Of a DNA stretch of 64,000 nt, positions 1 through 64,000 are shown piece by piece; position 1 is the stretch's first letter; the number at the start of each line of letters is the position of its first letter. Made by a program: the position numbers and the translations under genes. The stretch covers positions 13,392 through 77,391 of the forward strand of contig CAZENT010000004.1 of the NCBI GenBank assembly GCA_964513845.1. Reading direction: 5' to 3'. The notes under the pieces were generated by a model. That model was not told the DNA's origin, searched no databases, and saw only the letters and a list, made by a program, of their open reading frames with translations. The stretch comes from an uncultured Pseudomonadales bacterium. Lineage in GTDB: Bacteria > Patescibacteriota > Microgenomatia > UBA1400 > MFAQ01.

Positions 1-642
1 TCTGGTTCTTTCGGCGATATCGGGTTCGTGAGTAACGATAAGAATGGTAATTCCTTCTTTGTTCAATTCACCAAAGAGAGCCATAATTTCATCACCTGTT
101 TTAGTATCTAAATTTCCTGTCGGTTCATCTGCCAATATTAATTTTGGATTCATAATTAAAGCGCGAGCAATTGCCACACGCTGTTGTTGTCCTCCAGAAA
201 TCCTATTAGGAAAAGAATCTCTTTTCTCATATATTCCGAATCTTTTCATCAGATAGTCGGCGCGCTCGTTAGGGTTATAGTCAAACTTTCTGCGAGCATA
301 TCCCACCGGTAATAAAATATTTTCTTTGATTGTCAGTTTGTTTATTAAATTAAACTGTTGAAAAACAAAGCCGACAAACTCTGAACGCAATGTTGAAATT
401 TGATCATCATTCAATTTTGAGATATCTTTTCCCTCGATCAATACCGTTCCGTCGGTTGGCTTATCCAATAATCCAATGATATGCATCAAAGTCGATTTTC
501 CCGATCCGGACTGACCAATGATTGCCGCATACTCTCCTTTATTTATCTCCAAATCAACATTGTTTAGGGCTGTAAAAATTGTTTCGTCACCCATCACATA
601 TCGCTTGGAAATATTCTTAAGACTAATTACTGTAGATGACAT
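1..642 (-). CDS. ABC transporter ATP-binding protein, MacB/LolD-like (5' part; gene continues beyond window start, probably ATPase-permease fusion)
   Basis: Minus-strand translation from ATG at 640-642 gives [21 protein letters not shown]... with Walker [13 protein letters not shown] signature [14 protein letters not shown] and Walker B ILADEPT. No stop before position 1. Overlaps adaptor gene by 20 nt. Confidence 0.8.
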
Positions 643-1657
643 CTTTTTCGTTTAGTCCGGAGATCACTTCTGTGTTTCCATCAATAGTGTCGCCGGTTTT
701 TATCTCTTGTTTCTCTTTGTTTTTATTTCGCAATATAAATACGTACCTCGTGCCATTTTCTGTTTTTACGTAGCTTGCAGGAACGACCAATACGTCCTTA
801 ACTGTTTTAAAAACAAAATTAATATCTCCGGTCATTCCCATTCTGATGTCATACTCCAAGTTAACAAAATCCAAAGCTATTTTTAGTTCATAAACAGTAC
901 CGCTTTCTCCGGCTTTGGGGGTGAAAGAAATTGCTTCCACAACTCCATCAAAAGTTTTATCCTCAAATGCGTCCAGAGTAATAATGCCTTTTTGACCAAC
1001 TTTAAATTTTGTTACTTCTGTTTGGTCCGCTGTTGCCGAAAGGAAAATTGTATTTGGATTTACGACCTCAAAAGTTGCAGTTGCTGGTGTGATATTTTGT
1101 CCGGCTACGGGAGAGTCAACCTTAGTTACCAAACCCTCGATTGGTGTCCACAAATTTGCATACTTGAGAGCGAGAGCTTGAGACTCAACAGAGAGAACTG
1201 AATTGTTTAAATCAAACTGATATTTATCCAAAGTTCTCTTTACGGTAGTTCTTGCTTCATCTGTCATTCCATCAGTCTGCCAGTTTTTATTATCGTCTTG
1301 AGCTTGTTCAAAATCCCATCTAGTTTTGGAATAAGAATTAAGTAACTTACTCATACTGTTTTGCAAATCACGTTTGTCCAAAGATGCCAACACTTGGTAT
1401 TTTTTTACTGAGTCTCCCTCTTTTACACCCACCCAAGTCAAGAGTCCGGAAGTCTGGAAACGAAGTGATACTTTTTCGGATGCGTCAATCTCACCAGAAA
1501 GGGAAAGGCTATCAATCAAATCCTGTCTTTGTACTGTATGGGTTTTTATTTTTGGGTCAACTTTAGGTTTACTTGCACTCCAAACAATCAGTCCACCGAC
1601 AATAAAGCCAATTAAAAAAAGCCACCAAAATTTTTTGAGAATATTTTTGAATTTCAT
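623..1657 (-). CDS. Efflux periplasmic adaptor subunit (HlyD/MacA-like membrane fusion protein)
   Basis: 344 aa, N-terminal TM (WWLFLIGFIVGGLIVW), coiled-coil-rich middle, beta-barrel-like C-terminus. Immediately upstream of, and overlapping, the MacB-like ABC gene. Confidence 0.7.
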   Translation of the reverse strand: MKFKNILKKFWWLFLIGFIVGGLIVWSASKPKVDPKIKTHTVQRQDLIDSLSLSGEIDASEKVSLRFQTSGLLTWVGVKEGDSVKKYQVLASLDKRDLQNSMSKLLNSYSKTRWDFEQAQDDNKNWQTDGMTDEARTTVKRTLDKYQFDLNNSVLSVESQALALKYANLWTPIEGLVTKVDSPVAGQNITPATATFEVVNPNTIFLSATADQTEVTKFKVGQKGIITLDAFEDKTFDGVVEAISFTPKAGESGTVYELKIALDFVNLEYDIRMGMTGDINFVFKTVKDVLVVPASYVKTENGTRYVFILRNKNKEKQEIKTGDTIDGNTEVISGLNEKDVIYSN

Positions 1658-1732
1658 TTAAATATATTTATTGAACAACCGTCAGATTATATACCTTAAG
1701 TATATATCTATCTAAAGCTGTAAAATACAAGG

Positions 1733-2842
1733 ATGATATCTGAATCCCAATTAAATCTGACTGATCTCAAGCGTCGCATCGATGATCTTCGTTCCAAATT
1801 TGATTTGGTCAAACTAGAAGAAGAAAAACAAAAACTCGAGTTCCAGTCTACTGAGCCATCTCTTTGGCAAGATGAAGACAATGCCAAAAGAGTCATGTCC
1901 AGTCTGGCTGAGATTCGTGACATGATTGGCTCCATTGACGGCCTCACCACTGAGTTAAAAAATCTCGATGAACTTCTCGCTCTAGCAACGGAAAACAATG
2001 ACGACTCCATGGATAGTGAAATTATGATTCTGAAGGATACTTTAGAAAAGCATGTGGACAAAGTCGAGCTTGTTACTTTTCTTTCCGGCAAATACGATGT
2101 TTCAGAAGCCATTCTCACTATCAGAGCCGGACAAGGAGGTACCGAAGCAATGGATTGGGCCAGTATGCTTTCTCGTATGTACACTCGATTTTTTGAAAAA
2201 CGCGGCTGGAGTTACGAAACAGTTGAGTACTCACCTGGGGAAGAGGCAGGCCTTAAATCCGTTACTTACATGATTCACGGCCGTTTCGCTTTTGGTTTTT
2301 TAAAAAATGAAAAAGGCACCCATCGTTTGGTTCGTCAATCTCCCTTCAATGCCGACAAGCTTCGTCAAACCTCTTTTGCCGGTGTCGAAGTTACTCCCAT
2401 TCTTCCCGAAGATGCCGATATTGAAATTAGAGATGAAGACATTGAGTTTGAAGCTAGCCGTTCCGGAGGAGCCGGTGGTCAAAACGTCAACAAGGTTAGT
2501 ACTGCCGTTCGCATCAAACATATCCCAACCGGCATTGTAGTTGAGTGTCAAACACAACGCTATCAAGTTCAAAACCGAAAAATCGCCATGGACATGCTCA
2601 GATCGAAGCTTTGGGAAATTCAAGAAGCCAAGCGTCAGGAAGAGCTCAGTCGTATCAAAGGTGTTCAAACTCAGGCTAGTTGGGGAACCCAAATCCGATC
2701 GTACGTTCTTCATCCCTACAAACTGGTCAAAGATACACGCACTGAATACGAATCATCCAATCCCGACTCAGTTCTCGATGGCAATCTCGACGAGTTTATT
2801 GAGGCGGAGCTAAAGTTCTTCGCCCCAACGCGTCAAATTTGA
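1733..2842 (+). CDS. prfB: Peptide chain release factor 2 (continuous ORF, no programmed +1 frameshift)
   Basis: 369 aa with GGQ motif (RAGQGGTEA) and the RF2-specific SPF tripeptide ([14 protein letters not shown]). N-terminus aligns to RF2 across the usual frameshift site without interruption. Confidence 0.9.
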
Positions 2843-2853
2843 TAAACTAAAAT

Positions 2854-3399
2854 ATGGATATAAAAATGATTGATCTCGACAAGTCCCCAGAATCGGCCTC
2901 AGTTATCAAAAAGGAGTCTACTCCTCCAGCCTCATTTGTTACCGAAAAAGCACCCAAAATGAAAAACAAATCTCTCGTTCCCGTTATCATCGTTTTTATA
3001 CTCGTTGCCCTTGGTGGCTTTTATAGCGGAGCCTGGCTCAAGGCCAAAAACTCAGGCAAAATTGTTTCTGCTGAGCTATCCAGCATTCAGGCTGACATTC
3101 CCACAACTGGCATCAAGGTTGGCGACATTTTTGGCTCTGCAGATGAAAAAATTTTCAAAGATCCGGCCACAGGCGTCCTCGACAAGGGTGGTTTTAATGG
3201 CGAAGGTACCCACAAACTAGTTCGTGCTGGAGGCGTTTCTCAAACTGTCTATCTCACCAGTTCCACCATTGATCTAGACGCTCTGGTCGGCCATCAAGTC
3301 ACCATCTGGGGTGAAACATTTAAAGGCCAAAAAGTTGGCTGGTTAATGGATGTTGGTCGTGCCAAGGTCGAAGCTTTAAACGCGCCATTACCAAAATGA
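2854..3399 (+). CDS. Hypothetical membrane-anchored protein
   Basis: 181 aa, single TM (LVPVIIVFILVALGGFYSGAWL), no recognisable catalytic motif. Same strand and tight spacing in the prfB-ftsE block. Confidence 0.5.
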   Translation: MDIKMIDLDKSPESASVIKKESTPPASFVTEKAPKMKNKSLVPVIIVFILVALGGFYSGAWLKAKNSGKIVSAELSSIQADIPTTGIKVGDIFGSADEKIFKDPATGVLDKGGFNGEGTHKLVRAGGVSQTVYLTSSTIDLDALVGHQVTIWGETFKGQKVGWLMDVGRAKVEALNAPLPK

Positions 3400-3404
3400 T
3401 GTAC

Positions 3405-3438
3405 TCGTCATCCTCGCGCATGCGGGGATCGATATAAA
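3405..3438 (+). repeat. Conserved intergenic hairpin + TATATAAA motif, copy 1 (TCGTCATCCTCGCG-cat-GCGGGGATC-GATATAAA)
   Basis: Stem ATCCTCGCG / CGCGGGGAT (8 bp including one G-T wobble), loop variable between copies. Located between stop of 2854..3399 and ftsE ATG (3449). Confidence 0.6.
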
Positions 3439-3448
3439 TTGATAAAAA

Positions 3449-4168
3449 ATGATTGATTTTATTCACGTTTCGAAAAGCTACCCCAATGGAGATGTGGTGC
3501 TAGACGACATCGATTTTTCAATCTCACCAGGTGAGTTTGTCATCATTACTGGTAAATCTGGCGCCGGCAAAACCACCATTGGCCGCCTCCTGATTCGTGA
3601 TTTGGTTCCCGACAAAGGCAAAATCATTGTTGAGGGTATTGATCTCACCAAAATTAAGCCCCAAAGTATTCCTCTTCTTCGTCGCAAGATTGGCTTCGCT
3701 TTCCAGGACTTCCGAGTCATTCCGGATAAAACAGTCGGGGAAAACATTACGGTTGCTCTCGAGATTGCCGGTTATGATCCGAAAAAAATTACTGAAAAAA
3801 TTAATCACACTTTATCAATGGTTGGGCTCGCCGGAAAAGAAAATCTTTTTCCCGGTCAGCTTTCCGGAGGTGAGCTTCAAAGAGCGTCCATAGCCAGAGC
3901 CATCGCCGCAGAGCCCCCCGTTCTTTTTGCAGACGAGCCTACAGGCAATTTAGACAAAGAAACCTCTCTCGAAATCTTCAAACTTCTCCAGAAAATCAAC
4001 GACGAAGGCACCACCGTTATTATTGCCACCCACGACATCTCCATCATTAATCTCAACTTTGGCAGTCACATCCACCTTGAAAAAGGTAAGATAGTAAAGA
4101 TAGAAAAACGTAAAGAAGACAAAGAAGATAAGTCAGAAAAAGAAGAAAAAAAGAAGGAGAAAGACTAA
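3449..4168 (+). CDS. ftsE: Cell division ATP-binding protein FtsE with Lys/Glu-rich C-terminal tail
   Basis: Walker A GKSGAGKTT, signature LSGGELQRASIARA, Walker [12 protein letters not shown]. Immediately followed by ftsX. Unusual tail KIEKRKEDKEDKSEKEEKKKEKD. Confidence 0.85.
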   Translation: MIDFIHVSKSYPNGDVVLDDIDFSISPGEFVIITGKSGAGKTTIGRLLIRDLVPDKGKIIVEGIDLTKIKPQSIPLLRRKIGFAFQDFRVIPDKTVGENITVALEIAGYDPKKITEKINHTLSMVGLAGKENLFPGQLSGGELQRASIARAIAAEPPVLFADEPTGNLDKETSLEIFKLLQKINDEGTTVIIATHDISIINLNFGSHIHLEKGKIVKIEKRKEDKEDKSEKEEKKKEKD

Positions 4169-4169
4169 T

Positions 4170-5075
4170 ATGAGTACCGCACTAAAAAACATTCGTCGCT
4201 CACCATATCAGGCAATGTCGGCCATCTTTATCGTGAGTCTAACCATGTTTATCGTCGGCATCTTCGCCCTGGTCACCTTTGCTTCCCAAGAAATTCTCAA
4301 CAACTTCGAAACCAAGCCGCAAATTATTGCTTATCTCAAAGACGGTCACACCACCGATCAAGTTGGTGGTCTATTGGGCTCGCTAAACTCCACTCCCGGA
4401 GTCAAAAAAGCTCTTTACATAAGTAAAGAAGATGCCTTAGAGCTCTACAAAAAGAGTGTTGGCAACGACCCGGTTCTTCTGGGGACTGTTACCGATTGGG
4501 GCATTGTCACCGCCGATATTCTTCCAGCCAGTGTCGAGATCACCGCCCAAAATCCTGAATCTTTCAAAAATATTGCCGCCACCCTAGAAAAAAGTGACAT
4601 TGTCAGTGTCACTCCCTCCGGTAAAAAAGAAATCGACTATCCTCAAGACGTCATCTCCGAGCTTACCAAGTGGACCAATGCCATTCGTATTGGCGGTTTA
4701 GTTTTAGTCATTGCTCTTACTCTAGTTGCCATTCTCACCATCATGACCATCATCTCCATGAAGATTTCTTCCAGAAGATTTGAGATCAGCACTTTCAAGC
4801 TCATGGGCGCCAAAAATTTCTACATCATTAAGCCATATCTTCAAGAATCGGTATTTTACGGTGTTATTGGCGCTTTCATCGGCTGGCTCGGTTGCTTTGT
4901 TACTCTTTTATACTCCACCCCATTCCTAGCTCCGAGAATTGGCTCCATTATTTCGTTCCCCATTTCATATTTGGTCTACCTCATTCTCTTTGGAGTCCTT
5001 ATCATCTTCGGTCTGATTATCTCTTTCCTTTCGAGCCTTTTCGCCGCCAATAGATTCGTCAATCGTTCCAAATGA
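4170..5075 (+). CDS. ftsX: Cell division permease FtsX
   Basis: 301 aa, N-terminal TM, large periplasmic loop, three C-terminal TMs. Position directly after ftsE. Confidence 0.8.
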   Translation: MSTALKNIRRSPYQAMSAIFIVSLTMFIVGIFALVTFASQEILNNFETKPQIIAYLKDGHTTDQVGGLLGSLNSTPGVKKALYISKEDALELYKKSVGNDPVLLGTVTDWGIVTADILPASVEITAQNPESFKNIAATLEKSDIVSVTPSGKKEIDYPQDVISELTKWTNAIRIGGLVLVIALTLVAILTIMTIISMKISSRRFEISTFKLMGAKNFYIIKPYLQESVFYGVIGAFIGWLGCFVTLLYSTPFLAPRIGSIISFPISYLVYLILFGVLIIFGLIISFLSSLFAANRFVNRSK

Positions 5076-6277
5076 AAAAACTATTTTTAGTTTTTGCCAT
5101 TTTGTTTCTTTTTCTATGGATAAAGCCTGTTGTGGCAGTTGAGTGCGACGGGAATCCTCCCTCGGGTGCCGACAAGGTCAATGAAATTCAAGAATACATT
5201 GATAAATGTAATCAAAAAATTACCTCGCTCAAAGGCCAACAGCTCACTCTCCAGCAAACCATCACCACGCTAACTTCCAAAATCAACCTTGCGCAAGGTC
5301 AAATCAATCAAACTCAAGCTCAGATAAATTTACTCGAGAAAGAAGTTAATGTTCTTGATGGGGTTTTGGAAACAGTCAACGATTCCATGGATCAGTTGGG
5401 GGTGATTTACACCGCTCGAGTCCGCGAAAGTTACCGACGCTCTCGAGCCACCCCGGTTGATTTAATCTTTTCGACCACTTCGATAGGAGATTATTTTTCA
5501 AAATTAAAATATCTCAATACCGTCAAAACCAAAGATCAGCTAATTCTCGCTGAGTTGGAAAAATCCAGACTCGATTACGATCAAAGAAAAACAGATAAAG
5601 TTACCAAACAAAAAGAGGTTGAGGCGCTCAAGTCCAAACTGGTCGCCCAAAGAAAAACTTTAGATGCTCAGCAAAAAGAAAAACAAATTCTCTTGGCTCA
5701 AACTCAAAATGACGAAAAGAAATTCCAGTCACTTCTGTCCAAAGCCAGAGCCGAGTTAGAAGCTATCGAAGCTGTTATCGCCGGAAAGGGAACTGAAACG
5801 GAAGTGAGAGAGGTTAAGTCAGGGGACAAAATTGCAAACGTAATTCAAGGGGCTTCGTGTAACTCCAGCGGCTCCCATCTCCATTTCATCGTTGGTCAGG
5901 ATCACGCGGTCAAAAACCCTTTCAATTATCTCAAACCGGTCGATTATGAAAATTGTTCCGGTTCGAGTTGTGGAAGCGGAGATGGTGACACTTTCAACCC
6001 AACGGGTTCTTGGGACTGGCCTCTAAATCCTCGAATTTCACTATATCAGGGATTTGGACTAACCTGGGCCATCAATCACACTTGGGTTAGAAATATTTAT
6101 AGTTCCCATAATGGCATTGATATCAAAAGTGATAGCACTGAAGTTAAGGCTGTTCAGGGTGGTAAACTTTTCCGGGGAAGTTACTCCGGTTCCAATGGCT
6201 GTGCTCTTAAATATGTTCGTGTTGCACACTCAGATGGTGGTCTAGACACCTACTATCTTCACGTAAATTACTACTAG
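5072..6277 (+). CDS. Coiled-coil M23-family peptidase (EnvC-like activator/hydrolase), secreted
   Basis: Signal peptide, long Q/L-rich coiled coil, C-terminal LytM/M23-like region with HxH (SGSHLHFIVGQDH). Classic ftsE-ftsX-envC synteny. 4-nt overlap with ftsX. Confidence 0.65.
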   Translation: MKKLFLVFAILFLFLWIKPVVAVECDGNPPSGADKVNEIQEYIDKCNQKITSLKGQQLTLQQTITTLTSKINLAQGQINQTQAQINLLEKEVNVLDGVLETVNDSMDQLGVIYTARVRESYRRSRATPVDLIFSTTSIGDYFSKLKYLNTVKTKDQLILAELEKSRLDYDQRKTDKVTKQKEVEALKSKLVAQRKTLDAQQKEKQILLAQTQNDEKKFQSLLSKARAELEAIEAVIAGKGTETEVREVKSGDKIANVIQGASCNSSGSHLHFIVGQDHAVKNPFNYLKPVDYENCSGSSCGSGDGDTFNPTGSWDWPLNPRISLYQGFGLTWAINHTWVRNIYSSHNGIDIKSDSTEVKAVQGGKLFRGSYSGSNGCALKYVRVAHSDGGLDTYYLHVNYY

Positions 6278-6324
6278 GTTTTCTTAAGGTAATTTTTCTT
6301 CCAAACTGCTATATTTAGTAAGTA

Positions 6325-7470
6325 ATGAAACAAATCCTGCCCGTGTTGTTTCTTTTAATTTTTTGCTTTTTCCCGAAATCCATTTTTGCCCAAATTTTCA
6401 TCAACGAAGTTAGTCCCATCTCCAGTCCGGAATGGGTAGAGTTATACAACGACTCGGAGGATAATGTCGATATTTCAGGCTGGAAACTAATAGATCTTGC
6501 CAATAATTCAAAAACAATTCCTTCAGTCGTCATCAATGCTCGAGGGTTTTTCGTATACGAAAACAGCAGCGGCTGGCTAAATAACAGCGGTCAGGAATCA
6601 CTTGTTCTAAAAAATTCTGCTAACGAAACAATAGATACTCTTTCATACGGAACGGACGGGATCGTTGGCATACCCTCATCCGATAAAAGCATTGGCAGAT
6701 CTTCAGATGGATCATCATCTTGGGTAAACAATTTAGACTGGACCAAAGGCAGTACCAACTATTTAATTACGACTATCCCTAGCCCTACTGAAACCCCAAC
6801 AGCGACAGAGACTCCAACCTCAAGTCCTACTCCATCCAAATCCATATACAAGATAAACAAACCCAAAGATGAAAATGGCCAAGAACTTTCTAGTGTCGAG
6901 ATCTACGTGGATTCTATTTACACCCATCACAAGGATAACGAAATATTGGAATTTTGTAATGGTTGTTTCTGTGACTCGGGCAAAGCAATTTCTTGCGGGT
7001 ACGGGCAGCACACAATCAAGCTGACAAAGTCTGGCTACTCAGACTGGTCCGAGATACGCAATTTCACTGAGGGTTCAAATCACGAAATCACTCCGATTCT
7101 TACAAAAATCTCCACCCCCACCTCAACAACGTCTACGCAAACTCCAACCTCATCTCCTTCTCCAACTCCTTCCAAAACACTCACGACTGTCATTGCGAGG
7201 AGTACTCCGACGAAGCAATCCCCGACACCAACGACAGTACGGGACTCGATTGTCCTAGGAAGCTCCACCGATTCTGGCACAGTCATTGCGACTCAGTCCG
7301 CTCTTAGCGGAAGCGATAGTGCGGCAATCATAAATAATGAATTAACTCCTTTTCCCGAAATCGAAATCAAAAAGAAAAAACCCATAAATTACAAAAACCC
7401 CTTCTTTATTGGGTTGTTTCTTGCCGCCTCGTCGGGTGGCTTACTATATTTTCGCCATCGAAAAGATTAA
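6325..7470 (+). CDS. Secreted surface protein with N-terminal lamin-tail (LTD)-like domain, Thr/Pro-rich linkers and C-terminal TM anchor
   Basis: Signal peptide. IFINEVSPISSPEWVELYN...ISGWKLID pattern typical of LTD domains. TETPTATETPTSSPTPS and TSTQTPTSSPSPTPS low-complexity linkers. C-terminal hydrophobic segment + RHRKD. Confidence 0.55.
   Translation: MKQILPVLFLLIFCFFPKSIFAQIFINEVSPISSPEWVELYNDSEDNVDISGWKLIDLANNSKTIPSVVINARGFFVYENSSGWLNNSGQESLVLKNSANETIDTLSYGTDGIVGIPSSDKSIGRSSDGSSSWVNNLDWTKGSTNYLITTIPSPTETPTATETPTSSPTPSKSIYKINKPKDENGQELSSVEIYVDSIYTHHKDNEILEFCNGCFCDSGKAISCGYGQHTIKLTKSGYSDWSEIRNFTEGSNHEITPILTKISTPTSTTSTQTPTSSPSPTPSKTLTTVIARSTPTKQSPTPTTVRDSIVLGSSTDSGTVIATQSALSGSDSAAIINNELTPFPEIEIKKKKPINYKNPFFIGLFLAASSGGLLYFRHRKD
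7189..7221 (+). repeat. GTCATTGCGAG-n10-CGAAGCAATC mini-repeat, copy inside the CDS
   Basis: Shares both 10-11-nt end blocks with the intergenic copy at 8305-8340. Internal ATTGC/GCAAT inverted repeat. Confidence 0.35.
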
Positions 7471-7480
7471 AATACAAAAG

Positions 7481-7870
7481 ATGGCTCGAAAATTCGTTAA
7501 ATACACACCGGTTATTATTTGGATGGTTCTCATTTTTTGGATCTCCTCAGTTCCCGATCTACCCTCAAACAAGGTCGATATCCTCGATTTCTTTTTCAAA
7601 AAGACAGCCCATTTCTTGGAGTATGCGATTCTTTTCCTCCTCTGGTACAGAGCACTTGGTCGCAAAAATCCATTTTTAGCCATTGTCTTATCGTTAGTTT
7701 ACGCTTTCTCTGATGAAATGCATCAGCTTTTTGTTCCTGGTCGCACAGGCAGTCTTCGCGATGTGGGTATCGATTTCGGTGGCATACTCCTCTCATCTTT
7801 TTTAATAGTAAAATTTGATTTATGGAAACTACTTTTGTCTCCACATCCTACGAAGAAACTCGCGAAATAG
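7481..7870 (+). CDS. VanZ-family membrane protein
   Basis: MARKFVKYTPVIIWMVLIFWISS... four TM segments, conserved acidic/His stretch FSDEMHQLFVPGRTGSLRD typical of VanZ-like proteins. Start at 7481 preferred over upstream 7409 (which overlaps previous gene). Confidence 0.6.
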   Translation: MARKFVKYTPVIIWMVLIFWISSVPDLPSNKVDILDFFFKKTAHFLEYAILFLLWYRALGRKNPFLAIVLSLVYAFSDEMHQLFVPGRTGSLRDVGIDFGGILLSSFLIVKFDLWKLLLSPHPTKKLAK

Positions 7871-8259
7871 CCGAGAAATTTGCTGGTGATTTCGAGAAAG
7901 GCACTACCATTTGTTTGTATGGTGAGCTCGCTGCCGGCAAAACAACTTTTACTCAAGGAATAGGCAAAGCTTTTGGCATCGAGCGTCTTGTTTCACCCAC
8001 CTTTCTCATCATGCGTCAGTATCCAGTCACCAATCACCCGGTCATAAAAACTCTTTATCACCTAGATTTATACCGTCTGGAATCAGTCGAAGATATCAAG
8101 GCTTTCGATGTAGAAGAGATATGGTCGAGTCCAGAAAATCTTCTGGTTATCGAGTGGCCGGAAAAATTCAAAGACTATTTACCAAAAAACCGCTATGATA
8201 TTTTTTTCAAGGCCAATGGCGAAAACGAAAGAGAAATTAGAATTCAAGAACACAAATAA
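7822..8259 (+). CDS. tsaE: tRNA threonylcarbamoyladenosine biosynthesis protein TsaE (YjeE ATPase)
   Basis: 145 aa. P-loop GELAAGKTTFTQGI, conserved SPTF and HLDLYRL motifs of the YjeE family. Confidence 0.8.
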   Translation: METTFVSTSYEETREIAEKFAGDFEKGTTICLYGELAAGKTTFTQGIGKAFGIERLVSPTFLIMRQYPVTNHPVIKTLYHLDLYRLESVEDIKAFDVEEIWSSPENLLVIEWPEKFKDYLPKNRYDIFFKANGENEREIRIQEHK

Positions 8260-8260
8260 T

Positions 8261-8294
8261 TTGTCATCCTCGCGAATGCGGGGATCTATATAAA
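8261..8294 (+). repeat. Conserved intergenic hairpin + TATATAAA motif, copy 2
   Basis: TTGTCATCCTCGCGaatGCGGGGATCTATATAAA directly after tsaE stop. Same stem as copies 1 and 3, different loop. Confidence 0.6.
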
Positions 8295-8304
8295 CCACCC
8301 CAAT

Positions 8305-8340
8305 CGTCATTGCGAGTTTTGCACTCAAACCGAAGCAATC
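8305..8340 (+). repeat. GTCATTGCGAG-n15-CGAAGCAATC mini-repeat, intergenic copy
   Basis: Shares end blocks with 7189-7221. Lies between hairpin copy 2 and tsaB start. Confidence 0.35.
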
Positions 8341-8361
8341 TCTTATACAATTGTAAATATT

Positions 8362-8688
8362 ATGCGAATATACATCGACTCGACCGACAACACCAAAGCC
8401 ATCATCAGAATTGACGACAAGGAATTCACTCGGCACGTCGAAAGTCCTCGCGATCAAGACGTTTTAGGTTTTCTTTTGCATTGTTTGTCGGAGCAAAACA
8501 TCAAGCCGGAAGACATAGACGAAATAGAAGTAAATCCTGGTCCTGGTTCTTTTACGGGCACACGCGTCGGTGTTGCCATTGCCAATATGCTTTCCTATGC
8601 CCTAGACATTAAGGTAAACGGCTCAATGACGCCTGTAGAGCCAATCTATTCCGCACCTCCCTCAATCACGAAAAAGAAAGATACTTGA
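8362..8688 (+). CDS. tsaB: TsaB/YeaZ-like protein, N-terminal domain only (108 aa)
   Basis: Conserved VNPGPGSFTGTRVGVAIANML motif of the inactive Kae1/TsaD paralogue. ORF stops after ~100 aa, whereas full TsaB is ~230 aa. Confidence 0.6.
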   Translation: MRIYIDSTDNTKAIIRIDDKEFTRHVESPRDQDVLGFLLHCLSEQNIKPEDIDEIEVNPGPGSFTGTRVGVAIANMLSYALDIKVNGSMTPVEPIYSAPPSITKKKDT

Positions 8689-8732
8689 CATTGCTGAGGC
8701 TCATAGTAAAATACGTCCTAGAAGGCATTGAT

Positions 8733-8768
8733 ATATAACCTCCATTTGGTCACTTTGGTTATATGGAG
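8733..8768 (+). promoter_or_regulatory. Hairpin in 5' region of giant adhesin gene (ATATAACC...GGTTATAT / CTCCAT...ATGGAG)
   Basis: Two overlapping inverted repeats (8 bp and 6 bp stems) 60 nt upstream of the 8828 start. Confidence 0.25.
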
Positions 8769-8827
8769 CTAATAGTGAAACCGATCTAAAAAAAATTAGA
8801 ACGGCTAAACTGTAAAACCAATAATCA

Positions 8828-11800
8828 ATGAAATCTAGAAACATAAGAAAAATAATTTCGTTTATTTCTTCCTTTAACCTTCTTCTTCAATCTTTCCTCC
8901 CGCTAGCTATTGCAATGCCTGTTTATGCCGAAGATGCTTCTCCTGCAGCCATTGTCGAAGTCTCTCCAACTCCCGAAGTCACCCCGGAAATCACTCCCGA
9001 AGCCACTCCCACACCCGAGATCTCTGTAACTCCAGAACCAACTCCATCTGTGGAAATTACTCCGGAGCCATCAATTTCTCCAACTCCCGAAGTCACCCCC
9101 GAAATCACCCCAGAAATCACTCCAGAGCCAACAGCTGAGATCACCCCAGCCGAACAACAAAATAATGAAGAACAAAAAAACAACTCTCCACCCGCCGAAC
9201 AAAATAATATTCCTGCTGCCACTCCAACCCCCGAACCAACCATTGTCCTTCCCCAACCTCTCTCCGTAATTTCCCAACTCGAACAAGAAGCTCCAATTAT
9301 TTCTCCAACTCTATCAACTGACAAACCAGATTATTTTCCAACCGACACCGTCCACATCACCGGCACCGGCTTTTTAGCCAACACCACTTACACACTACAC
9401 ATATATTCTTCAGACAATCCAATTTTTAGTATTCGTCCAGAAGTATTGTCGGATGAATATGGCAATATTTCTCTATCATTCAGACTTGATGGAAACTACA
9501 GACCAAATTACATCGTCGATGCTATCGACAACAACGATCAAGTTGTTTTATCGTATTCGTTCTTAGATAGCCGCACATTCGTTTCTGTCACAGTAAACGG
9601 AGGATCAACTTCAACTGTGTTACCATCAGGTTCTGTCTCAGTAGACATTGATATTGATACCGATGGTACCGGAGAAGGAAGCGATTGGGAGTCGACAAAG
9701 TACACTATCGAGGGCCAATCTGCGATTTGTGACAACTCCCCCGACTATACATATGGTAGTAGTAGCGGTGCGACATCCACATATTCACTCACCGCTCCTG
9801 CAAATAATGGTACATATGATCTCGCTGTAGTTGCTTACAGTAACAATGGATGCTCAGGGCAAAGTAATACAACAACCCTGACAGACGCAATTACCGTTTC
9901 TTCTTCATTATTACAACCAGTTCTTCCTAATAATCCCTCCGATGATTATGCTCTCACATCAGTATCTGGAGTATGGACCAATGTCACAGGAGGCAGCAAC
10001 ATAACTGGAATTAATACAGAAGAAATTAGATGGGGTGTTCCCTCAGGAAGTCAAAAGAGTGGACTCCGTTTTGATGGAAGTGGTGTTCAAACGTTTAACT
10101 CAGGTAATAGTTTCTATCTTGGCGCTCTCACTCATATGAACTGGGGGACATTATCTGGTGCAGCCTCAGGAGCAAAATTAAACATTACTCTTAGTTTTTC
10201 AAAACCCACACTCTCACCAAACCCAGATTTTAGCTTTGATTTTTCAATCGAAGAAACATCGAATTCGTATGGTCACTGTCCTTCGTGGCAATCATCATTA
10301 ACACCCTGTGATGACAGAATTTCTTTTCCTGTAAGCTATGGCTCAAGAAGTTTTACCATTGGTGACAAACTATTTACCTTGAGAATCGATGGTTTTGTAA
10401 ATCAATATCCAAGTGGATCAACAGTTTCCCAATTTATTACGGAAGAACAAAAAAATAACGTTGCTTATCTTGTTGGATCATTATCATCAGTGTTGGTATC
10501 TTCTCCCCAAATATCTTTAGTTACAAAAGCCGTTGAAGGAGAGGACGCTGATTCAACTCCTGGCCAAAATTTATATGTTGGTGATACCGCCCACTTTACC
10601 TATGTTGTCCAAAACACCGGTAATGTTGATATGACTAGTGTTTCAGTAATTGATGACAGAGGTGTAGTAGTAACATGCCCTCAAACAACCTTAATCTCTG
10701 GTGCTTCGATGACCTGTACTGGTTCGAGTACTGTTGTTGTTGGTCAATACACTAACACCGCTCATGTTCACGGAACATACAACGGCACTGTGTATCAAAG
10801 TAACAATGAATCAGCCAACTATTTCGGAGTTGTTAGAAATGTATGTGGCGATGGCAACAAATCCTCATCCGAAGATTGTGATAATGGCGCAAATAATGGC
10901 ACAGTATGTACTCCTACTTACAATAATACTTGCACTTATTGTTCAGTCTCTTGTGAAATTCAAACAGTTGTTGGTCCAAAATGTGGAGACTACAACGTTG
11001 ACGCTGGAGAAACATGTGATGATGGCAATATTGTCAACGGTGATCACTGTAGTTCAACTTGTCAAACAGAAACTTGGTGTGGCGATGGAGTAAAAAATGG
11101 TTCCGAAGCCTGCGATGGTACAGATCTCGGTGGCTTATCTTCATCAACTTTTTCTTGTAACAAATGTTCACTCGAGTTAGTTGAGCCAAAAGTCACTATC
11201 TGTCACTCAACTAGCAGTCAAAGTAATCCTTATAATGTCCAAAATCCCGCCAAAACTGCCGATGTTTCTGGTCACGATGGTCATGATGGAGTAGTTTGGT
11301 ATCCTGGTATCACTGTCGCTTGGGGAGATATTATTCCTCCCTTCGCCTATATCGGCGGAACATATTCTGGTCAAAACTGGACCACTGAAGGCCAAGCAAT
11401 TTTCAACAATGGATGTAACATTCCCAATTACTGTGGAGATGGTGTAAAAGCCGGTTCCGAAGCTTGTGATGACGGCAACTCTGTCAACACAGATGCCTGT
11501 ACCAATGCTTGTACAGTATCTGTTTGTGGAGACACTATTGTTAATCCCGCAACCGAAGCTTGTGATGACGGCAACTCTGTCAACACAGATGCTTGTACCA
11601 ATGCCTGTACACTTCCTGTTTGTGGCGATAGTTTTGTCCAATCCGGCGAAGTCTGTGACGACGGTAATCGTGTAGACACCGACGCCTGTCGCAACAACTG
11701 CACTTTGCCCGTTTGTGGTGATGGAGTACTCTCCATGTCCGAAGATTGTGATGAAGGTGCTGAAAACGACACCACATGTACACCCGCCTATGGTGGTTCT

Positions 11801-14779
11801 TGTACCTACTGTCATGCTACCGAATGTAAAAACTACACCATCGACGGTCCATACTGTGGTGATGAAACCAAAAATGGTGAGGAACAATGTGATGGTACTG
11901 ATGGCGTCGGTACTCATCAGGTCTGTAATAGCGACTGTATCTTAGAAACTTTGTCATATTGTGGAGACGGAATCAAAGACACCGGTGAAGAATGCGATGG
12001 CACAGCCGGAGTAACAGCAGATAGTAATTTCTGTTCCACCTCTTGTCACTTAGTTCCCATCTACACTGGAAATAACGTTTGTAGTAATGGTAACGTCAAA
12101 GGAACCAAGCTAGCCAGCCAGACTATTTCTTCATCCTCCAAAACAGGTGAGGTTTTGAGTTTAGCTGCAGACAAAGAATATTTATTTGAAGTTAATGGAA
12201 CCTTTATTCCAACATCGGCCCTCGGATATCTCTCAGATGCCGCTCGTACATGGATCAATGGCAGTTTGTCTCCTCTCTATGGTATAAACGCAGCCGCCCC
12301 CGGTTTGGGTGCTCACTCACTGCTGGGTGATCTAGGCGATGGCGTTGGTATCATCAAATGGAACAATGTTTCTGATCATTTATATTCCTTCGCTTACACT
12401 CCAACCAACGACAACCAACAATTTGTTATCGGTGATCGTTATGGAGACTGGTTTAATACCGCCTGGCAAAATCAGGCCGGTATCAACGACAACAGAGGAG
12501 ATCTGACTCTGGATGTTTACGACTGTGTCAATCCAACAGGCAAAATAACTGTCATTAAAAATGTCGATACCAATGCTGACAGAGTTATCGAAATTGAAAA
12601 CTCTACAGATTGGACCTGGGATATTAATGATGGCGAACAAAACATCTCTACTGGTCAATCTAGAACATTAGGAATTGGTAATTACTCCATTTCTGAAGAT
12701 CAACAAGACGGATACACTCTTGTCAGTTGGTCATGTACAGATGGTACTTATGGCACGACAAATTCCATTCCTGTCGCTTTCAATAAGAATGGCGACGATA
12801 TAACTTGTACATTGACCAATGTCCGCGATACTGGTTCAATCGTTGTCAATAAATATATCGATGCTGATGGAGATATCAACACTACTTCCGATCAAACCTT
12901 AAGCGCCAACTGGCAGTTTGATGTAGATGGTCTAGATCTCGACACTACCGATGCTTTGGCTCAGTACACCGGCAGCACCGGTTCGGCCACTTTCGCCGAT
13001 CTCAAAACCGGAGGTTACACTGTAATCGAGACAAAGCAAACAGGTTTCGATCTGGTTTCAGCCAACTGTGGCGTTGAAAACGGCTCGTTTGACGGAACTG
13101 ACTCCGTTGACAACGTCCAGGTCGTCAAGGGTGAAGCAACCACCTGTACCTTCTACAACACACCAAACAGTACTATTCACGGATATAAATGGAGCGACGT
13201 TGATGGTGACGGACAGAAAGATTCTGAAGAGACTCTTCTCTCCGGTTGGACAATAAATCTCTATAAATCCGACGGTGAAGTCTTTGGTACAACACCAATA
13301 GCTACAATGAACACCAGTGAAGGGCAACATACTGGTTGGTACTGGTTCGAAAACCTCCTTCCTGGTCAATACAAGGTTTGCGAAACATTAAAAACTGGTT
13401 GGAGCCAAACATATCCTCAGAATACTGATAAAGACACCTGTCATTATGTCTCACTTCCTGATGGTTCATCGGGTACTCTCTTTGAGGACTCGGCAAGTGG
13501 CAACACTTACAACTTTGGTAACATCCAGTTAGGAAAGATCAACGTCACTAAATATAACGATTTAGATGGCGATGGTTCTCAAGACGAAAATGAAAGAGTC
13601 CTTGGCGGTTGGACAATTTCCCTATCTGATAACGAGAATCAAGTCACTGGTGAAAATGGTAAAGTCTCTTACAACGATCTCAATCCAAACAGAAGTTACA
13701 CTCTAAGTGAAAACATACAAGGAGGTTGGATTCAAACCAACATCTCTTGTACTGTCAATAACTCTGGTGAAGGAGTCAAAATCACTGCTCAGGGAGAAGC
13801 CTACGGACATCACGGTAATTGTGGTGGCTGGAATGGTTGTGGCGATGCTGCTACATGTGCCCAATGGGCCTGTCAAGCAAAAGGCTACGCCAACCTAGTC
13901 TCCTATGGCGAGTCCAAACCCTGTACTCAGTTCAGTAACTGTAATCTATTCAACAGCGGTGCCAATAATGGCGTTGATTACAACTGGGGTAACTGGTGTG
14001 AAGTAGCTGGTGTCACCGACATTGTTTGTAGCAATTCCACCGGGGACTCGTACTCAGGTGAACGTTTACCTCTCTATGCTGGTAACGATCCCGAGAACTC
14101 CAGAAACCTCAATGTAAATGCTGGAGATATTATCAACTGTTCCATCGGCAATCATCGTGTCGAACCCAAGCTCAAAATTAGTCGTTCAAACAATGCCACC
14201 TCATCTCTCACTCCAGGTGGAAGTGTTGAACATACGATTACTATTAAAGTCGAGGATAACAACATTAGTAACCTTAAACTTACCGATCTTCTTCCCAACG
14301 GTTTCAAATTCAGAGCCGGTTCATACTCAGTGATGAAAAACGGAACCGATGTTGTAACCCTGGCTCACGATCCAGAGTATCACTCTCCAGGTGTTTGGGA
14401 GCTCGGAAACTTTAATAAAAATGATGTAATAACTATCAAATACCTTGCTGATATTAGCGGAGACGTCGAACCTGGAACATATCCCGATCTCGCTTCCGCC
14501 ATAGCTAACGATGCATATGAGCAAGGGCTAAGTTTCCTCGCAATCGGAGAAAACTCCAAATATGTTGATGAAAACTTCGTCGGCACCGACGTTGAGATAG
14601 TCAAGAGTCAAACTCGTGACGACTCATACAATGTCGAAAAAGAAGAAATAATTAAAGGCGAAGTTCTCGGTACTTCCACCAGCTTACCCGCAACTGGCGC
14701 TTCTCCGATGTGGCTCATGCTTGCCTTCATCAGTCTTGTCTATGGAATCAGATTAATAAAGTCGAGTAACAAAAAGTAA
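8828..14779 (+). CDS. Giant (1983 aa) sortase-anchored surface protein / putative adhesin
   Basis: Signal peptide; PEVTPEITPE low-complexity tract; ~9 Cys-rich CGDGxxxxxExCDDGNxxxxDxC repeats (Myxococcus-type Cys-rich repeat); several SdrD-B/Cna-B-like DxDGDG...GW modules; DUF11-like C-terminal domain; LPATG followed by hydrophobic span and KK tail. Confidence 0.85.
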   Translation: MKSRNIRKIISFISSFNLLLQSFLPLAIAMPVYAEDASPAAIVEVSPTPEVTPEITPEATPTPEISVTPEPTPSVEITPEPSISPTPEVTPEITPEITPEPTAEITPAEQQNNEEQKNNSPPAEQNNIPAATPTPEPTIVLPQPLSVISQLEQEAPIISPTLSTDKPDYFPTDTVHITGTGFLANTTYTLHIYSSDNPIFSIRPEVLSDEYGNISLSFRLDGNYRPNYIVDAIDNNDQVVLSYSFLDSRTFVSVTVNGGSTSTVLPSGSVSVDIDIDTDGTGEGSDWESTKYTIEGQSAICDNSPDYTYGSSSGATSTYSLTAPANNGTYDLAVVAYSNNGCSGQSNTTTLTDAITVSSSLLQPVLPNNPSDDYALTSVSGVWTNVTGGSNITGINTEEIRWGVPSGSQKSGLRFDGSGVQTFNSGNSFYLGALTHMNWGTLSGAASGAKLNITLSFSKPTLSPNPDFSFDFSIEETSNSYGHCPSWQSSLTPCDDRISFPVSYGSRSFTIGDKLFTLRIDGFVNQYPSGSTVSQFITEEQKNNVAYLVGSLSSVLVSSPQISLVTKAVEGEDADSTPGQNLYVGDTAHFTYVVQNTGNVDMTSVSVIDDRGVVVTCPQTTLISGASMTCTGSSTVVVGQYTNTAHVHGTYNGTVYQSNNESANYFGVVRNVCGDGNKSSSEDCDNGANNGTVCTPTYNNTCTYCSVSCEIQTVVGPKCGDYNVDAGETCDDGNIVNGDHCSSTCQTETWCGDGVKNGSEACDGTDLGGLSSSTFSCNKCSLELVEPKVTICHSTSSQSNPYNVQNPAKTADVSGHDGHDGVVWYPGITVAWGDIIPPFAYIGGTYSGQNWTTEGQAIFNNGCNIPNYCGDGVKAGSEACDDGNSVNTDACTNACTVSVCGDTIVNPATEACDDGNSVNTDACTNACTLPVCGDSFVQSGEVCDDGNRVDTDACRNNCTLPVCGDGVLSMSEDCDEGAENDTTCTPAYGGSCTYCHATECKNYTIDGPYCGDETKNGEEQCDGTDGVGTHQVCNSDCILETLSYCGDGIKDTGEECDGTAGVTADSNFCSTSCHLVPIYTGNNVCSNGNVKGTKLASQTISSSSKTGEVLSLAADKEYLFEVNGTFIPTSALGYLSDAARTWINGSLSPLYGINAAAPGLGAHSLLGDLGDGVGIIKWNNVSDHLYSFAYTPTNDNQQFVIGDRYGDWFNTAWQNQAGINDNRGDLTLDVYDCVNPTGKITVIKNVDTNADRVIEIENSTDWTWDINDGEQNISTGQSRTLGIGNYSISEDQQDGYTLVSWSCTDGTYGTTNSIPVAFNKNGDDITCTLTNVRDTGSIVVNKYIDADGDINTTSDQTLSANWQFDVDGLDLDTTDALAQYTGSTGSATFADLKTGGYTVIETKQTGFDLVSANCGVENGSFDGTDSVDNVQVVKGEATTCTFYNTPNSTIHGYKWSDVDGDGQKDSEETLLSGWTINLYKSDGEVFGTTPIATMNTSEGQHTGWYWFENLLPGQYKVCETLKTGWSQTYPQNTDKDTCHYVSLPDGSSGTLFEDSASGNTYNFGNIQLGKINVTKYNDLDGDGSQDENERVLGGWTISLSDNENQVTGENGKVSYNDLNPNRSYTLSENIQGGWIQTNISCTVNNSGEGVKITAQGEAYGHHGNCGGWNGCGDAATCAQWACQAKGYANLVSYGESKPCTQFSNCNLFNSGANNGVDYNWGNWCEVAGVTDIVCSNSTGDSYSGERLPLYAGNDPENSRNLNVNAGDIINCSIGNHRVEPKLKISRSNNATSSLTPGGSVEHTITIKVEDNNISNLKLTDLLPNGFKFRAGSYSVMKNGTDVVTLAHDPEYHSPGVWELGNFNKNDVITIKYLADISGDVEPGTYPDLASAIANDAYEQGLSFLAIGENSKYVDENFVGTDVEIVKSQTRDDSYNVEKEEIIKGEVLGTSTSLPATGASPMWLMLAFISLVYGIRLIKSSNKK
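11455..11740 (+). repeat. Three tandem 96-nt (32-codon) Cys-repeat units; first two ~97% identical over the ~59-nt compared stretch
   Basis: ccgaagcttgtgatgacggcaactctgtcaacacagatgcYtgtaccaatgcYtgtaca occurs at 11455 and again 96 nt later at 11551. Third unit diverged. Confidence 0.7.
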
Positions 14780-15751
14780 ATGAAATTAAAACTATTCCTT
14801 CTCACTGTCCTCAGTGTCGCCGGACTGATGCTTCCTGGTCTTTCTTTTGCATCGGTGAGTCCTTTGACAGTTAATCTTGGCCAGCCCAAGTCACCCACCA
14901 GACTAGACAATTTAAAACTCACCTTTGTTGTTCTCCAAATTGGTGGAACAGAAAATATTGCAGTCAGTTGTTACAAAAAGTCACCCTCAGACAGTGCTTA
15001 CGTCAAGTTTCAAGACATTTCTTTGATCCCTGGCGGCAACACCGATTTCTGCAACGTTACCAGCAGTATTCTCAACACCCCAGGCACCTACAAATTTAAA
15101 GTCCAAGCCAATGGAGTCAAAGACAGTAATGAAATTACTGTCGACTACAACAACAACGCCCCCAGTACCCCAGGTTCATACTCCAAAGAGAGGCTTAATG
15201 ATTGTGATTACAAGATCAAATTCAAAACTGCCGACGATGGTCGTACTACCAAGGTGGAGCTCTATAGATCAGACACTACTTCAATATCTATTGACTCGAG
15301 TCATCTGGTGGGTACTCAAAACATAAATCCAAACACCGAAGGTAGTATCACCAACAGCATTCCAGTTTGTGGCAAAGAGTATTTCTACGCCATCAGAGCC
15401 GTTGACAACTCAGAAAATGTTTCGGGAATTACCGGTGATAATCAAACAAAATTCATCACCGACTCAACCACAACGACTACAACTACCACAACCGGAACAT
15501 CCACAACAGGTACAACTCAAGGCGCTTTAGTCACAGGAGATGGTTCTCAGGTCACAGTCGAAGGAACAATAACTCCTGGAGCAGAAGCCACCATTACTCC
15601 CGCAGAAGGAACAGGCACAGACTCACCTCAACCAGGAACACCGGAAGTCTTAGGTACCCAAACATCCAAATGGACAAATCTCAAATGGCTTTCGATTCCT
15701 CTGGTTCTTGTTGCTTTCTACTTCTTCCGCAAGTCCAGAAAACGCGCATAA
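14780..15751 (+). CDS. Secreted surface protein with two Ig/FN3-like domains, poly-Thr linker and C-terminal TM anchor
   Basis: Signal peptide; beta-rich repeats (TYKFKVQANG..., YFYAIRAVDNSENVSG resembling FN3 C-terminal strands); TTTTTTTTTTGTSTTGTT linker; C-terminal LSIPLVLVAFYFF+RKSRKRA. No LPXTG. Confidence 0.55.
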   Translation: MKLKLFLLTVLSVAGLMLPGLSFASVSPLTVNLGQPKSPTRLDNLKLTFVVLQIGGTENIAVSCYKKSPSDSAYVKFQDISLIPGGNTDFCNVTSSILNTPGTYKFKVQANGVKDSNEITVDYNNNAPSTPGSYSKERLNDCDYKIKFKTADDGRTTKVELYRSDTTSISIDSSHLVGTQNINPNTEGSITNSIPVCGKEYFYAIRAVDNSENVSGITGDNQTKFITDSTTTTTTTTTGTSTTGTTQGALVTGDGSQVTVEGTITPGAEATITPAEGTGTDSPQPGTPEVLGTQTSKWTNLKWLSIPLVLVAFYFFRKSRKRA

Positions 15752-15760
15752 TTGACTAAG

Positions 15761-16324
15761 ATGAAGCGCATAGCCGGAATCATTTTAATTGCGATTGCTC
15801 TGTTGGTAATTTTTGCGACTTTTTTTCCTCTAGCCAAAAACGAAGTCACCTATCAATATTATCGGATTAAAGGAGGCTCATCAGAAATCACCCAACCTCT
15901 CTCGCCAGATTTTGGCATTGTGATTCCAACTCTGGGCATCAACGCCAAAGTGATCAAAAATGTTAATCCCTATGACGCCAACATCTATCAAAAAGCCCTG
16001 ACACGGGGAGTGGCTCACGCCGAAGGCACTGCACTTCCGGATGGAACAGGTAATATATTTATTTTTTCTCACTCCTCCGAAAATTTTTACGAAGCCGTTC
16101 GTTACAACTCCGTTTTTTATCTTCTTCCCAAATTGGAAATAGGGGACACCATTTCCTTGTATTACAACTCAATAAAATACGACTATCATGTTTCAGAAAA
16201 AAAGATTGTTGACCCAGCCAACACTCAATATCTCACCAAAAAATCCGACAAACCCCAGCTCACCTTAATGACCTGCTATCCTCCAGGAACAAACTTCAAA
16301 CGTTTCATCATTGTCGCAAACTAG
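15761..16324 (+). CDS. Sortase (transpeptidase) with N-terminal TM anchor
   Basis: TLMTC active-site cysteine motif, upstream His (IFIFSHSS), C-terminal Arg in KRFIIVAN. Directly downstream of the LPATG protein. Alternative TTG start at 15752. Confidence 0.75.
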   Translation: MKRIAGIILIAIALLVIFATFFPLAKNEVTYQYYRIKGGSSEITQPLSPDFGIVIPTLGINAKVIKNVNPYDANIYQKALTRGVAHAEGTALPDGTGNIFIFSHSSENFYEAVRYNSVFYLLPKLEIGDTISLYYNSIKYDYHVSEKKIVDPANTQYLTKKSDKPQLTLMTCYPPGTNFKRFIIVAN

Positions 16325-16349
16325 ACCCTGTGGCATAATGAAATAAGTT

Positions 16350-17198
16350 ATGGCTCATCCATTTATTACTCTTTTCGCACCTCATCCTCACAACAACCAC
16401 AAGGCGAAAATCCTCTGGCCTCGATCTATCGTTATTCTCATCGGTCTTTTTGTCATGGGCCGATCGATTGTTGATATTTCTGTTGGTCTTCAGCCGGGAG
16501 TTTTGGGTTTTGCTTCCCAGATTAGCCCCACCAAAGTCATTGAGCTCACCAACGCCGAGCGCTTAAACGCCGGTGTTTCCATCGTCAAAGAAAACTCAGA
16601 GTTAAATCAAGCCGCTCTCGCCAAAGCCGCAGACATGTTTGAAAACAATTACTGGGCTCACATCTCACCCACAGGCACTGAGCCTTGGTACTTCGTCACT
16701 CAGTCAGGCTACAAATATCAACACGCTGGAGAAAACCTCGCCCGCGACTTTAGCAATCCCAAGGATGTTGTGGCCGCCTGGATGGCCTCTCCAACCCATC
16801 GTCAGAATCTTCTCGACGATCGTTACAAAGATATTGGTATTGCCGTTACGGACGGGTACATAAATGGTGTAGAAACTACTTTGGTCGTTCAAATGTTTGG
16901 CACAACCAAAACTTCCGTCGCTAAGATAGCCTCATCCAAAGTAACCAACACTACCGCCTATGCCGAGGAAGTTCTTCCCGAGAAGCTCATCCCCAGCTCC
17001 GGCATGTCTCCCATGGATCTTTCTCGAGCCTGGTCACTTGCTTTCGTTGTTTTAATTCTATTAGCTCTTAGTCTCGACTGGATCTTTGTCCTCCGATACA
17101 ACATCGTTCGTATCTCCGGCAAAACCTGGGCTCATCTTACTTACTTCGTCGGTCTGGCCATTATTCTTCTTATTATTCGTCAAGGAATTGTCCTATGA
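16350..17198 (+). CDS. CAP/SCP/PR-1 (YkwD-like) domain protein with membrane anchors
   Basis: LTNAERLNAG...NYWAHISPTG...HAGENLA...AWMASPTHRQNLLDDRYKDIGIAV matches the CAP-domain consensus blocks. N- and C-terminal TM segments. Confidence 0.65.
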   Translation: MAHPFITLFAPHPHNNHKAKILWPRSIVILIGLFVMGRSIVDISVGLQPGVLGFASQISPTKVIELTNAERLNAGVSIVKENSELNQAALAKAADMFENNYWAHISPTGTEPWYFVTQSGYKYQHAGENLARDFSNPKDVVAAWMASPTHRQNLLDDRYKDIGIAVTDGYINGVETTLVVQMFGTTKTSVAKIASSKVTNTTAYAEEVLPEKLIPSSGMSPMDLSRAWSLAFVVLILLALSLDWIFVLRYNIVRISGKTWAHLTYFVGLAIILLIIRQGIVL

Positions 17199-17449
17199 AA
17201 AAACCAATTCGCAGCCTCTTCGACTATCTCATTCTTTCCTTGATCGTTTCCATTGCTATTATTCTCATTCTTTACTTCAATGGCAGCAAATTTTATCAAG
17301 AAATCATTATTATCGGACTTTCTATACTATATATAGTATGGGGTATTTTCCATCACGCCAAAGAGAAAACCTTGCAGGCACGAGTGATTCTCGAATACGT
17401 GCTCTTCGGGCTTCTTGGTTCAGTGATAGTTATCGGCCTATTAAAGTAG
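17195..17449 (+). CDS. Small membrane protein (84 aa, 3 TM)
   Basis: ATGA overlap with upstream gene, strongly hydrophobic. No homology assigned. Confidence 0.4.
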   Translation: MKKPIRSLFDYLILSLIVSIAIILILYFNGSKFYQEIIIIGLSILYIVWGIFHHAKEKTLQARVILEYVLFGLLGSVIVIGLLK

Positions 17450-17471
17450 TCGGTTTGTACAAGCTGTATAA

Positions 17472-18212
17472 TTGCAAAATATGAAAGGAATTATTCTAGC
17501 CGGTGGTCGTGCGACCAGACTTAGGCCTCTCACTTGGGTAATCAGCAAGCAGCTTCTTCCCGTTTACAACAAACCGATGATCTTCTACCCGATTGAAACC
17601 CTGGTCAAGGCGGGGATTAAAGATATTCTAATTATTCTCGCTCCCGAAAACGCCGGTCTTTTTCTAAATCTTCTCGGCACTGGTGAAGAATTTGGAGTTC
17701 ATTTTAGTTATGTTATTCAGAAGGAACCTCGTGGTTTGGCTGAGGCTTTTATCTTAGCCGAAGATTTCCTAGATCACGATGATGTGACGATGATTTTAGG
17801 CGACAATATTTTTGAACACGACTTTAGTAAAGAAATTCAATCTTTCAAAAAAGGCGGTCAAATTTACATCAAAAAACTAGACAACATCGATGATGTCAAA
17901 AGGTTGGGTGTTGTCGAGCTAGACGAAAAAGGCCAGATCAAATCAATTGAGGAAAAACCGGAAAAGCCCAAGTCTATGTTTGTTTCGGTTGGTATTTATA
18001 CATTTGATAATCGAGTGGTTGAAATAGCCAAAAATCTTCCTCTTTCCAAACGTGGTGAGCTGGAGATTAGTGGCAATCCAAGTATCAACAACACCTATTT
18101 GGAGATGGGGGAGTTGGTCGCTTGTGAATTCGACACATACTGGCAAGATGCTGGCACCTTCGACAGTCTATTAGAAGCCGGAAATTACATGTCCAAAAAA
18201 GCGTTACCTTAA
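17472..18212 (+). CDS. rmlA: Sugar-1-phosphate nucleotidyltransferase, short-form glucose-1-phosphate thymidylyltransferase-like
   Basis: GIILAGGRATRLRPLT...K(Q)LLPV...KPMI(F)YP nucleotide-binding signature. Followed by rmlB and rmlD. Start could also be 17481. Confidence 0.7.
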   Translation: MQNMKGIILAGGRATRLRPLTWVISKQLLPVYNKPMIFYPIETLVKAGIKDILIILAPENAGLFLNLLGTGEEFGVHFSYVIQKEPRGLAEAFILAEDFLDHDDVTMILGDNIFEHDFSKEIQSFKKGGQIYIKKLDNIDDVKRLGVVELDEKGQIKSIEEKPEKPKSMFVSVGIYTFDNRVVEIAKNLPLSKRGELEISGNPSINNTYLEMGELVACEFDTYWQDAGTFDSLLEAGNYMSKKALP

Positions 18213-18215
18213 AAT

Positions 18216-19214
18216 ATGAAAATACTAGTTACTGGCGGTGCAGGCTTTATCGGTTCCAACTTTATTCATTACTGGTTAGAAAATCATCCGGCAGACGAGA
18301 TCATCAATTTTGATCTTCTTACCTATGCCGGTCATCTCAAGTCGCTAGAATCCATCAAAGATAATTCTCATTACTCTTTCATCAAAGGAGACATTACCGA
18401 CAGTCTGGCAGTAGAATCAGCCGTATCCCAAGTTGATGCTATTATTCACTTCGCAGCTGAAAGTCACGTCGACAGATCAATTCTTGATCCTTTGATTTTC
18501 ACTAAAACCAATATCATGGGAACTCAAGTCCTTCTTGAAGCCGCCAAAAAATACGGCATTAAGAAATTCCATCATGTTTCCACCGACGAAGTTTTTGGCG
18601 CCCTTCCCCTAGACAGCAACACTAAGTTCAGCGAGCAAACACCTTACAATCCACACAGCCCCTACGCCGCTTCCAAAGCCGCCTCGGATCACCTAGTCAG
18701 GGCATATTTCGACACTTTCAATGTTCCGGTGACAATCACCAACTGCAGTAATAATTTTGGCCCATATCAAGACCCCGAAAAATTTCTACCTCGCATGATC
18801 ACCAATCTTCTTTCAGGGGAAAAAGTTAAAGTCTACGGCGATGGCAAGTATGTCCGCGACTGGCTTCATGTGCTTGATCACTGTCGAGCAATCGACATGG
18901 TTTTCACCAAAGCCGCTTCCGGTAGTACCTACTGTGTTGGTTGGATGACCAGAGACGTGAATAATCTGGAAGTCGCTCAAAAAGTCATTAAGCTTTTGGG
19001 AATGGAACCCGACGAAAAAATCGAGTTTGTCACCGACCGTCCTGGTCACGATCGTCGCTACGCCGTCGACTGGACAAAGATAAACAAAGATCTCGGTTGG
19101 GAACCTTTATATGACTTTGATTCCTGGTTAGAGAAAACAGTCGCCTGGTACAAAGACAACGAAGCCTGGTGGAAGCCTCTCAAAGAAAAATCAGAATCCA
19201 TTTATAAAAAATAA
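18216..19214 (+). CDS. rmlB: dTDP-glucose 4,6-dehydratase
   Basis: GGAGFIGSN Rossmann motif, catalytic YAASKAASD (YxxxK). 332 aa, typical RmlB length and motifs. Confidence 0.85.
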   Translation: MKILVTGGAGFIGSNFIHYWLENHPADEIINFDLLTYAGHLKSLESIKDNSHYSFIKGDITDSLAVESAVSQVDAIIHFAAESHVDRSILDPLIFTKTNIMGTQVLLEAAKKYGIKKFHHVSTDEVFGALPLDSNTKFSEQTPYNPHSPYAASKAASDHLVRAYFDTFNVPVTITNCSNNFGPYQDPEKFLPRMITNLLSGEKVKVYGDGKYVRDWLHVLDHCRAIDMVFTKAASGSTYCVGWMTRDVNNLEVAQKVIKLLGMEPDEKIEFVTDRPGHDRRYAVDWTKINKDLGWEPLYDFDSWLEKTVAWYKDNEAWWKPLKEKSESIYKK

Positions 19215-20107
19215 TGTCAAAAGAAAAAATATTAGTCACGGGTGCTTCAGGATTAGTCGGCTCACGCTTTGTTGAGCTCTCAAAAAATTACAATTTTTTC
19301 ACTCCTGAGTATCCCGAGTTCGATCTTACCAATATTGATTCTGTAAAAATAGCCATCGAAAAATACTATCCGGAATGGATAGTTAACTTCGCCGCTTTTA
19401 CCGATGTCAATGCCGCCGAAGCTCAGACAAGGGACGAGTCCGGCACGGCGTGGAAAGTCAATGTTGATGGTGTAAACAATCTAGTTAGCTGTTTCCCCTC
19501 AGAAAAAATTATCCATATTTCGACCGACATGGTTTTCCCAGGTGATGTCGACAATCCCGGCCCATATTCCGAGTCCGACAAAACTCCAGACTCACCCAAA
19601 ACGCTAACCTGGTATGGTTGGACCAAAAATCGTGCCGAAAAGATCATTCTTGCTCATGGTGGCTCAGTTCTCCGTATTATTTATCCGGTGAGAGCTCACT
19701 ACGACGCCAAGCTCGACTACATTCGTGGCGCTCTCAAAAAATACTCCGACGGCAAGATGTATCCTCTTTTCAATGATCAGCAAATCAGTATTTCTTTCAT
19801 CGATGAAGTGGCTGAAACTCTTCAAAAAATTATCGATACCGAAAGCTCAGGCATATTTCACTGTAGCTCCGACACCACCACCCCATACGAGCTCATTACC
19901 TTTACTGTTGACCAGCTCGGGGGAGATGCTTCGACCATCAAGTCAGCCTCCATCAATAAATTCTTGGAAACACAGGCAAATAAAAATCGCTATCCCATCT
20001 GGGGCGGTTTAAAAACAGTCAAAACTGAAGAAAAGCTTGATCTCCATTTTTCCACTTGGCAGACTGTAGTTGAAAAACTCATTGGTCAGGGGTTATCCTT
20101 AAAGTAA
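19214..20107 (+). CDS. rmlD: dTDP-4-dehydrorhamnose reductase-like NAD(P)-dependent epimerase/reductase
   Basis: TGASGLVGSRF Rossmann motif. 297 aa, position after rmlB. No rmlC seen in window. Confidence 0.6.
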   Translation: MSKEKILVTGASGLVGSRFVELSKNYNFFTPEYPEFDLTNIDSVKIAIEKYYPEWIVNFAAFTDVNAAEAQTRDESGTAWKVNVDGVNNLVSCFPSEKIIHISTDMVFPGDVDNPGPYSESDKTPDSPKTLTWYGWTKNRAEKIILAHGGSVLRIIYPVRAHYDAKLDYIRGALKKYSDGKMYPLFNDQQISISFIDEVAETLQKIIDTESSGIFHCSSDTTTPYELITFTVDQLGGDASTIKSASINKFLETQANKNRYPIWGGLKTVKTEEKLDLHFSTWQTVVEKLIGQGLSLK

Positions 20108-20883
20108 TGAAGCTTTTTACAAGCCTCTTATTAATCACGTCTTTTCTTCCGATTTTCTTTACGTCTTCTACGACTGTCTTTGCTGATGCCAAATCGGATT
20201 ACGAATATCAATACAGTCAGTATCGTCAAAATTACATCGAATACACCGTTCTTAAAAAAGATTACTTAGAGAATCCCACCCTCGACAATCAGCAAAAAGC
20301 CGTTCTCGCCGCCAAACAAACTCTATCCTCAAGAGATCTGGCCAAAGCTTACTTCGCCGCTTACCTTCTTGATCTTTGTCAGCCAAAACAAACCAATTAC
20401 TCAACCTTAGATCCAATTCTCAACTCTTTAAACGCTGCTGGCAAATATTTTTTAAACGAGGCCGAAAAATCAAAAACAATCGTTACTCCGGCCAACTTAG
20501 TTTCGTATACTCAAGAATACAAAATCTCATCCGTTGAACATAATCGCAGTTTTAGAACCGGTGTCACCGCTTGTAAAATTTCTCAGCTAGTTCGCATTCA
20601 AACTCAATCAAAAAACGCTTTAGATGTCATTCTCCCCAAGCTTTCAACTCCGCTATCCACTCCAATTCAAGCCAGAATAGACGATCTTCAAGCACAGGGC
20701 AATAAAATTAATGAGGCAATAAATACTCTCACAGAAAAACTCTTCAGCGATGAAGAAATCAGCAATATCGACAATGATTATTACTTTACCAACAAAAACG
20801 AAGCTATCAGAAAAATCAAAGCTCTCCAATTAAAATGGATCGATAGTCTTATCGATATAGACGTAAACTATGCCCATTCCTAA
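20107..20883 (+). CDS. Hypothetical secreted protein
   Basis: Signal peptide (LLLITSFLPIFFTSSTTVFA), Q/Y-rich. No motif recognised. Confidence 0.4.
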   Translation: MKLFTSLLLITSFLPIFFTSSTTVFADAKSDYEYQYSQYRQNYIEYTVLKKDYLENPTLDNQQKAVLAAKQTLSSRDLAKAYFAAYLLDLCQPKQTNYSTLDPILNSLNAAGKYFLNEAEKSKTIVTPANLVSYTQEYKISSVEHNRSFRTGVTACKISQLVRIQTQSKNALDVILPKLSTPLSTPIQARIDDLQAQGNKINEAINTLTEKLFSDEEISNIDNDYYFTNKNEAIRKIKALQLKWIDSLIDIDVNYAHS

Positions 20884-21235
20884 ACTCGAAATCACCAACC
20901 CAGAAGCTATCGAGCTCATCAACAAATTCAAATCCGGTGAAGTTTTCGCGCCACTCAAAGCTTGGCTTAACAAATACAAATGGTATCTCGTTTCCGCTCT
21001 AATCGTCATTGTTCTCATAATCGCCATTGCCATTGGTAAAAAACTTTCGGAAAAAAATGCCGTTCCTGTATTTACTCCTCCAGACATCGAAAGCATTAGT
21101 CCCACCGAAACATCCACTATCAAATCAGATTTTTCTGGGCTTAAAGAAGAAATCCAAAATATCAACACGGATCTGCCCGATCCCTTTATTCCCACGTTTG
21201 ACAACGACATAAATCTTGAAGAAAAGACTAACTAA
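20870..21235 (+). CDS. Hypothetical single-pass membrane protein
   Basis: 121 aa with central TM (WYLVSALIVIVLIIAIAIG). Preferred over antisense ORF 20830..21210 on strand-consistency grounds. Confidence 0.35.
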   Translation: MPIPKLEITNPEAIELINKFKSGEVFAPLKAWLNKYKWYLVSALIVIVLIIAIAIGKKLSEKNAVPVFTPPDIESISPTETSTIKSDFSGLKEEIQNINTDLPDPFIPTFDNDINLEEKTN

Positions 21236-21262
21236 AATCATTAATGTGATAACATAAAAATC

Positions 21263-21991
21263 ATGGCCAAAGATACACCCAAAAAAACAATTAAAAAAAT
21301 AACAACCACTATGCCAAAGACCAGTACAAAAACAAAAAAGGCTGTCAAGGTTATCAAAACAATGAGAACTCTTCCAGATCAAGAGGTTTCAGTTTCCACC
21401 AAAAAGTTTAACCCCATTTTTCTGGTCAAAGTCCTTCTCGTAATCGCTATCGGCGTTGTTGTCTTCTTATTAGTTCAAAAAAACAGATCCCTGTTTGTTG
21501 TCGGCACAGTCAACAAATCTCCTGTCACACGCTGGGAATTAAATTCCAAAATGGCCGAGAAATATGCCACCCAAACATTTGAAGAAATTATTTCCGAAAA
21601 ACTTTTAAACGAAAATCTTAAGAAAAATAAGATTGTCGTAACTGATCAAGAGGTTCAAGATGAGCTCGCCAAAATCAAAGTTCAGTATGGTGGAGAAGAG
21701 CAATTCAAGGCCGCCATCGCTCAATTTGGTATGACCGAAGCTAAAGCACTTCAGTCAATTGAACAGAGTATTGGTCTTAAAAAACTCATCGAAGCTTCAA
21801 ACAAAATCGAAATCACCGACGAAGCCGTTTCTAAGTATTTCACTGAGAACAAAGCCAACTACGCCGACAAGAAGCTTGAAGATGTTGCTGCAGAGATTAA
21901 AGACTCGTTATATCAGCAAGAAATCTATACCAAATCACAAGAATGGTATTCTCAGATTAGAAAAGACGCTAAAGTCAGTAATTACCTCTAA
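21263..21991 (+). CDS. SurA/PpiD N-terminal-domain-like membrane-anchored chaperone (no PPIase domain)
   Basis: Basic N-terminus, one TM, then domain resembling the SurA N-terminal chaperone module (NKSPVTRWELNSKMAEKYATQ...TDQEVQDELAKIK). Confidence 0.45.
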   Translation: MAKDTPKKTIKKITTTMPKTSTKTKKAVKVIKTMRTLPDQEVSVSTKKFNPIFLVKVLLVIAIGVVVFLLVQKNRSLFVVGTVNKSPVTRWELNSKMAEKYATQTFEEIISEKLLNENLKKNKIVVTDQEVQDELAKIKVQYGGEEQFKAAIAQFGMTEAKALQSIEQSIGLKKLIEASNKIEITDEAVSKYFTENKANYADKKLEDVAAEIKDSLYQQEIYTKSQEWYSQIRKDAKVSNYL

Positions 21992-22006
21992 ATCCATCAC
22001 TGCCCT

Positions 22007-22822
22007 GTGAAAAAAAAGAAGAAGCTTGCGCCAAAGGTTGCACCCAAAATATCAATAAAAAGAGCAAGGGAGTTTGCCATCAAATGGTCGACTCCTTTGC
22101 TTACGTCAGTGATCGTCATCGCTCTCACAGCCATTTCGTTTGTTATTAGTCACAACGAAAAAAAAGAACAAGTCCAAACAGGATCAGAAGTAGTTCAATT
22201 GGTTCTTCCGGCTGACTCTATTGCCCTTCCTCTTCCCGACTATCGCAGTAGTAACTCTATTGAATTAGTTCTAAAAAACAGAAAATCAAGACTCGACTTT
22301 ACCGACGCTCCACTTTCTCTCAAACAAATTTCACAGCTTCTCTGGTCCGCCCAAGGAGTCAATGTTGACTGGGGTGATCGCACTGCTCCCTCGTCCAAAT
22401 CCACCTATCCACTTACGATTTACTTGATTGCCAACAATATTACTGGGCTTGATGCCGGTGAGTATCAATACATTCCCGGAGACAGAACCATGCTTCATCA
22501 GTTAAAGCCCATCAAAAAAGTTGAGATGGGGGAGGCTCTTTTTAATCTTCTCAATCAAAGCTCGTTCAAAAAAATCCCCGCAGTCTTCGTCATTACAGGG
22601 AACATGAATAAAATGGCCGAAGCGTATGGTGGTATCCCTCACAACAAAGAGGTTTTTCTCGAAGCCGGCTACGCCGCGCAAAATGTTGCTCTGGCTGTAG
22701 AAAGCCTCAAGCTGGGGACAACAGTCAACACCAACTTTGATGAGCTCAAGTTGCGAGAGCTAATTACTGTGCTAAGCTCAGATACTATTATCGCCCTAAT
22801 GCCCATTGGCAATCCAAAATAA
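22007..22822 (+). CDS. SagB-type / nitroreductase-family protein, membrane anchored
   Basis: GTG start. Nitroreductase-fold blocks: LKNRKSRLDFT, SKSTYPLTIYL (cf. SagB PSAGxxYP), C-terminal GY..QN..LA.ESL.LG. Confidence 0.5.
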   Translation: MKKKKKLAPKVAPKISIKRAREFAIKWSTPLLTSVIVIALTAISFVISHNEKKEQVQTGSEVVQLVLPADSIALPLPDYRSSNSIELVLKNRKSRLDFTDAPLSLKQISQLLWSAQGVNVDWGDRTAPSSKSTYPLTIYLIANNITGLDAGEYQYIPGDRTMLHQLKPIKKVEMGEALFNLLNQSSFKKIPAVFVITGNMNKMAEAYGGIPHNKEVFLEAGYAAQNVALAVESLKLGTTVNTNFDELKLRELITVLSSDTIIALMPIGNPK

Positions 22823-22827
22823 TAACC

Positions 22828-23070
22828 ATGGAAGAATACAAACAATCTAGCATGTTAACCTCCGATGGTACCAAGCCAGACAGTAGTATTGTTAGTCGAA
22901 ACATGGATAATGAAGCAGATCTGATTTTTCAAACAGAAGAACAAAAGAAAATTGCTCTTGATCTTATTAAAGAAGGAGAAGCAACAGATCTTCGTGATGC
23001 TTGGACAAAAATGAGAGCTGACGCTATAAATGATCCGGTAAACCAGGTCCATGTAAGAATAAAGAAATAA
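22828..23070 (+). CDS. Small hypothetical protein (80 aa)
   Basis: ORF only. Acidic. Convergent with trmD. Confidence 0.3.
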   Translation: MEEYKQSSMLTSDGTKPDSSIVSRNMDNEADLIFQTEEQKKIALDLIKEGEATDLRDAWTKMRADAINDPVNQVHVRIKK

Positions 23071-23076
23071 GTAGAA

Positions 23077-23709
23077 TTACTTACTCTTTCTCCACTCCGC
23101 AATTTTCTTATGATCCCCCGAAAGTAGTATCTCTGGCACATTCCAACCCTTGTAATCGGCCGGTCGGGTGTACTGAGGATACTCAGTCTCAAACTCTTCC
23201 GAGTAAGACTCTTCTTCAAGTGATTTAGGATTTCCCAAGGCTCCGGGAAGCAATCGAACGATTGAGTCTACCATTACCATCACCGGCAGCTCTCCGCCAG
23301 ACAAAACATAAGGTCCAATAGAATACACTTCGTCAACCAAGTTATCGTGAACTCGATGATCAATGCCTTCAAAATGGGGGGCTATCATGATCAAATGTTC
23401 TTCACTTTTTAGTGTTTCAGCCACTTTTTGGCTATACATTTTACCCTTTGTATCGAGCAATATTACTTTGCTTCCGGGTTTTTTCAGATCAGCCAGGGCT
23501 CGGTCAATTACGTCCACTCTCATCACCATACCGGCTCCGCCCCCAAAAGGACGATCGTCCACACTTTTGTAATTATCATCGCTCCAGTCACGCAGATTAT
23601 GCACTTTAATCTCCACCACACCCGTCCCCGTGGCTCTGCCAATGATAGATGTCCCAAAAACTTTATCAAACATCTCCGGAAATATCGTCAAAATATCGAT
23701 TTTCATCAA
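23077..23709 (-). CDS. trmD: tRNA (guanine37-N1)-methyltransferase
   Basis: MKIDILTIFPEMF... and GYEGIDHRV/SIGPYVLSGGELP blocks characteristic of TrmD (SPOUT fold). 210 aa. Confidence 0.9.
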   Translation of the reverse strand: MMKIDILTIFPEMFDKVFGTSIIGRATGTGVVEIKVHNLRDWSDDNYKSVDDRPFGGGAGMVMRVDVIDRALADLKKPGSKVILLDTKGKMYSQKVAETLKSEEHLIMIAPHFEGIDHRVHDNLVDEVYSIGPYVLSGGELPVMVMVDSIVRLLPGALGNPKSLEEESYSEEFETEYPQYTRPADYKGWNVPEILLSGDHKKIAEWRKSK

Positions 23710-23880
23710 GCTATATTATACCAACCCCATAATGACGTAGTAATTATGGGTGTTTCAGTATAAGAGGAAGCGCAAGATTTTTCAGATACATAACGAAGTT
23801 ATGATGAAAAATCGAGCAAGCTCTTATATCAAGCTCAAATCATTTTCGAACAAATGGTATATATTTCACCTTCCGTTTGG

Positions 23881-24025
23881 CATTTAGTATTTTTGACAAT
23901 AAGTCGCACGTCCGTACATTTTCTTGATTTTCAGACTACTGTCTGCGAGCCTACGCGACGAGCGGGCGAGAATCAAGAAAATAGGAACCGACGGGCACCG
24001 AAGGTGACGTCATAAAATACTAAAT
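23881..24025. ncRNA. Candidate structured RNA / nested imperfect palindrome (6S-RNA-like topology) in trmD-CDGSH intergenic region
   Basis: Outer arms catttagtatttttgac (23881-23897) and gtcataaaatactaaatg (24008-24025) are reverse complements with one indel. Inner arms attttcttgatt (23918-23929) and aatcaagaaaat (23970-23981) are a perfect 12-bp stem. ~20x22-nt internal loop and 36-nt GC-richer apical region. Strand unknown. Confidence 0.3.
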
Positions 24026-24122
24026 GACAAAAGAGGAAGGGGGATATTCTAATTAATTCTGAAAAAGCACACGCTCGGTCCTCAGAAAGATAAGTACGAG
24101 AGGAATCAAGAACTCAAATAGT

Positions 24123-24398
24123 TTGATATATAATCAACCTATGCCAAGACTAGTCAAAAAAACAGCTCACGGTCCGGTTATGGTTGGGGATAAAGCCATC
24201 TGTATGTGCGGTCTGAGTAAAAATCAGCCTTTTTGCGATGGTTCTCACGTCAAAACAATTGACGAAGACGAGAAAAAACTCTACTGGTACGACGACGATG
24301 GAAAACAGACTATCGTTGAAACAGATGAGGGTTGCGAAGAAGAGTGTTGTGGTAAATGTTCCAGTGACTGTTGTAAAGAAGATAAAAAAGCTAAATAA
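24123..24398 (+). CDS. CDGSH-type iron-sulfur domain protein with Cys-rich C-terminal tail
   Basis: CMCGLSKNQPFCDGSH matches the CDGSH [2Fe-2S] signature. Tail CEEECCGKCSSDCC. Start may be 24141. Confidence 0.7.
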   Translation: MIYNQPMPRLVKKTAHGPVMVGDKAICMCGLSKNQPFCDGSHVKTIDEDEKKLYWYDDDGKQTIVETDEGCEEECCGKCSSDCCKEDKKAK

Positions 24399-24400
24399 CT

Positions 24401-25582
24401 ATGGAAAAACTTCCCATCGCTGTTGTTGTCATCCCTACTTACAACGAGGCCGAGACGATAGGAGAAATGATCGACACTCTTTGTGCCAAAGTTTTTCCTA
24501 AAATCAAAGACTACCAGTGCAAACTTTTGGTAGTGGACGACACTTCTCCAGACGGCACTTACAAAATTGTTCAAGCCAAGCAGAAAAAATACTCAAATCT
24601 TGAGCTTTATTTGAATCCCACCAAAGCCGGAATCGGCGGAGCGTATGTCAAAGGCTTCAGACATGCCATGTCCGCTCTCAAGGCCGATGTCTTGATCGAA
24701 TTCGATGCAGATTTTCAACATCCACCCAAAGACATTCCGGTTTTACTCAAAGAAATTTCCAATGGTTATGACTATGTTTTAGGATCACGCAAAATTAAAG
24801 GTGGTAGTAATCCCAAAGGCTGGGGTTTCAAACGAGTCTTTTTTAGTGAAGCCGGCGGTATGGTCGCCAGACTAGTTCTTTTCTTCCCTTCCAAAATGTT
24901 CTTCAAGATTACCGACCCTACCACGGGCCTCAAAGCTTCTCGGGTCAAAGGCTTTGTTGATACTATGGACATGGATCATTTGTATTCCAGAAGTTTTGGC
25001 TACAAGCTTGAGTTTCTTTACAAAATGGTTCAGCTTGGAGCCAAGGTCAAAGAAATTCCACTCAAGTTCGGACTTCGCACCAAAGGCGAGTCCAAGATCG
25101 AGCCCAAAACAGCTAAGGATGTATTTCGTTCCGTCTTTCTTCTTAGATGGTCAGATCCTACCACCAAGAAATTTATCAAATTCGGCTGCATCGGTCTTTT
25201 TGGCTTTGTCATCAACAAAGTCGGTTTAGATGTTTTTGCCAAAGGACTCCAAAATTTGATCAATACCGTTGGTGTCAGAAACTTTGTGGCCAATGCTCTC
25301 GCCGCCGAAGTATCTATCATCAGCAACTTTATTCTTAACAATCTTTGGACTTTCAAAAACGAGAAACTTATCTGGGGCAAAAAACTCATTCAAAAATTTG
25401 CCACCTTCAATCTCAGCTCTGTTATTTCCGGCATCATTATTCCTAGTATCATTATCGGAGCCGGTACCCAAATTTTTGGAGATCAATATCGCTTCCTCTT
25501 CCTCGTCATTGCCGTGTTCTTCTTCACTGTTCCCCTCAACTGGTTCATCTACAACCTCATCATCTGGAAGAAAAAGAAATAA
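24401..25582 (+). CDS. Polyprenol-phosphate glycosyltransferase (GT2, DPM1/ArnC/GtrB-like) fused to GtrA-like C-terminal membrane domain
   Basis: N-terminal VVIPTYNE...VVDDTSPDGT...DADFQHPP GT2 signature. C-terminal 4-TM GtrA-like region (KFIKFGCIGLFGFVINKVGLDVF...). Confidence 0.8.
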   Translation: MEKLPIAVVVIPTYNEAETIGEMIDTLCAKVFPKIKDYQCKLLVVDDTSPDGTYKIVQAKQKKYSNLELYLNPTKAGIGGAYVKGFRHAMSALKADVLIEFDADFQHPPKDIPVLLKEISNGYDYVLGSRKIKGGSNPKGWGFKRVFFSEAGGMVARLVLFFPSKMFFKITDPTTGLKASRVKGFVDTMDMDHLYSRSFGYKLEFLYKMVQLGAKVKEIPLKFGLRTKGESKIEPKTAKDVFRSVFLLRWSDPTTKKFIKFGCIGLFGFVINKVGLDVFAKGLQNLINTVGVRNFVANALAAEVSIISNFILNNLWTFKNEKLIWGKKLIQKFATFNLSSVISGIIIPSIIIGAGTQIFGDQYRFLFLVIAVFFFTVPLNWFIYNLIIWKKKK

Positions 25583-25619
25583 CTTTATATTCGGGTAATC
25601 TATGGTATATACTTGATTA

Positions 25620-26300
25620 ATGTCATGGATATTTTTGGATGAAAGTGGCCAATTTTTCAAAAATGAAAAACAAAAATATTTTGTAGTTGGGTCTTTTACA
25701 ACTGGTAATCCAAATAGAACTAAAAAAGGATTTAAATCTTGGCAAACTCAAAAATTTCCCAAAAAACAAAAAGGTCAGTCAGAAATAAAGTTTTCAGACA
25801 TAAAAATTGATGATAAATTAAGAATCAAAACCCTGAATCATTTGTCTGGTCTTGATATCAGAATCATGTATGTTTTTCTATTAACAGACAATATTCCAAG
25901 CGAATATCGTAAAAAAAATAAAGTTGTTGACACTGGGTTGCTTTATGTAAATGTAATAGGTGAACTGTTAGAGATGTATCTTCCTTGTACAGACAAAGAG
26001 TTTAGAATTTTTTGTGACAAGCGTCACCTTAAAGGTATTACAACCTCTGAATTTAAAAAGTTGTTAACAAACAGACTTTCTCCTCAATTACCATCATCAA
26101 CAATTGTTCAAATTGAAATGATTGATTCAACTACAAATCCAAATATTCAAATTGCTGATTGGATTTCAAGTGCTTTAGGTAGATCGTTTAATGGAGGAGA
26201 AATGGGGAGTGAATGCAAATTATCTCTTAAAAACAATATTGTTTCAGAAAAAGAATTATTTAAAGATTATTGGGCAAAAAAACAAAAAACTCGAACTTAA
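25620..26300 (+). CDS. DUF3800-family protein
   Basis: N-terminal IFLDESG and C-terminal QIADWISSAL blocks match the DUF3800 signature. Markedly AT-rich codon usage relative to neighbours. Followed by its own terminator. Confidence 0.6.
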   Translation: MSWIFLDESGQFFKNEKQKYFVVGSFTTGNPNRTKKGFKSWQTQKFPKKQKGQSEIKFSDIKIDDKLRIKTLNHLSGLDIRIMYVFLLTDNIPSEYRKKNKVVDTGLLYVNVIGELLEMYLPCTDKEFRIFCDKRHLKGITTSEFKKLLTNRLSPQLPSSTIVQIEMIDSTTNPNIQIADWISSALGRSFNGGEMGSECKLSLKNNIVSEKELFKDYWAKKQKTRT

Positions 26301-26314
26301 TCGAGTGTTTTGTT
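26290..26314 (+). terminator. Rho-independent terminator-like hairpin (CTCGA-acttaa-TCGAG + TGTTTTGTT)
   Basis: 5-bp GC-containing stem overlapping the DUF3800 stop, followed by T-rich run. Sits at a convergent gene junction. Confidence 0.4.
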
Positions 26315-26471
26315 AGAAGCAGCGTCTTTCAAAGTGGTTTTCTTCGACTTTTGTTCCGGATTCTCCGGAGGAACACCAAAGCACTTAGAAAGTTATTATT
26401 GCTAGCCTCTGTCAACATAATATGACAAGGTAAGGTGAATGTCAAGTCACAGGCACAAAAAGATGCAAAAA

Positions 26472-27587
26472 TTACAAATACGGAGCCCAGTCGGCAATTG
26501 GAGCCAGATTATTCAATAAGAAGTTCCAGCTAAATAAAAGTATCGGGATGGTCAAGATTGCCATCACAATCTTGAACTCTTTTTTCTGAATCAAGCTATC
26601 CCAGCCAATTAGAACAAATGGCGCGATAGGTAGTATGTAGCGGCTTATATCACGGTGTGCCACAGTCAGAGTAGCCAGGAAAAACAATCCAGAAAAATAC
26701 ATCTCGATATTCATTTTTTTCTCCTTCAGTTTGGCGATCCCCAAGCCAAAGATTAGCCATGTCCAGATCACGTCTTCCAGCCAGAAGTTACCCACCCAGA
26801 ACTGACCCTTTGGGGCAAAGATCGAGAACGGTGGCCAAAAAAGATGAATATTGTCCCCACTATTAAAGTAAGCCCAAAAGTCACCCGTTCGTATTCCAAA
26901 AAAACCAAACAAACCAAAGATAGCCAAAAACTGAATCATCAAGGGAGCATATTTAAACTGAATTTTCTTAAGTTTGATAGACTCCACCAAGGCGAATAAT
27001 CCGTAAGCACCAAGCAAAATAATCGCCGGACTCTTAGTCAATTGGGCGAGGGCTCCAAACAATCCCGCCAGCCAAAATTTTTCTTTACGAAAGTAAAAAA
27101 TACTGGCAATTATAAAAAGCAAAAACCAGGGTTCAGGAGAGCCAATACTGCGCACCGCCACCCAGCGAGCCGGCAAGATCAAGAAAACCAAACATAGCCA
27201 AAGTGGATTTTTACTGAAGCCAAACTCTTTTAGATACCTAAAAAGCATCAAGAAACACAAAACCGATCCCAGTAGTGTAGCCAAAAGCATCGCCGTAGGT
27301 CCCTTTAGTACCGAGTCAAATACGGAGATAATGGCAGGATATAAAGGGAAATGCGCCGGGTAATACTCAGCCGGTAGGGGACTAGAAAATTTACTCTTTA
27401 TTGCTTCGATGTTGTACCAAGTTTTTTCGACGATCAAGTAATTCGGTCCATCATAATTTTGCCATAGAATTTTTGATCCAACCGAAAAATCCATACCCCA
27501 TCCAGGTAGTTGTATCTTGGTGATAAAGGGCAACCAAACAACAAGGGAAAATAGGATAACGGCGATAGCTAAATATAGGCGTTTCAT
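26472..27587 (-). CDS. Polytopic membrane protein, putative GT-C-fold glycosyltransferase (GT87/DUF2029-like)
   Basis: >=9 predicted TM segments. Start placed at MKRLYLAIAVILF (27587) rather than the upstream extension to 27671. Minus strand within a plus-strand array. Confidence 0.5.
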   Translation of the reverse strand: MKRLYLAIAVILFSLVVWLPFITKIQLPGWGMDFSVGSKILWQNYDGPNYLIVEKTWYNIEAIKSKFSSPLPAEYYPAHFPLYPAIISVFDSVLKGPTAMLLATLLGSVLCFLMLFRYLKEFGFSKNPLWLCLVFLILPARWVAVRSIGSPEPWFLLFIIASIFYFRKEKFWLAGLFGALAQLTKSPAIILLGAYGLFALVESIKLKKIQFKYAPLMIQFLAIFGLFGFFGIRTGDFWAYFNSGDNIHLFWPPFSIFAPKGQFWVGNFWLEDVIWTWLIFGLGIAKLKEKKMNIEMYFSGLFFLATLTVAHRDISRYILPIAPFVLIGWDSLIQKKEFKIVMAILTIPILLFSWNFLLNNLAPIADWAPYL

Positions 27588-27607
27588 GTACCTATTAGTA
27601 TATACTT

Positions 27608-28324
27608 GTGAGTATGACGAGACAAATAGAAAAATTGTCCGTGTTTTTGCCGGCATACAACGAAGAGGCAAACTTACAACGGACAGTCAAAAACGTAATC
27701 GAAAATCTCCAAAAAAACGTTTCCGAATGGGAAATAGTTATCGTTGATGATGGTTCAAAAGACAAAACCGGTGCCATTGCCGATTTGCTTGCCAAAGAAA
27801 ACAAAAAAATCTCCGTCATTCATCATTCTCCCAACAGAGGTTATGGTGCCGCCTTCAAAAGCGGCCTTTATGGCTGTAAATATCCTTGGATTTCTTTTAT
27901 CGACTCCGACGGCCAGTTCAATTTCAAAGAAATTGGTAGGTTCATCGACACCCAAGAAAAAACCCAAGCCGACATGGTCATTGGTTACTATCTCAAACGA
28001 AAAGTCCCTTTTACTCGCATTCTAAACTCCAAAACCTGGCAGTTCATCGTTTATCTTCTTTTTGGTCTTAACGTTCGCGATATTGACTGTGGTTTCAAAC
28101 TAATCTCCAAAAAAGTAGTTGACACTATTCCCAAGCTCGAAAGCGAAAGGGGAGCCTTTATTAGCTCCGAATTCCTGATCAAAGCCAAAAAAGCCGGTTT
28201 CAAGATTGTCGAGATTGGCGTTCAGCACTATCCTCGCAAATTTGGAGAAGCCACCGGTGCCAAGCTAAACGTTATTGTCCAAAGCTTTATTGACCTGTTT
28301 ACACTTTGGCGAAAAATAAAATAA
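27608..28324 (+). CDS. GT2 glycosyltransferase (polyprenol-phosphate sugar transferase-like)
   Basis: SVFLPAYNEE...IVIVDDGSKDKT...DSDGQF DxD-type GT2 motifs. 238 aa, no TM domain. Confidence 0.8.
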   Translation: MSMTRQIEKLSVFLPAYNEEANLQRTVKNVIENLQKNVSEWEIVIVDDGSKDKTGAIADLLAKENKKISVIHHSPNRGYGAAFKSGLYGCKYPWISFIDSDGQFNFKEIGRFIDTQEKTQADMVIGYYLKRKVPFTRILNSKTWQFIVYLLFGLNVRDIDCGFKLISKKVVDTIPKLESERGAFISSEFLIKAKKAGFKIVEIGVQHYPRKFGEATGAKLNVIVQSFIDLFTLWRKIK

Positions 28325-28328
28325 TGTA

Positions 28329-28364
28329 TTCGTCATCCTTGCGAAAGCGGGGATCTATATAAAA
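28329..28364 (+). repeat. Conserved intergenic hairpin + TATATAAA motif, copy 3 (loop GAAA)
   Basis: TTCGTCATCCTTGCGaaaGCGGGGATCTATATAAAA. ATG of next gene follows immediately at 28365. Confidence 0.6.
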
Positions 28365-29840
28365 ATGTTAAATTTCATCAAAAAAAATAAGCGCGAGTTT
28401 GTTTTTTTACTGGCAATTTTATTGTTGGCTCTCTTTCTTCGGCTGTTCAGAATTGAAGGTTTTATGACCTTCTTGGGTGATGAGGGTCGTGATGTTCGTA
28501 TTGTTCGCGATCTTATTACCGAAGGCAATCTAGTATTTATCGGACCCCAAACCAGTGTAGGCAACATGTATCTCGGCCCCCTCTATTACTACATGATGGC
28601 CCCTCCTCTCTTTCTTTCCGGTCTAAATCCAGTCGGTCCGGCAATCATGATCGCCTTACTAAGTGTACTTACCGTCTGGCTCACCTGGTATGTTGCAAGA
28701 AAATGGTTTGGCAGAGAAGCCGCAATTATTGCCGCTCTTTTATATGCCGTGTCACCCGTTGCCATCATCTATGGCCGAACTTCCTGGAACCCAAACCCTA
28801 TGCCTCTGTTTTCTCTTCTCTGTATCTGGGGAATTTACGAGGTTTGGCAGAACAAAAAATATTATTGGTTGCCATTAATTGGTATTTTTTACGCTTTCGC
28901 CATTCAGATGCACTATCTTGCCCTTCTTCTTTTACCAACTCTTGGCTTGTTTTGGTTTCTCACTTTCCAAAAATTACGAAAAGAAAAATTACCTATCAAT
29001 AGCTTCTATAAAAATTCTTTATTCGCTCTAATTGGATTTCTCTTACTCATGTCTCCTTTGGTTCTTTTTGATATCAAACATCAAGGATTAAATTTCAAAG
29101 CCTTTAGCTCTCTCGTCTCCGCCAAGTCTGGAGTTTTCAATCTTAGTCATCTTCTTTTCAAACCATTTTCCGTTTTATCACTTGTTTTCTCATCTCTTTT
29201 GTTTGGTGACGAAAAACCAAAAGTTTTTCTTTCAATCTTTCTTTGTCTGATTCCCGCTATTTTTCTTGTCAGCAATAGAACACAAAAACACATCAAGCTC
29301 ATCGCCTCTTGGGTACTTTTTACTCTTCTTGGATTAAGTCTATACAATCAGTCAATTTACATCCACTATTTGGGAATAATTTACCCTGCCGTTTTTATGC
29401 TCTCAGGAGCGATCATTTCTCAAATATTAAAAAAAGGATCGTTTCTTAAATATCTATCTCTCGTCTTACTAACAGTAATCGTTGTGAACGATCTAAGACT
29501 TAGTCCCACTTTTGGCAATCCCAATCGTCAGCTCCAGCGTACCGAACAGGTTGCTGATCTCATAATCAAAGAGTCAAAAGGGGAGCCGTTTAACTTAGGG
29601 CTTATCTCCAAACAAAACTACGACGAGTCATATCGCTACTTCCTGGAAAACAAAAAAGCCTCTCTCGAAAAAGATCAAAATAAAATTACGGACCAACTCT
29701 TCGTTATCTGCGAAGATGGAGATGAGTGCAAACCTCAAGGGCACTCTCAGTATCAAATAGCCGTTTTTGGCATTGCCCATATCGATAAAGTGTGGCAAGT
29801 AGGTTACATCAAAATTTATCGACTAATACACACAAAATGA
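28365..29840 (+). CDS. GT-C membrane glycosyltransferase, ArnT/PMT_2-like (subfamily A1)
   Basis: First-loop acidic motif FLGDEGRD, GP.TS.GN..LGPLYYY, GRTSWNPNPMPL block shared with 47912, 54651(-) and 63214 paralogues. 11+ TM. Confidence 0.7.
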   Translation: MLNFIKKNKREFVFLLAILLLALFLRLFRIEGFMTFLGDEGRDVRIVRDLITEGNLVFIGPQTSVGNMYLGPLYYYMMAPPLFLSGLNPVGPAIMIALLSVLTVWLTWYVARKWFGREAAIIAALLYAVSPVAIIYGRTSWNPNPMPLFSLLCIWGIYEVWQNKKYYWLPLIGIFYAFAIQMHYLALLLLPTLGLFWFLTFQKLRKEKLPINSFYKNSLFALIGFLLLMSPLVLFDIKHQGLNFKAFSSLVSAKSGVFNLSHLLFKPFSVLSLVFSSLLFGDEKPKVFLSIFLCLIPAIFLVSNRTQKHIKLIASWVLFTLLGLSLYNQSIYIHYLGIIYPAVFMLSGAIISQILKKGSFLKYLSLVLLTVIVVNDLRLSPTFGNPNRQLQRTEQVADLIIKESKGEPFNLGLISKQNYDESYRYFLENKKASLEKDQNKITDQLFVICEDGDECKPQGHSQYQIAVFGIAHIDKVWQVGYIKIYRLIHTK

Positions 29841-30376
29841 GCTTCACTAACGGAAAATTAATTTGGATTGATCTCGAAATGACTGGCTTAGATCCCGATA
29901 AAGACAAGATAGTTGAGATAGCAACTATCATTACCGACGCCAATCTCAATGTCCTCGCCGAAGGCCCTGATCTGGTTGTTAATCAACCGTCGGAAGTAAT
30001 CAGCAACATGATTCCTTGGAATCAAGAACATTTTGCCGAGTCAGGATTGCTCAATGAGATTCACGACTCAAAAATTTCTCTTGCCGAAGCCGAAGAACAA
30101 ACGCTAGCATTTTTAAGACAACACAGCCCATCAAACACCGCCATTTTTGCCGGCAACTCTGTCTACATTGATCGTGAGTTCATTCGCATCCACATGCCCA
30201 AGTTGGCCGCCTTTGTCCATTATCGAATCATTGATGTCAACACTGTTAGGGAGCTAGCACTTCGCTGGTATCCCAGCTTACCGCCTTTCCACAAAGAAGA
30301 AGCCCATCGATCTCATGATGACATTCTCGAGTCCATAGATGAGTTAAAATATTACAAGGAAAAGGTCTTCAAATAA
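29837..30376 (+). CDS. orn: Oligoribonuclease (DEDDh 3'-5' exonuclease)
   Basis: LIWIDLEMTGLDP (Exo I), FAGNSVYIDREF (Exo II), HRSHDDILESI (Exo III, catalytic H). ATGA overlap with upstream gene. Confidence 0.85.
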   Translation: MSFTNGKLIWIDLEMTGLDPDKDKIVEIATIITDANLNVLAEGPDLVVNQPSEVISNMIPWNQEHFAESGLLNEIHDSKISLAEAEEQTLAFLRQHSPSNTAIFAGNSVYIDREFIRIHMPKLAAFVHYRIIDVNTVRELALRWYPSLPPFHKEEAHRSHDDILESIDELKYYKEKVFK

Positions 30377-30379
30377 TTT

Positions 30380-31141
30380 ATGTCAGAAATAAAACTATCG
30401 ATTGTCATCCCCAACTTTAACGAAAAAGAAAATCTGGATCGAGGAGTTCTGGAAGAGGTTTACGACTATTTAAAAAAAGTTAAATACGATTATGAAGTCA
30501 TCATTAGCGATGATGGTTCCACTGATGGTAGTCGTGAAATTGCCGAAAAATTTGCTCGTGCCCATCAGGGTTTTAGAGTTTTACCCAATCCTCATGGTGG
30601 TAAAGCCAAGGCTGTTTTTGCCGGGATAAAAGCGGCCAAGGGTGGAATTGTTCTTTTTACCGACATGGATCAGTCAACTCCACTTGTTGAAGTAGAGAAA
30701 CTTCTTCCCTGGTTTGACAAAGGTTATAACGTTGTTTTTGGTTCCCGCGGTAAGGCTAGAGCCAACTTCCCCTGGTACCGCCAGCTAACCTCTTGGGGTT
30801 TTCGTGTAGTTCGTGGCCTTTTTCTTCTTCGCGATGTTATTGATACTCAGTGCGGTTTCAAAGCTTTCAAGCTCGACATTGCCAAAAAGATTTTTCCCTT
30901 ACTCTCAGTTTTGAGAGATCAAAAACAATCCACCGGTTGGTCAGTCTCTGCTTTCGATGTTGAGCTTCTATTCTTGGCTGAAAAATATGGCAGCAAACTC
31001 AAAGAAGTCGATGTAGCTTGGAAAGACGAAGATGTTGCCACCAACAAAGACAAAAGATTTATTAAAGAGTCCTCCGATATGTTGAAGCAGATTCTTAAAG
31101 TCAAGAAAAACGACTTGCAAGGAAAATATGATCAAAAATAA
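30380..31141 (+). CDS. GT2 glycosyltransferase (DPM1-like)
   Basis: LSIVIPNFNE...VIISDDGSTDGS...TDMDQS GT2 motifs. Confidence 0.8.
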   Translation: MSEIKLSIVIPNFNEKENLDRGVLEEVYDYLKKVKYDYEVIISDDGSTDGSREIAEKFARAHQGFRVLPNPHGGKAKAVFAGIKAAKGGIVLFTDMDQSTPLVEVEKLLPWFDKGYNVVFGSRGKARANFPWYRQLTSWGFRVVRGLFLLRDVIDTQCGFKAFKLDIAKKIFPLLSVLRDQKQSTGWSVSAFDVELLFLAEKYGSKLKEVDVAWKDEDVATNKDKRFIKESSDMLKQILKVKKNDLQGKYDQK

Positions 31142-32627
31142 AAAGCTTTGGATAATTATTGTTTCTATTTTGGCGGTCGCCGCCTTCTTTTTCTTTCGTT
31201 TTTCGAAGCTAAATAACATTCCAGTATTTGTTGATGAAGCTATTTATGTCCGCTGGTCTCAAGTCATGAAAGCAGAATCAAGTCTTAGATTTTTACCGCA
31301 AACAGATGGCAAACAGCCTCTTTTTATGTGGACAACCATTCCATTCTTCAAAATTAGCCCCGATCCTTTAGTCGCCGGTCGGCTTGTCTCGGTCGCTTCC
31401 GGGTTCGGTTCGTTTCTTGGTATTGGCTTTTTAGTTTGGCTAATTTTTGGCGATCTCCTTGTTGTTTCTTTATCTATGCTTGTCTACGCTATTCTTCCAT
31501 TTTCGGTATTTTTCGACCGTATGGCCCTCGCCGACTCCATGCTTGCAATGTTTGGCATTTGGTCCCTGGCTTTTTCCATTCTATTTGCCAAAACTCGCAA
31601 GCTCGATCATGCCATGCTTCTTGGTTTTGCAATCGGAGGAGGACTGCTCACCAAATCCCCGGCAATCATTTTCTATGTTTGGCTTGCCCTGTCTCTTCTA
31701 TTTTTTAGTAAGCCCAAAGAATCAAAAATTCACTCGTTTGGAAATCTTATAATTTGTCTTTTTGCCGTTGTCGTTATTTCCCAGATGATGTATGGCATTC
31801 TTCGTCTTGGCCCTGCCTTCAATATGATTGGTGCTCGAAACCAAGACTACCTTTTTACCTGGAAAGAAGTTTTATCTCACCCGTTTAATCCGCTGATTGG
31901 AAATCTCAAAACCACTCTCAACTGGCTCTGGTTGTTGTTTTCACCTACCTTACTTCTTTCACTCGTCTTTGGCTTTATTCCCAAAAAATCTCGAATGTTT
32001 TCCTTATTTTTGATTCTTATTTCACTCATTCCTTTGGTTGCTCAAGCTTCCATAGCCAAGGTATATACCAGTCGTTACATTCTTTTTGCAGTTCTCCCTC
32101 TCATTCCGGTTATCGGGTTCGGCCTAAACTGGTTAGTTACGCGCAAGGGTATACTCATAAAACTATCGTCGATAATTCTCCTAATCATTCCTCTCATTTT
32201 TTCTCTTCTTTGTGTATTTTCTCCTGCCAAAGCGCCACTTTCTTTTGATATGCACAACGGTTATCTCGAAGAATGGACTGCTGGCTGGGGTCAAAAAGAA
32301 ATCGCCAATTATCTCATCGACCAAGAGTCAAAAGGGGAGAGAGTCGTAGCATTTACTGAAGGATATTTTGGCACTTTGCCCGATGGTCTTCAAATCTATA
32401 TCGAAGGACATAAAAATATCACCATCGTCGGTTCCAGTCCCAAAGTAAATAATCTTCCCGATGGATTAGTAAACACTTCACCTGAGAATAAAAGATATTT
32501 AATCATAAACAAATCAAGAAATTTTCTTCAGCCTTCTAGTTTAGAAAAGTTAACGCTAATTAAGGAGTACCCCAAACCGGCAAGACTCGACGGTACCCAA
32601 GAGGTACTACAGTTTTATGAGTTTTAA
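31128..32627 (+). CDS. GT-C membrane glycosyltransferase, ArnT/PMT-like (subfamily A2)
   Basis: N-terminal TM then VFVDEAIY acidic loop motif. 12+ TM segments followed by C-terminal soluble domain. Confidence 0.65.
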   Translation: MIKNKKLWIIIVSILAVAAFFFFRFSKLNNIPVFVDEAIYVRWSQVMKAESSLRFLPQTDGKQPLFMWTTIPFFKISPDPLVAGRLVSVASGFGSFLGIGFLVWLIFGDLLVVSLSMLVYAILPFSVFFDRMALADSMLAMFGIWSLAFSILFAKTRKLDHAMLLGFAIGGGLLTKSPAIIFYVWLALSLLFFSKPKESKIHSFGNLIICLFAVVVISQMMYGILRLGPAFNMIGARNQDYLFTWKEVLSHPFNPLIGNLKTTLNWLWLLFSPTLLLSLVFGFIPKKSRMFSLFLILISLIPLVAQASIAKVYTSRYILFAVLPLIPVIGFGLNWLVTRKGILIKLSSIILLIIPLIFSLLCVFSPAKAPLSFDMHNGYLEEWTAGWGQKEIANYLIDQESKGERVVAFTEGYFGTLPDGLQIYIEGHKNITIVGSSPKVNNLPDGLVNTSPENKRYLIINKSRNFLQPSSLEKLTLIKEYPKPARLDGTQEVLQFYEF

Positions 32628-34344
32628 GCTATCAAGTTTTACATCATCGGTAATCAATCGTTTTGTCATGGTCAAAGGAACTCTGGTGTGGTTGGCTGTC
32701 GTGATTCTTCTTTCACTTCCTACAGTTACATCCCTCTTTAAGCCAGGACTTTTTGCCATGCATGATGATATGCAAGCTATGCGTGTTAGTGAAATGGTCA
32801 AATGTTTCAACGATGGTCAAATTCCCTGTCGCTGGGTTCCCAATATGGGTTATGGTTATGGTTATCCTCAGTTTAATTACTACGGACCCTTGCCATACTA
32901 CGTCATGAGTCTCACCAACCTAATGGGTTTAAACGTTTTTGACTCAGTCAAGTTGGGCTTCATTTTATCTCTCATGCTCGGAAACATTGCCATGTTCTTA
33001 CTGGGAAGCAAACTGTGGGGAAAATGGGGCGGACTATTATCGGCGCTTATTTATGCTTATGCTCCTTATCGGGCTTCAGATCTTTACTCTCGTGGTGCCA
33101 TGGGGGAATCGTGGGCTTTCGTTTTTATCCCGCTAATTATTCTTAGCGCTTATAATTTTGCCAAAGCATATTCTCTAAAAAATTCTGCCACACTCGCCTT
33201 ATTTTTCGGACTTCTGATCTGTACTCACAATATTAGTACGCTAATTTTTACTCCCGCTCTCGTAATTTTATTTTTAGTTTTTCTGTACCAAAATGACAAA
33301 TTAAAAATAAATAAGGACTCATTAATTCAAATATTTAGATTTGGTTTATCCCTTTTGTGGGGAGGATTAATTGCTGGATTCTTTTTTCTGCCTGTGCTTT
33401 TGGAAAAACAATTTGCCCACACCGAAACCATGATAGGGGGCTATTTTGACTATCGTGCCCATTTTGTCACCATTTATCAGTTGTTCACTTCAACTTTCTG
33501 GGGAGTGGGTTCATCTGTTCTTGGTCCTCATGACGATCTTTCTTTTTTCTTTGGTCCGATTATGATTCTTATCACTCTTGCTGCCTTAATCATTACTATC
33601 GTCAGATTTATAAAGAAGCCACAAAAAAACTCAATACTTGTAATTACCCTGTTTGTTCTTGGTCTATTTGCCGCTTTTATGACCCATGAAAAATCCTCAT
33701 TTATTTGGACAATTGTCAAACCCTTAATATATCTTCAATTTCCATGGCGCTTTTTAGTTCTGGGAAATATACTTTTCTCTTTAGTAGCCGGTTCTGTGTT
33801 ACTGGGTCAAAAAACTCATCGTTCTGCGATATTAATCACAGTTGTTTTATCTTTCCTCGTTCTTTTCAATCTTTCTTTTTTTGCTCCATCAAAATGGTTT
33901 GACATTACACCGAAGGAAAAATTTTCCGGTCCAAGTTGGGACAAACAGCTAACCATCAGTATTTACGATTATTTGCCCATATTTGCCTCACATCCACCCA
34001 CTGCACCTGCTCCATATCTTCCCGAGGTATCCCGTGGTCAGGCTGATTTTCTAAATGTAAAAAAGGGCACCGACTGGATTCAATTCAACATCGAAGCCAG
34101 CGAAAATGCGACAGTAAAGCTTCCTCTTCTCTATTTTCCAGGGTGGATAGTCAAAGTTGATAATAAAAAAGTTATCATTGATTATCAAAATGAGCTAGGA
34201 TTAATTACCTTTGATGTTTCTGCTGGTAATCACTTAGTCTATGCTAAGCTCACAAACTCTCCGGTTAGATTTATCGGAAATATTTTAACTTTAATTTTTC
34301 TTCCAATGTCACTTTACTTCATCATCAAATCCAAACATGAATAA
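32617..34344 (+). CDS. Polytopic membrane protein, paralogue 1 of tandem trio (HDD...DGQIPCRW family, putative GT-C glycosyltransferase)
   Basis: Shared N-terminal block MHDDMQAMRVSEMVKCFNDGQIPCRWVPNMGYGYGYPQFNYYGPLPYY with the two downstream paralogues. ~12 TM plus C-terminal beta-rich domain. Confidence 0.6.
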   Translation: MSFKLSSFTSSVINRFVMVKGTLVWLAVVILLSLPTVTSLFKPGLFAMHDDMQAMRVSEMVKCFNDGQIPCRWVPNMGYGYGYPQFNYYGPLPYYVMSLTNLMGLNVFDSVKLGFILSLMLGNIAMFLLGSKLWGKWGGLLSALIYAYAPYRASDLYSRGAMGESWAFVFIPLIILSAYNFAKAYSLKNSATLALFFGLLICTHNISTLIFTPALVILFLVFLYQNDKLKINKDSLIQIFRFGLSLLWGGLIAGFFFLPVLLEKQFAHTETMIGGYFDYRAHFVTIYQLFTSTFWGVGSSVLGPHDDLSFFFGPIMILITLAALIITIVRFIKKPQKNSILVITLFVLGLFAAFMTHEKSSFIWTIVKPLIYLQFPWRFLVLGNILFSLVAGSVLLGQKTHRSAILITVVLSFLVLFNLSFFAPSKWFDITPKEKFSGPSWDKQLTISIYDYLPIFASHPPTAPAPYLPEVSRGQADFLNVKKGTDWIQFNIEASENATVKLPLLYFPGWIVKVDNKKVIIDYQNELGLITFDVSAGNHLVYAKLTNSPVRFIGNILTLIFLPMSLYFIIKSKHE

Positions 34345-36022
34345 AAGGATTCTCGCGATAGTTGGTCTGTTCATTACTTCATTAATTGTGTCGTGGAATC
34401 TTCTAAAACCTGGATTTTATTCCATGCACGACGATCTACATGTCATGCGTCTTTACGAGATGAAACAGTGTATCGGCGATGGTCAAATCCCTTGTCGTTG
34501 GTCAAGTGACTTGGGAGCAGGCTTTGGTCAGCCCATGTTCAACTATTACTCGGCAACCCCATATTATCTTGGCGCCATTTTTAATACTCTTGGTTTTTCT
34601 TACATCGACTCAGTTAAATTACTGATATTCATCTCGATATTTTTAGCCGGGATTGCCATGTTCTTATTTCTCTCCGAGTTTCTCCCGGCTCTTCCTGCCT
34701 TTGTTGGAGCTACGGCATACATCCTGGTTCCCTTTAGAGCTTTAGAAGTATTTGTCAGGGGAGCTTTGGCCGAAAACTTTGCCCTCGCGCTTTTACCATT
34801 AGTTCTTTATGGTATTATCAGGCTCATAAAAAGGCAAGATAAAACCAGTTTCATTTTACTGTCACTTTTTTCCGGATTATTCTTGGCTTCCCACAACATC
34901 ACCTCACTAGTTTCTTCTTTACTCATAGTATCTTTTTCTATTGTCGTCATATTTCAAAATAAAAATAAATTAAAGAGTTCGCTTCTGCTTTTATTGTCTG
35001 CCTTATTAGGTGTTGGAACTGTCGCGTTTTTTCTATTTCCGGTCATCTTCGAAAGAAATCTAATTGATACCAGTTTTCTTACTTCAGGCTATTTCAATTT
35101 TCGCGCTCATTTCGTCACACTCAATCAGCTTTTTATCAATCAAAGTTGGGGATACGGTGCCAGTGAGTTTGGTCCAAACGACAAACTTTCCTTTGCTGTT
35201 GGAATTATCCAATCGCTCGCCTTTATCGCTACACCCTTAATTATATTTTTCAAAAGAAAAACTCTCCAAAGTAATCACAAGATCTTACTTGGCTTGTTTT
35301 GGCTTATGGGAATAATTTATTTATTCTTAACCACCAGCAGATCGGTAGGAATTTGGGAGATAGTTTCCCAATTATCTTTTGTTCAGTTCCCTTGGAGGCT
35401 TTTGGGAGTAGTGGCCATTTCTTCATCAGTAATTATCGGAATAATTGTTGGATCTCTCGGGAACAAGACTCAAAAATCAATTTCAGCAGCTGTCTTTATC
35501 GTTTTATTGCTACTCAACTTTCGATATTTTAAATTCGAAAAAACATTTGATTCGGCTACAGATAGCACCTTTTTGTCAGGTCAAGGTTTCACCAATCAAC
35601 AGCTTTCCGCCATTCTTGATTACAGACCAATATCGATGAAAAGTATTCCGGAAAATATCGCTCCTCTAGAACCCCAAGTTATTTCTGGTCAAGTTGAGGT
35701 CAGTAACTTTCAAAAAAGGTCCAATTATTTCTCCGCCGATGTGTATGTTTTAAGTGGTGAAGGAGAAGTAGTATTTCCAATTTCCGATTTTCCAAACTGG
35801 ACCGTATATCTGAATAACGGTCTTTCAGCCACACAGTATAGAACAAGTGATTATTTTGGAGAGATTACGGTAACTTTTAAAAAGGGTCACAACTTAATTC
35901 AAGGCTATTTTGAGAATACTCCAATCAGATCAATTTCCAACATTGTTTCCTTCATTTCTCTATTATTAGTTTTGCTTATCGTTTTAGTTCCAAATGATAG
36001 AAAAAATACTCAAAAAGCTTAA
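34337..36022 (+). CDS. Polytopic membrane protein, paralogue 2 of tandem trio
   Basis: MHDDLHVMRLYEMKQCIGDGQIPCRWSSDLGAGFGQPMFNYYSATPYY. 8-nt overlap with paralogue 1. Confidence 0.6.
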   Translation: MNKRILAIVGLFITSLIVSWNLLKPGFYSMHDDLHVMRLYEMKQCIGDGQIPCRWSSDLGAGFGQPMFNYYSATPYYLGAIFNTLGFSYIDSVKLLIFISIFLAGIAMFLFLSEFLPALPAFVGATAYILVPFRALEVFVRGALAENFALALLPLVLYGIIRLIKRQDKTSFILLSLFSGLFLASHNITSLVSSLLIVSFSIVVIFQNKNKLKSSLLLLLSALLGVGTVAFFLFPVIFERNLIDTSFLTSGYFNFRAHFVTLNQLFINQSWGYGASEFGPNDKLSFAVGIIQSLAFIATPLIIFFKRKTLQSNHKILLGLFWLMGIIYLFLTTSRSVGIWEIVSQLSFVQFPWRLLGVVAISSSVIIGIIVGSLGNKTQKSISAAVFIVLLLLNFRYFKFEKTFDSATDSTFLSGQGFTNQQLSAILDYRPISMKSIPENIAPLEPQVISGQVEVSNFQKRSNYFSADVYVLSGEGEVVFPISDFPNWTVYLNNGLSATQYRTSDYFGEITVTFKKGHNLIQGYFENTPIRSISNIVSFISLLLVLLIVLVPNDRKNTQKA

Positions 36023-37700
36023 CTATCTTTTACCCCTTTTCCTAATTTTGGCAGTAATTCCGGCTGTATTTAATCTTCTGGCGCCGAAAAGTTTCTCCTT
36101 TCATGATGAGACCCAAATTGCCAATCTTCATCAGTTCATCCAAACCATTAACCTTGGTCAATTTCCTCCTCGTTGGGCCGTTGATATGCATTTTACGTAT
36201 GGTTCTCCGTATCCGGAATTCAATTATCAACTTCCGTACTATATTGGATTTCTCTTTAACAAAATTGGCTTTTCAATCTTTGATTCTTACAGACTTTGTC
36301 TTGCTCTATCTCTATTTGTTGGAGCGGTTGGGATGTATTATTTTGCCAAAAAAAATACTACCCCTTTTGTCTCTTTTGCCGCCGCCATTCTTTATACATA
36401 CACTCCATACAGGGCAGTAGACGTTTTTGTGAGGGGTACAGTAGGGGAGTCTTTTGCTCTCGCCATTTTTCCCTGGATTTTATATAGTCTGGTTAGGCTC
36501 AAAGAAACTCAAAATCTTAAAAATATTTTATTAGTGGCAATATCTGTTACCTCGCTAATTTTGTCACATCAGCCATCTGCTGCTTTTGGTTTACCCATCA
36601 TCATAGGTGCATTCTTCCTAGCGGAATTATTTAAAAAAAATATAAAATTTATTGTGGGGCTGGGTATAAGTCTTGTTTCCTCATTATTGCTCAGCGCCTA
36701 TTATCTTCTTCCGGTATTTTTTGAAAAAGGATTTATCATAGAAGTGCTTCCCTTTAACTTTTATGATCACTTTCCTTTTATCAAACAATTAATCTTCTCA
36801 CCTTGGGGATACGGTGCTTCAAACTGGGGTCCCTACGATGATATGTCGTTTCAGATTGGCATTGTCAATCTAGTTGTTATTGTTGGAGCTATTCTCTTTT
36901 TGTTTCTGAAAACAAAATCCACAAAGAAACCAGAAAAAACTTATCTACTTGCTTTCCTTGTTGCTTTTTTTCTGGTGATTTTTTTGATGAACATCCGATC
37001 ATCTTTTATCTGGAACATCAATCCCTTCACTAATGCTATTCAATTTCCCTGGAGATTGCTTTCCCTAACCACAATCCTCACCGCCACCCTATTTGTTTAT
37101 GCATCCAAATTTATTCCAGGTAAATATCTAAAACTCGTCTCTTTGATTGTTGCTCTTTCAGCCTTCTCGCTCACAATTTCATATTTCCGCCCTGGAGAAA
37201 TCACCAACAACACGGACGATTATTTTCTTAGACGTTATTTACCCAATAAAGTACTGTTAGCTGGAGAACGAGTGTCCAAAGAGTACCTAAACTATACTGA
37301 AAATTATCTTCCCTTACCAATCAACGCGGTCAGGCCTGAGGCTGTTCCTGATACAAAATTTACCTCTGTTCTCTCAGATACTAAGATAATTATTTCTGAA
37401 TCAAACCCGTTTGCCATCAAGGCAAATATAATCGCCCCTGGGGATGAAATTATTACCGTCAACACTTTTTTCTATCCAGGCTGGAACATTGCCATCGATA
37501 ATCAATCGACAGATATTACTCTGGATAAAAATGGTGCCATGATGATATTCGTTCCTAAAGGGACACATAGTCTAGATATTAAGTTCCTCGATACCCCTAT
37601 TCGTCGAATATCCAATATAATTTCTTTAGTCTCTTGGCTAATCGTCATTTATCTTTTAACAAAACAAGCTAAACTTTTTAATCGTGGAAAACGTCGCTGA
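35994..37700 (+). CDS. Polytopic membrane protein, paralogue 3 of tandem trio
   Basis: FHDETQIANLHQFIQTINLGQFPPRWAVDMHFTYGSPYPEFNYQLPYY. 29-nt overlap with paralogue 2. Confidence 0.6.
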   Translation: MIEKILKKLNYLLPLFLILAVIPAVFNLLAPKSFSFHDETQIANLHQFIQTINLGQFPPRWAVDMHFTYGSPYPEFNYQLPYYIGFLFNKIGFSIFDSYRLCLALSLFVGAVGMYYFAKKNTTPFVSFAAAILYTYTPYRAVDVFVRGTVGESFALAIFPWILYSLVRLKETQNLKNILLVAISVTSLILSHQPSAAFGLPIIIGAFFLAELFKKNIKFIVGLGISLVSSLLLSAYYLLPVFFEKGFIIEVLPFNFYDHFPFIKQLIFSPWGYGASNWGPYDDMSFQIGIVNLVVIVGAILFLFLKTKSTKKPEKTYLLAFLVAFFLVIFLMNIRSSFIWNINPFTNAIQFPWRLLSLTTILTATLFVYASKFIPGKYLKLVSLIVALSAFSLTISYFRPGEITNNTDDYFLRRYLPNKVLLAGERVSKEYLNYTENYLPLPINAVRPEAVPDTKFTSVLSDTKIIISESNPFAIKANIIAPGDEIITVNTFFYPGWNIAIDNQSTDITLDKNGAMMIFVPKGTHSLDIKFLDTPIRRISNIISLVSWLIVIYLLTKQAKLFNRGKRR

Positions 37701-39156
37701 ACCTGAAGTCGCCATTGAAATAAACGAAATAAAACGTCGATCCGTTTCTGGTGTGTTGGCCTTAATATCACGAACCTTTATCGTTCAGATAATCTCTTTT
37801 GTTGCAACACTAGCTCTTACCATCTTCCTCGATCCTAATATCTACGGTATCTTCTATCTTGTTTCTTCCGTTGTAAACTTCTTAGCATATTTTTCCGATG
37901 TCGGATTAGCCGCCGCGCTGATTCAAAAAAAAGAAGCTATCACCAAAAAAGATCTTGCCACCACTTTTACCATTCAACAAATCTTGGTCTTTATTCTTCT
38001 CTTGGTTCTATTTTTAGTTAGACCGCTAATCCGTACTCAGTACAACATCGATCAATCTGGTATGTATCTTCTTTACGCCATGGGTGTTTCTCTATTCCTC
38101 AGCTCTCTCAAAACAATTCCTTCCATCATGTTAGAACGGGAAATAAAATTCAACAAACTTATTCTTCCTCAAATTCTCGAAACCTTGGCCTTTAACTTTG
38201 TTGCTGTTTTCTTTGCTTGGAAGGGCTTCGGGGTCACTGCTTTTACCTATGCAGTTTTGGCTAGAGGAGTTGTTGGTTTAGCTACTATGTACATTGTTTA
38301 TCCTTGGAAACCATCACTAGGAATCTACCGAGACTCACTCAGGTCACTTCTTCGCTTTGGTCTCCCATATCAAGCCAATACATTTTTAGCCGTTCTTAAA
38401 GACGATGGTATGACCATCATTCTTACCAAAATTATTGGCACGACAGGACTAGGCTACATCGGTTGGGCCAGTCGCTGGGCAGGGCTTCCTTTGAGGATTG
38501 TCATGGACAATCTCACCAAGGTTTCTTTTCCAACCTTCGCTCGTCTTCAACATGACAAAGAAAGATTGACTAGAGCGGTCGAGGTGAGTCTAAAATATAT
38601 GTGTCTGACTGCTTTCCCAATTCTAGTCGGTATGGGTTTCTTTGCTCTTCCTCTTGTTCAGTTAATTCCCAAATACGCCAAATGGCTTCCGGCCTTGATT
38701 CCTCTCTATATCTATTTGTACAACTCGGCTTGGGCCAGTATTTCTACTAGTCTTACCAATCTTCTCAATGCCACGGGGCATATAAAGACCACCTTTAAGC
38801 TGATGTTGATGTGGACAGGATTAACTTGGCTTTTAATGCCATTTCTATCAATAAAATTTGGATATCTTGGAGTTTCCTACGCCGTGGCCATTATCGCCAC
38901 CTCATCATTCGTCACTATAATTTTAGCCCGAAAGTACGTTCACTTCAATTTATTAAACATTCTCAAAACGCCATTAGCCGCAACTTTTCTCATGGCATCA
39001 TTTCTAACTTTTACTATTCAATATGCTCACTCATTTACTAGTCTAATAGTCATCGGTTTATCGTCTGCCATAATCTATTTTGGCACAATTATTCTTATCG
39101 AAGGCAAATCATTTTTCAAAGAAACGCTTAATTACTTCAGATTGAAACATGTTTAA
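37684..39156 (+). CDS. Oligosaccharide flippase (Wzx / MOP-superfamily polysaccharide biosynthesis protein)
   Basis: ~14 TM. Polysacc_synt-like N-terminal block (ISRTFIVQIISFVATLALTIFLDPNIYGIF...SDVGLAAALIQ). GTG start at 37684 assumed. Confidence 0.6.
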   Translation: MENVAEPEVAIEINEIKRRSVSGVLALISRTFIVQIISFVATLALTIFLDPNIYGIFYLVSSVVNFLAYFSDVGLAAALIQKKEAITKKDLATTFTIQQILVFILLLVLFLVRPLIRTQYNIDQSGMYLLYAMGVSLFLSSLKTIPSIMLEREIKFNKLILPQILETLAFNFVAVFFAWKGFGVTAFTYAVLARGVVGLATMYIVYPWKPSLGIYRDSLRSLLRFGLPYQANTFLAVLKDDGMTIILTKIIGTTGLGYIGWASRWAGLPLRIVMDNLTKVSFPTFARLQHDKERLTRAVEVSLKYMCLTAFPILVGMGFFALPLVQLIPKYAKWLPALIPLYIYLYNSAWASISTSLTNLLNATGHIKTTFKLMLMWTGLTWLLMPFLSIKFGYLGVSYAVAIIATSSFVTIILARKYVHFNLLNILKTPLAATFLMASFLTFTIQYAHSFTSLIVIGLSSAIIYFGTIILIEGKSFFKETLNYFRLKHV

Positions 39157-42100
39157 AAAACTTCTTTACTCTCTATTTATTCTTATATTTTTTCTAATTC
39201 CTGGAAAGTCATTCGCTTTTAACTACGATACCTTCATTACTATTACTAGTCCAGTAAGAGGTTTGGAAAACTGGAACAATATTCTTCAAGATCCATTGGA
39301 TATTCCCATCTTCCTTTATGAAGAATCATCCATGTCTGGTCTTCCCTCAAACTGGCTTTTTCGTTATGATGCTGTGGAAGACGCGAGTATTTCAGCTTTT
39401 TTCAAAAACATAATTCGATCCGACAAACAAGTTTCGCTTGGTGGTTTGTTGGAAATTACTCCGAGTCTTACTCAAAAAGCGGGCGTCAGATACCCAAACG
39501 GGAACACCAACAGAAATTTTCTATCCGGTTATAGTCAGACAGATAGAAAAATTTTGATTGATGAATTCATGGGGACTTTCAAAAAGCGCTTTGGATTTTA
39601 TCCAAAGTCAGTTGGAGCGGGGTACATCGATAGCTATTCTTTAGAATATCTTCAATCAAAGTATTCTGTGACAGTTGCTATGATCAGCGACGATCAGTTC
39701 CAAAAAGACGCTGTTCGTGTTTGGGGTGGATATTTAGGAAGCCCTTATTTCCCGGACAAAAACAACTCTCTTGTCCCTGCTCAGAGTTTACAGAATCGAG
39801 TAAATATTTCCATCGTACGCTGGAATCAAAAAGATTTATTTAATTTCATCAGCTCTGGTGGACAGTCAGGTTACTCGGTTCAGCCAAATGAATATCTAAT
39901 TATGGGGCTAAAAACAAATTATTTTAACAATTTACTCTCACAATATAGTCAAAAAGATTTTAATAAATTTACTTATCTCAATATCGGTTTAGAAAACACC
40001 CAGGAATTAAAAGACTATCGTCAAGAAATAAAAAATATCTTTGCTCTCCTAAAGTTAAATGAAAAAAATTATCGTTTAAATATTACCAGTCTCGAAACCT
40101 TTGGTGATTGGATGCGATCTATGTATCCGGAAAGCAGCCCTGTCTATTTTTATCGATCAACTGATCCATTAGGAAAACAATCAGGAGAGTCCTTTTGGTA
40201 TCAATCTCCCTTTTATCGAATAGGGCTAAAAACTGTCGATGGTCAAACAAAAATCATCGATTTTCGAGTTTACAATCGAGAAATCTATGAAGACAATTTT
40301 GTAATTCAAAATCAAAATTACACCGTCATTCAAGATATTCCTGCTTTGATAGATACAGTCAAATTCCCCGGCACCGAAATAATTCTTAATACTGATTTAG
40401 AAAAATACAAAACAGTCTACTCGGACAAAGACGAAATTTGGAAAATTACCCTTCAAGACGGTGATAAGAAAATAGTTTTTTATCCAGACTCAATTAAGTT
40501 TTCCGGGTTTATAGTTCCAGAAATTAATTTTGCTGACTTAAAAGTCACTCAATCAAATCACAATACAGATTGGAAAATAAATCCCCAAACTCCTTTCAAA
40601 GACACTCATGCTTTTTCTTGGATATTTTGGATAACTTTATTTTCTATCATCGTTTTCATCATCAAAAAATATCGCCAGCAAAAGCCATTAAAATTTTCTC
40701 CACCAATTATTGTTGGATTGTTATGTCTCATCCTAATCAGTCTGACTGTTATAAAAAGTGGCTTGGTTTTTCCTTTTGGTCTTGGTTTATGGGGACCAAA
40801 TGGTCATGATGCTGTTTTCCATTTATCACTAATTGAAAAGTTCGCTCAGAATCCTTTTAATCTAAATCATCCCCAATATGCCGGTGCAAAGCTCACCAAT
40901 TATCACTTTGTTTTTGACTATTTATCAGGAATATTAGTTAGAATTTTTGGAATCTCATCTGTCACCTTATTCTTTCGTTTTGTCCCCATTTTACTAGGTC
41001 TAATTTTGCTCCACCTTCTAAACAAACTCATGGACAAGTGGAAATACTCTTCATGGGAAAAATCAGTTTCTTATGTTTTAGTTTTTCTTGGTGGCTCTTT
41101 GGGTTTTATCCCCAAACTAATCACGGGTCAAGATGTTTTTTCAGGAGAGTCTGCTTTTTGGGTCAATCAATCAGCCTCTCTCTTTCTTAATCCACCGTTC
41201 GCTCTTTCTCTTGTATTTTTACTGATATTTTTACTGAACATTCCCAATGAAGACAAAATAAAACTTCGCTCTCTTCTAAAATTGATATTCTTCGGTGCCC
41301 TACTTTCTCAGACAAAAATTTATGCTTTTGTCTTGCTCGCCGCGGCTTTATTCTTTAGTCGCAAAGTAAAAATTCTCTCTGGAGTAGTTTTCTTGGGTGC
41401 CCTCTTCACCCTTCCGTTCTCCTCGTTTTCCGGATCACCCTTTGTTTTTGATCCGCTCTGGTTCAGTCGCAGTTTATTCGCCTCATATGATCGATTTTAC
41501 TGGGCACGTCTTTCTGGAGCCTGGCAGTCATATGAAGCTGTTGGCAACTTCCCCAAACTTATTGCAGTCAACATTTTTGCCACAGTAGTCTTTTTGATCG
41601 GCAATTTAGGAGTAAGAATTATTGGTCTTGTAGATCTGTTCAAAAATAATTCAAATGATATTTCCCAAAAGCTAGTCAAATGGATAATTATTGTCGGTCT
41701 GCTTTTACCCTTGCTCATCGTTCAGAAAATAAATCCTTGGAACACAATTCAATTTTCATATTATTCAATCTTCTTTTTGGGAATAATTTCTGGTCCTGTT
41801 ATTTTACGTCTCATAAAATCGATTAAATTAGCAGTATTAAGGTATTTCGTTATTATTTTTCTAATCTTTTTGGGTACGGCTACTAGTGTGGGAACCCTAA
41901 GAGACTACACCGGTTTTCTATCTGCTTCTGCAGTAGGTTTCAGTGAAATTGTCGGTCTTCAAACTCTAAGAGATCATCCCAAAGGCGTTGTCGTCTCTCC
42001 GCTTTTTATTCGCTCAAATACAGATGCCTCACCCAAGCCACTTTATAACTATGTCTCAACTGCATATATTTCCGCCTTTTCCGGGCAGCCAGAATTTCTG

Positions 42101-42331
42101 TCAGATACTATCAATCTCGACATTACTGGTTTTGATTATCAAACACGATCCAAACAGGTTCAACGTTTTTACAATACTCAAGACAAAAGCTGGGCACAGA
42201 GATTTTTGAAAGACAATGACATAAGATATATATACGAGACACCCATTCAATCTATCAAAATTAGCCCTTCTGATTTATCGCTAACAATAATCTATAACTC
42301 AGGTGGATTTAAAATCTACAAAACATACTAA
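39149..42331 (+). CDS. Large (1060 aa) membrane protein: N-terminal ~480-aa extracytoplasmic domain fused to multi-TM domain of the GHDxxxHLSL family
   Basis: Signal peptide, soluble domain of unknown fold, then TM domain with GLWGPNGHDAVFHLSLIEKF...KLTNYHFVFDYL block shared with 45213 and 56249 proteins. Confidence 0.6.
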   Translation: MFKKLLYSLFILIFFLIPGKSFAFNYDTFITITSPVRGLENWNNILQDPLDIPIFLYEESSMSGLPSNWLFRYDAVEDASISAFFKNIIRSDKQVSLGGLLEITPSLTQKAGVRYPNGNTNRNFLSGYSQTDRKILIDEFMGTFKKRFGFYPKSVGAGYIDSYSLEYLQSKYSVTVAMISDDQFQKDAVRVWGGYLGSPYFPDKNNSLVPAQSLQNRVNISIVRWNQKDLFNFISSGGQSGYSVQPNEYLIMGLKTNYFNNLLSQYSQKDFNKFTYLNIGLENTQELKDYRQEIKNIFALLKLNEKNYRLNITSLETFGDWMRSMYPESSPVYFYRSTDPLGKQSGESFWYQSPFYRIGLKTVDGQTKIIDFRVYNREIYEDNFVIQNQNYTVIQDIPALIDTVKFPGTEIILNTDLEKYKTVYSDKDEIWKITLQDGDKKIVFYPDSIKFSGFIVPEINFADLKVTQSNHNTDWKINPQTPFKDTHAFSWIFWITLFSIIVFIIKKYRQQKPLKFSPPIIVGLLCLILISLTVIKSGLVFPFGLGLWGPNGHDAVFHLSLIEKFAQNPFNLNHPQYAGAKLTNYHFVFDYLSGILVRIFGISSVTLFFRFVPILLGLILLHLLNKLMDKWKYSSWEKSVSYVLVFLGGSLGFIPKLITGQDVFSGESAFWVNQSASLFLNPPFALSLVFLLIFLLNIPNEDKIKLRSLLKLIFFGALLSQTKIYAFVLLAAALFFSRKVKILSGVVFLGALFTLPFSSFSGSPFVFDPLWFSRSLFASYDRFYWARLSGAWQSYEAVGNFPKLIAVNIFATVVFLIGNLGVRIIGLVDLFKNNSNDISQKLVKWIIIVGLLLPLLIVQKINPWNTIQFSYYSIFFLGIISGPVILRLIKSIKLAVLRYFVIIFLIFLGTATSVGTLRDYTGFLSASAVGFSEIVGLQTLRDHPKGVVVSPLFIRSNTDASPKPLYNYVSTAYISAFSGQPEFLSDTINLDITGFDYQTRSKQVQRFYNTQDKSWAQRFLKDNDIRYIYETPIQSIKISPSDLSLTIIYNSGGFKIYKTY

Positions 42332-42332
42332 T

Positions 42333-43250
42333 ATGTCCAAAATAAATATCTCAGCAGTTGTCAACACTAGAAACGAAGAAAAAAATATTGAAGACTGTCT
42401 TCGGTCTTTAGAGTTTGCAGATGAAATCATCGTCGTTGATATGGAGTCGACAGATGACACGAAGCAAATCGCCAAAAAATACACCGACAAAGTTTTTGAT
42501 ACAAAAATGGTTGGCTATGTTGAGCCAGCCAGAAACTTTGCCATCAGTAAAGCTGTTGGCGACTGGGTTTTGATTGTTGATGCTGATGAGCGTATTCCCA
42601 AAACTCTTGCCAAGAAGCTCATCGAGATCACCGAAGGCCAGGATGTTGATTTTGTGAGAATCCCCAGAAAAAATCTAATTTTTGGTCAATGGACTCAGCA
42701 CTCCCGTTGGTGGCCGGACTTCAACATCCGCTTTTTTAAAAAGGATGCCGTCGAGTGGCAAAACGAAATCCACTCCATTCCGGTGACAACAGGTATTGGA
42801 ATCAATCTCGATACTGAAGAGTCCCTTGCCATCGAACATCACCACTACAACAATGTTGATGAATACTTCGAACGAGCTCTTCGCTACTCATCTCAGCAAG
42901 CCAAAGAGCTAATAAATTCCGGATACAAATTCGACGCCAAAGACTTCATCGTTAAACCCATTAGTGAATTCATAAGTCGATTCTTCGCCGGCGAAGGATA
43001 CAAAGATGGTCTTCATGGATTGATTCTGGCCTTCCTTCAAATGTTTTCCGTCATGCTTATTTATCTGAAAGTCTGGCAAGCAGAAGGTCAAGAGCCCAAA
43101 AAAGCCGGCTTCTTTACCCCCATCTGGCAAAAGCTTTTCCTTGAGAAGTTCAAAGAACTTCGTTACTGGTATCTCACCGTGCTCATCCAAAGCCAACCCT
43201 CCAAAACCAAGCGCTTTCTCCTAAAGCTCACCCGCAAGCTAAGTAAATAA
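42333..43250 (+). CDS. GT2 glycosyltransferase
   Basis: ISAVVNTRNEE...IIVVDMESTDDT...VDADE GT2 motifs. Start at 42333 directly after stop of previous gene. Confidence 0.75.
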   Translation: MSKINISAVVNTRNEEKNIEDCLRSLEFADEIIVVDMESTDDTKQIAKKYTDKVFDTKMVGYVEPARNFAISKAVGDWVLIVDADERIPKTLAKKLIEITEGQDVDFVRIPRKNLIFGQWTQHSRWWPDFNIRFFKKDAVEWQNEIHSIPVTTGIGINLDTEESLAIEHHHYNNVDEYFERALRYSSQQAKELINSGYKFDAKDFIVKPISEFISRFFAGEGYKDGLHGLILAFLQMFSVMLIYLKVWQAEGQEPKKAGFFTPIWQKLFLEKFKELRYWYLTVLIQSQPSKTKRFLLKLTRKLSK

Positions 43251-43498
43251 TATTTTTCTAAAAACCATAAAACCATCCATTTCGAACGAGTTGCTTCGCA
43301 TGCGCGTCGTAGGATTCTTTCGAATTCTTATAAAAAGTGGCGAGATAGGCACGCTTGACGACTGCCTAGATTGAGACCACATAATATGAGAAAGAAGACT
43401 ACAGCGACCGATGCATTAGTGAGAAATGTGGTGGTGAGTGGTTTAGGGAAATATTATTTATCTGATAAGTCAGCTTTGATATACACTATAATTAATCA

Positions 43499-44410
43499 AT
43501 GAAACTAGGCTTTATCTCCGTCAGCTTTCACAGCACAGAAGACACTCTGAATGTCGTAAAACAGCTTGAAAAAAACGCCCTTCCTTTGGCAGTAACTTCT
43601 ACAGTTTACGTTGTCGACAACAGCCGATCCTCAGAGCTCAAAGAAAAGCTCGCCAAACACCCCCAAGCAGTTTATATCGAGAGTCCAGGAAACATCGGCT
43701 TTGCCGCCGGCAACAACTTAGGCTTAAAAAGAGCCATAGATGATGGAGTTGATATTGTTGTCATGATAAACAACGATACTATTGTTCCCGAAGATCTTAT
43801 CCTCAATATTCTTGCTTCTCCCATAGTCGAAAAATCCACCGGTGCCGTAGGCGGCCTAATTTATTTTGCCAAGGGTTTTGAGTTTGAAGATAAATACAAA
43901 AAAGAAGATTTAGGGAAAGTCGTTTGGTATGCAGGCGGGGAGTATGACTGGAACAATGTTTACGCCTCCCATATCGGTGTAAACGAAGTAGATCAGGGTC
44001 AGTTCGATGATGTTCGTGAAACAGATTTTATTACTGGCTGTTTATTTATCACCAAAGCTGAAGTGCTTAAGAAGGTTGGTTTGTTTGACGAGCGTTACTG
44101 TTTATATTTCGAAGACTCCAATCTCGGTATGAGAATCAAAAAGGCCGGCTATAAGCTAATCTTTGATCCCAATATCAAGTTGTGGCACAAGGTTGCTCAG
44201 AGTTCCGGTATTGGTTCTCCACTTAATGACTATTTCCTAACCAGAAATCGTTTACTTTTCGGTATGGACTACGCCAAAACCAGAACAAAGCTAGCACTCT
44301 TAAGAGAAGCCATTAAAAAATTATTTATTGGTACCAAAGCCCAGAAGCAAGCCGTACGTGACTTTTTTACTCGTAATCTGGGTGGCGGATCTTGGATAAA
44401 AAAACCATGA
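43499..44410 (+). CDS. GT2 glycosyltransferase (rhamnosyltransferase/WbbL-like)
   Basis: VYVVDNSRSS...GNIGFAAGNN...NNDT and YFEDSNL blocks typical of GT2 rhamnosyl/galactosyl transferases. Confidence 0.7.
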   Translation: MKLGFISVSFHSTEDTLNVVKQLEKNALPLAVTSTVYVVDNSRSSELKEKLAKHPQAVYIESPGNIGFAAGNNLGLKRAIDDGVDIVVMINNDTIVPEDLILNILASPIVEKSTGAVGGLIYFAKGFEFEDKYKKEDLGKVVWYAGGEYDWNNVYASHIGVNEVDQGQFDDVRETDFITGCLFITKAEVLKKVGLFDERYCLYFEDSNLGMRIKKAGYKLIFDPNIKLWHKVAQSSGIGSPLNDYFLTRNRLLFGMDYAKTRTKLALLREAIKKLFIGTKAQKQAVRDFFTRNLGGGSWIKKP

Positions 44411-45216
44411 AAAAACTATCTGTCATCATTCTCGCCAAAAACGTTGCCGACGAAATTATTCCCGCAATCAAGACCTCACAGTTCGCCTCAGAAGTCATTG
44501 TCGTAGACACTGGCTCAACCGACAACACAGTTGAGGTGTGTCGCAAATTGGGTGCCAAGATAGTACACGACACTGGTGATAGTTTTTCGAAATGGCGCAA
44601 CAGCGGCGCCAAAGAAGCCAAAGGTGAATGGCTGCTCTATCTCGACTCGGATGAGCGCATCACCGTGAAGCTTGCTAGAGAGATTCTCTCCACTATTGAG
44701 GAGCCTCAGTTTGAGGCTTACACCATCAGTCGCTACGAAATTTTCTTAGGCAAACATCTCAATCACTGGGGCGATCCTCGTGTTCTGCGATTAATGAAAA
44801 AAGACGCTCTCAAACGTTGGGAGGGTAAGCTTCACGAACAGCCAAAAATCAATGGAAAAATAGGGGACCTTCGTCATCAAATGGTACATCTCTCTCATAA
44901 AAACATCGATGAAAAGGTTATAAACACTCTGAAATGGTCAAAGTTAGAAGCTCAAATGCTAGTCGATATCAATCACCCTCCGATGAAAGGTTGGCGTTTC
45001 ATTAGGATTATGCTTACGGAATTTTGGTCAAGAGCAGTCAGGCAACGCCTTTGGAAAGATGGTACAGAGGGCTGGATCGAAATTATTTATCAGATGTTCA
45101 GCAAATTCATGACTTACGAAAGGCTTTGGGAAGCTCAGAGAAAGCCGTCTCTCTCCGAAACTTACAAAAAAGTCGATCAAGATCTAATGAAAGAATGGCA
45201 GCAAGAAAATAAATGA
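44407..45216 (+). CDS. GT2 glycosyltransferase
   Basis: LSVIILAKNV...VIVVDTGSTDNT...LDSDE GT2 motifs. ATGA overlap with upstream gene. Confidence 0.7.
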   Translation: MKKLSVIILAKNVADEIIPAIKTSQFASEVIVVDTGSTDNTVEVCRKLGAKIVHDTGDSFSKWRNSGAKEAKGEWLLYLDSDERITVKLAREILSTIEEPQFEAYTISRYEIFLGKHLNHWGDPRVLRLMKKDALKRWEGKLHEQPKINGKIGDLRHQMVHLSHKNIDEKVINTLKWSKLEAQMLVDINHPPMKGWRFIRIMLTEFWSRAVRQRLWKDGTEGWIEIIYQMFSKFMTYERLWEAQRKPSLSETYKKVDQDLMKEWQQENK

Positions 45217-46820
45217 AAAAAATATTTCTTCTTGTTTTAGCGTTAATTTTAGCGTCACCCTTGTTAGTCAGTGTTCTTCGTTCAGATGGCTCAATGTTGA
45301 TAAATGGCAGTGGCGACAATTTATGGCACCTAAGTTTGGCAATTGAAACTCAAAAACAAATTCCACCCACATTTCCTGGTATGAACGGTGTTCCTTTAAA
45401 AAATTATCACTATTTCAGCGATTTAGTTTGGGGGACACTTAGTAAAATTACGAACATCAGTATTTCCACCATGTATTTTCAAATCGGTGCCGTAATTGTT
45501 TGTTTCTTACTGGTTTATCTGGTTTATAAGTTGGCCTTTTACTACTCAAAAAATACCAACTGGTCAATAGTTTGCGTAATCACGACTCTTTTTGTAGGTT
45601 CGGCCGCTTTTGTAAAGCCATTATTTATCAAAGATGCTGTTTGGAGTGGCAATAACTTCATGCTTGATCAGCCTTATGACCAGCTAATAAATTTACACAC
45701 AGGCATTGGCTATATTTTAATCATTCTGGGCACGATATTGGTGTTCAAGTGGCTCCGAACCGGCAATCTAAAATATAGTTTTTATGCTGCGCTGGTGTTT
45801 TCAACTCTTTTTGGCATAAAAATCTTTTTTGCGATCCCCATAGCTATTGCCTTCGGCATTATTTGCCTAGTACAAATCAAAGACACCAAGTTCAAAAGTA
45901 TCTTGCCCGCATTTTTATTATTTGTTTTATCTATCCTCATTTATTATCTAATTAGCGACAAGTCCAGCCTAAACCACAACTCACCAATTACACTCAGACC
46001 GGGTTGGTTGCTGACAAAAATGATAGAAGATCCAGACAGATTTAAATTAGATGGTTATTACCTAAAACAATTACATTACGAATCAAAAAATAACTGGCTG
46101 AGACTTACGCAAATGGAAATTGAGAAGATATTTATGTATCTTCTTGGTAATTTTTGGATCAAACTTCTTGGAGTAGTTTATTTAATTAAATCATTCAAAA
46201 AGTATCCGAAAGAAAACATCTTTTTATCGCTTTGTATTATTATTTCTCTAATTCTTCCTCTTCTGGTTACACCAGAGCCTGATCCATTCAACACAATTCA
46301 GTTTGGCCAAGTCGCCATCATATTTTTAGGTCTATTGCTCGGATTATTTGCCTCACAGTCCAAAAAAAACACTATCATTCTGGCGCTATTTACTCCGATA
46401 ATTATTTTTTCTTTTTATACAAGTTTTTTCAACCCCAAAAAATTTAATGAATATATCATTCCCAAGGAAGAAATTTCTGCTCTCCAATATCTGAAAAATA
46501 ACTCCGAAACAAACGCCGTCGTTATGGTTGATCCTTTATTTGATAATAAAAAAATGAAAGTGACAGCCTTCGCAGAAAGAAGAACTTTCTATACTGGAGA
46601 TAATATTTCTTGGCTTTTTAATATTGTTGATGACGGTCGTAGTAAAACCCAAACCTCGTTTTTTTCTCCGGACACTGATGACAAATTTATCAGGGAAACC
46701 ATCAAGGATTACTCGATAGGTTACATCTATTCTTCATCACCATTGAGCTTTGAAAAACAAGGTTACTCATTAGTTTATTCAAATCCTCAAGTGTACATTT
46801 TTAAAACAAAACTCAACTAA
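45213..46820 (+). CDS. Polytopic membrane protein of GHDxxxHLSL family (putative GT-C glycosyltransferase)
   Basis: NGSGDNLWHLSLAIETQ...PLKNYHYFSDLVWG block paralogous to 39149 and 56249 proteins. Confidence 0.55.
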   Translation: MKKIFLLVLALILASPLLVSVLRSDGSMLINGSGDNLWHLSLAIETQKQIPPTFPGMNGVPLKNYHYFSDLVWGTLSKITNISISTMYFQIGAVIVCFLLVYLVYKLAFYYSKNTNWSIVCVITTLFVGSAAFVKPLFIKDAVWSGNNFMLDQPYDQLINLHTGIGYILIILGTILVFKWLRTGNLKYSFYAALVFSTLFGIKIFFAIPIAIAFGIICLVQIKDTKFKSILPAFLLFVLSILIYYLISDKSSLNHNSPITLRPGWLLTKMIEDPDRFKLDGYYLKQLHYESKNNWLRLTQMEIEKIFMYLLGNFWIKLLGVVYLIKSFKKYPKENIFLSLCIIISLILPLLVTPEPDPFNTIQFGQVAIIFLGLLLGLFASQSKKNTIILALFTPIIIFSFYTSFFNPKKFNEYIIPKEEISALQYLKNNSETNAVVMVDPLFDNKKMKVTAFAERRTFYTGDNISWLFNIVDDGRSKTQTSFFSPDTDDKFIRETIKDYSIGYIYSSSPLSFEKQGYSLVYSNPQVYIFKTKLN

Positions 46821-46850
46821 ACTGCATAATTAGAATAGAATAGTAACTAC

Positions 46851-47915
46851 ATGAAAAAAGCTCTAATATTTGATCCGTATTTAGACACTCTAGGAGGAGG
46901 GGAGCGCTACTGTCTTACCTTTGCTACCGCTTTGATTTCTCTTGGCTACTCTGTTGAACTCGCCTGGAACTCACCGGAAACACTAAAGGCAGCTGAAAAT
47001 CGTTTTGGTCTTGATTTGTCAAAAATAAAAGTCAATAAGAAAGCTTACGAGATGTGTACCGGAAAATCATCTTTTTTTAAAAAGATTATTTTTACAATGC
47101 GATTCGGCTTAATTTTTTGGATTAGTGATGGCAGCTTACCCTTTCTCTTTTCCAAAAATAATCTAATTCATTTACAAGTTCCTTTTAAAACACTAGGAGG
47201 AAACTCATTTGTAAACAAAATAAAAACTCTTTTTGTCCACAAATTTGTCTACAACTCTCGATTTACTGCCAATGTCCACGAAACTCATTTACCCAAAAAC
47301 AAAAGTTTCATTCTTTATCCCCCTATCGATGTAGAAAGTTTCCATCCAGAAAAAAAAGAAGATATTATTTTGTCTGTTGCCCGTTTCGATTCTCCCAGCC
47401 ACTCCAAACGTCAGGATGTTCTCATTGACGCCTTCAAAATATTAAACAAGTCTTATCCGGATTACCAGCTGTTTTTAGCAGGAGGTAGTTTTGGCACGTC
47501 AGATACTCTCGAGAAGTTAAAAGCCCAAGCTGGTTCTCTACCTGTCAAGTTTTTAGTTAATCCAGACTTTGAAAAGCTGAAAAACCTCTACGCCAAATCA
47601 AAATTTTTCTGGCATGCTGCCGGCTACGAAATAGACGACAAACAAAATCCTGAAAAGGTAGAACATTTTGGTATGACCACAGTTGAGTCTATGTCAGCTG
47701 GTTGTATTCCGGTCGTAATGGCGAGAGGTGGTCAAAAAGAAATTATCTCTGATGGTAACGGAGTTCTTTTTGAAACCATTCAAGATTTAGCCAAACAAAC
47801 CGAAAAATTAATCAAGAATAGTGTTTTGGCAGAAAGTTATTCCAAGTCAGCCATAAAAACATCAGAAAAGTACTCTACAAAACACTTCATTGAGAAAATT
47901 AGTTCCTTATTATGA
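46851..47915 (+). CDS. GT4 glycosyltransferase (retaining, GT-B fold)
   Basis: C-terminal EHFGMTTVESMSAGCIPVV (E-x7-E motif), N-terminal GGGERY region. Confidence 0.75.
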   Translation: MKKALIFDPYLDTLGGGERYCLTFATALISLGYSVELAWNSPETLKAAENRFGLDLSKIKVNKKAYEMCTGKSSFFKKIIFTMRFGLIFWISDGSLPFLFSKNNLIHLQVPFKTLGGNSFVNKIKTLFVHKFVYNSRFTANVHETHLPKNKSFILYPPIDVESFHPEKKEDIILSVARFDSPSHSKRQDVLIDAFKILNKSYPDYQLFLAGGSFGTSDTLEKLKAQAGSLPVKFLVNPDFEKLKNLYAKSKFFWHAAGYEIDDKQNPEKVEHFGMTTVESMSAGCIPVVMARGGQKEIISDGNGVLFETIQDLAKQTEKLIKNSVLAESYSKSAIKTSEKYSTKHFIEKISSLL

Positions 47916-49468
47916 AGAAATTTGGTTTAATCATTCTCTTTTTAGTTTTTCTGGTTTCAACCACCATTAAAATTATTTCCGTGAGTGGCAACAATTTTCC
48001 TTTCACCATGGATCAAGGCAGAGACATGGTGGACATTCGTCAAATGGTCGTTAGCCACACCCCAAGGCTCGTTGGTCCAACAACAAGTATCAACGGAGTT
48101 CTTCTAGGCCCTTTTTGGTACTACTTTCTTCTTCCCCCCTTTTTAGTTTCAGGAGGCAGTCCTCAAGTCGTCATGTACTGGCAAATTATTTGGTATCAGT
48201 TATCTGTTTTATTCCTTTGGTGGGTATTAAAAAAACTCAACAAAAACATTGCCTTTATTGCTGCTTTTTTACTACTACTATCTCCGACGGGATTTTATAC
48301 CGGCCGCTACTTCTGGAACGCAAACGCGATGCCATTGATGACCGCCTTTTACTTTGGTGTGCTACTTCTCACTATCAAAAAACCCTCAACCCTCAACCTA
48401 ATTCTTACTGGTTTGGTGGCCGGCTTATCAATGCAAATCGAAGCCGCCTTTGGTATTTTATTTTTCCCCTTTGCCTTTCTATATTTGGGAATATTAAATA
48501 AAAAGCTAAGATTTCTACTTCATCTCACATTCGGTTTTGTTATTACTCTCATTCCACAAGCCCTTTTTGAGTTAAGACATCAATTTATAATGACCAAAGT
48601 TTTCGTTTCGGAATTTTCCGGTAAAGCAGCCATTCTTGGTGAAAAAATGACGCTCGATAAAAGGCTTACAGAACGATGGGAGTCGTTAGTTGATCAAATC
48701 AAAAACCTAAGTCACATTCCTCAAAACTACATTTATTTAATTTTCTTTTTGAGTATATCTTTAATAATTTTTCAAATTATAAAAAGCAATAAAAAGACAA
48801 TTGGCGATAATGCTAGTTTTGTCTCAATTCTTTTTTTCGTTTTTTCTGCCATTTTCTACATTGTTTTTCCTCAACAGCTAAAACAATGGTACGTCCTTGG
48901 AATTTCAATTCCTCTCACTCTTATACTGGCCGGAGCCTTTGCCTATCTTTGGGAAACAAAAAATAAAATTAACAAAGTCATTGTCATCGGCATTTTGATA
49001 TTTCATTTTACAAATGCCATTTTTGCTCAAACAGATCACATCAAAAATAACGTTTTAAAACCTTCAAACGATCCAAGCAATCTTCGTAACTTGATCACCG
49101 TCATCGACACCGTGTACAAAGAAGCAAATGGAGGCGCTTTTAGAGCCTTCAACTATGTTCCTTCGGTATATGATTACTCGCTAAACTATCTTTACTGGTG
49201 GTACGGAACAAAAACCTATGGATATCAGCCATCTGAGGTGGCCTATCTGCCCAATCAGCCGGAGTATATACCCGGTACCAAACTGCACTGGACTAAAACA
49301 AAAAAAGCCTCAAACACAGATCCAACCATGTTAATTATCGAGACTGATAAAGGAAATCCCGCCAGAGAACAAGCTTGGTTGGGGAATTTCTCTAAACTTT
49401 GTTTAACTAAAGAGGTGAAATTTCCCTGGAACTCGGAGTTTAAGGTTCTTGGACTGTGTAAAAAATAA
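47912..49468 (+). CDS. GT-C membrane glycosyltransferase, ArnT/PMT_2-like (subfamily A1)
   Basis: TMDQGRDM, GPTTSINGVLLGPFWYY, GRYFWNANAMPL blocks colinear with the 28365 protein. Confidence 0.65.
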   Translation: MKKFGLIILFLVFLVSTTIKIISVSGNNFPFTMDQGRDMVDIRQMVVSHTPRLVGPTTSINGVLLGPFWYYFLLPPFLVSGGSPQVVMYWQIIWYQLSVLFLWWVLKKLNKNIAFIAAFLLLLSPTGFYTGRYFWNANAMPLMTAFYFGVLLLTIKKPSTLNLILTGLVAGLSMQIEAAFGILFFPFAFLYLGILNKKLRFLLHLTFGFVITLIPQALFELRHQFIMTKVFVSEFSGKAAILGEKMTLDKRLTERWESLVDQIKNLSHIPQNYIYLIFFLSISLIIFQIIKSNKKTIGDNASFVSILFFVFSAIFYIVFPQQLKQWYVLGISIPLTLILAGAFAYLWETKNKINKVIVIGILIFHFTNAIFAQTDHIKNNVLKPSNDPSNLRNLITVIDTVYKEANGGAFRAFNYVPSVYDYSLNYLYWWYGTKTYGYQPSEVAYLPNQPEYIPGTKLHWTKTKKASNTDPTMLIIETDKGNPAREQAWLGNFSKLCLTKEVKFPWNSEFKVLGLCKK

Positions 49469-49469
49469 T

Positions 49470-51737
49470 CTAAATTGCAGATTTATTTCGACCTCGCTTT
49501 TCGAAGACGAAGACACCTATCCACGCAATCAAACTTACGATACTGATCCACAATCCAACTCTAAACGAATTTGGCTTATATTCAAACACAACTTCACCTG
49601 TTTTTATTCCTCGAATATCCACAGTTCTGAACGGTTTGATATCTGACCCGATCTTAGTTTGTTTTCCGTTGATAGTTGCTATCCAGCCAGGATAATATGT
49701 GTCGGCCAAAAGTAATTTATCTCCATTAACATTATTAAACGACACAACCACTCTATTGTTTTCGTAATTTGTTATTGTTGCATTTCCCTCAGTATCATTT
49801 CCATCGATTTTTAATATTCTGGCTCTCTCTTTGTATTTTGAATTTAGCAGTACTGCAACTGCTGGGGTTTGAAATACCCGACTCCACTCTTTGTCATTAA
49901 TTTTGTAATTTATTAAATCTCCGGGAATTTTAGCTTCCTTGTCTCTTTTAATTACTAGTAAATACTTCACATTGTAATTTCCCAAAGCATCTGCGTCATA
50001 ATGGGATACTTCTGAATATCTAGATATTCCGGGATTTTTTTCTTGATTTAAATCCCGATTAAAAGATCTAACATAATCAGCCACCGCCATCGGATCATAG
50101 CCTGATGCACTTTGTAAACCATATGCTGCCCAAGTATTCGGTGGCAATATTTCCGCCCTTTCTCTTTCCACTCTATAAACAGACTTATCGTTTCTCAGAT
50201 ACTCAGTTGTACTTGTTTGTGGGTAAACAAACTCCGGTGAAGTAAGCGTAGTGTATTTCCAGCCAAATCTAAAAAGTTCTCCAACGGTAAGTAAAAGCAA
50301 CAGCCATTTGGTAAATGAATACTTTCTAAACAACAATAAAAATACAAATGCGCTCAAAGTCACGACAGGCAAGGCCATGTTTCTCATTCCCACAAACATA
50401 TCTATCGCATTGCTTGAGAGTTGTGAGATGTATTGTTCTTTCATAAATAGATATCTTGATCCAAATAAAATAAATCCAAAGATGACCAGTAGTGATATGC
50501 AGAATGCAAATGATTTAAAGAGTGCTTTTCTATCAAGCTTGTCCATCTCATTTACAAAATGTCCAGCCAAAACAGAAACTGCCAATGCATACACTAATCC
50601 TATTCTTCCGGCCACACTCGTTGATAATCCTGGGAAATGAAAAATATAAATTGATTTACCGATTGGTGTATCAAAACCGATTAATAAAGCCAAAATAGCC
50701 ATTACCAAAAAGAATTTTTCAAAACCCATTCTCTTCCAATTAAAAGAAAAATATACCAGAGCAATAAGTGACAAAATACCGGAGTAGTAAATGACATTTT
50801 CGTAATTAAAAGAACCCCAGTAATTATTTGTAATTGGATTACCAAAGAAGTCGGGCGCCAGTAAGGTTATAAATTGTTGAACTGGAGCCAGTCCGTAGTT
50901 AAAGGCTTGGATGTAGTTTTCACCAAATCTTATTCCTTGTGCTGTTAGCTCAATTGTTGGTAATAGCTGTATCGCACTTATTCCAAGACTCAGAACACCA
51001 GCAAAAGCAAATTTCGAAAAGTATTTTCGTAAATTATTTTTATGACGAAAAAAGAAATAACAAACGGCGATAATTGCCGTATAAAGTAATGCTTGAAAAT
51101 GTCCAGCTCCCACAATAAACAAAAACAAAATTGGCATCCAATAAAAATTCGCACTTTCAATTACCAGTATTACCAAAGGAATCCAAACCATCGCCTGTCC
51201 AACTGTGGCATACTCCATCCAGACAATAGGGAAACCTCCATAAGCATAGATTACAGCTCCGGTCAAACAAGCAATTGTTGAATATTTGTAGTGTTTGAGC
51301 AAGGCAAACATTGTCAAACTAGATCCGATTATTTGAGCCCACATCATTAATCCCCATCCTTTTACCATTCCAAAAATTAACGGAAAAATGTTTAATACAT
51401 TCAAAAAACCACTCTGAAAGTTCGCTAACAAAGGGTATCCTGAGTACATTGTTGGATTCCACAAAGGCCATTCAAAATTAGAAATTGCGCTCACCACCAT
51501 ACTTTTCCATATATATAGTTGTGAATAAACATCAGAAATAAGGGGATTTTTTACCGGCACTCCTACCACATAGCCCCATTTACTCTCCAGCCAAGGGTAA
51601 TATGCTCCAACTAACAAGTCTCCAGGGAAAGGAATTAATCCTTTAAGAAAAAACTTCCATAAAAAACTCAAGGAAATCGCCACCAAAACGATTATGGGGA
51701 GAACATTAATTATTTTATTTTTCACTCTAACCACCAT
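49470..51737 (-). CDS. YfhO-family membrane protein (GT-C glycosyltransferase)
   Basis: ~750 aa. N-terminal PGDLLVGAYYPWLESKWGY...NPLISDVYSQLYIWK and PLWNPTMYSGYPLLANFQSG blocks typical of YfhO. Start at MVVRVKNK (51737) preferred over upstream 51815, which would overlap the divergent GT2 gene. Confidence 0.65.
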   Translation of the reverse strand: MVVRVKNKIINVLPIIVLVAISLSFLWKFFLKGLIPFPGDLLVGAYYPWLESKWGYVVGVPVKNPLISDVYSQLYIWKSMVVSAISNFEWPLWNPTMYSGYPLLANFQSGFLNVLNIFPLIFGMVKGWGLMMWAQIIGSSLTMFALLKHYKYSTIACLTGAVIYAYGGFPIVWMEYATVGQAMVWIPLVILVIESANFYWMPILFLFIVGAGHFQALLYTAIIAVCYFFFRHKNNLRKYFSKFAFAGVLSLGISAIQLLPTIELTAQGIRFGENYIQAFNYGLAPVQQFITLLAPDFFGNPITNNYWGSFNYENVIYYSGILSLIALVYFSFNWKRMGFEKFFLVMAILALLIGFDTPIGKSIYIFHFPGLSTSVAGRIGLVYALAVSVLAGHFVNEMDKLDRKALFKSFAFCISLLVIFGFILFGSRYLFMKEQYISQLSSNAIDMFVGMRNMALPVVTLSAFVFLLLFRKYSFTKWLLLLLTVGELFRFGWKYTTLTSPEFVYPQTSTTEYLRNDKSVYRVERERAEILPPNTWAAYGLQSASGYDPMAVADYVRSFNRDLNQEKNPGISRYSEVSHYDADALGNYNVKYLLVIKRDKEAKIPGDLINYKINDKEWSRVFQTPAVAVLLNSKYKERARILKIDGNDTEGNATITNYENNRVVVSFNNVNGDKLLLADTYYPGWIATINGKQTKIGSDIKPFRTVDIRGIKTGEVVFEYKPNSFRVGLWISIVSLIAWIGVFVFEKRGRNKSAI

Positions 51738-51767
51738 TCTAACATTAAGATTGATATACTTAGAAAG

Positions 51768-52637
51768 ATGGACAAAAAGATTGATATCATCATTCCCAGC
51801 TTCAATGGCAAGCATTTGTTGGAAAAAAATCTTCCTGAAGTCTTTAGAAATTCTGATTTTTTAAACAAAGTTATTGTTATCGACAATGGCAGTACTGATG
51901 GCACTATTGCTTGGTTAGAAAAAACATACCCCGAAATCATCATTGTCAAAAATGACACCAATCTTGGTTTTACCAAACCAGTCAATCAGGGGGTTGCCCA
52001 ATCCAGTTCTGAATATATAGTTTTGCTGAATAACGACGTGCGTCCTGCCAAAGACTACCTCAAAAACACTCTTCAATATTTTGAAGACGAAAAGGTTTTT
52101 GCTGTTTCCTTCAATGAAAATGAATCTTCTTGGCCATTAGTAAAGTGGAACGGAAAAATCCAGTTCACTAGGGGAGAAGATAAAAGCGGCTCACGTCTCA
52201 CTGCTTGGGCTTCTGGAGGAAGCGCCATCTTTAAAAGAAAGATATGGGACAAGCTAGGTGGTTTCAACGAAATTTATGCCCCCTTTTACTGGGAAGATAT
52301 CGACATAGGATTCAGAGCGTGGAAGTCCGGATACAAGATCATTTGGGGCAAAGAATCTCAGGTGATTCATGATCACGAATCAACCGCCAAAAAAATTAAT
52401 CCTGCATATTTAAGCCTTATCAAGCAAAGAAACGAACTTCTTTTCAACTGGATAAACGTCACCGACTCGGATTTGGTTAAGCAACATCGTAATTTTTTAT
52501 TCCAGCACACCATTAAGCATCCTGGGTATTTCAAAGTTATTCTAGCTGCCTTTTTCCGTTCATTTTCAAACAAGCAAAAAACCAATTTTGTCAGAACCGA
52601 CGAAGAGGTTTTATCGTTGGTCAACCAAAAATTATGA
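51768..52637 (+). CDS. GT2 glycosyltransferase
   Basis: IDIIIPSFNG...VIVIDNGSTDGT...LLNNDV GT2 motifs. Confidence 0.75.
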   Translation: MDKKIDIIIPSFNGKHLLEKNLPEVFRNSDFLNKVIVIDNGSTDGTIAWLEKTYPEIIIVKNDTNLGFTKPVNQGVAQSSSEYIVLLNNDVRPAKDYLKNTLQYFEDEKVFAVSFNENESSWPLVKWNGKIQFTRGEDKSGSRLTAWASGGSAIFKRKIWDKLGGFNEIYAPFYWEDIDIGFRAWKSGYKIIWGKESQVIHDHESTAKKINPAYLSLIKQRNELLFNWINVTDSDLVKQHRNFLFQHTIKHPGYFKVILAAFFRSFSNKQKTNFVRTDEEVLSLVNQKL

Positions 52638-53458
52638 AACCAATTGATCTTTCAATCATCACTGTTGGCTATCGCTCCGAAGACACCATTGTTCCTTTTT
52701 TAGACTCCATTCAAAAATCAAAAGATGGTTTGTCCAAAGAAATCATCGTCGTCGACAACTATCCTTCAGATCGCAGTGCTCAGTTGGCTCGCAAACACCC
52801 TCTCAAGCCAAAAGTACTGGTCAACACTGAAAATGTTGGTTTTTCCAAGGCCATCAACTGGGGGATAAAGGAGTCAAAAGGCAAACAAATTCTTATCATC
52901 AACCCCGACACCAAGATCAAGGGGCTTGCCCTCAAGTATCTTTTTGATTTTGCCGAGGCGCATCCCGTACTCGGTGCGGTTGCGCCAAAGCTTCTATTTG
53001 ATAATGGTAAGGTTCAGCCTTCTGTTTTTAAGTTCCCCAATACCATCAATGCCATCAAACACTACTTTTTTGGCTGCAAAAAATGCTTTAACAAATACTA
53101 TCCCGGCAACAAAACTACCAAAGTTGATGTGGCCGTTATGGCTGTTTTTATGGTTCCTCGTGCCACCATTAATCAAGTCGGTGGTCTAGACGAACGTTTT
53201 TTCCTTTACTACGAAGATGTCGAGTACTGTCGTCGCCTTCATCAGTATCATCTTCCCGTTTATTACTATCCCAAAGCCGTTGTCATGCACGTTCACGGAG
53301 CAAGTGGTAGTTTCACCTCACACCTTAATAGTCCGCTTGCCAAGTCCGCCAAAATTTATCACGGTGTTCTAGGGTCAAATATTCTAAACTTTGTTCTCTG
53401 GGTCGGTCAAAAATGGCAAAAAATCATTCATAGAAAAAAAATAATAAATTTAAAATGA
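52634..53458 (+). CDS. GT2 glycosyltransferase
   Basis: LSIITVGYRS...IIVVDNYPSD...INPDT and YYEDVEY blocks. Confidence 0.75.
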   Translation: MKPIDLSIITVGYRSEDTIVPFLDSIQKSKDGLSKEIIVVDNYPSDRSAQLARKHPLKPKVLVNTENVGFSKAINWGIKESKGKQILIINPDTKIKGLALKYLFDFAEAHPVLGAVAPKLLFDNGKVQPSVFKFPNTINAIKHYFFGCKKCFNKYYPGNKTTKVDVAVMAVFMVPRATINQVGGLDERFFLYYEDVEYCRRLHQYHLPVYYYPKAVVMHVHGASGSFTSHLNSPLAKSAKIYHGVLGSNILNFVLWVGQKWQKIIHRKKIINLK

Positions 53459-54654
53459 AAAGTAAACTTTTTGGAATATTAATTGCTATCGCCTTATTTA
53501 TTAGGCTTCTCCTTAGTGTTACTACATATCATTCTGATCTTGGTGCCTTTGCTCTTGCCGGAAAATACATTGTTGGAGAAGGTAAGTGGCTTACTTTTTA
53601 TAATCAAATTGCCTCCAAAGATGAAGCGGGAAATTTAGTTGTTCATCGCAAGGATATGGTCTTTAATTATCAGCCCTTGGCTTACTTAATTCCATCATTT
53701 GTGTATTTACCTTTTTCTAGTGTTGTCAACAAAACAGGGGATTTATTGCTGAATCGCAATTGGGTTGCCTCGAATCCTTCTCCCATCAACCTTTCGTTGC
53801 TTCTGTACAAACTACCAATGATTCTTGCTGATATCTTTATTCTTTTCTTAATTCGTAAATTCTTTAAAAAAGAAAATCATAAAAAAATATCGATGCTTCT
53901 TTGGGCGTTTAATCCAGTCGCCATTTATGTCAGTTCAGTTATGGGACAGGTCGATATTATTATTGCCTTATTTATTCTTCTTGGTTTGTTTTATCTAAAA
54001 AACAACCAGCCTTTTCGTGCAATTATTTTTGTCGCTTTATCAGCATTAATAAAACCAGTTGGTCTGATTCTCATACCCATAATTGCTCTTGGTTATTTTT
54101 CAGAAACAAAGAAAATAATTAGCTCACTTTTATTAATTATTACAGGAGTCGGCGTTTATCTTTTTGGCATTATTCCGTACATTTTTTCTGCTTCTTATCG
54201 ACACTTTGCTCTCTTTGCAGAGCAGATTAATAAAAGTACATACGCATCAATTTCAATTGCCTCAGGGCACGACATTCCTTATTTCTTTATTCTGCTAGCG
54301 ATCGTCGCTTTGCTGGTATGGAAAAAAGAGATTTCTATTTTCGTCGGGATGGGGGTTGCTCTTTTGGCCAGTTTGGTTTTTACTCATTTTCATCCACAAT
54401 GGTTAGTTTGGATTATGCCCTGGTTAATAATCGAGTCGATAAAAAAGAATGATTACCTTGTGTATCTTGCTACCATTCTTTGCTGGTTTGGAGTTCTTTT
54501 TTCCTTTGATGAAACGCTTCACATCCAAACTTTCATTCATTCAAAACTAATTATTACCGACACAATCAAGAAATCGAGCTTCTATAAAGAAATAATTCAG
54601 ATATCAAGAGCCGGTCTTATCGGTATCTCGTTAATCTCCTTAAGAAAGCACTAA
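53455..54654 (+). CDS. Polytopic membrane protein, putative GT-C mannosyltransferase-like (GT87/DUF2029/PIG-M-like)
   Basis: ~10 TM. FNPVAIYVSSVMGQVDIIIALF and LIKPVGLILIP blocks reminiscent of DUF2029/GPI-mannosyltransferase families. Confidence 0.5.
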   Translation: MKSKLFGILIAIALFIRLLLSVTTYHSDLGAFALAGKYIVGEGKWLTFYNQIASKDEAGNLVVHRKDMVFNYQPLAYLIPSFVYLPFSSVVNKTGDLLLNRNWVASNPSPINLSLLLYKLPMILADIFILFLIRKFFKKENHKKISMLLWAFNPVAIYVSSVMGQVDIIIALFILLGLFYLKNNQPFRAIIFVALSALIKPVGLILIPIIALGYFSETKKIISSLLLIITGVGVYLFGIIPYIFSASYRHFALFAEQINKSTYASISIASGHDIPYFFILLAIVALLVWKKEISIFVGMGVALLASLVFTHFHPQWLVWIMPWLIIESIKKNDYLVYLATILCWFGVLFSFDETLHIQTFIHSKLIITDTIKKSSFYKEIIQISRAGLIGISLISLRKH

Positions 54655-56219
54655 GGTTTGTTGTCGTGACACACCTTGTCTGTTGAAACTCGATACTCGA
54701 GCAAGAAGTTGCCAAATTCTTTTGTATCTGTCACTTTCGAGAATACGTTTTCTTCCTTTTTATCCCCTTCGATTAGATTCCCCGGAAGGCCTCTTGTGGG
54801 TTCTCTCAATAAGAAACGAAGACAAGTAGTGCCGCTTTTGGGTACGGGCAGCTCTCCCGGGAAACCAAGGGCGTTTCCGTTTTCCCAGTATGGCAAGTAT
54901 CCGTATTTAGGTAGAGCATACTGATTAAGCAAATATGCCCAGACAGTTTGTATTTTGTATGGAACTCCGGTAAGTCTCACAGTAAAACCTCTACCATTTG
55001 CAGTTAAGTACATCGCATCAATTACTGCGTATTCATCAGATAATTTCATTCCGGTTTGAGTTATCATCTCAGCGATTAAACTATTTGGAGCTTGAAATTT
55101 AACCCTTTCTCCGTTTATTGCAAGGCAAAATGCTAACACTGCCACAACAATAATTTTTCCGACAATCCCTCTAATAGAGCAGATCATCGCCCCTACTGCA
55201 ATTATTAATCCCATGCCAATTCCGGCATTGGTGTAGTAGCCGGTATGGCCGCCAATCATCATTAAGAATATCCATGAAAAAATCCATACTGCCAACACTC
55301 TAAAATAATTATTTTTTATCGCCTTGTATAAAACCCATGACGAAACCAGCACTGCCACCACAGTGATTACAGTGTAGTTATTAAACAAACCAAAGAAATT
55401 ATCCTTATACATCGTCACGTATTTATCCCAATAAAGTTGGTACTTTGACTGCCCGGGGCTCATCACTCCAAAGCCTTCACTAAGCAAACGAAACACGGTT
55501 TTGATTTCACGAAAATCATATTTAATTTCTGCAATGACATAGCTTGAGAGCAATACTGCTCCGGTGCCAATTCCCAGAATCCAACTATTCTTGGATAATC
55601 TCTCGAGATTCTTTTTAAGAATCAAGAGCAAAGAGATCACAACTGCAAAATTGTATGCATACATCAGATTTAGCTGGGTCGCTGCGGCAGCTCCGCCAAA
55701 CATTAACACCAATGGCCAATTTTTATGCTTGGTATTTTTTGCCAGCATCAATCCGCCCAAATATATCAAAGGAATGAATATTGTTGCCAGTGATGGGTTC
55801 CCGACATACAGAGAGTACTGAGTCTCTTCATAAGAAACAGCATACAAAAAAGCCGCCACCAAACCCGTCTTCCCATTCACTATCAAACTTCCGATGGCAA
55901 ACACCAAAAATACTCCTAATGCATTGGCCACTCTAAAGAAAGCAGATACACCGTAGGGATCGCCATGAAATGCCAGATACACCGGCCCGGTCAAATACCA
56001 ATGAAGTGGTCCATGGAAAATTCCCATGTTTCCCGTTGCTGGCAATCCCTGAATCTTGATATTTCTATTCAAGTAAATATCTTGTGACTCGAAAGCATCT
56101 TTCGCTTGATCATATCCAAAATAAGCGCTTTCTCTAAAGGAATAAAATCGAAAAACCAGTGCCAGAATAAAAATCAATATCAACAAGAATATATTTAGCT
56201 TCTTCATCACCATAATCAT
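54651..56219 (-). CDS. GT-C membrane glycosyltransferase, ArnT/PMT_2-like (subfamily A1), minus strand
   Basis: FGYDQAKD acidic loop, GNMGIFHGPLHWYL, YVGNPS block colinear with the 28365/47912 proteins. Start may be a few codons downstream (MKKLNIF). Confidence 0.6.
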   Translation of the reverse strand: MIMVMKKLNIFLLILIFILALVFRFYSFRESAYFGYDQAKDAFESQDIYLNRNIKIQGLPATGNMGIFHGPLHWYLTGPVYLAFHGDPYGVSAFFRVANALGVFLVFAIGSLIVNGKTGLVAAFLYAVSYEETQYSLYVGNPSLATIFIPLIYLGGLMLAKNTKHKNWPLVLMFGGAAAATQLNLMYAYNFAVVISLLLILKKNLERLSKNSWILGIGTGAVLLSSYVIAEIKYDFREIKTVFRLLSEGFGVMSPGQSKYQLYWDKYVTMYKDNFFGLFNNYTVITVVAVLVSSWVLYKAIKNNYFRVLAVWIFSWIFLMMIGGHTGYYTNAGIGMGLIIAVGAMICSIRGIVGKIIVVAVLAFCLAINGERVKFQAPNSLIAEMITQTGMKLSDEYAVIDAMYLTANGRGFTVRLTGVPYKIQTVWAYLLNQYALPKYGYLPYWENGNALGFPGELPVPKSGTTCLRFLLREPTRGLPGNLIEGDKKEENVFSKVTDTKEFGNFLLEYRVSTDKVCHDNKP

Positions 56220-56248
56220 AACAAAAATGTATACAATAACACTATACT

Positions 56249-58243
56249 ATGATTATGTTCTTAATTAACTTAATTATTTTTCTTCTCATTGCTTTTCCGG
56301 GGCTCTATTTTATTGGGAGGCTGATAATTTCCAAAATCTCCTCACAAATTTCTCCTTTGGAAAAATTATTTCTCTCAATTATTTTTGGCATCGCCTTTGT
56401 TATTTTAGAAACCATCGTCACTGGTTTTTTAAAGATTCGTTTTTTAAGTCTTCCCTTAATTATTTCTCTTGTCTTAATCGGAATAATTAAATATCGTCAA
56501 GATTTTACTTCTTCAATATCAGCTCTTCTTAAATCCAAATCTCTTGTCTTCATGATTTTGTTAAGCATTGTCATCCTTGGCATGATGAACTTTCCTTCAG
56601 GAATTAAATCGTCCAATGGTCTAAATTTCTTCAGTTCTCAGGGTCACGATGGTCTGTGGCATGTCTCTTTGATGGAAGAGATCAAAGTCGCCTTTCCTCC
56701 CGCCCAGCCTCTTTATGCCGGTCATCCACTAAAAAACTATCACTTTATCAGTGATATTTTTATGGGTGAGTTTTACCGACTGGTTCCCTTTCTAAGCGCT
56801 CTCGATTTATACTTCCGTTTTTACCCAATACTGTTTGCGTTTTTAATTAGTCTTGGGGTTTATTGCTTTGTCTTCCGATTAAAGAACCATCAAGCAGCCC
56901 TCTGGGCCATGTTCTTTACTTCTTTTTGTGGCAGTTTTGGTTATGTCTACGCCATAATCAAGCATCAATTTATTTTTTCCGGTGAAACCACCTTTTGGGC
57001 CTCTCAGGGGAATACTATTCTTGGAAATCCACCTCACGCTTTGGGAATAATTTTACTAACAACAGTACTGCTTCTATTAACTCTCTTTCAAAAATTTAAA
57101 AACAAAAACTTCTTATATCTTTTATTGCTAATCTCCTTTTCTATGGCCGGTGTAAAAGCATCGTCCGGAGTCATCTGCGTTGCTGGTTTACTGGCAGTCG
57201 GTTTTCTAAGATTTGTTTTGGAAAAGAAAAAAGACCTTGGAATTATTGGTGTTCTTGTTGCAGCTGGGAATTTTTTGACCTTAAAAATTATCAGCCCAAC
57301 GGCCGAGTCATTTATTGTCTTCAATCCATTGTGGTTCCCTCACACCATGATGGTAGTCAGGTTGGATAACGTTGACTGGGAGCTCAGAAGACAGCACTAT
57401 GTTTCACTACATAACTTTAAGGCCTTTATTCATCTGATTCTTCACGAAGCTTACGCCATCCTAATTTTTATTGTTGGCAACACCGGTATGCGCCTTATTG
57501 GTTTGTATGAAGCAGTCAAGTTAAATTTCAAAAAAATATCCTACCCCTACATTTTTATGCAAACTGGAATTTTGGCTTCGCTCACCATAGTCTTGCTCTT
57601 TGTTCAAAATGGAATAACTTACAACCATATTCAATACATCCAAATTTATCTTCACTTCATGGGTATTTTTGCCGGAATAACTATGGCCATTATTATCGAA
57701 AAGTTTAAAAATGTTCGGACAAAAATAATATTTGCTGTTATCGTTATTGCTCTCGCAACCCCCACGGTAATTGGTAATCAATTTGATTTTTATGGTCCAG
57801 GGAAAAAGCCTCTTTCGTATGTCTCAAATCAAGAGTTGGATGCTCTAAATTGGATAAAAAATAACACCGACAAAGATGCCGTCATCTTTACCAAACCTTT
57901 TGATAAAAATGCACACTATGGTTTCACCAGCCACCCCTTACCCATCTCAGCCTGGTACTCCACCATGTATGTTCACAGCATTTCCACAAGAAGAACTTAT
58001 CTCACCGCAGAAGAACAGTTAGGTATCACTGGCTACAAGATTGAGGAAGACGTCAAAAACATGAAAAAATTTATGATGCAAGATGATATCGAGTATGACA
58101 AAAACTATTTAATCCAAAATAATATCGATTACCTATATTTTAGAAAAGATGAGCTCAAAAATCCCATTCTAGTTGACCAAATCGGCCTTTCAAGAGTTTA
58201 TGAAAATCAAGAGGTAATAATTTACAAAAATGAAAATAACTAA
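56249..58243 (+). CDS. Polytopic membrane protein of GHDxxxHLSL family (putative GT-C glycosyltransferase)
   Basis: QGHDGLWHVSLMEEIKVAFPP...PLKNYHFISDIFMGEF block. ~14 TM plus C-terminal soluble domain. Confidence 0.55.
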   Translation: MIMFLINLIIFLLIAFPGLYFIGRLIISKISSQISPLEKLFLSIIFGIAFVILETIVTGFLKIRFLSLPLIISLVLIGIIKYRQDFTSSISALLKSKSLVFMILLSIVILGMMNFPSGIKSSNGLNFFSSQGHDGLWHVSLMEEIKVAFPPAQPLYAGHPLKNYHFISDIFMGEFYRLVPFLSALDLYFRFYPILFAFLISLGVYCFVFRLKNHQAALWAMFFTSFCGSFGYVYAIIKHQFIFSGETTFWASQGNTILGNPPHALGIILLTTVLLLLTLFQKFKNKNFLYLLLLISFSMAGVKASSGVICVAGLLAVGFLRFVLEKKKDLGIIGVLVAAGNFLTLKIISPTAESFIVFNPLWFPHTMMVVRLDNVDWELRRQHYVSLHNFKAFIHLILHEAYAILIFIVGNTGMRLIGLYEAVKLNFKKISYPYIFMQTGILASLTIVLLFVQNGITYNHIQYIQIYLHFMGIFAGITMAIIIEKFKNVRTKIIFAVIVIALATPTVIGNQFDFYGPGKKPLSYVSNQELDALNWIKNNTDKDAVIFTKPFDKNAHYGFTSHPLPISAWYSTMYVHSISTRRTYLTAEEQLGITGYKIEEDVKNMKKFMMQDDIEYDKNYLIQNNIDYLYFRKDELKNPILVDQIGLSRVYENQEVIIYKNENN

Positions 58244-59891
58244 ACAGACATTTTTACTTGTTTTGGTTTTGTTGCTAGCTTTGTTTTTAAGGCTTTATCA
58301 GCTAGACAAAATACCCGCATCGCTTTTTGGCGACGAAATGGATGTTAGTTATCAAGCCTGGTCACTGGGAACCACGGGTAGAGACTACATGGGCAATCTC
58401 TTACCAACCTTTCTTCATAGTTTTTCAGAATGGCGCACTCCATTGCTCTCATATATCCTTTCTCCCCTTATGGCCATCTTTGGCCCTTCAACTCTTTCTG
58501 TTCGTATTCCGACCGCTCTCCTGGGAGTCTTGAATATTTATCTAATCTATCTTTTTTTTCAAAAGTTATTACCCAAATACAAGCAGTTCTCAATTCTCGC
58601 CGCTTTTATTCTTTGTATTTCCCCCTGGCATATTCATTTTTCCAGGATTGCCTTCGACTCAACTCTTCTCTTAAATCTCTATTTGCTCGGGACGATCTTA
58701 CTTCTTGATGGCAAATTCGCTCTTTCTTTGCCCGTATTAATTCTGACTTTATACACCTACCCAACTGCCAATATTTTTACTCCACTATTAATTGTTGCTT
58801 CATATTTAATTTTCCGTCCAGCCATAAATTTTAAAAAGCATTTATTTGTCTATCTTTTATCTTTTGCGTTAATCATTCCCATTTCGGTCAATATTTTCAC
58901 TGGCTCAGCCTCAGGTAGATTTAGTGGCATTAGTATTTTTGCAGATACCAAATTAACCGACTCAATCGTCACCGCTCGTACCGAATCTTGGGTAGTGGGA
59001 AACAAAATAGAGCCAATTTTCCACAACAAGCCGATTGCATATCTAAACACCTTCGTCAACCAGTATGTCTCCGCTTTTTCTACAAACTTCTTGTTTGTTA
59101 GTGGTGATCCAAATTTTAGACACTCAATAGGGGAGTTCGGAGAGTTCTATATATTCTTTGCTCCATTGTTATTTATTGGTTTTTTCTCTTTATTATCTCG
59201 GCTAGGTGACCCCAAGGCACGTTTCATATTAGCGTGGCTGATACTTGCTCCGGTTCCATCTGCCCTTACTCAAGGAGGGGGATCACACGCCATCAGATTA
59301 ATTATTTTGCTTCCAGCGCTGGTTACTCTTTTTACCCTAGCACTGGTCGATATCACTGACTTCCTAAAAAAATCCAATTATAAAAAAATATTTATTCTTT
59401 CCTTCATATTTTTGTCATTACTGGCCACAACATTTTACTGGCATCGCTACTCCAGTCACTATCGCTATTTATCACAAAGACACTGGCAATATGGCTATGA
59501 AACAGTCATGACCAACCTTCCCAGAATGGAAGAAACAAACAGGTTGTTTATCAACAATACATACGAACCATCACTATTAAAATATTTGTACTATTCCAAG
59601 TTTCCTCCCAAAGAGTTCCAAAAAATATTTGTTGACGACATAACTAAAACTTCGATAGTTCCAGGTTTTGATGGTTTTCGCTTGGGCGACAATATCTTCT
59701 TTGGCTCAATTCAGCCAGGTGTGTATTTAGACACCCTGCTTCAATCAGGAGATATGTATATTGCTTCTCAAAGAAAAGAAATTCCAGGAGATCAAGACTG
59801 GTCAAAGAATCCACCGTTGACCATTAGTGTTGTAAGTATTTCATACGATACTTATGGTGTGCCTTTGTTCACCGTTATCAAGCGGAAATGA
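58230..59891 (+). CDS. GT-C membrane glycosyltransferase, ArnT/PMT-like (subfamily A2), tandem copy 1
   Basis: FGDEMDVSYQAWSLGTTGRD...EWRTPLLSY first-loop motif of ArnT/PMT family. Confidence 0.7.
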   Translation: MKITKQTFLLVLVLLLALFLRLYQLDKIPASLFGDEMDVSYQAWSLGTTGRDYMGNLLPTFLHSFSEWRTPLLSYILSPLMAIFGPSTLSVRIPTALLGVLNIYLIYLFFQKLLPKYKQFSILAAFILCISPWHIHFSRIAFDSTLLLNLYLLGTILLLDGKFALSLPVLILTLYTYPTANIFTPLLIVASYLIFRPAINFKKHLFVYLLSFALIIPISVNIFTGSASGRFSGISIFADTKLTDSIVTARTESWVVGNKIEPIFHNKPIAYLNTFVNQYVSAFSTNFLFVSGDPNFRHSIGEFGEFYIFFAPLLFIGFFSLLSRLGDPKARFILAWLILAPVPSALTQGGGSHAIRLIILLPALVTLFTLALVDITDFLKKSNYKKIFILSFIFLSLLATTFYWHRYSSHYRYLSQRHWQYGYETVMTNLPRMEETNRLFINNTYEPSLLKYLYYSKFPPKEFQKIFVDDITKTSIVPGFDGFRLGDNIFFGSIQPGVYLDTLLQSGDMYIASQRKEIPGDQDWSKNPPLTISVVSISYDTYGVPLFTVIKRK

Positions 59892-59914
59892 ATAACTAAC
59901 ATATAATTATCTCA

Positions 59915-61567
59915 ATGCGTAAGTGGCTACCTCTCATTCTCATCACTCTACTCGCCGGAATTCTCCGATTTACTGCTTTGGGAACAATGCCTCCTTCTCC
60001 CAACTGGGATGAAGTAAGTCATGGCTACAATGCCTACTCAGTTCTCCAAACTGGCAAGGATGAATGGGGCAAAAGCTTTCCTATTATTTTCAGGGCGTTT
60101 GGAGACTACAAGCTGCCTCTCTATATTTATCTTTCCACCATCCCTGTCGCCATCTTTGGTCTGAGTGTTTTTTCTGTCCGCTTTATTTCTGCTCTTGCTG
60201 GCACTCTAGCTATTCCCGGTATTTATTTTCTCATTTCTGTTCTTTTCCCCGGGAAACATCTCACCATCAAAAACAAAAAAATTGGTTTAGGACTACTCGC
60301 CGCTCTGTTTCTCGCCATCCTTCCTTGGCATTTCTTTTTAAGTCGTCCGGCACTAGAGGCCAATCTGGCTCTCACTCTCATAATTTTTGGCTCATATTAT
60401 TTAATCAAATTAAGATATCTGCCAGCATCAATTCTTTTTAGTTTGTCTTTACACACTTACAATACCGAAAGAGTTTTTGTCCCAGCGATACTACTATTTT
60501 TCTTTTTAATCTTCCGCCCCAAGATTATTTTCAAATTAACTACCCTGATCGCAACTATATTTCTTTCTCTCTCGGTAATCCTTGTGGGCTTCGAAGTTCT
60601 AACAGGTGTCGGAACCGCTCGTTATGACAAGCTAAAAATCTTGTCTCCCAGTGTCGTCTTCCAGATAGGGCAGAAGCGAACACTAAGCACTCTTCCCAAA
60701 CCCCTTCCAACACTTCTTTATAATCGCCCTCTTTATTTTGTAAAAAATATTTTTGTTAATTATTTAGAATATTTCTCACCCAAGTTTATTCTTCAACAAA
60801 AAGGTTCACACTCTCAGTTTGCAATTCCCAATCACAATTTATTTACTTGGCCGATACTGATTCTCGCCATTTTTGGGATAGGGTACTGTGTCCTTCACCT
60901 AAAAGAAAAAGGTTCTCAGTTTCTCTTGGCCTGGCTCTTTTTATCCCCCCTTGCCGCTTCACTTACCACCGATCCTCCTCAAGCCATCAGGCCGAACCCC
61001 ATGATTCCAGCCATTGTTTGTTTGTCTGTTTTAGGGTTTTTCTACCTCACCAATAAGTACTCAAAATTCGTTCTTCATTTATGTTTATTATTTATCGGCG
61101 CCATTATTATCTCTTTTGGTTTATATCAAAAAGATTATTACACCACCTATGCCAAAGAATACTCCGCTTCATGGCAGTATGGTTACGAACAAGTTTTTCA
61201 ATACATAAAAGAAAATCAAAATAAATATAAAAATATTTTCATCACCAAAAAGTATGGCGAACCCCACATTTTTTACGCTTTCTTTAATAAATTAAATCCG
61301 GCCTTAGTCCAACCGGGGGACAATAATATCCGTTTTAATCAATCTGATTGGTTTTGGACAGACAAAATTGCAAATGTCTATTTCGTTAACGACTGGGATA
61401 TCCCGGACACGGATGTATATCAGTTAAAACTTGAAAGTGGTTCGACGATTTCCACCACCAATGGTCTTTTGATCAGCTCAGATCACGCTCCCAAAAACGC
61501 CAACGTTCAGAAAACGATATTCTTCCTAGACGGAAAAACAGCTTTTACAATAATCGCGCTACCATGA
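59915..61567 (+). CDS. GT-C membrane glycosyltransferase, ArnT/PMT-like (subfamily A2), tandem copy 2
   Basis: NWDEVSHGYNAYSVLQTGKDEWG...FGDYKLPLYIY. Confidence 0.7.
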   Translation: MRKWLPLILITLLAGILRFTALGTMPPSPNWDEVSHGYNAYSVLQTGKDEWGKSFPIIFRAFGDYKLPLYIYLSTIPVAIFGLSVFSVRFISALAGTLAIPGIYFLISVLFPGKHLTIKNKKIGLGLLAALFLAILPWHFFLSRPALEANLALTLIIFGSYYLIKLRYLPASILFSLSLHTYNTERVFVPAILLFFFLIFRPKIIFKLTTLIATIFLSLSVILVGFEVLTGVGTARYDKLKILSPSVVFQIGQKRTLSTLPKPLPTLLYNRPLYFVKNIFVNYLEYFSPKFILQQKGSHSQFAIPNHNLFTWPILILAIFGIGYCVLHLKEKGSQFLLAWLFLSPLAASLTTDPPQAIRPNPMIPAIVCLSVLGFFYLTNKYSKFVLHLCLLFIGAIIISFGLYQKDYYTTYAKEYSASWQYGYEQVFQYIKENQNKYKNIFITKKYGEPHIFYAFFNKLNPALVQPGDNNIRFNQSDWFWTDKIANVYFVNDWDIPDTDVYQLKLESGSTISTTNGLLISSDHAPKNANVQKTIFFLDGKTAFTIIALP

Positions 61568-63213
61568 AAAAATACTGGATATTAATCAGCATTCTATTAC
61601 TCGCCACCTTTTTAAGATTTTACTCACTAGATAAATTTCCCATCGGGCTAAATGCAGACGAAGCCGCTCTTGGATACAATGCTTACTCGCTTTTAGAAAC
61701 CGGCAAAGATGAACATGGTGTGGCTTGGCCATTAGTTTTTCGCTCTTTCGACGATTACAAGCCTCCGCTTTATGTCTATCTCGCCATTCCGTTTGTCAAA
61801 GTACTTGGCTTAAATGTTTGGGCTGTTCGTCTTCCTTCAGCTATTGCAGGAGTGCTCACTGTTCTCCTTGTCTATCCTTTAGTCAATGCTCTAAAAATCT
61901 TTACGGAAAAGAAAAAAAATAAAACGTTGGCTCTTGTTTCTGCCTTTTTACTCGCTGTATCTCCTTGGCATCTTCATTTTTCCAGGGGCGCATGGGAAGT
62001 AAATGTCAGCACGTTTTTACTTGTCTTAGGAGTTTATGGCTTTGTCCTCGGGTTAAAAAACTCAAAGTTCTATTCTCTTTTTAGTATATCTTTTGCTTTA
62101 AGTCTATTTACCTATCACTCAGCTCGCATTATTGCGCCATTACTGGTTGTTGCCCTGGTGCTAATTTATCGCCGTACACTATTTAATAAAGAAAATCTCA
62201 AAGGTTTTATTATTGCCTCGATTTTAGGTCTTGCTCTTTCTCTTCCAGTTGTTCTTCAACTTACCTCCAAAGAAGGTCAGTCAAGATTTTCCGGAGTGTC
62301 CATTTTTGCCGATACCGGCCCATTGTCTTACGTACTGGAACAACGTCGTATCGATCCTCATCCTGATTCTTTGATAACCAAAATCAAATTCAATCGTTAC
62401 ACTGCCTATGCTGGTTATTACGCTAGAAATTATTTATCTCATTTCAGCCCCAACTTTCTCTTTATCTCAGGAGACGTCATCGATCGAAGTCGTGTTCCGG
62501 GATTTGGTCAAACCTACTCAGTTCTTTCTCTCTTTTTAATTATCGGCTTCGTTGCGTTATTGGTCAAAAGTTCTTTAGGTGGAAAAGTTGTTCTAGCCTG
62601 GTTTCTTTTGGCACCTGCCGCCGCCGCTCTTACTTTCCAGTCTCCTCACGCCCTTCGTTCTCAGAACGAAGTCATTTCGCTTAGCATTATTTCTGCTTAT
62701 GGCCTAATTCTGGTCGCAACCGTATTTTATAAATTAAAAAACAGAATCTTGCCCTCGATATTATTGTTTGGTTACATTTTTGTTTTTGCTTTTCAAATCA
62801 AAAACTATCTTCACTCATATTATCTGACTTACCCGAACGAACTCCCCATTGCTTGGCAGTACGGGTTCGACCAAATCGCCAGTTACACCAAAAACAATTA
62901 CAGCAAATATGACTACATCATTATTTCTGATCGCTACGATCAGCCTTACATTCTCATCGCCTTTTTCCAAAAATATCCACCCCAATCTTTGCAAAAAGAG
63001 CTTGTCATGGGTCCAATCGATAACTTTGGTTTTTCAACAGGGAGAAAATTAGGCAAATACCAGTTTAGAAAAATTATTTACGACAAAGACAAAAAACTTC
63101 CCAACACCCTTCTTATTTCAGCAGACGAAAAAGTAGACGACACCAAGGTGATCAAAACCATCGCGTCTCCCGACGGTACTATCCTTTTCAAATTTATCTA
63201 TACAAATAAATAA
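61564..63213 (+). CDS. GT-C membrane glycosyltransferase, ArnT/PMT-like (subfamily A2), tandem copy 3
   Basis: NADEAALGYNAYSLLETGKDEHG...FDDYKPPLYVY. Colinear with the two upstream copies. Confidence 0.7.
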   Translation: MKKYWILISILLLATFLRFYSLDKFPIGLNADEAALGYNAYSLLETGKDEHGVAWPLVFRSFDDYKPPLYVYLAIPFVKVLGLNVWAVRLPSAIAGVLTVLLVYPLVNALKIFTEKKKNKTLALVSAFLLAVSPWHLHFSRGAWEVNVSTFLLVLGVYGFVLGLKNSKFYSLFSISFALSLFTYHSARIIAPLLVVALVLIYRRTLFNKENLKGFIIASILGLALSLPVVLQLTSKEGQSRFSGVSIFADTGPLSYVLEQRRIDPHPDSLITKIKFNRYTAYAGYYARNYLSHFSPNFLFISGDVIDRSRVPGFGQTYSVLSLFLIIGFVALLVKSSLGGKVVLAWFLLAPAAAALTFQSPHALRSQNEVISLSIISAYGLILVATVFYKLKNRILPSILLFGYIFVFAFQIKNYLHSYYLTYPNELPIAWQYGFDQIASYTKNNYSKYDYIIISDRYDQPYILIAFFQKYPPQSLQKELVMGPIDNFGFSTGRKLGKYQFRKIIYDKDKKLPNTLLISADEKVDDTKVIKTIASPDGTILFKFIYTNK

Positions 63214-64000
63214 ATGACTCGATTTTTTGCCAATAAAACCGTTCGAATTATTCTTGCCATTACCTTAGTTTCCGTTTTCTTTTATTTATTTCGGCTCCAA
63301 GATACCCAGCTATTTATCAACGACACTTCAAGGGACACTCTGCGAGCCCTGCGCATCTGGCAGGGGAGAGAAACCACTCTAATTGGAGCCTCTGCTTCTT
63401 TTAGTGAAAAAACGATTAAAGAAATTTATTTCGGCTCCCTTTATCTTTACACTGCGATTGCTGGTATGTTTTTCTCAGAGTTCAGTCCGCTCGGTGCAGT
63501 CTACCCGAACACTATTTTTTACACTCTCTCGATTCCTGTTTTCTATCTTCTTGCTCAGCGTTACTCAAACAAAAAATTCTTTACCATCTTTTCCACGCTT
63601 CTCTACGCTCTTTCACCGATTACGGTTACCCACGCTCGATTTTTCTGGAATCCAAATTTACTCATTCCGCTATCTGTCTTTTTTTGGTACCTAGCTCTTT
63701 CACCAGCCAATTCGAAACATTTTTCACTTAAGTTATTATCTTCCGGAATTCTAGCGGGAATAATGTTTAATTTTCATTATTTTTCTATTATTCCGGTCGC
63801 TTTTTTCTGCCTATATTTGCTCTTATCCAAAAAATTTGATCACTTACTTTATCTCGCTTTTGGCTTTTTCCTTGGCAGTTTCCCCTTAATTCTTTTTGAA
63901 CTAAAAAACAACTTTTATCTCTCAAGTGCCTTTATCTACAATTTCAGTCAGGGAATTAAAGGAATTTCTCACCCGTTCATTTTCTATGTTGATTCATTTT
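63214..64000 (+). CDS. GT-C membrane glycosyltransferase, ArnT/PMT_2-like (subfamily A1), 5' partial (runs off window end)
   Basis: ATG at 63214 directly after previous stop. TSRDTLRALRI, ARFFWNPNLLIPL block matches the 28365/47912 proteins. No stop before 64000. Confidence 0.6.
   Translation, partial: MTRFFANKTVRIILAITLVSVFFYLFRLQDTQLFINDTSRDTLRALRIWQGRETTLIGASASFSEKTIKEIYFGSLYLYTAIAGMFFSEFSPLGAVYPNTIFYTLSIPVFYLLAQRYSNKKFFTIFSTLLYALSPITVTHARFFWNPNLLIPLSVFFWYLALSPANSKHFSLKLLSSGILAGIMFNFHYFSIIPVAFFCLYLLLSKKFDHLLYLAFGFFLGSFPLILFELKNNFYLSSAFIYNFSQGIKGISHPFIFYVDSF

Follow-up and report, generated by a model that had tools for sequence, protein, structure and literature searches.

For Gram-positive wall polymers, a scheme is established in which a GT-A C55-P-sugar synthase works with a GtrA- or Wzx-type flippase and a GT-C enzyme with an extracellular DxD motif (PMC8035078), and a three-part GT-A, flippase and GT-C mechanism is established for streptococcal protein O-glycosylation (PMC11092751). 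No paper describing a locus of the present kind was found. An ORF listing with Pfam and NCBIfam scans of positions 24401-64000 of the window (the whole 64-kb stretch of DNA analysed) showed 17 polytopic GT-C-type genes, 8 GT2 genes, 1 GT4 gene and a Wzx flippase gene, which reproduced almost exactly the inventory claimed in the sequence-only reading over about 40 kb. In a small-genome Microgenomates (CPR/Patescibacteria) bacterium, the region probably serves as a single conserved factory for cell-surface glycan, a reading that builds on the observed families, folds, acidic motifs, gene order, class conservation and mosaic variation, and that proposes donor identities, a division of labour between the glycosyltransferase families and an acceptor.

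A large proportion (95.5%) of the bases in 24401-64000 belonged to glycosylation genes, and GT-C genes alone made up 72%. The genes mostly abutted or overlapped by 4-29 nt, and all ORFs were intact, with lengths of 226-1060 aa (Table 1). An independent assembly (L086, run SRR29243430) was collinear with window positions 46255-63998 over 17.7 kb at 98.2% nucleotide identity, a contig from a third run matched 55711-59598 at 100%, and two more relatives were also syntenic with the locus. The last ORF as earlier given was revised; its ATG is now placed at 63214 and it is cut by the window end, while in the 98%-identical L086 contig it runs to 496 aa with a PMT_2 match of 31.0 bits, over the cutoff. 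About 4.6 kb more of the locus, comprising the rest of this gene, a GT2, a GT4 and a 377-aa PMT_2 gene, lies beyond the window end, and with this extension the full locus has 18 GT-C genes on about 44 kb. Two non-glycosylation genes were found within the locus, an exonuclease gene (29792) and a DUF3800 gene (25620), the latter probably an insertion.

Table 1 Genes of the locus and the upstream rml genes, with positions in the window and supporting matches
Position	Strand	Assignment	Evidence
17472-18212, 18216-19214, 19214-20107	+	RmlA-like, RmlB-like, RmlD-like	Pfam NTP_transferase 198 bits; GDP_Man_Dehyd/Epimerase 273/228 bits; RmlD_sub_bind 114 bits
24401-25582	+	GT2 fused to GtrA/DPMS-type transmembrane domain	Pfam Glycos_transf_2 97.8 bits, GtrA_DPMS_TM 41.4 bits
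25620-26300	+	DUF3800	Pfam DUF3800 53.9 bits; GC 0.29 against about 0.40 in neighbours
26472-27671	-	Probable GT-C membrane protein, weakest of 17	Pfam PMT 20.9 bits (cutoff 22.7 not reached); about 6 TM segments
27608-28324	+	Short GT2, ArnC/DPM1-resembling	Pfam Glycos_transf_2 116 bits
28365-29840	+	PMT_2-type GT-C	PMT_2 54.1 bits; about 10 TM segments; D39 conserved
29792-30376	+	RNase_T/DnaQ-like exonuclease	Pfam RNase_T 103.8 bits
30380-31141	+	Short GT2, ArnC/DPM1-resembling	Glycos_transf_2 98.4 bits; ArnC top NCBIfam match, E 2e-16
31128-32627	+	PMT_2-type GT-C	PMT_2 39.7 bits; D36-E37 conserved
32617-34344, 34337-36022, 35994-37700	+	PTPS_related GT-C, tandem paralogues	PTPS_related 32-54 bits
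37684-39156	+	Wzx/MOP-family flippase	Polysacc_synt_3 175 bits; NCBIfam MOP flippase 118 bits and O-glycosylation Wzx 114 bits, both under cutoffs
39149-42331	+	Fusion protein, 1060 aa	Signal/TM segment, barrel with beta-sandwich, GHD-family GT-C domain
42303-43250, 43499-44410, 44392-45216	+	GT2	Glycos_transf_2 / Glyco_tranf_2_3 matches; 43499, TIGR01556 rhamnosyltransferase E 9e-18, under cutoff
45213-46820	+	GHD-family GT-C, short form	No Pfam match; 26% identity with 56249 (E 3e-33); about 10 TM segments; D35, W38, H39, N64-Y65-H66 conserved
46851-47915	+	GT4 (GT-B fold)	Glycos_transf_1 82.7 bits
47912-49468	+	PMT_2-type GT-C	PMT_2 29.7 bits; 25% identity with 28365 (E 3e-22)
49470-51815	-	YfhO-family GT-C	YfhO 71.5 bits
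51768-52637, 52634-53458	+	GT2	Glycos_transf_2 79.8 and 63.8 bits; 52634 rhamnosyltransferase-like, TIGR01556 E 1e-14
53455-54654	+	GT87-like GT-C	Homologues at 37-87% identity with PF09594 (GT87) and PF26314
54651-56219	-	PMT_2-type GT-C	PMT_2 27.1 bits
56249-58243	+	GHD-family GT-C, long form (modelled protein)	GT-C membrane domain and AglB-like C-terminal globular domain
58230-59891, 59915-61567, 61564-63213	+	PMT_2-type GT-C, tandem paralogues	PMT_2 27.5, 16.9 (under cutoff) and 34.5 bits
63214-64000	+	PMT_2-type GT-C, 5' part	D37..D41 conserved

The GT-C candidates were distributed into 8 PMT_2-type genes, 3 PTPS_related, 3 of the GHD family, 1 YfhO, 1 GT87-like and 1 weaker candidate, with 15 calls well supported and 2 weaker or indirect. 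Each of the 17 had, across its homologues, a conserved Asp (DD, DE, HD or DxxxD) shortly past its first membrane helix. Profile searches on Pfam and NCBIfam placed the membrane proteins in PMT_2/PMT, PTPS_related, YfhO and GT87, as the earlier reading expected, and returned no transporter family match. The PTPS_related trio showed mutual identities of 29-35% with the DD motif and Q..RW conserved, and 35994 additionally matched PMT_2 (33 bits) and, weakly, GT-C_AftD. Gene 59915, under the Pfam cutoff on its own, was assigned through its 30-33% identity with both neighbours; 58230, 59915 and 61564 share that level of mutual identity and a conserved R..DE..D motif, and 61564 also matched PMT (24.4 bits). 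Two GT87-like genes had been proposed. The 53455 protein itself had no Pfam match, and its GT87-like assignment stood through its homologues, one of which has the NCBI name "glycosyltransferase 87 family protein" and among which H26-D28 was invariant; 26472, on the other hand, was just a probable GT-C and no close paralogue of 53455 (hhalign probability 7%). It matched the NCBIfam AZOBR_p60025 "cell surface glycopolymer formation" domain (E 1.9e-12), and N72/D74 were conserved among only 5 homologues.

The GHD family is the name given here to three Pfam-less paralogues with the motif GHDGxWH, namely 45213, 56249 and the C-terminal half of 39149. The structure model of 56249 showed a confident GT-C fold, which bore out the proposed class, with best structural matches to the oligosaccharyltransferases (OSTs) AglB, STT3 and PglB, further matches to AftA, AftB, AftD and PimE, and matches to transporters only at E > 0.1. 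Residues D134, H138, H165, E246 and R415 were invariant. No Pfam STT3 match and no PDB sequence match was obtained. The fusion protein 39149 consisted of an extracellular glycoside-hydrolase/deacetylase-like barrel with beta-sandwich (aa about 24-486) and a GT-C domain (aa about 490-1060), neither half having a Pfam or PDB sequence match. The N-terminal domain model (pLDDT 88) gave 3lm3 (putative GH/deacetylase, E 6e-15) as best Foldseek match, followed by CE4 deacetylases, GH57 and GH38, while the C-terminal half was 27% identical to 56249 (E 5e-45) with H553-D554..H558 conserved. GHD-family fusions of about 1000-1160 aa were recurrent.

Several DPM1/ArnC-like donor enzymes had been claimed among the eight GT2s; three (24401, 27608 and 30380) look like polyprenol-phosphate sugar synthases, while the remaining five resemble ordinary cytoplasmic nucleotide-sugar transferases, some of them rhamnosyltransferase-like. 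The best NCBIfam matches of 24401 were PgfS, ArnC, AglJ and PpgS, and those of 27608 were ArnC (E 3e-20), PgfS, Dol-P-hexose transferase, AglJ and PpgS, each under its cutoff. Across the locus genes all NCBIfam matches were far under the family cutoffs, so that sugar specificities cannot be read off. Two GT2 genes directly preceded a GT-C gene (27608 before 28365, and 30380 before 31128 with an overlap of 14 nt). The dTDP-rhamnose genes reported upstream were confirmed for RmlA-, RmlB- and RmlD-like genes, but no RmlC or cupin ORF was found within the window. From their proximity and the rhamnosyltransferase-like GT2s, we infer that the rml genes may supply a dTDP-6-deoxyhexose to the locus. 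The 64-kb window and the related loci examined yielded no WecA/TagO- or WbaP-type phosphoglycosyl transferase for priming, and no recognisable Wzy, LCP ligase or separate GtrA flippase; these gaps, like the missing RmlC, count against the glycan factory reading.

The same kind of locus was found in 50 Microgenomates species; its GT-C genes numbered a median of 8 per 22 kb, and at the median 89% of a locus matched glycosylation genes of the window. In the 50 species loci, the GHD gene had PTPS_related within 10 kb in 49 cases, GT2 in 48, Wzx in 46 and GT4 in 41, and GHD and these families form the conserved core. The GT-C expansion is a trait conserved across Microgenomates and not peculiar to one genome. 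As to whether the locus is conserved or strain-variable, the core was largely shared across the 50 species, while PMT_2, GT87-like and YfhO genes were gained or lost among close relatives. Inside one locus, orthologue identity to L002 (an 86%-identity relative) ranged from 42% to 86%; the YfhO gene 49470 was only 42% identical there and was cleanly deleted in L085, an 81%-identity relative, and no 54651 orthologue was found in L002. The commonest accessory gene of the related loci was a SAM methyltransferase (24 loci).

In the glycan factory proposed here, a few lipid-phosphate sugar donors would serve many outward-facing transferases. At the inner membrane face, the DPM1/ArnC-like GT2s would load single sugars on polyprenyl phosphate, while the five other GT2s and the GT4 would draw on nucleotide sugars, among them the dTDP-6-deoxyhexose of the rml genes, to assemble an oligosaccharide on a lipid carrier. 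The Wzx flippase would move lipid-linked intermediates to the outer face, possibly with a contribution from the GtrA-like membrane domain of 24401. Outside, the lipid-linked donors would be used by the GT-C enzymes, 17 in the window and 18 over the full locus. The likeliest role of the OST-shaped GHD and the PTPS_related enzymes, nearly always found with Wzx, is to polymerise the exported unit or to pass it to the final acceptor, judged by co-occurrence and fold only, and the variable PMT_2, GT87-like and YfhO enzymes may add single-sugar branches. Gain, loss or replacement of GT-C genes among close relatives would then change the displayed glycan. The acceptor may be a polysaccharide linked to the wall, surface proteins rich in Ser/Thr, or both.

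A locus devoted mainly to PMT- or Pgf-like protein O-glycosylation, in which GT-C enzymes act from polyprenyl-phosphate donors on Ser/Thr-rich disordered stretches of secreted or wall-anchored proteins, is possible but not the expected outcome. Eight GT-C genes had PMT_2/PMT matches, PgfS was the top NCBIfam match of 24401, and in S. mutans the GT-A PgfS and YfhO-type GT-C enzymes glycosylate membrane proteins and adhesins anchored in the cell wall at their Ser/Thr-rich regions (PMC11092751). The PMT_2 family is broad, however, and transferases acting on wall polymers and on lipid A also belong to it (Table 2 of PMC8035078). Candidate acceptors are present upstream in the window, which encodes a 1983-aa LPATG adhesin, a sortase, an LTD protein with S/T/P-rich linkers and a poly-Thr-tract protein, but in none of the 50 related loci did the 10 kb around the anchor gene contain an LPXTG or Ser/Thr-rich ORF, a span too short to show associations over 30-40 kb such as those in the window. 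The conserved core of Wzx with several cytoplasmic GT2/GT4 enzymes also argues for a lipid-linked oligosaccharide or polymer rather than single sugars on protein.

In mycobacteria, EmbA-C, AftA-D, MptA-C and PimE use two lipid-phosphate sugar donors to make arabinogalactan and lipoarabinomannan. That the GT-C set likewise builds a lipoglycan anchored in the membrane, or a heteropolysaccharide of the wall, wholly outside the cell and sugar by sugar is unlikely, yet this reading overlaps strongly with the glycan factory reading, the main difference being how much is built outside. Just 3 putative lipid-sugar synthases for 17-18 GT-C enzymes, which counts against the factory reading, fits the mycobacterial logic, and so do the GT87-like (PimE family) genes, the Aft and PimE structural matches and the weak AftD match of 35994. 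Against it, no decaprenyl-phosphoarabinose pathway homologue was seen, and the conserved block of Wzx and cytoplasmic GT2/GT4 suggests that the glycan is partly put together inside the cell beforehand.

More doubtful still is an ER-like or archaeal-like lipid-linked-oligosaccharide pathway, started by cytoplasmic GT2/GT4, flipped by Wzx, extended outside by GT-C enzymes from polyprenyl-phosphate sugars (as by ALG3/9/12/6/8) and transferred en bloc to protein or wall by the OST-shaped GHD enzymes. The analogous parts are all there (a DPMS-like GT2 with a DPMS membrane domain, a MOP flippase and many GT-C enzymes), and GHD genes occur together with Wzx as above, but the missing STT3 and PDB sequence matches and the missing priming enzyme speak against it, and every locus protein lacked a WWDYG-like motif. 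The OST-like shape is not diagnostic, since the ArnT periplasmic domain also resembles that of OSTs. Finally, an artefact or misreading (assembly chimera, decayed duplicates or transporters), to which per-gene GC of 0.34 to 0.43 across the array and several proteins without a first-pass Pfam match might point, is refuted by the independent collinear assemblies and the GT-C fold, with the intact ORFs, the unmatched transporter families and GT-C paralogues only 21-37% identical, hence old and maintained, making it wholly implausible.

The glycan factory of Microgenomates stands as the probable reading, and the claim that its GT-C count lies far above that of a typical bacterium held, as three GT-A/GT-C pairs are reported in B. 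subtilis or L. lactis (PMC8035078) against 17 GT-C enzymes here.

The ORF and Pfam inventory of the window, which is gene-dense with roughly 40% GC, showed 29 ORFs from position 24401 to the window end, mostly on the plus strand, with neighbouring genes abutting or overlapping by 4-29 nt. Glycosylation genes covered 95.5% of the stretch 24401-64000, and GT-C-like genes covered 72%. The counts of the sequence-only reading (17 GT-C genes, 8 GT2 genes, 1 GT4 gene and a flippase) were reproduced. The features are listed in the table, in which PMT_2 scores are read against a curated cutoff of 26.1 bits and PMT scores against 22.7 bits. Genes are named by their start in the window.

Features of the glycosylation locus and its upstream region (window coordinates)
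Feature	Start or span	Strand	Score or remark
LTD-domain protein	6325-7470		S/T/P-rich linkers, C-terminal anchor
TsaE	7822-8259
TsaD/TsaB-like fragment	8362-8688		short, 108 aa
SpaA/SdrD-type protein	8828-14779		1983 aa, LPATG at residue 1953
Poly-Thr protein	14780-15751		TTTTTTTTT (poly-Thr) tract
Sortase	15752-16324
RmlA, RmlB, RmlD-like genes	17472-20107
Secreted/membrane-anchored protein	20107-20883		no family match
Secreted/membrane-anchored protein	20870-21235		no family match
SurA/PrsA-like gene	21263-21991
zf-CDGSH iron-sulfur protein	24123-24398
GT2 (Pfam)	24401, 27608, 30380, 42303, 43499, 44392, 51768, 52634
DUF3800	25620-26300		GC 0.29
Hairpin	26289-26306
GT-C, probable	26472	(-)	PMT 20.9 bits, under cutoff
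PMT_2	28365		54.1 bits, over cutoff
RNase_T/DnaQ-like 3'-5' exonuclease	29792-30376
PMT_2	31128		39.7 bits, over cutoff
PTPS_related (Pfam)	32617, 34337, 35994
MOP/Wzx flippase (Pfam)	37684
GHD family, GT-C by predicted fold	39149, 45213, 56249
Predicted ectodomain of 39149	39149-40600		aa 24-486 of 1060
GT4 (Pfam)	46851
PMT_2	47912		29.7 bits, over cutoff
YfhO	49470-51815	(-)	71.5 bits, cutoff 28.5
GT87-like	53455
PMT_2	54651	(-)	27.1 bits, over cutoff
PMT_2	58230		27.5 bits, over cutoff
PMT_2	59915		16.9 bits, under cutoff
PMT_2	61564		34.5 bits, over cutoff; PMT 24.4 bits also
PMT_2 (last ORF)	63214		continues past window end; full-length copy on a 98%-identical contig 31.0 bits, over cutoff

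No Pfam match at all was found for 39149, 45213 and 53455, and 56249 produced only weak, sub-threshold matches. NCBIfam searches of the membrane proteins lacking a family gave no match or scores far under the cutoffs. The architecture expected at the GT-C level was present, with a polytopic membrane domain of about 8-13 helices. Alignments with homologues from related loci showed, in all 17 GT-C candidates, an Asp-containing motif (D, DD, DE, HD or DxxxD) conserved at 90% or more soon after the first helix. The motif is predicted to lie extracytoplasmically, and it stands where a catalytic motif is expected in GT-C enzymes (PMC8035078).

Two genes within the locus, the DUF3800 gene and the RNase_T exonuclease gene, are unrelated to glycosylation. 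The former has a lower GC than the adjoining genes (about 0.40), is followed by a hairpin and looks like a recent insertion, while the latter lies between PMT_2 and GT2 genes and overlaps the PMT_2 gene by 49 nt. A zf-CDGSH iron-sulfur protein is encoded just upstream of the locus. A promoter and terminator scan of 23000-42900 gave counts no different from the shuffle level. The tRNA scan found none, so the locus is not a tRNA-flanked island.

A related contig from a different sequencing run (L086) aligned to window 46255-63998 with 98.2% identity and no rearrangement, and this collinearity in an independent assembly ruled out an assembly chimera. Beyond the window end, L086 completes the 496-aa PMT_2 gene and then carries a GT2 gene, a GT4 gene and a 377-aa PMT_2 gene, and the glycosylation block is closed at its far boundary by a DUF433/DUF5615 pair (L086 21628-21989), which looks like a toxin-antitoxin module. 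Since L086 carries these genes on past the window end, the whole locus extends over about 44 kb and contains 18 GT-C, 9 GT2 and 2 GT4 genes and one Wzx.

Two of the GT-C calls were weaker. Many homologues of 53455 (37-87% identity) bear precomputed PF09594 (GT87) and PF26314 annotations; 53455 itself had no Pfam match at E <= 0.01, and its GT87-like profile had no match among PDB sequences. It is the one GT87-like candidate left of the two proposed earlier, as the second, 26472, had no detectable relation to the GT87-like family (hhalign probability 7%). Gene 26472 probably encodes a GT-C enzyme, judging from its PMT match under the cutoff and from the NCBIfam domain named 'cell surface glycopolymer formation' (E 1.9e-12); its conserved Asp motif was read from 5 homologues only.

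All-against-all BLAST united the C-terminal half of 39149 with 45213 and 56249 (E 5e-45, 3e-33 and 3e-14) in one family, named GHD after its motif GHDGxWH. With 56249 as query, a database search gave 158 relatives, whose informative source names were all Microgenomates (Shapirobacteria, Daviesbacteria) or close to them, and an exhaustive profile search gave 1,763 family clusters at 50% identity, which fall into three architectures with lengths of about 560, 660 and 1000-1160 aa. An alignment of 36 members showed that G132, D134, G135, W137 and H138 are invariant in the loop after a membrane helix. Pfam coverage of the family consisted of a weak DUF6541 match in 5 of the 36 members, and the family profile had no GT-C match among PDB sequences, with two spurious matches only. 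Some members carry the automatic UniRef name 'Glycosyltransferase RgtA/B/C/D-like domain-containing protein', and the GT-C nature of individual genes was therefore not wholly unrecognised.

The structure prediction bore out the GT-C assignment. The AlphaFold model of 56249 was confident (pLDDT 90.3, pTM 0.91), and all 26 Foldseek matches with E <= 0.001 were GT-C enzymes, with STT3, AglB and PglB first (1e-9 to 7e-6), followed by DPY19, AftA, ArnT and AftD. Transporters appeared among the matches of 56249 only above E 0.1, by which a transporter identity was ruled out. In the model, a GT-C membrane domain is joined to a mixed alpha/beta C-terminal domain, as in oligosaccharyltransferases (OSTs). 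On the strength of the model and these matches, the GHD family is predicted to be GT-C by fold, with an OST-like overall shape.

Gene 39149 also has an N-terminal portion of 460 residues without sequence match to Pfam families or solved structures. It was modelled as an extracellular domain with a barrel and a beta-sandwich (pLDDT 88), for which the best Foldseek match was the glycoside-hydrolase/deacetylase barrel of PDB 3lm3 (E 6e-15, TM 0.61-0.64), followed by peptidoglycan/polysaccharide deacetylases, GH57 and GH38. The predicted fold thus resembles the BDI_3119-type putative glycoside hydrolase/deacetylase (3lm3) and CE4 polysaccharide deacetylases; unlike in those proteins, the domain of 39149 is joined to a GT-C membrane enzyme. 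Many other GHD-family proteins, 1000-1160 aa long, show the fusion as well, and relatives of the ectodomain also occur as stand-alone proteins in Microgenomates, some tagged PF12979 (DUF3863). The ectodomain may be an active hydrolase/deacetylase or a glycan-binding module alone.

A scan for GHD-family motifs in one genome per GTDB species found 80 loci, and the informatively named ones were all Microgenomates (Shapiro-, Davies-, Woese- and Amesbacteria). When the ORFs of 51 loci of about 22 kb were searched with the window proteins, the median number of GT-C-like genes per locus was 8 (range 5-11), which is a minimum, since additional PMT_2 genes escaped that search. After one duplicate of a Shapirobacteria locus was set aside, the median share of a locus covered by relatives of the window's glycosylation genes was 89% for the remaining 50 loci. 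Within 10 kb of the GHD gene, PTPS_related genes were present in 49/50 loci, GT2 in 48/50, Wzx in 46/50 and GT4 in 41/50, while the variable members were PMT_2 subtypes (26-36/50), GT87-like genes (25/50) and YfhO (20/50). The locus is a trait of the class and not of this genome alone.

With regard to whether the array is conserved or variable, the core is kept across the class and single GT-C genes vary. Identity to the closest species-level relative (L002) ranged from 42% for YfhO and about 50% for 47912 and 51768 to 86% for 56249; 54651 is missing from this relative, which carries an additional PMT_2 gene of 487 aa. In another related locus (L085), the YfhO and 496-aa genes are missing, and an additional PMT_2 gene, in inverted orientation, and a 259-aa gene are present. 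This pattern, with a stable backbone and exchangeable transferases, is typical of surface-polysaccharide loci. Clustering of the non-glycosyltransferase neighbours yielded chiefly a methyltransferase, more PMT_2/GT4 genes and proteins of unknown function, with no LCP ligase or sortase among them. The SAM-dependent methyltransferase was the commonest such neighbour (24 loci, e.g. L063 19925-20578 and L002 244-987), is absent from the window's locus and may methylate the glycan in the species that have it. Many MAG records with the locus (L006, L013-L020 and others) bear the titles 'uncultured Gammaproteobacteria', 'Spirochaetia', 'Clostridia' or 'Bathyarchaeia'; since their locus content is of Microgenomates type, these titles look like placeholder or wrong taxonomy.

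For the sugar donors, the best matches of the GT2 proteins 24401, 27608 and 30380 were polyprenol-phosphate sugar synthases (ArnC, PgfS, AglJ, PpgS and Dol-P-hexose transferase). A GtrA/DPMS membrane domain is also present in 24401, and a PMT_2 gene follows immediately after each of 27608 and 30380. These three DPM1/ArnC-like genes suggest that the GT-C enzymes may use polyprenyl-phosphate-linked donors. The remaining five GT2 proteins look like ordinary nucleotide-sugar transferases from their sequences, and three of them matched a rhamnosyltransferase subfamily weakly. As to the dTDP-rhamnose genes noted upstream of the locus, RmlA, RmlB and RmlD-like genes are present and the RmlC epimerase was not found in the 64-kb window, so that the RmlABCD set is incomplete there; RmlC may be encoded in another part of the genome, or else the pathway yields some 6-deoxyhexose that is not L-rhamnose. 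The interval between the rml genes and the SurA/PrsA-like gene encodes two proteins that are secreted or membrane-anchored.

Components of a Wzx/Wzy-dependent pathway other than Wzx were not found. No priming phosphoglycosyl transferase (Glycos_transf_4, Bac_transf), LCP or Wzz was present in the window or the four annotated related loci, and no recognisable Wzy in the window or the related loci inspected; O_anti_polymase appeared only as a weak secondary match of 61564 (E 0.0027). These components may be encoded in other regions of the genome. A GT-A polyprenol-phosphate sugar synthase, a flippase and GT-C enzymes are all present and adjacent in the locus, and their functional coupling appears likely.

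The LPXTG adhesin and Thr/Pro-rich proteins pointed out upstream as candidate acceptors are indeed present, as the LPATG protein, the LTD protein and the poly-Thr protein. By analogy with Pgf, in which acceptors are Ser/Thr-rich regions of surface proteins, this cluster plausibly comprises acceptors or anchoring genes. No LPXTG or Ser/Thr-rich ORFs were found within 10 kb of the anchor gene in the 50 loci, and the association in the window sits at the 30-40 kb scale, beyond such flanks. Small genes for TsaE and a TsaD/TsaB-like fragment also lie in this region.

In the known logic, a C55-P-sugar is produced by a GT-A enzyme and flipped by a flippase of the GtrA or Wzx type, and a GT-C enzyme transfers the sugar outside the cell (PMC8035078; PMC11092751). 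Combining this logic with the locus content, we infer the donors, acceptors and division of labour as follows: a lipid-linked unit would be assembled in the cytoplasm, Wzx would export it, the core GT-C families would handle the exported unit outside the membrane, and the variable GT-C families would add side branches, supplied by three lipid-phosphate sugar donors. This four-part scheme is the most economical reading; the analysis itself showed the family and fold assignments, the synteny and the variation.

A further reading holds that GHDGxWH marks an unrecognised, essentially Microgenomates-only bacterial OST-like branch and that the locus is a bacterial counterpart of the eukaryotic/archaeal lipid-linked-oligosaccharide pathway. 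The glycan would be assembled in the cytoplasm, moved by the MOP flippase, extended outside by many GT-C enzymes on polyprenyl-phosphate sugars, and finally transferred en bloc to surface proteins or the wall. STT3, AglB and PglB are the best structural matches of the GHD model, for its membrane domain as well as its C-terminal globular domain, and the GHD gene adjoins the MOP flippase and cytoplasmic glycosyltransferases. Unlike OSTs, the GHD family had no STT3 profile match (0/36 members in Pfam), shares only 10-14% identity in the structural alignments, carries the invariant GHDGxWH against DxD in OST, and has additional N-terminal helices in its long form. A regular-expression search found no W[WYF][DE][YFWH][GS] or WWD in any locus protein; in place of WWDYG, W569-Y570..T572 is invariant in the 36-member alignment, and the family was not filed as OST because it is without WWDYG. 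The reading as a whole is considered improbable; if it is true, fast swapping of GT-C genes would diversify the glycans with which these episymbionts attach to hosts or evade phages.

Under the four-part scheme, the class of mechanism is already known. In the literature on glycosyltransferases of CPR, Patescibacteria and Microgenomates, no description of the locus or of the expansion was found. Several features are unusual: 17-18 GT-C genes share one block, the block is conserved across a whole CPR class, and the structural models give it a GT-C family without a Pfam model, predicted to be OST-like in shape and in part fused to a hydrolase/deacetylase-like ectodomain. In CPR/Patescibacteria the genome measures only about one megabase, and most biosynthetic capacity has been lost. 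This lineage retains about 44 kb of outward-facing glycosyltransferases, with the same kind of block in its relatives class-wide, and such investment in small, reduced genomes suggests that the surface glycan is central to the life of the cells, in host attachment, protection or phage avoidance. The locus also brings diverse GT-C enzymes together in a small natural collection that is useful for GT-C specificity studies and glycoengineering. Its families may be among the Microgenomates-enriched protein families of Méheust et al. 2019, which are mostly hypothetical and often membrane-bound (PMC6744442).

Further known systems resemble the locus in part. In mycobacteria, the arabinogalactan/lipoarabinomannan enzymes (EmbA/B/C, AftA-D, MptA-C, PimE and Pmt) include many GT-C enzymes that share few polyprenyl-phosphate donors. 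As proposed for the locus, these enzymes build a complex envelope glycan outside the membrane; the locus has a probable GT87 (PimE-like) member, and the structural matches support the comparison. The mycobacterial genes, however, are spread over a 4-Mb genome instead of forming a single block, their donor pathways are different, and the locus showed no C-terminal carbohydrate-binding domains of the Emb type. The S. mutans Pgf and streptococcal GtrB/PgtC2 O-glycosylation systems (PMC11092751) likewise pair a GT-A enzyme with a GT-C enzyme acting outside the membrane and have LPXTG adhesins encoded nearby. PgfS was the best NCBIfam match of 24401, yet with 57.7 against a family cutoff of 500 bits, and Pgf, unlike the locus, consists of only two GT-C genes along with an epimerase.

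The multi-component systems of Gram-positive bacteria (CsbB/GtcA/YfhO, GtlA/GtlB, L. lactis CsdAB/CD/EF with CflA, and S. pyogenes GacI/J/K/L; PMC8035078) share with the locus a C55-P-sugar GT2, a flippase of the GtrA or Wzx type and a GT-C of the PMT_2 or YfhO type whose acidic motif is extracellular, as well as adjacent GT2 and GT-C pairs and associated rhamnose-type wall polysaccharide genes. The locus differs in having no separate GtrA gene and in its PTPS_related and GHD families, which are not seen in those systems. Known organisms have about 1-3 pairs, usually scattered around the genome (B. subtilis or L. lactis has three GT-A/GT-C pairs; PMC8035078), whereas here a single block of 44 kb in a small CPR genome contains 17-18 GT-C genes with three candidate donor synthases, a number of paralogues beyond that of a typical bacterium, as had been proposed.

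Follow-up and report, generated by a model that had tools for sequence, protein, structure and literature searches.

Three anciently diverged paralogues of the GT-C-fold family PF10131 within a cell-surface glycan gene cluster of Microgenomates bacteria

Introduction

In GT-C glycosyltransferases, an acidic DxD, DD or DE motif occupies a defining position a short distance beyond TM1, within extracytoplasmic loop 1, and their general pattern comprises an acidic pair in EL1, an arginine and an acidic residue in EL2, and an arginine followed by a proline in a late loop (PMC6801728). The framework of a GT-A enzyme, a flippase (GtrA or Wzx) and a GT-C enzyme has been reviewed (PMC8035078). Within it, the GT-C enzyme YfhO (PF09586) decorates teichoic acids with GlcNAc, the substrate being lipoteichoic acid in B. 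subtilis and S. aureus and wall teichoic acid in L. monocytogenes (PMC8035078). GacL, GtlB and CsdD are ArnT/PMT_2-type GT-Cs of Gram-positive cell-wall decoration systems. GT136 pentofuranose systems consist of a GT-C enzyme with a C-terminal carbohydrate-binding module, a polyprenyl-phosphate-sugar synthase and a MOP/MATE-type flippase (PMC11127046).

PF10131 (PTPS_related) is a member of the GT-C clan, with its function listed as unknown (PMC7801869); in Pfam it is placed in clan CL0111. No member with a demonstrated activity was found in the searchable literature, including that on CPR, Microgenomates or Patescibacteria in combination with GT-C. Here we describe three tandem genes, A, B and C, in a 64,000-nt stretch of DNA (the window), which are anciently diverged paralogues of this uncharacterised GT-C(A)-fold family. 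Their homologues point to a Collierbacteria-like member of the Microgenomates, within the CPR, as the source of the DNA.

Results

Genes A, B and C are neighbours on the forward strand (Table 1). Their coordinates and junctions agreed with the preliminary description, which had reported three overlapping ORFs of 561 to 575 aa. The A/B junction reads ...CATGAATAA... and has an overlap of 8 nt, with the ATG of B at 34337 and the TAA of A at 34342-34344; the B/C overlap spans 29 nt, with the ATG of C at 35994 and the TAA of B at 36020-36022. The reading frame changes at each successive gene and, given the overlaps, the three genes are probably co-translated. Pairwise BLASTP revealed 35% identity between A and B (530 aa, E 1e-92), 30% between A and C (563 aa, E 3e-61) and 29% between B and C (542 aa, E 9e-70). 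The proteins are homologous along their full length, with a similarity far beyond chance; conservation is therefore not confined to the N-terminal block to which attention had first been drawn. That block was itself only partly as described, since H-D-D/E is present in all three proteins but the exact DGQIPCRW is found only in A and B; the counterpart in C is LGQFPPRW, and its counterpart of FNYY..PYY is FNYQLPYY. No further copy of the family was detected when the whole window was searched with the family profile.

Table 1. Positions in the window of the three paralogues, their putative catalytic motifs and neighbouring genes.
Feature	Coordinates	Strand	Remarks
dTDP-rhamnose pathway genes resembling RmlA, RmlB and RmlD, located upstream of the island	17472..20107	+	Pfam
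Fusion of GT2 and GtrA/DPMS-TM that opens the conserved cluster, candidate polyprenyl-phosphate-sugar synthase	24401..25582	+	Pfam
GT2a (27608-28324) and PMT_2 GT-C (28365-29840), GT-A/GT-C pair	27608..29840	+	
GT2b (30380-31141) and PMT_2 GT-C (31128-32627), GT-A/GT-C pair	30380..32627	+	immediately upstream of A
Paralogue A	32617..34344	+	PF10131 GT-C-fold membrane protein, 575 aa, clade A; PF10131 32.2 bits
H49-D50-D51 of A, putative catalytic acidic motif, first outer loop	32761..32769	+	
Paralogue B	34337..36022	+	PF10131 GT-C-fold membrane protein, 561 aa, clade B; PF10131 53.7 bits; copy used for the model
H31-D32-D33 of B, putative catalytic acidic motif, first outer loop	34427..34435	+	hhalign
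Paralogue C	35994..37700	+	568 aa, clade C; PF10131 39.4 bits, PMT_2 33.2 bits
H37-D38-E39 of C, corresponding motif with E in place of the second D	36102..36110	+	
Wzx/MOP-type flippase	37684..39156	+	Polysacc_synt_3 175 bits
1060-aa fusion of an outer deacetylase/GH57-like domain and a GT-C membrane domain	39149..42331	+	
Three GT2, a 535-aa paralogue of the membrane half of the 1060-aa protein, and GT4	42303..47915	+	cytoplasmic Leloir part

The tentative initial assignment to a PTPS-related family was borne out, as all three proteins scored above the PF10131 gathering threshold of 26.4 bits. The 621-position profile matched them only from position 1 to approximately 300-340, however, so that the C-terminal helices and the β-sandwich domain of this Microgenomates subgroup fell outside the match. 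A precomputed PF10131 match was present on nearly all of the homologues found, and a PF09586 match on some; about 7,500 representatives of 50%-identity clusters matched the profile of this subgroup at E≤1e-30. The PMT_2 profile (PF13231; threshold 26.1 bits) was exceeded by C, in contrast to A (17.3 bits) and B (no match). No PF09586 match was obtained for A, B or C at E≤0.1, no NCBIfam family was found for any of them, and profiles built from 3 and from 46 sequences gave no meaningful match to a solved structure. Among families to which a function has been assigned, YfhO is the closest by profile-profile comparison.

Structure prediction gave an AF2 model of B with a pLDDT of 94. When it was compared with solved structures using Foldseek, all 22 matches at E<1e-3 were GT-C enzymes, and the multi-pass membrane fold is superposable on them, as in GT-C class A. 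Each protein is predicted from the model to have 12 transmembrane helices, with the N- and C-termini both on the cytoplasmic side, and an extracytoplasmic β-sandwich domain, at about residues 400-528, ahead of the last helix. Consistent with this topology and the positive-inside rule, lysine and arginine were clustered on the predicted inside loops, and every invariant polar residue fell on an outside loop.

On the predicted outer face, the H-D-D/E motif follows TM1 at a distance of 9-10 residues; in the model of B, TM1 comprises residues 3-23 and the motif immediately precedes a helix at 35-47. D32 (B numbering is used throughout) was conserved at 97% over 160 homologues. Alignment of 160 family members with 49 PMT_2 orthologues by hhalign (98.3% probability) placed MHDD on LGDE, so that D32 and D33 fell on the D-E motif of PMT_2/ArnT-type enzymes. 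This result upheld the earlier suggestion that the block occupies the site of the GT-C catalytic acidic residues, to which we infer from the alignment and the model that the motif is equivalent. A single-sequence hhalign comparison with the PMT_2b protein of the window, which set the D-E on GDGQ, was rejected at 5% probability in favour of the deep alignment; D47 is not conserved in the family, which also counts against it. Two YfhO profile alignments disagreed with each other and placed the acidic motif ambiguously.

Other residues on loops predicted to lie outside, namely R141, G142, E146, H186, E239 and Q350-F-P-W-R354, were conserved at 97-100% in the 160 sequences. The acidic pair in EL1, the arginine and acidic residue in EL2, and the late-loop arginine followed by proline reproduce the general GT-C pattern. 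Judging from conservation and homology, the active site would lie on the outer face. Loop 1 would contribute D32-D/E33 to it, loop 2 R141 and E146, loop 3 H186, the long loop 4 E239 and loop 5 Q-F-P-W-R354.

The triplet belongs to a large cell-surface glycan gene cluster. Upstream of the slot that it occupies, the conserved gene order is GT2-GtrA, PMT-like, GT2, PMT_2, GT2 and PMT_2, with an extra GT2 gene directly before the block in some lineages; downstream it is Wzx, deacetylase-GT-C, three GT2 and GT4. The nearest PMT_2 gene overlaps A by 11 nt, and the flippase gene overlaps C by 17 nt. The best NCBIfam resemblances of the GT2-GtrA fusion were to PgfS, ArnC, AglJ and PpgS, those of the neighbouring GT2 enzymes to ArnC, Dol-P-hexose transferase and PpgS, and those of the flippase to MOP and O-glycosylation flippases, all of them below the curated cutoffs. 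The rml-like genes were recognised by their NTP_transferase, GDP_Man_Dehyd/Epimerase and RmlD_sub_bind Pfam domains. Approximately 15 GT-C genes, including a second tandem GT-C triplet, are located in an island of 37 kb, and the window has its own yfhO (ORF 49470-51815, 781 aa). The window contained no recognisable initiating phosphoglycosyltransferase. A promoter and terminator scan of 27-47 kb returned the same counts as shuffled sequence and was thus uninformative with regard to operon boundaries.

The proteins might instead be protein glycosyltransferases, either PMT-like O-mannosyltransferases or STT3/PglB-like enzymes that use a Wzx-flipped lipid-linked glycan, with pilins, S-layer proteins or sortase-anchored adhesins, and not a polysaccharide, as targets. 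The adjoining flippase with its O-glycosylation resemblance, a sortase and a 1983-aa adhesin-like protein encoded 17-24 kb upstream, and the PMT_2 score of C are consistent with such a role. However, Pfam searches of the three proteins detected neither PF02516 (STT3/PglB/AglB) nor PF02366 (PMT) nor a MIR domain; WWD and WW are absent from their sequences, so that there is no WWDYG-type motif, and the model of B has no β-trefoil insertion. The C-terminal domain is a small β-sandwich and not a periplasmic domain of the STT3/PglB type, and the closest family by profile, YfhO, decorates teichoic acids. The fold is neutral on this question; AftD scored as high as STT3B, and acceptor types therefore cannot be told apart by fold. 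On balance, a protein-glycosylating function appears unlikely.

All 27 positions that were conserved at ≥95% in the family were retained in A, B and C, among them D32, R54, R141, E146, H186, E239 and QFPWR. The sole changes at family-conserved sites were D33 to E and K94 to R, both in C, which also has no EL1 Cys53 and carries N333 where A and B have a histidine. These last two differences would fit one or more copies being catalytically dead, or a non-transferase role like that of PIG-U/GAB1 in the GPI transamidase, but this is very improbable given the 27 retained positions and the finding that clade C is internally as conserved as clades A and B. A pseudo-enzyme reading was accordingly rejected on the retention of family-conserved residues, and A, B and C are probably all active enzymes, as judged from their sequences. 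Identity between paralogues was 34-51% in the outer loops and 18-28% in the C-terminal domain, yet the latter domain is conserved within each clade. The concentration of divergence in the extracytoplasmic β-sandwich domain suggests that the acceptors differ.

Phylogenetic analysis resolved three orthologue clades, A (40 loci), B (42 loci) and C (33 loci), with one member per locus and bootstrap values of 0.77, 0.83 and 0.89, respectively. Each clade spans Collier-, Davies- and Woesebacteria, and the A-B-C order and 1:1:1 presence were kept in at least 33 loci. Copy number varied among relatives, from one to four at the same position; a single copy was present in 19 of the 45 loci that had full flanks. 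Two Collierbacteria loci (L047 and L065) had flanking genes 58-82% identical and carried one copy of a different type.

The head-to-tail arrangement with overlaps, the variable copy number and these two Collierbacteria loci could point to a tandem amplification that was recent and confined to one lineage, and that served gene dosage or rapid antigenic variation. However, the paralogues are only 29-35% identical, each groups with Davies- and Woesebacteria orthologues and not with its own neighbours, and no locus holds recent duplicates. The orthologue clades refute the recent-amplification reading, to which we give almost no credence, and the tandem amplification first proposed cannot stand as a lineage-specific or recent event; on this phylogeny, the triplet is old and conserved and arose before Collier-, Davies- and Woesebacteria separated.

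The same loci bear on a further reading, in which A, B and C would not be three independent enzymes but would assemble into a single obligate hetero-oligomeric GT-C machine of the EmbA-EmbB or Pmt1-Pmt2 kind, which might work processively as an extracytoplasmic polymerase. The gene overlaps suggest coupled translation, and the conserved order and 1:1:1 presence are as expected of such a machine. Two full copies occur in the single chains P0241 (1093 aa) and P0242 (1116 aa), and in P0283 a copy is fused to a PMT_2-type GT-C; the predicted N-in/C-in topology would make head-to-tail fusion feasible, but frameshifts or misassembly of the metagenome contigs could account for some of these chains. 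Heteromeric Pmt1-Pmt2 (6p2r) and EmbA-EmbB (7bvf) were among the fold matches. Many genomes, however, have one or two copies at the slot, which indicates that the fold works without partners, and an obligate complex is therefore doubtful.

Discussion

The reading that we favour, with moderate confidence, is that A, B and C are GT-C(A)-fold paralogues that move a sugar from polyprenyl phosphate onto a surface glycopolymer in successive, non-redundant steps, and that they fill a variable slot. In this scheme the donor, which we infer to be a polyprenyl-phosphate-sugar, would be made by the neighbouring ArnC/DPM1-like GT2 enzymes and taken across the membrane by the flippase, after which each paralogue would transfer a sugar onto the growing cell-surface glycopolymer; the acceptor could equally be a protein or a lipid. 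The catalytic and donor-binding loops would be common to the three enzymes. Since the C-terminal outer domains differ, A, B and C probably differ in the acceptor position or structure on which they act. The block is a variable slot, with one to four copies, in a Microgenomates glycan cluster that is conserved in other respects. The proposal of sub-functionalisation made in the preliminary description is plausible in the light of the three long-kept clades, the conserved residues and the C-terminal divergence; its more specific part, different sugars or acceptors, is to be read as a suggestion.

A more ambitious version, which we regard as improbable, is that A-B-C forms the core of a hetero-oligomeric extracytoplasmic assembly line which, with approximately 12 further GT-Cs of the island, the deacetylase-GT-C fusion and the second tandem triplet included, would build a complex wall polysaccharide or lipoglycan largely outside the membrane. 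If true, CPR bacteria with tiny genomes would have arrived independently at a mycobacterium-style strategy, and the PF10131 slot would be a variable cassette determining serotype.

CPR bacteria such as the Microgenomates have not been brought into culture and rely on cell-surface contact with their hosts. In a genome that is probably about 1 Mb in size, the density of GT-C genes in the island suggests a heavy investment in GT-C-based assembly of surface glycans, and the variable-copy slot may underlie the diversity of these glycans. PF10131 is a very large family for which neither a characterised member nor a solved structure was found; the model, the residue list and the gene context provide a functional starting point. 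Current understanding stands, with a known enzyme class and pathway logic extended to a new lineage.

Among described systems, YfhO was aligned with the family by hhalign at 99.5% probability (E 9e-23) over 522 columns that included the C-terminal part, and the logic of GT-A, flippase and GT-C is common to both (PMC8035078). In contrast, A, B and C are approximately 220 aa shorter than the YfhO of the window and have no PF09586 match. The window yielded no identifiable teichoic acid genes, and CPR bacteria are not known to make teichoic acids of the kind that YfhO decorates. In comparison with the ArnT/PMT_2 type (PF13231; GT83/GT39-like, including GacL, GtlB and CsdD), for which A and B fall below threshold, the family has distinct motifs (GQIPCRW and QFPWR) and an additional β-sandwich domain near the C-terminus, after which the chain ends with a membrane helix. 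The mycobacterial AftA-D and EmbA/B/C proteins share only approximately 10% sequence identity with A, B and C, and the large carbohydrate-binding C-terminal domains and AcpM context of Emb/AftD are absent here; the likeness to STT3/PglB/AglB is at the fold level only. The cluster may also be compared with the three-component GT136 systems, which follow the same concept; here the analogy lies in that concept, with the β-sandwich domain as at most a putative carbohydrate-binding module.

The three genes and their similarity

The preliminary description of three overlapping reading frames on one strand (paralogues A, B and C) was confirmed, both in the coordinates and in the two overlaps. Reading of the junctions showed that A and B shared 8 nt, CATGAATAA, and that B and C shared 29 nt, with the reading frame changing at each step downstream from A to C. 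Paralogue A also shared 11 nt with the PMT_2 gene before it, and C shared 17 nt with the flippase gene that follows.

Pairwise BLASTP alignment over essentially the whole length gave 35% identity for A and B (E = 1e-92), 30% for A and C (3e-61) and 29% for B and C (9e-70). The N-terminal block that had been described as shared was present; since homology spans essentially the whole length, it is merely the best-conserved part. Of its motifs, A and B had H-D-D and C had H-D-E, as described, but DGQIPCRW was exact in A and B only, C carrying LGQFPPRW. A family profile search found no further copies in the window.

All three proteins exceeded the gathering score (26.4 bits) of Pfam PF10131, PTPS_related (A, 32; B, 54; C, 39 bits), in agreement with the earlier guess of a PTPS-related family. 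C also passed the PMT_2 threshold, and no NCBIfam model was found for A, B or C. In the literature searched, PF10131 appears as a GT-C clan (CL0111) family of unknown function (PMC7801869); A, B and C are GT-C-fold proteins of this family, a known kind of protein. A word-indexed search returned 374 homologue matches, the named ones being Collierbacteria, Daviesbacteria, Microgenomates or Patescibacteria, and at E≤1e-3 an exhaustive profile search matched 20,213 cluster representatives, 7,518 of them at E≤1e-30. No solved structure for the family was detectable by sequence search.

Features of the window
Feature	Position	Strand	Remarks
c-di-GMP-II riboswitch	8712-8795	+	RF01786, 65 bits; 33 nt upstream of surface protein ORF
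Surface protein ORF	8828-14779		1983 aa; SpaA/SdrD-B/DUF4215 domains
ORF	15752-16324		Same locus as riboswitch and surface protein ORF
RmlA-, RmlB-, RmlD-like genes	17472-20107	+	Few kb upstream of glycan island
DUF3800 protein gene	25620-26300	+
DUF3800-V RNA	26315-26410	-	RF02964, 74.7 bits
GT-C-rich region	26472-63213		~37 kb
Oligoribonuclease gene	29792-30376	+	NF003765, 233 bits
Paralogue A	32617-34344	+	ORF, 575 aa
Paralogue B	34337-36022	+	ORF, 561 aa
Paralogue C	35994-37700	+	ORF, 568 aa
GT2d	43499-44410		Weak match to rhamnosyltransferase model
Second triplet, first gene	58230-59891	+	~550 aa
Second triplet, middle gene	59915-61567	+	~550 aa; no Pfam match
Second triplet, third gene	61564-63213	+	~550 aa

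Age of the triplet

Family members were counted at 83 related loci, and copy number varied among related genomes from one to four in tandem. Of these loci, 45 extended for at least 4 kb in both directions, and in this subset 19 had one copy, 7 had two, 15 had three and 4 had four. Neighbour joining of 160 full-length members resolved clades A (40 loci), B (42) and C (33), each with exactly one member per locus (strict-monophyly bootstrap of 0.77, 0.83 and 0.89, respectively); they extend over Collier-, Davies- and Woesebacteria. The tree also contained a clade of fourth copies and one of the "single-copy" type. Because these orthologue clades hold one member per locus across three lineages, the triplication is old and stably retained, and recent amplification was refuted. 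The preliminary interpretation was largely right, except in the timing of the duplication.

At two Collierbacteria loci, L047 and L065 (positions 1-12499 of the latter), the flanking genes were 58-82% identical to those of the window (PMT_2b, 58-77%; Wzx, 74-82%), and the triplet position held one single-copy-type gene only 38-39% identical to A. Since a single gene of a different subtype lies between matching flanks, this position acts as a variable slot; the different PF10131 subtype in place of the triplet suggests cassette replacement.

Candidate active site and divergence

The predicted model of B contained 12 membrane helices, with a β-sandwich domain at residues ~400-528 and the last helix at 529-550. 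Lys/Arg clusters lay at both termini and in short loops near residues 167, 208, 306 and 373, a placement that supports the predicted N-in/C-in topology. Conservation of at least 95% across 160 homologues was found at 27 positions, including D32, R54, R141, G142, E146, H186, E239 and Q350-F-P-W-R354 (B numbering), all placed on predicted outer loops.

The generic GT-C pattern comprises an acidic pair soon after the first membrane helix, an arginine and an acidic residue in the second outer loop (EL2), and a late-loop arginine followed by proline (PMC6801728). The conserved residues of the family match this pattern. In deep profile-profile alignments, M-H-D32-D33 of B aligned to L-G-D-E of 49 PMT_2 orthologues (98.3% probability, E = 2e-14), and among families of assigned function YfhO was the closest (99.5%, E = 9e-23, 522 columns). 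We infer that these residues may be equivalent to solved GT-C active sites. A conflicting motif register from a shallower comparison was discounted as of low confidence, the deep alignments being preferred. All three paralogues keep every family-conserved residue, and their being pseudo-enzymes is disfavoured.

The paralogues were most similar in outer loops EL1, EL4 and EL5 (34-51%) and least similar in the C-terminal domain (18-28%), which was nevertheless conserved inside each clade. Clade C specifically lacked Cys53 and carried N333. It would fit these data if A, B and C shared chemistry and donor site and differed in acceptor recognition.

Gene neighbourhood

Gene order was conserved across Microgenomates: GT2-GtrA, PMT-like (minus strand), GT2, PMT_2, (oligoribonuclease), GT2 and PMT_2 upstream; one to four PF10131 genes; then a Wzx-type flippase, a 1060-aa protein, three GT2, GT4, and PMT_2 or YfhO. 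The best resemblances of the small GT2 enzymes were to synthases of polyprenyl-phosphate sugars (ArnC, Dol-P-hexose transferase, AglJ and PpgS), at scores below curated cutoffs, and several Woesebacteria loci carried an extra GT2 of this kind immediately before the PF10131 block.

The region from 26.4 to 63.2 kb contained ~15 GT-C-type membrane glycosyltransferase genes interleaved with eight GT2 and one GT4, an unusually dense investment for a CPR bacterium of probable small genome. They include a second tandem triplet, PMT_2-type, with 30-33% mutual identity and unrelated to PF10131 at the family level. The oligoribonuclease gene and the PMT_2 gene upstream of it overlap; the closest relative, L001, has the oligoribonuclease gene at the same place, as RNase_T. 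The DUF3800 gene and RNA are inserted between the GT2-GtrA and PMT-like genes, where L001 has no DUF3800 gene call. The Rml-like genes and the GT2d match hint at a rhamnose-containing polymer as the island product.

A sortase gene also lies upstream of the A-B-C block, following the surface protein gene and an unannotated 323-aa ORF. Together, the riboswitch and surface protein gene suggest a giant adhesin that a CPR bacterium regulates through c-di-GMP.

Proposed function

An obligate hetero-oligomer of A, B and C would accord with the gene overlaps, the strict co-occurrence of the three and two-copy fused chains such as P0241 and P0242 of the representative library, but the frequent single-copy genomes argue against it. 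Among library proteins P0241, P0242, P0283, P0257 and P0249, some chains had at least two full PF10131-type copies, and in one such a copy was joined to a GT-C of PMT_2 type. The linkers ran smoothly between the last helix of one unit and TM1 of the next; these chains may be genuine fusions or may have arisen from frameshift errors. A role in protein glycosylation is disfavoured, as A, B and C lack WWD and MIR features.

For PF10131, a very large and uncharacterised family, the analysis supplies a model and a candidate active site, and sets it in a pathway context that is conserved in CPR bacteria. In the favoured reading, A, B and C would be three non-redundant GT-C transferases: a GT-A enzyme would make the polyprenyl-phosphate sugar, a GtrA- or Wzx-type flippase would carry it across the membrane, and the GT-C enzymes would transfer the sugar outside the cell. 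Such a combination of GT-A, GtrA/Wzx flippase and GT-C has been reviewed for the wall polymers of Gram-positive bacteria, with GacI/J/K/L as an example that uses Wzx (PMC8035078).
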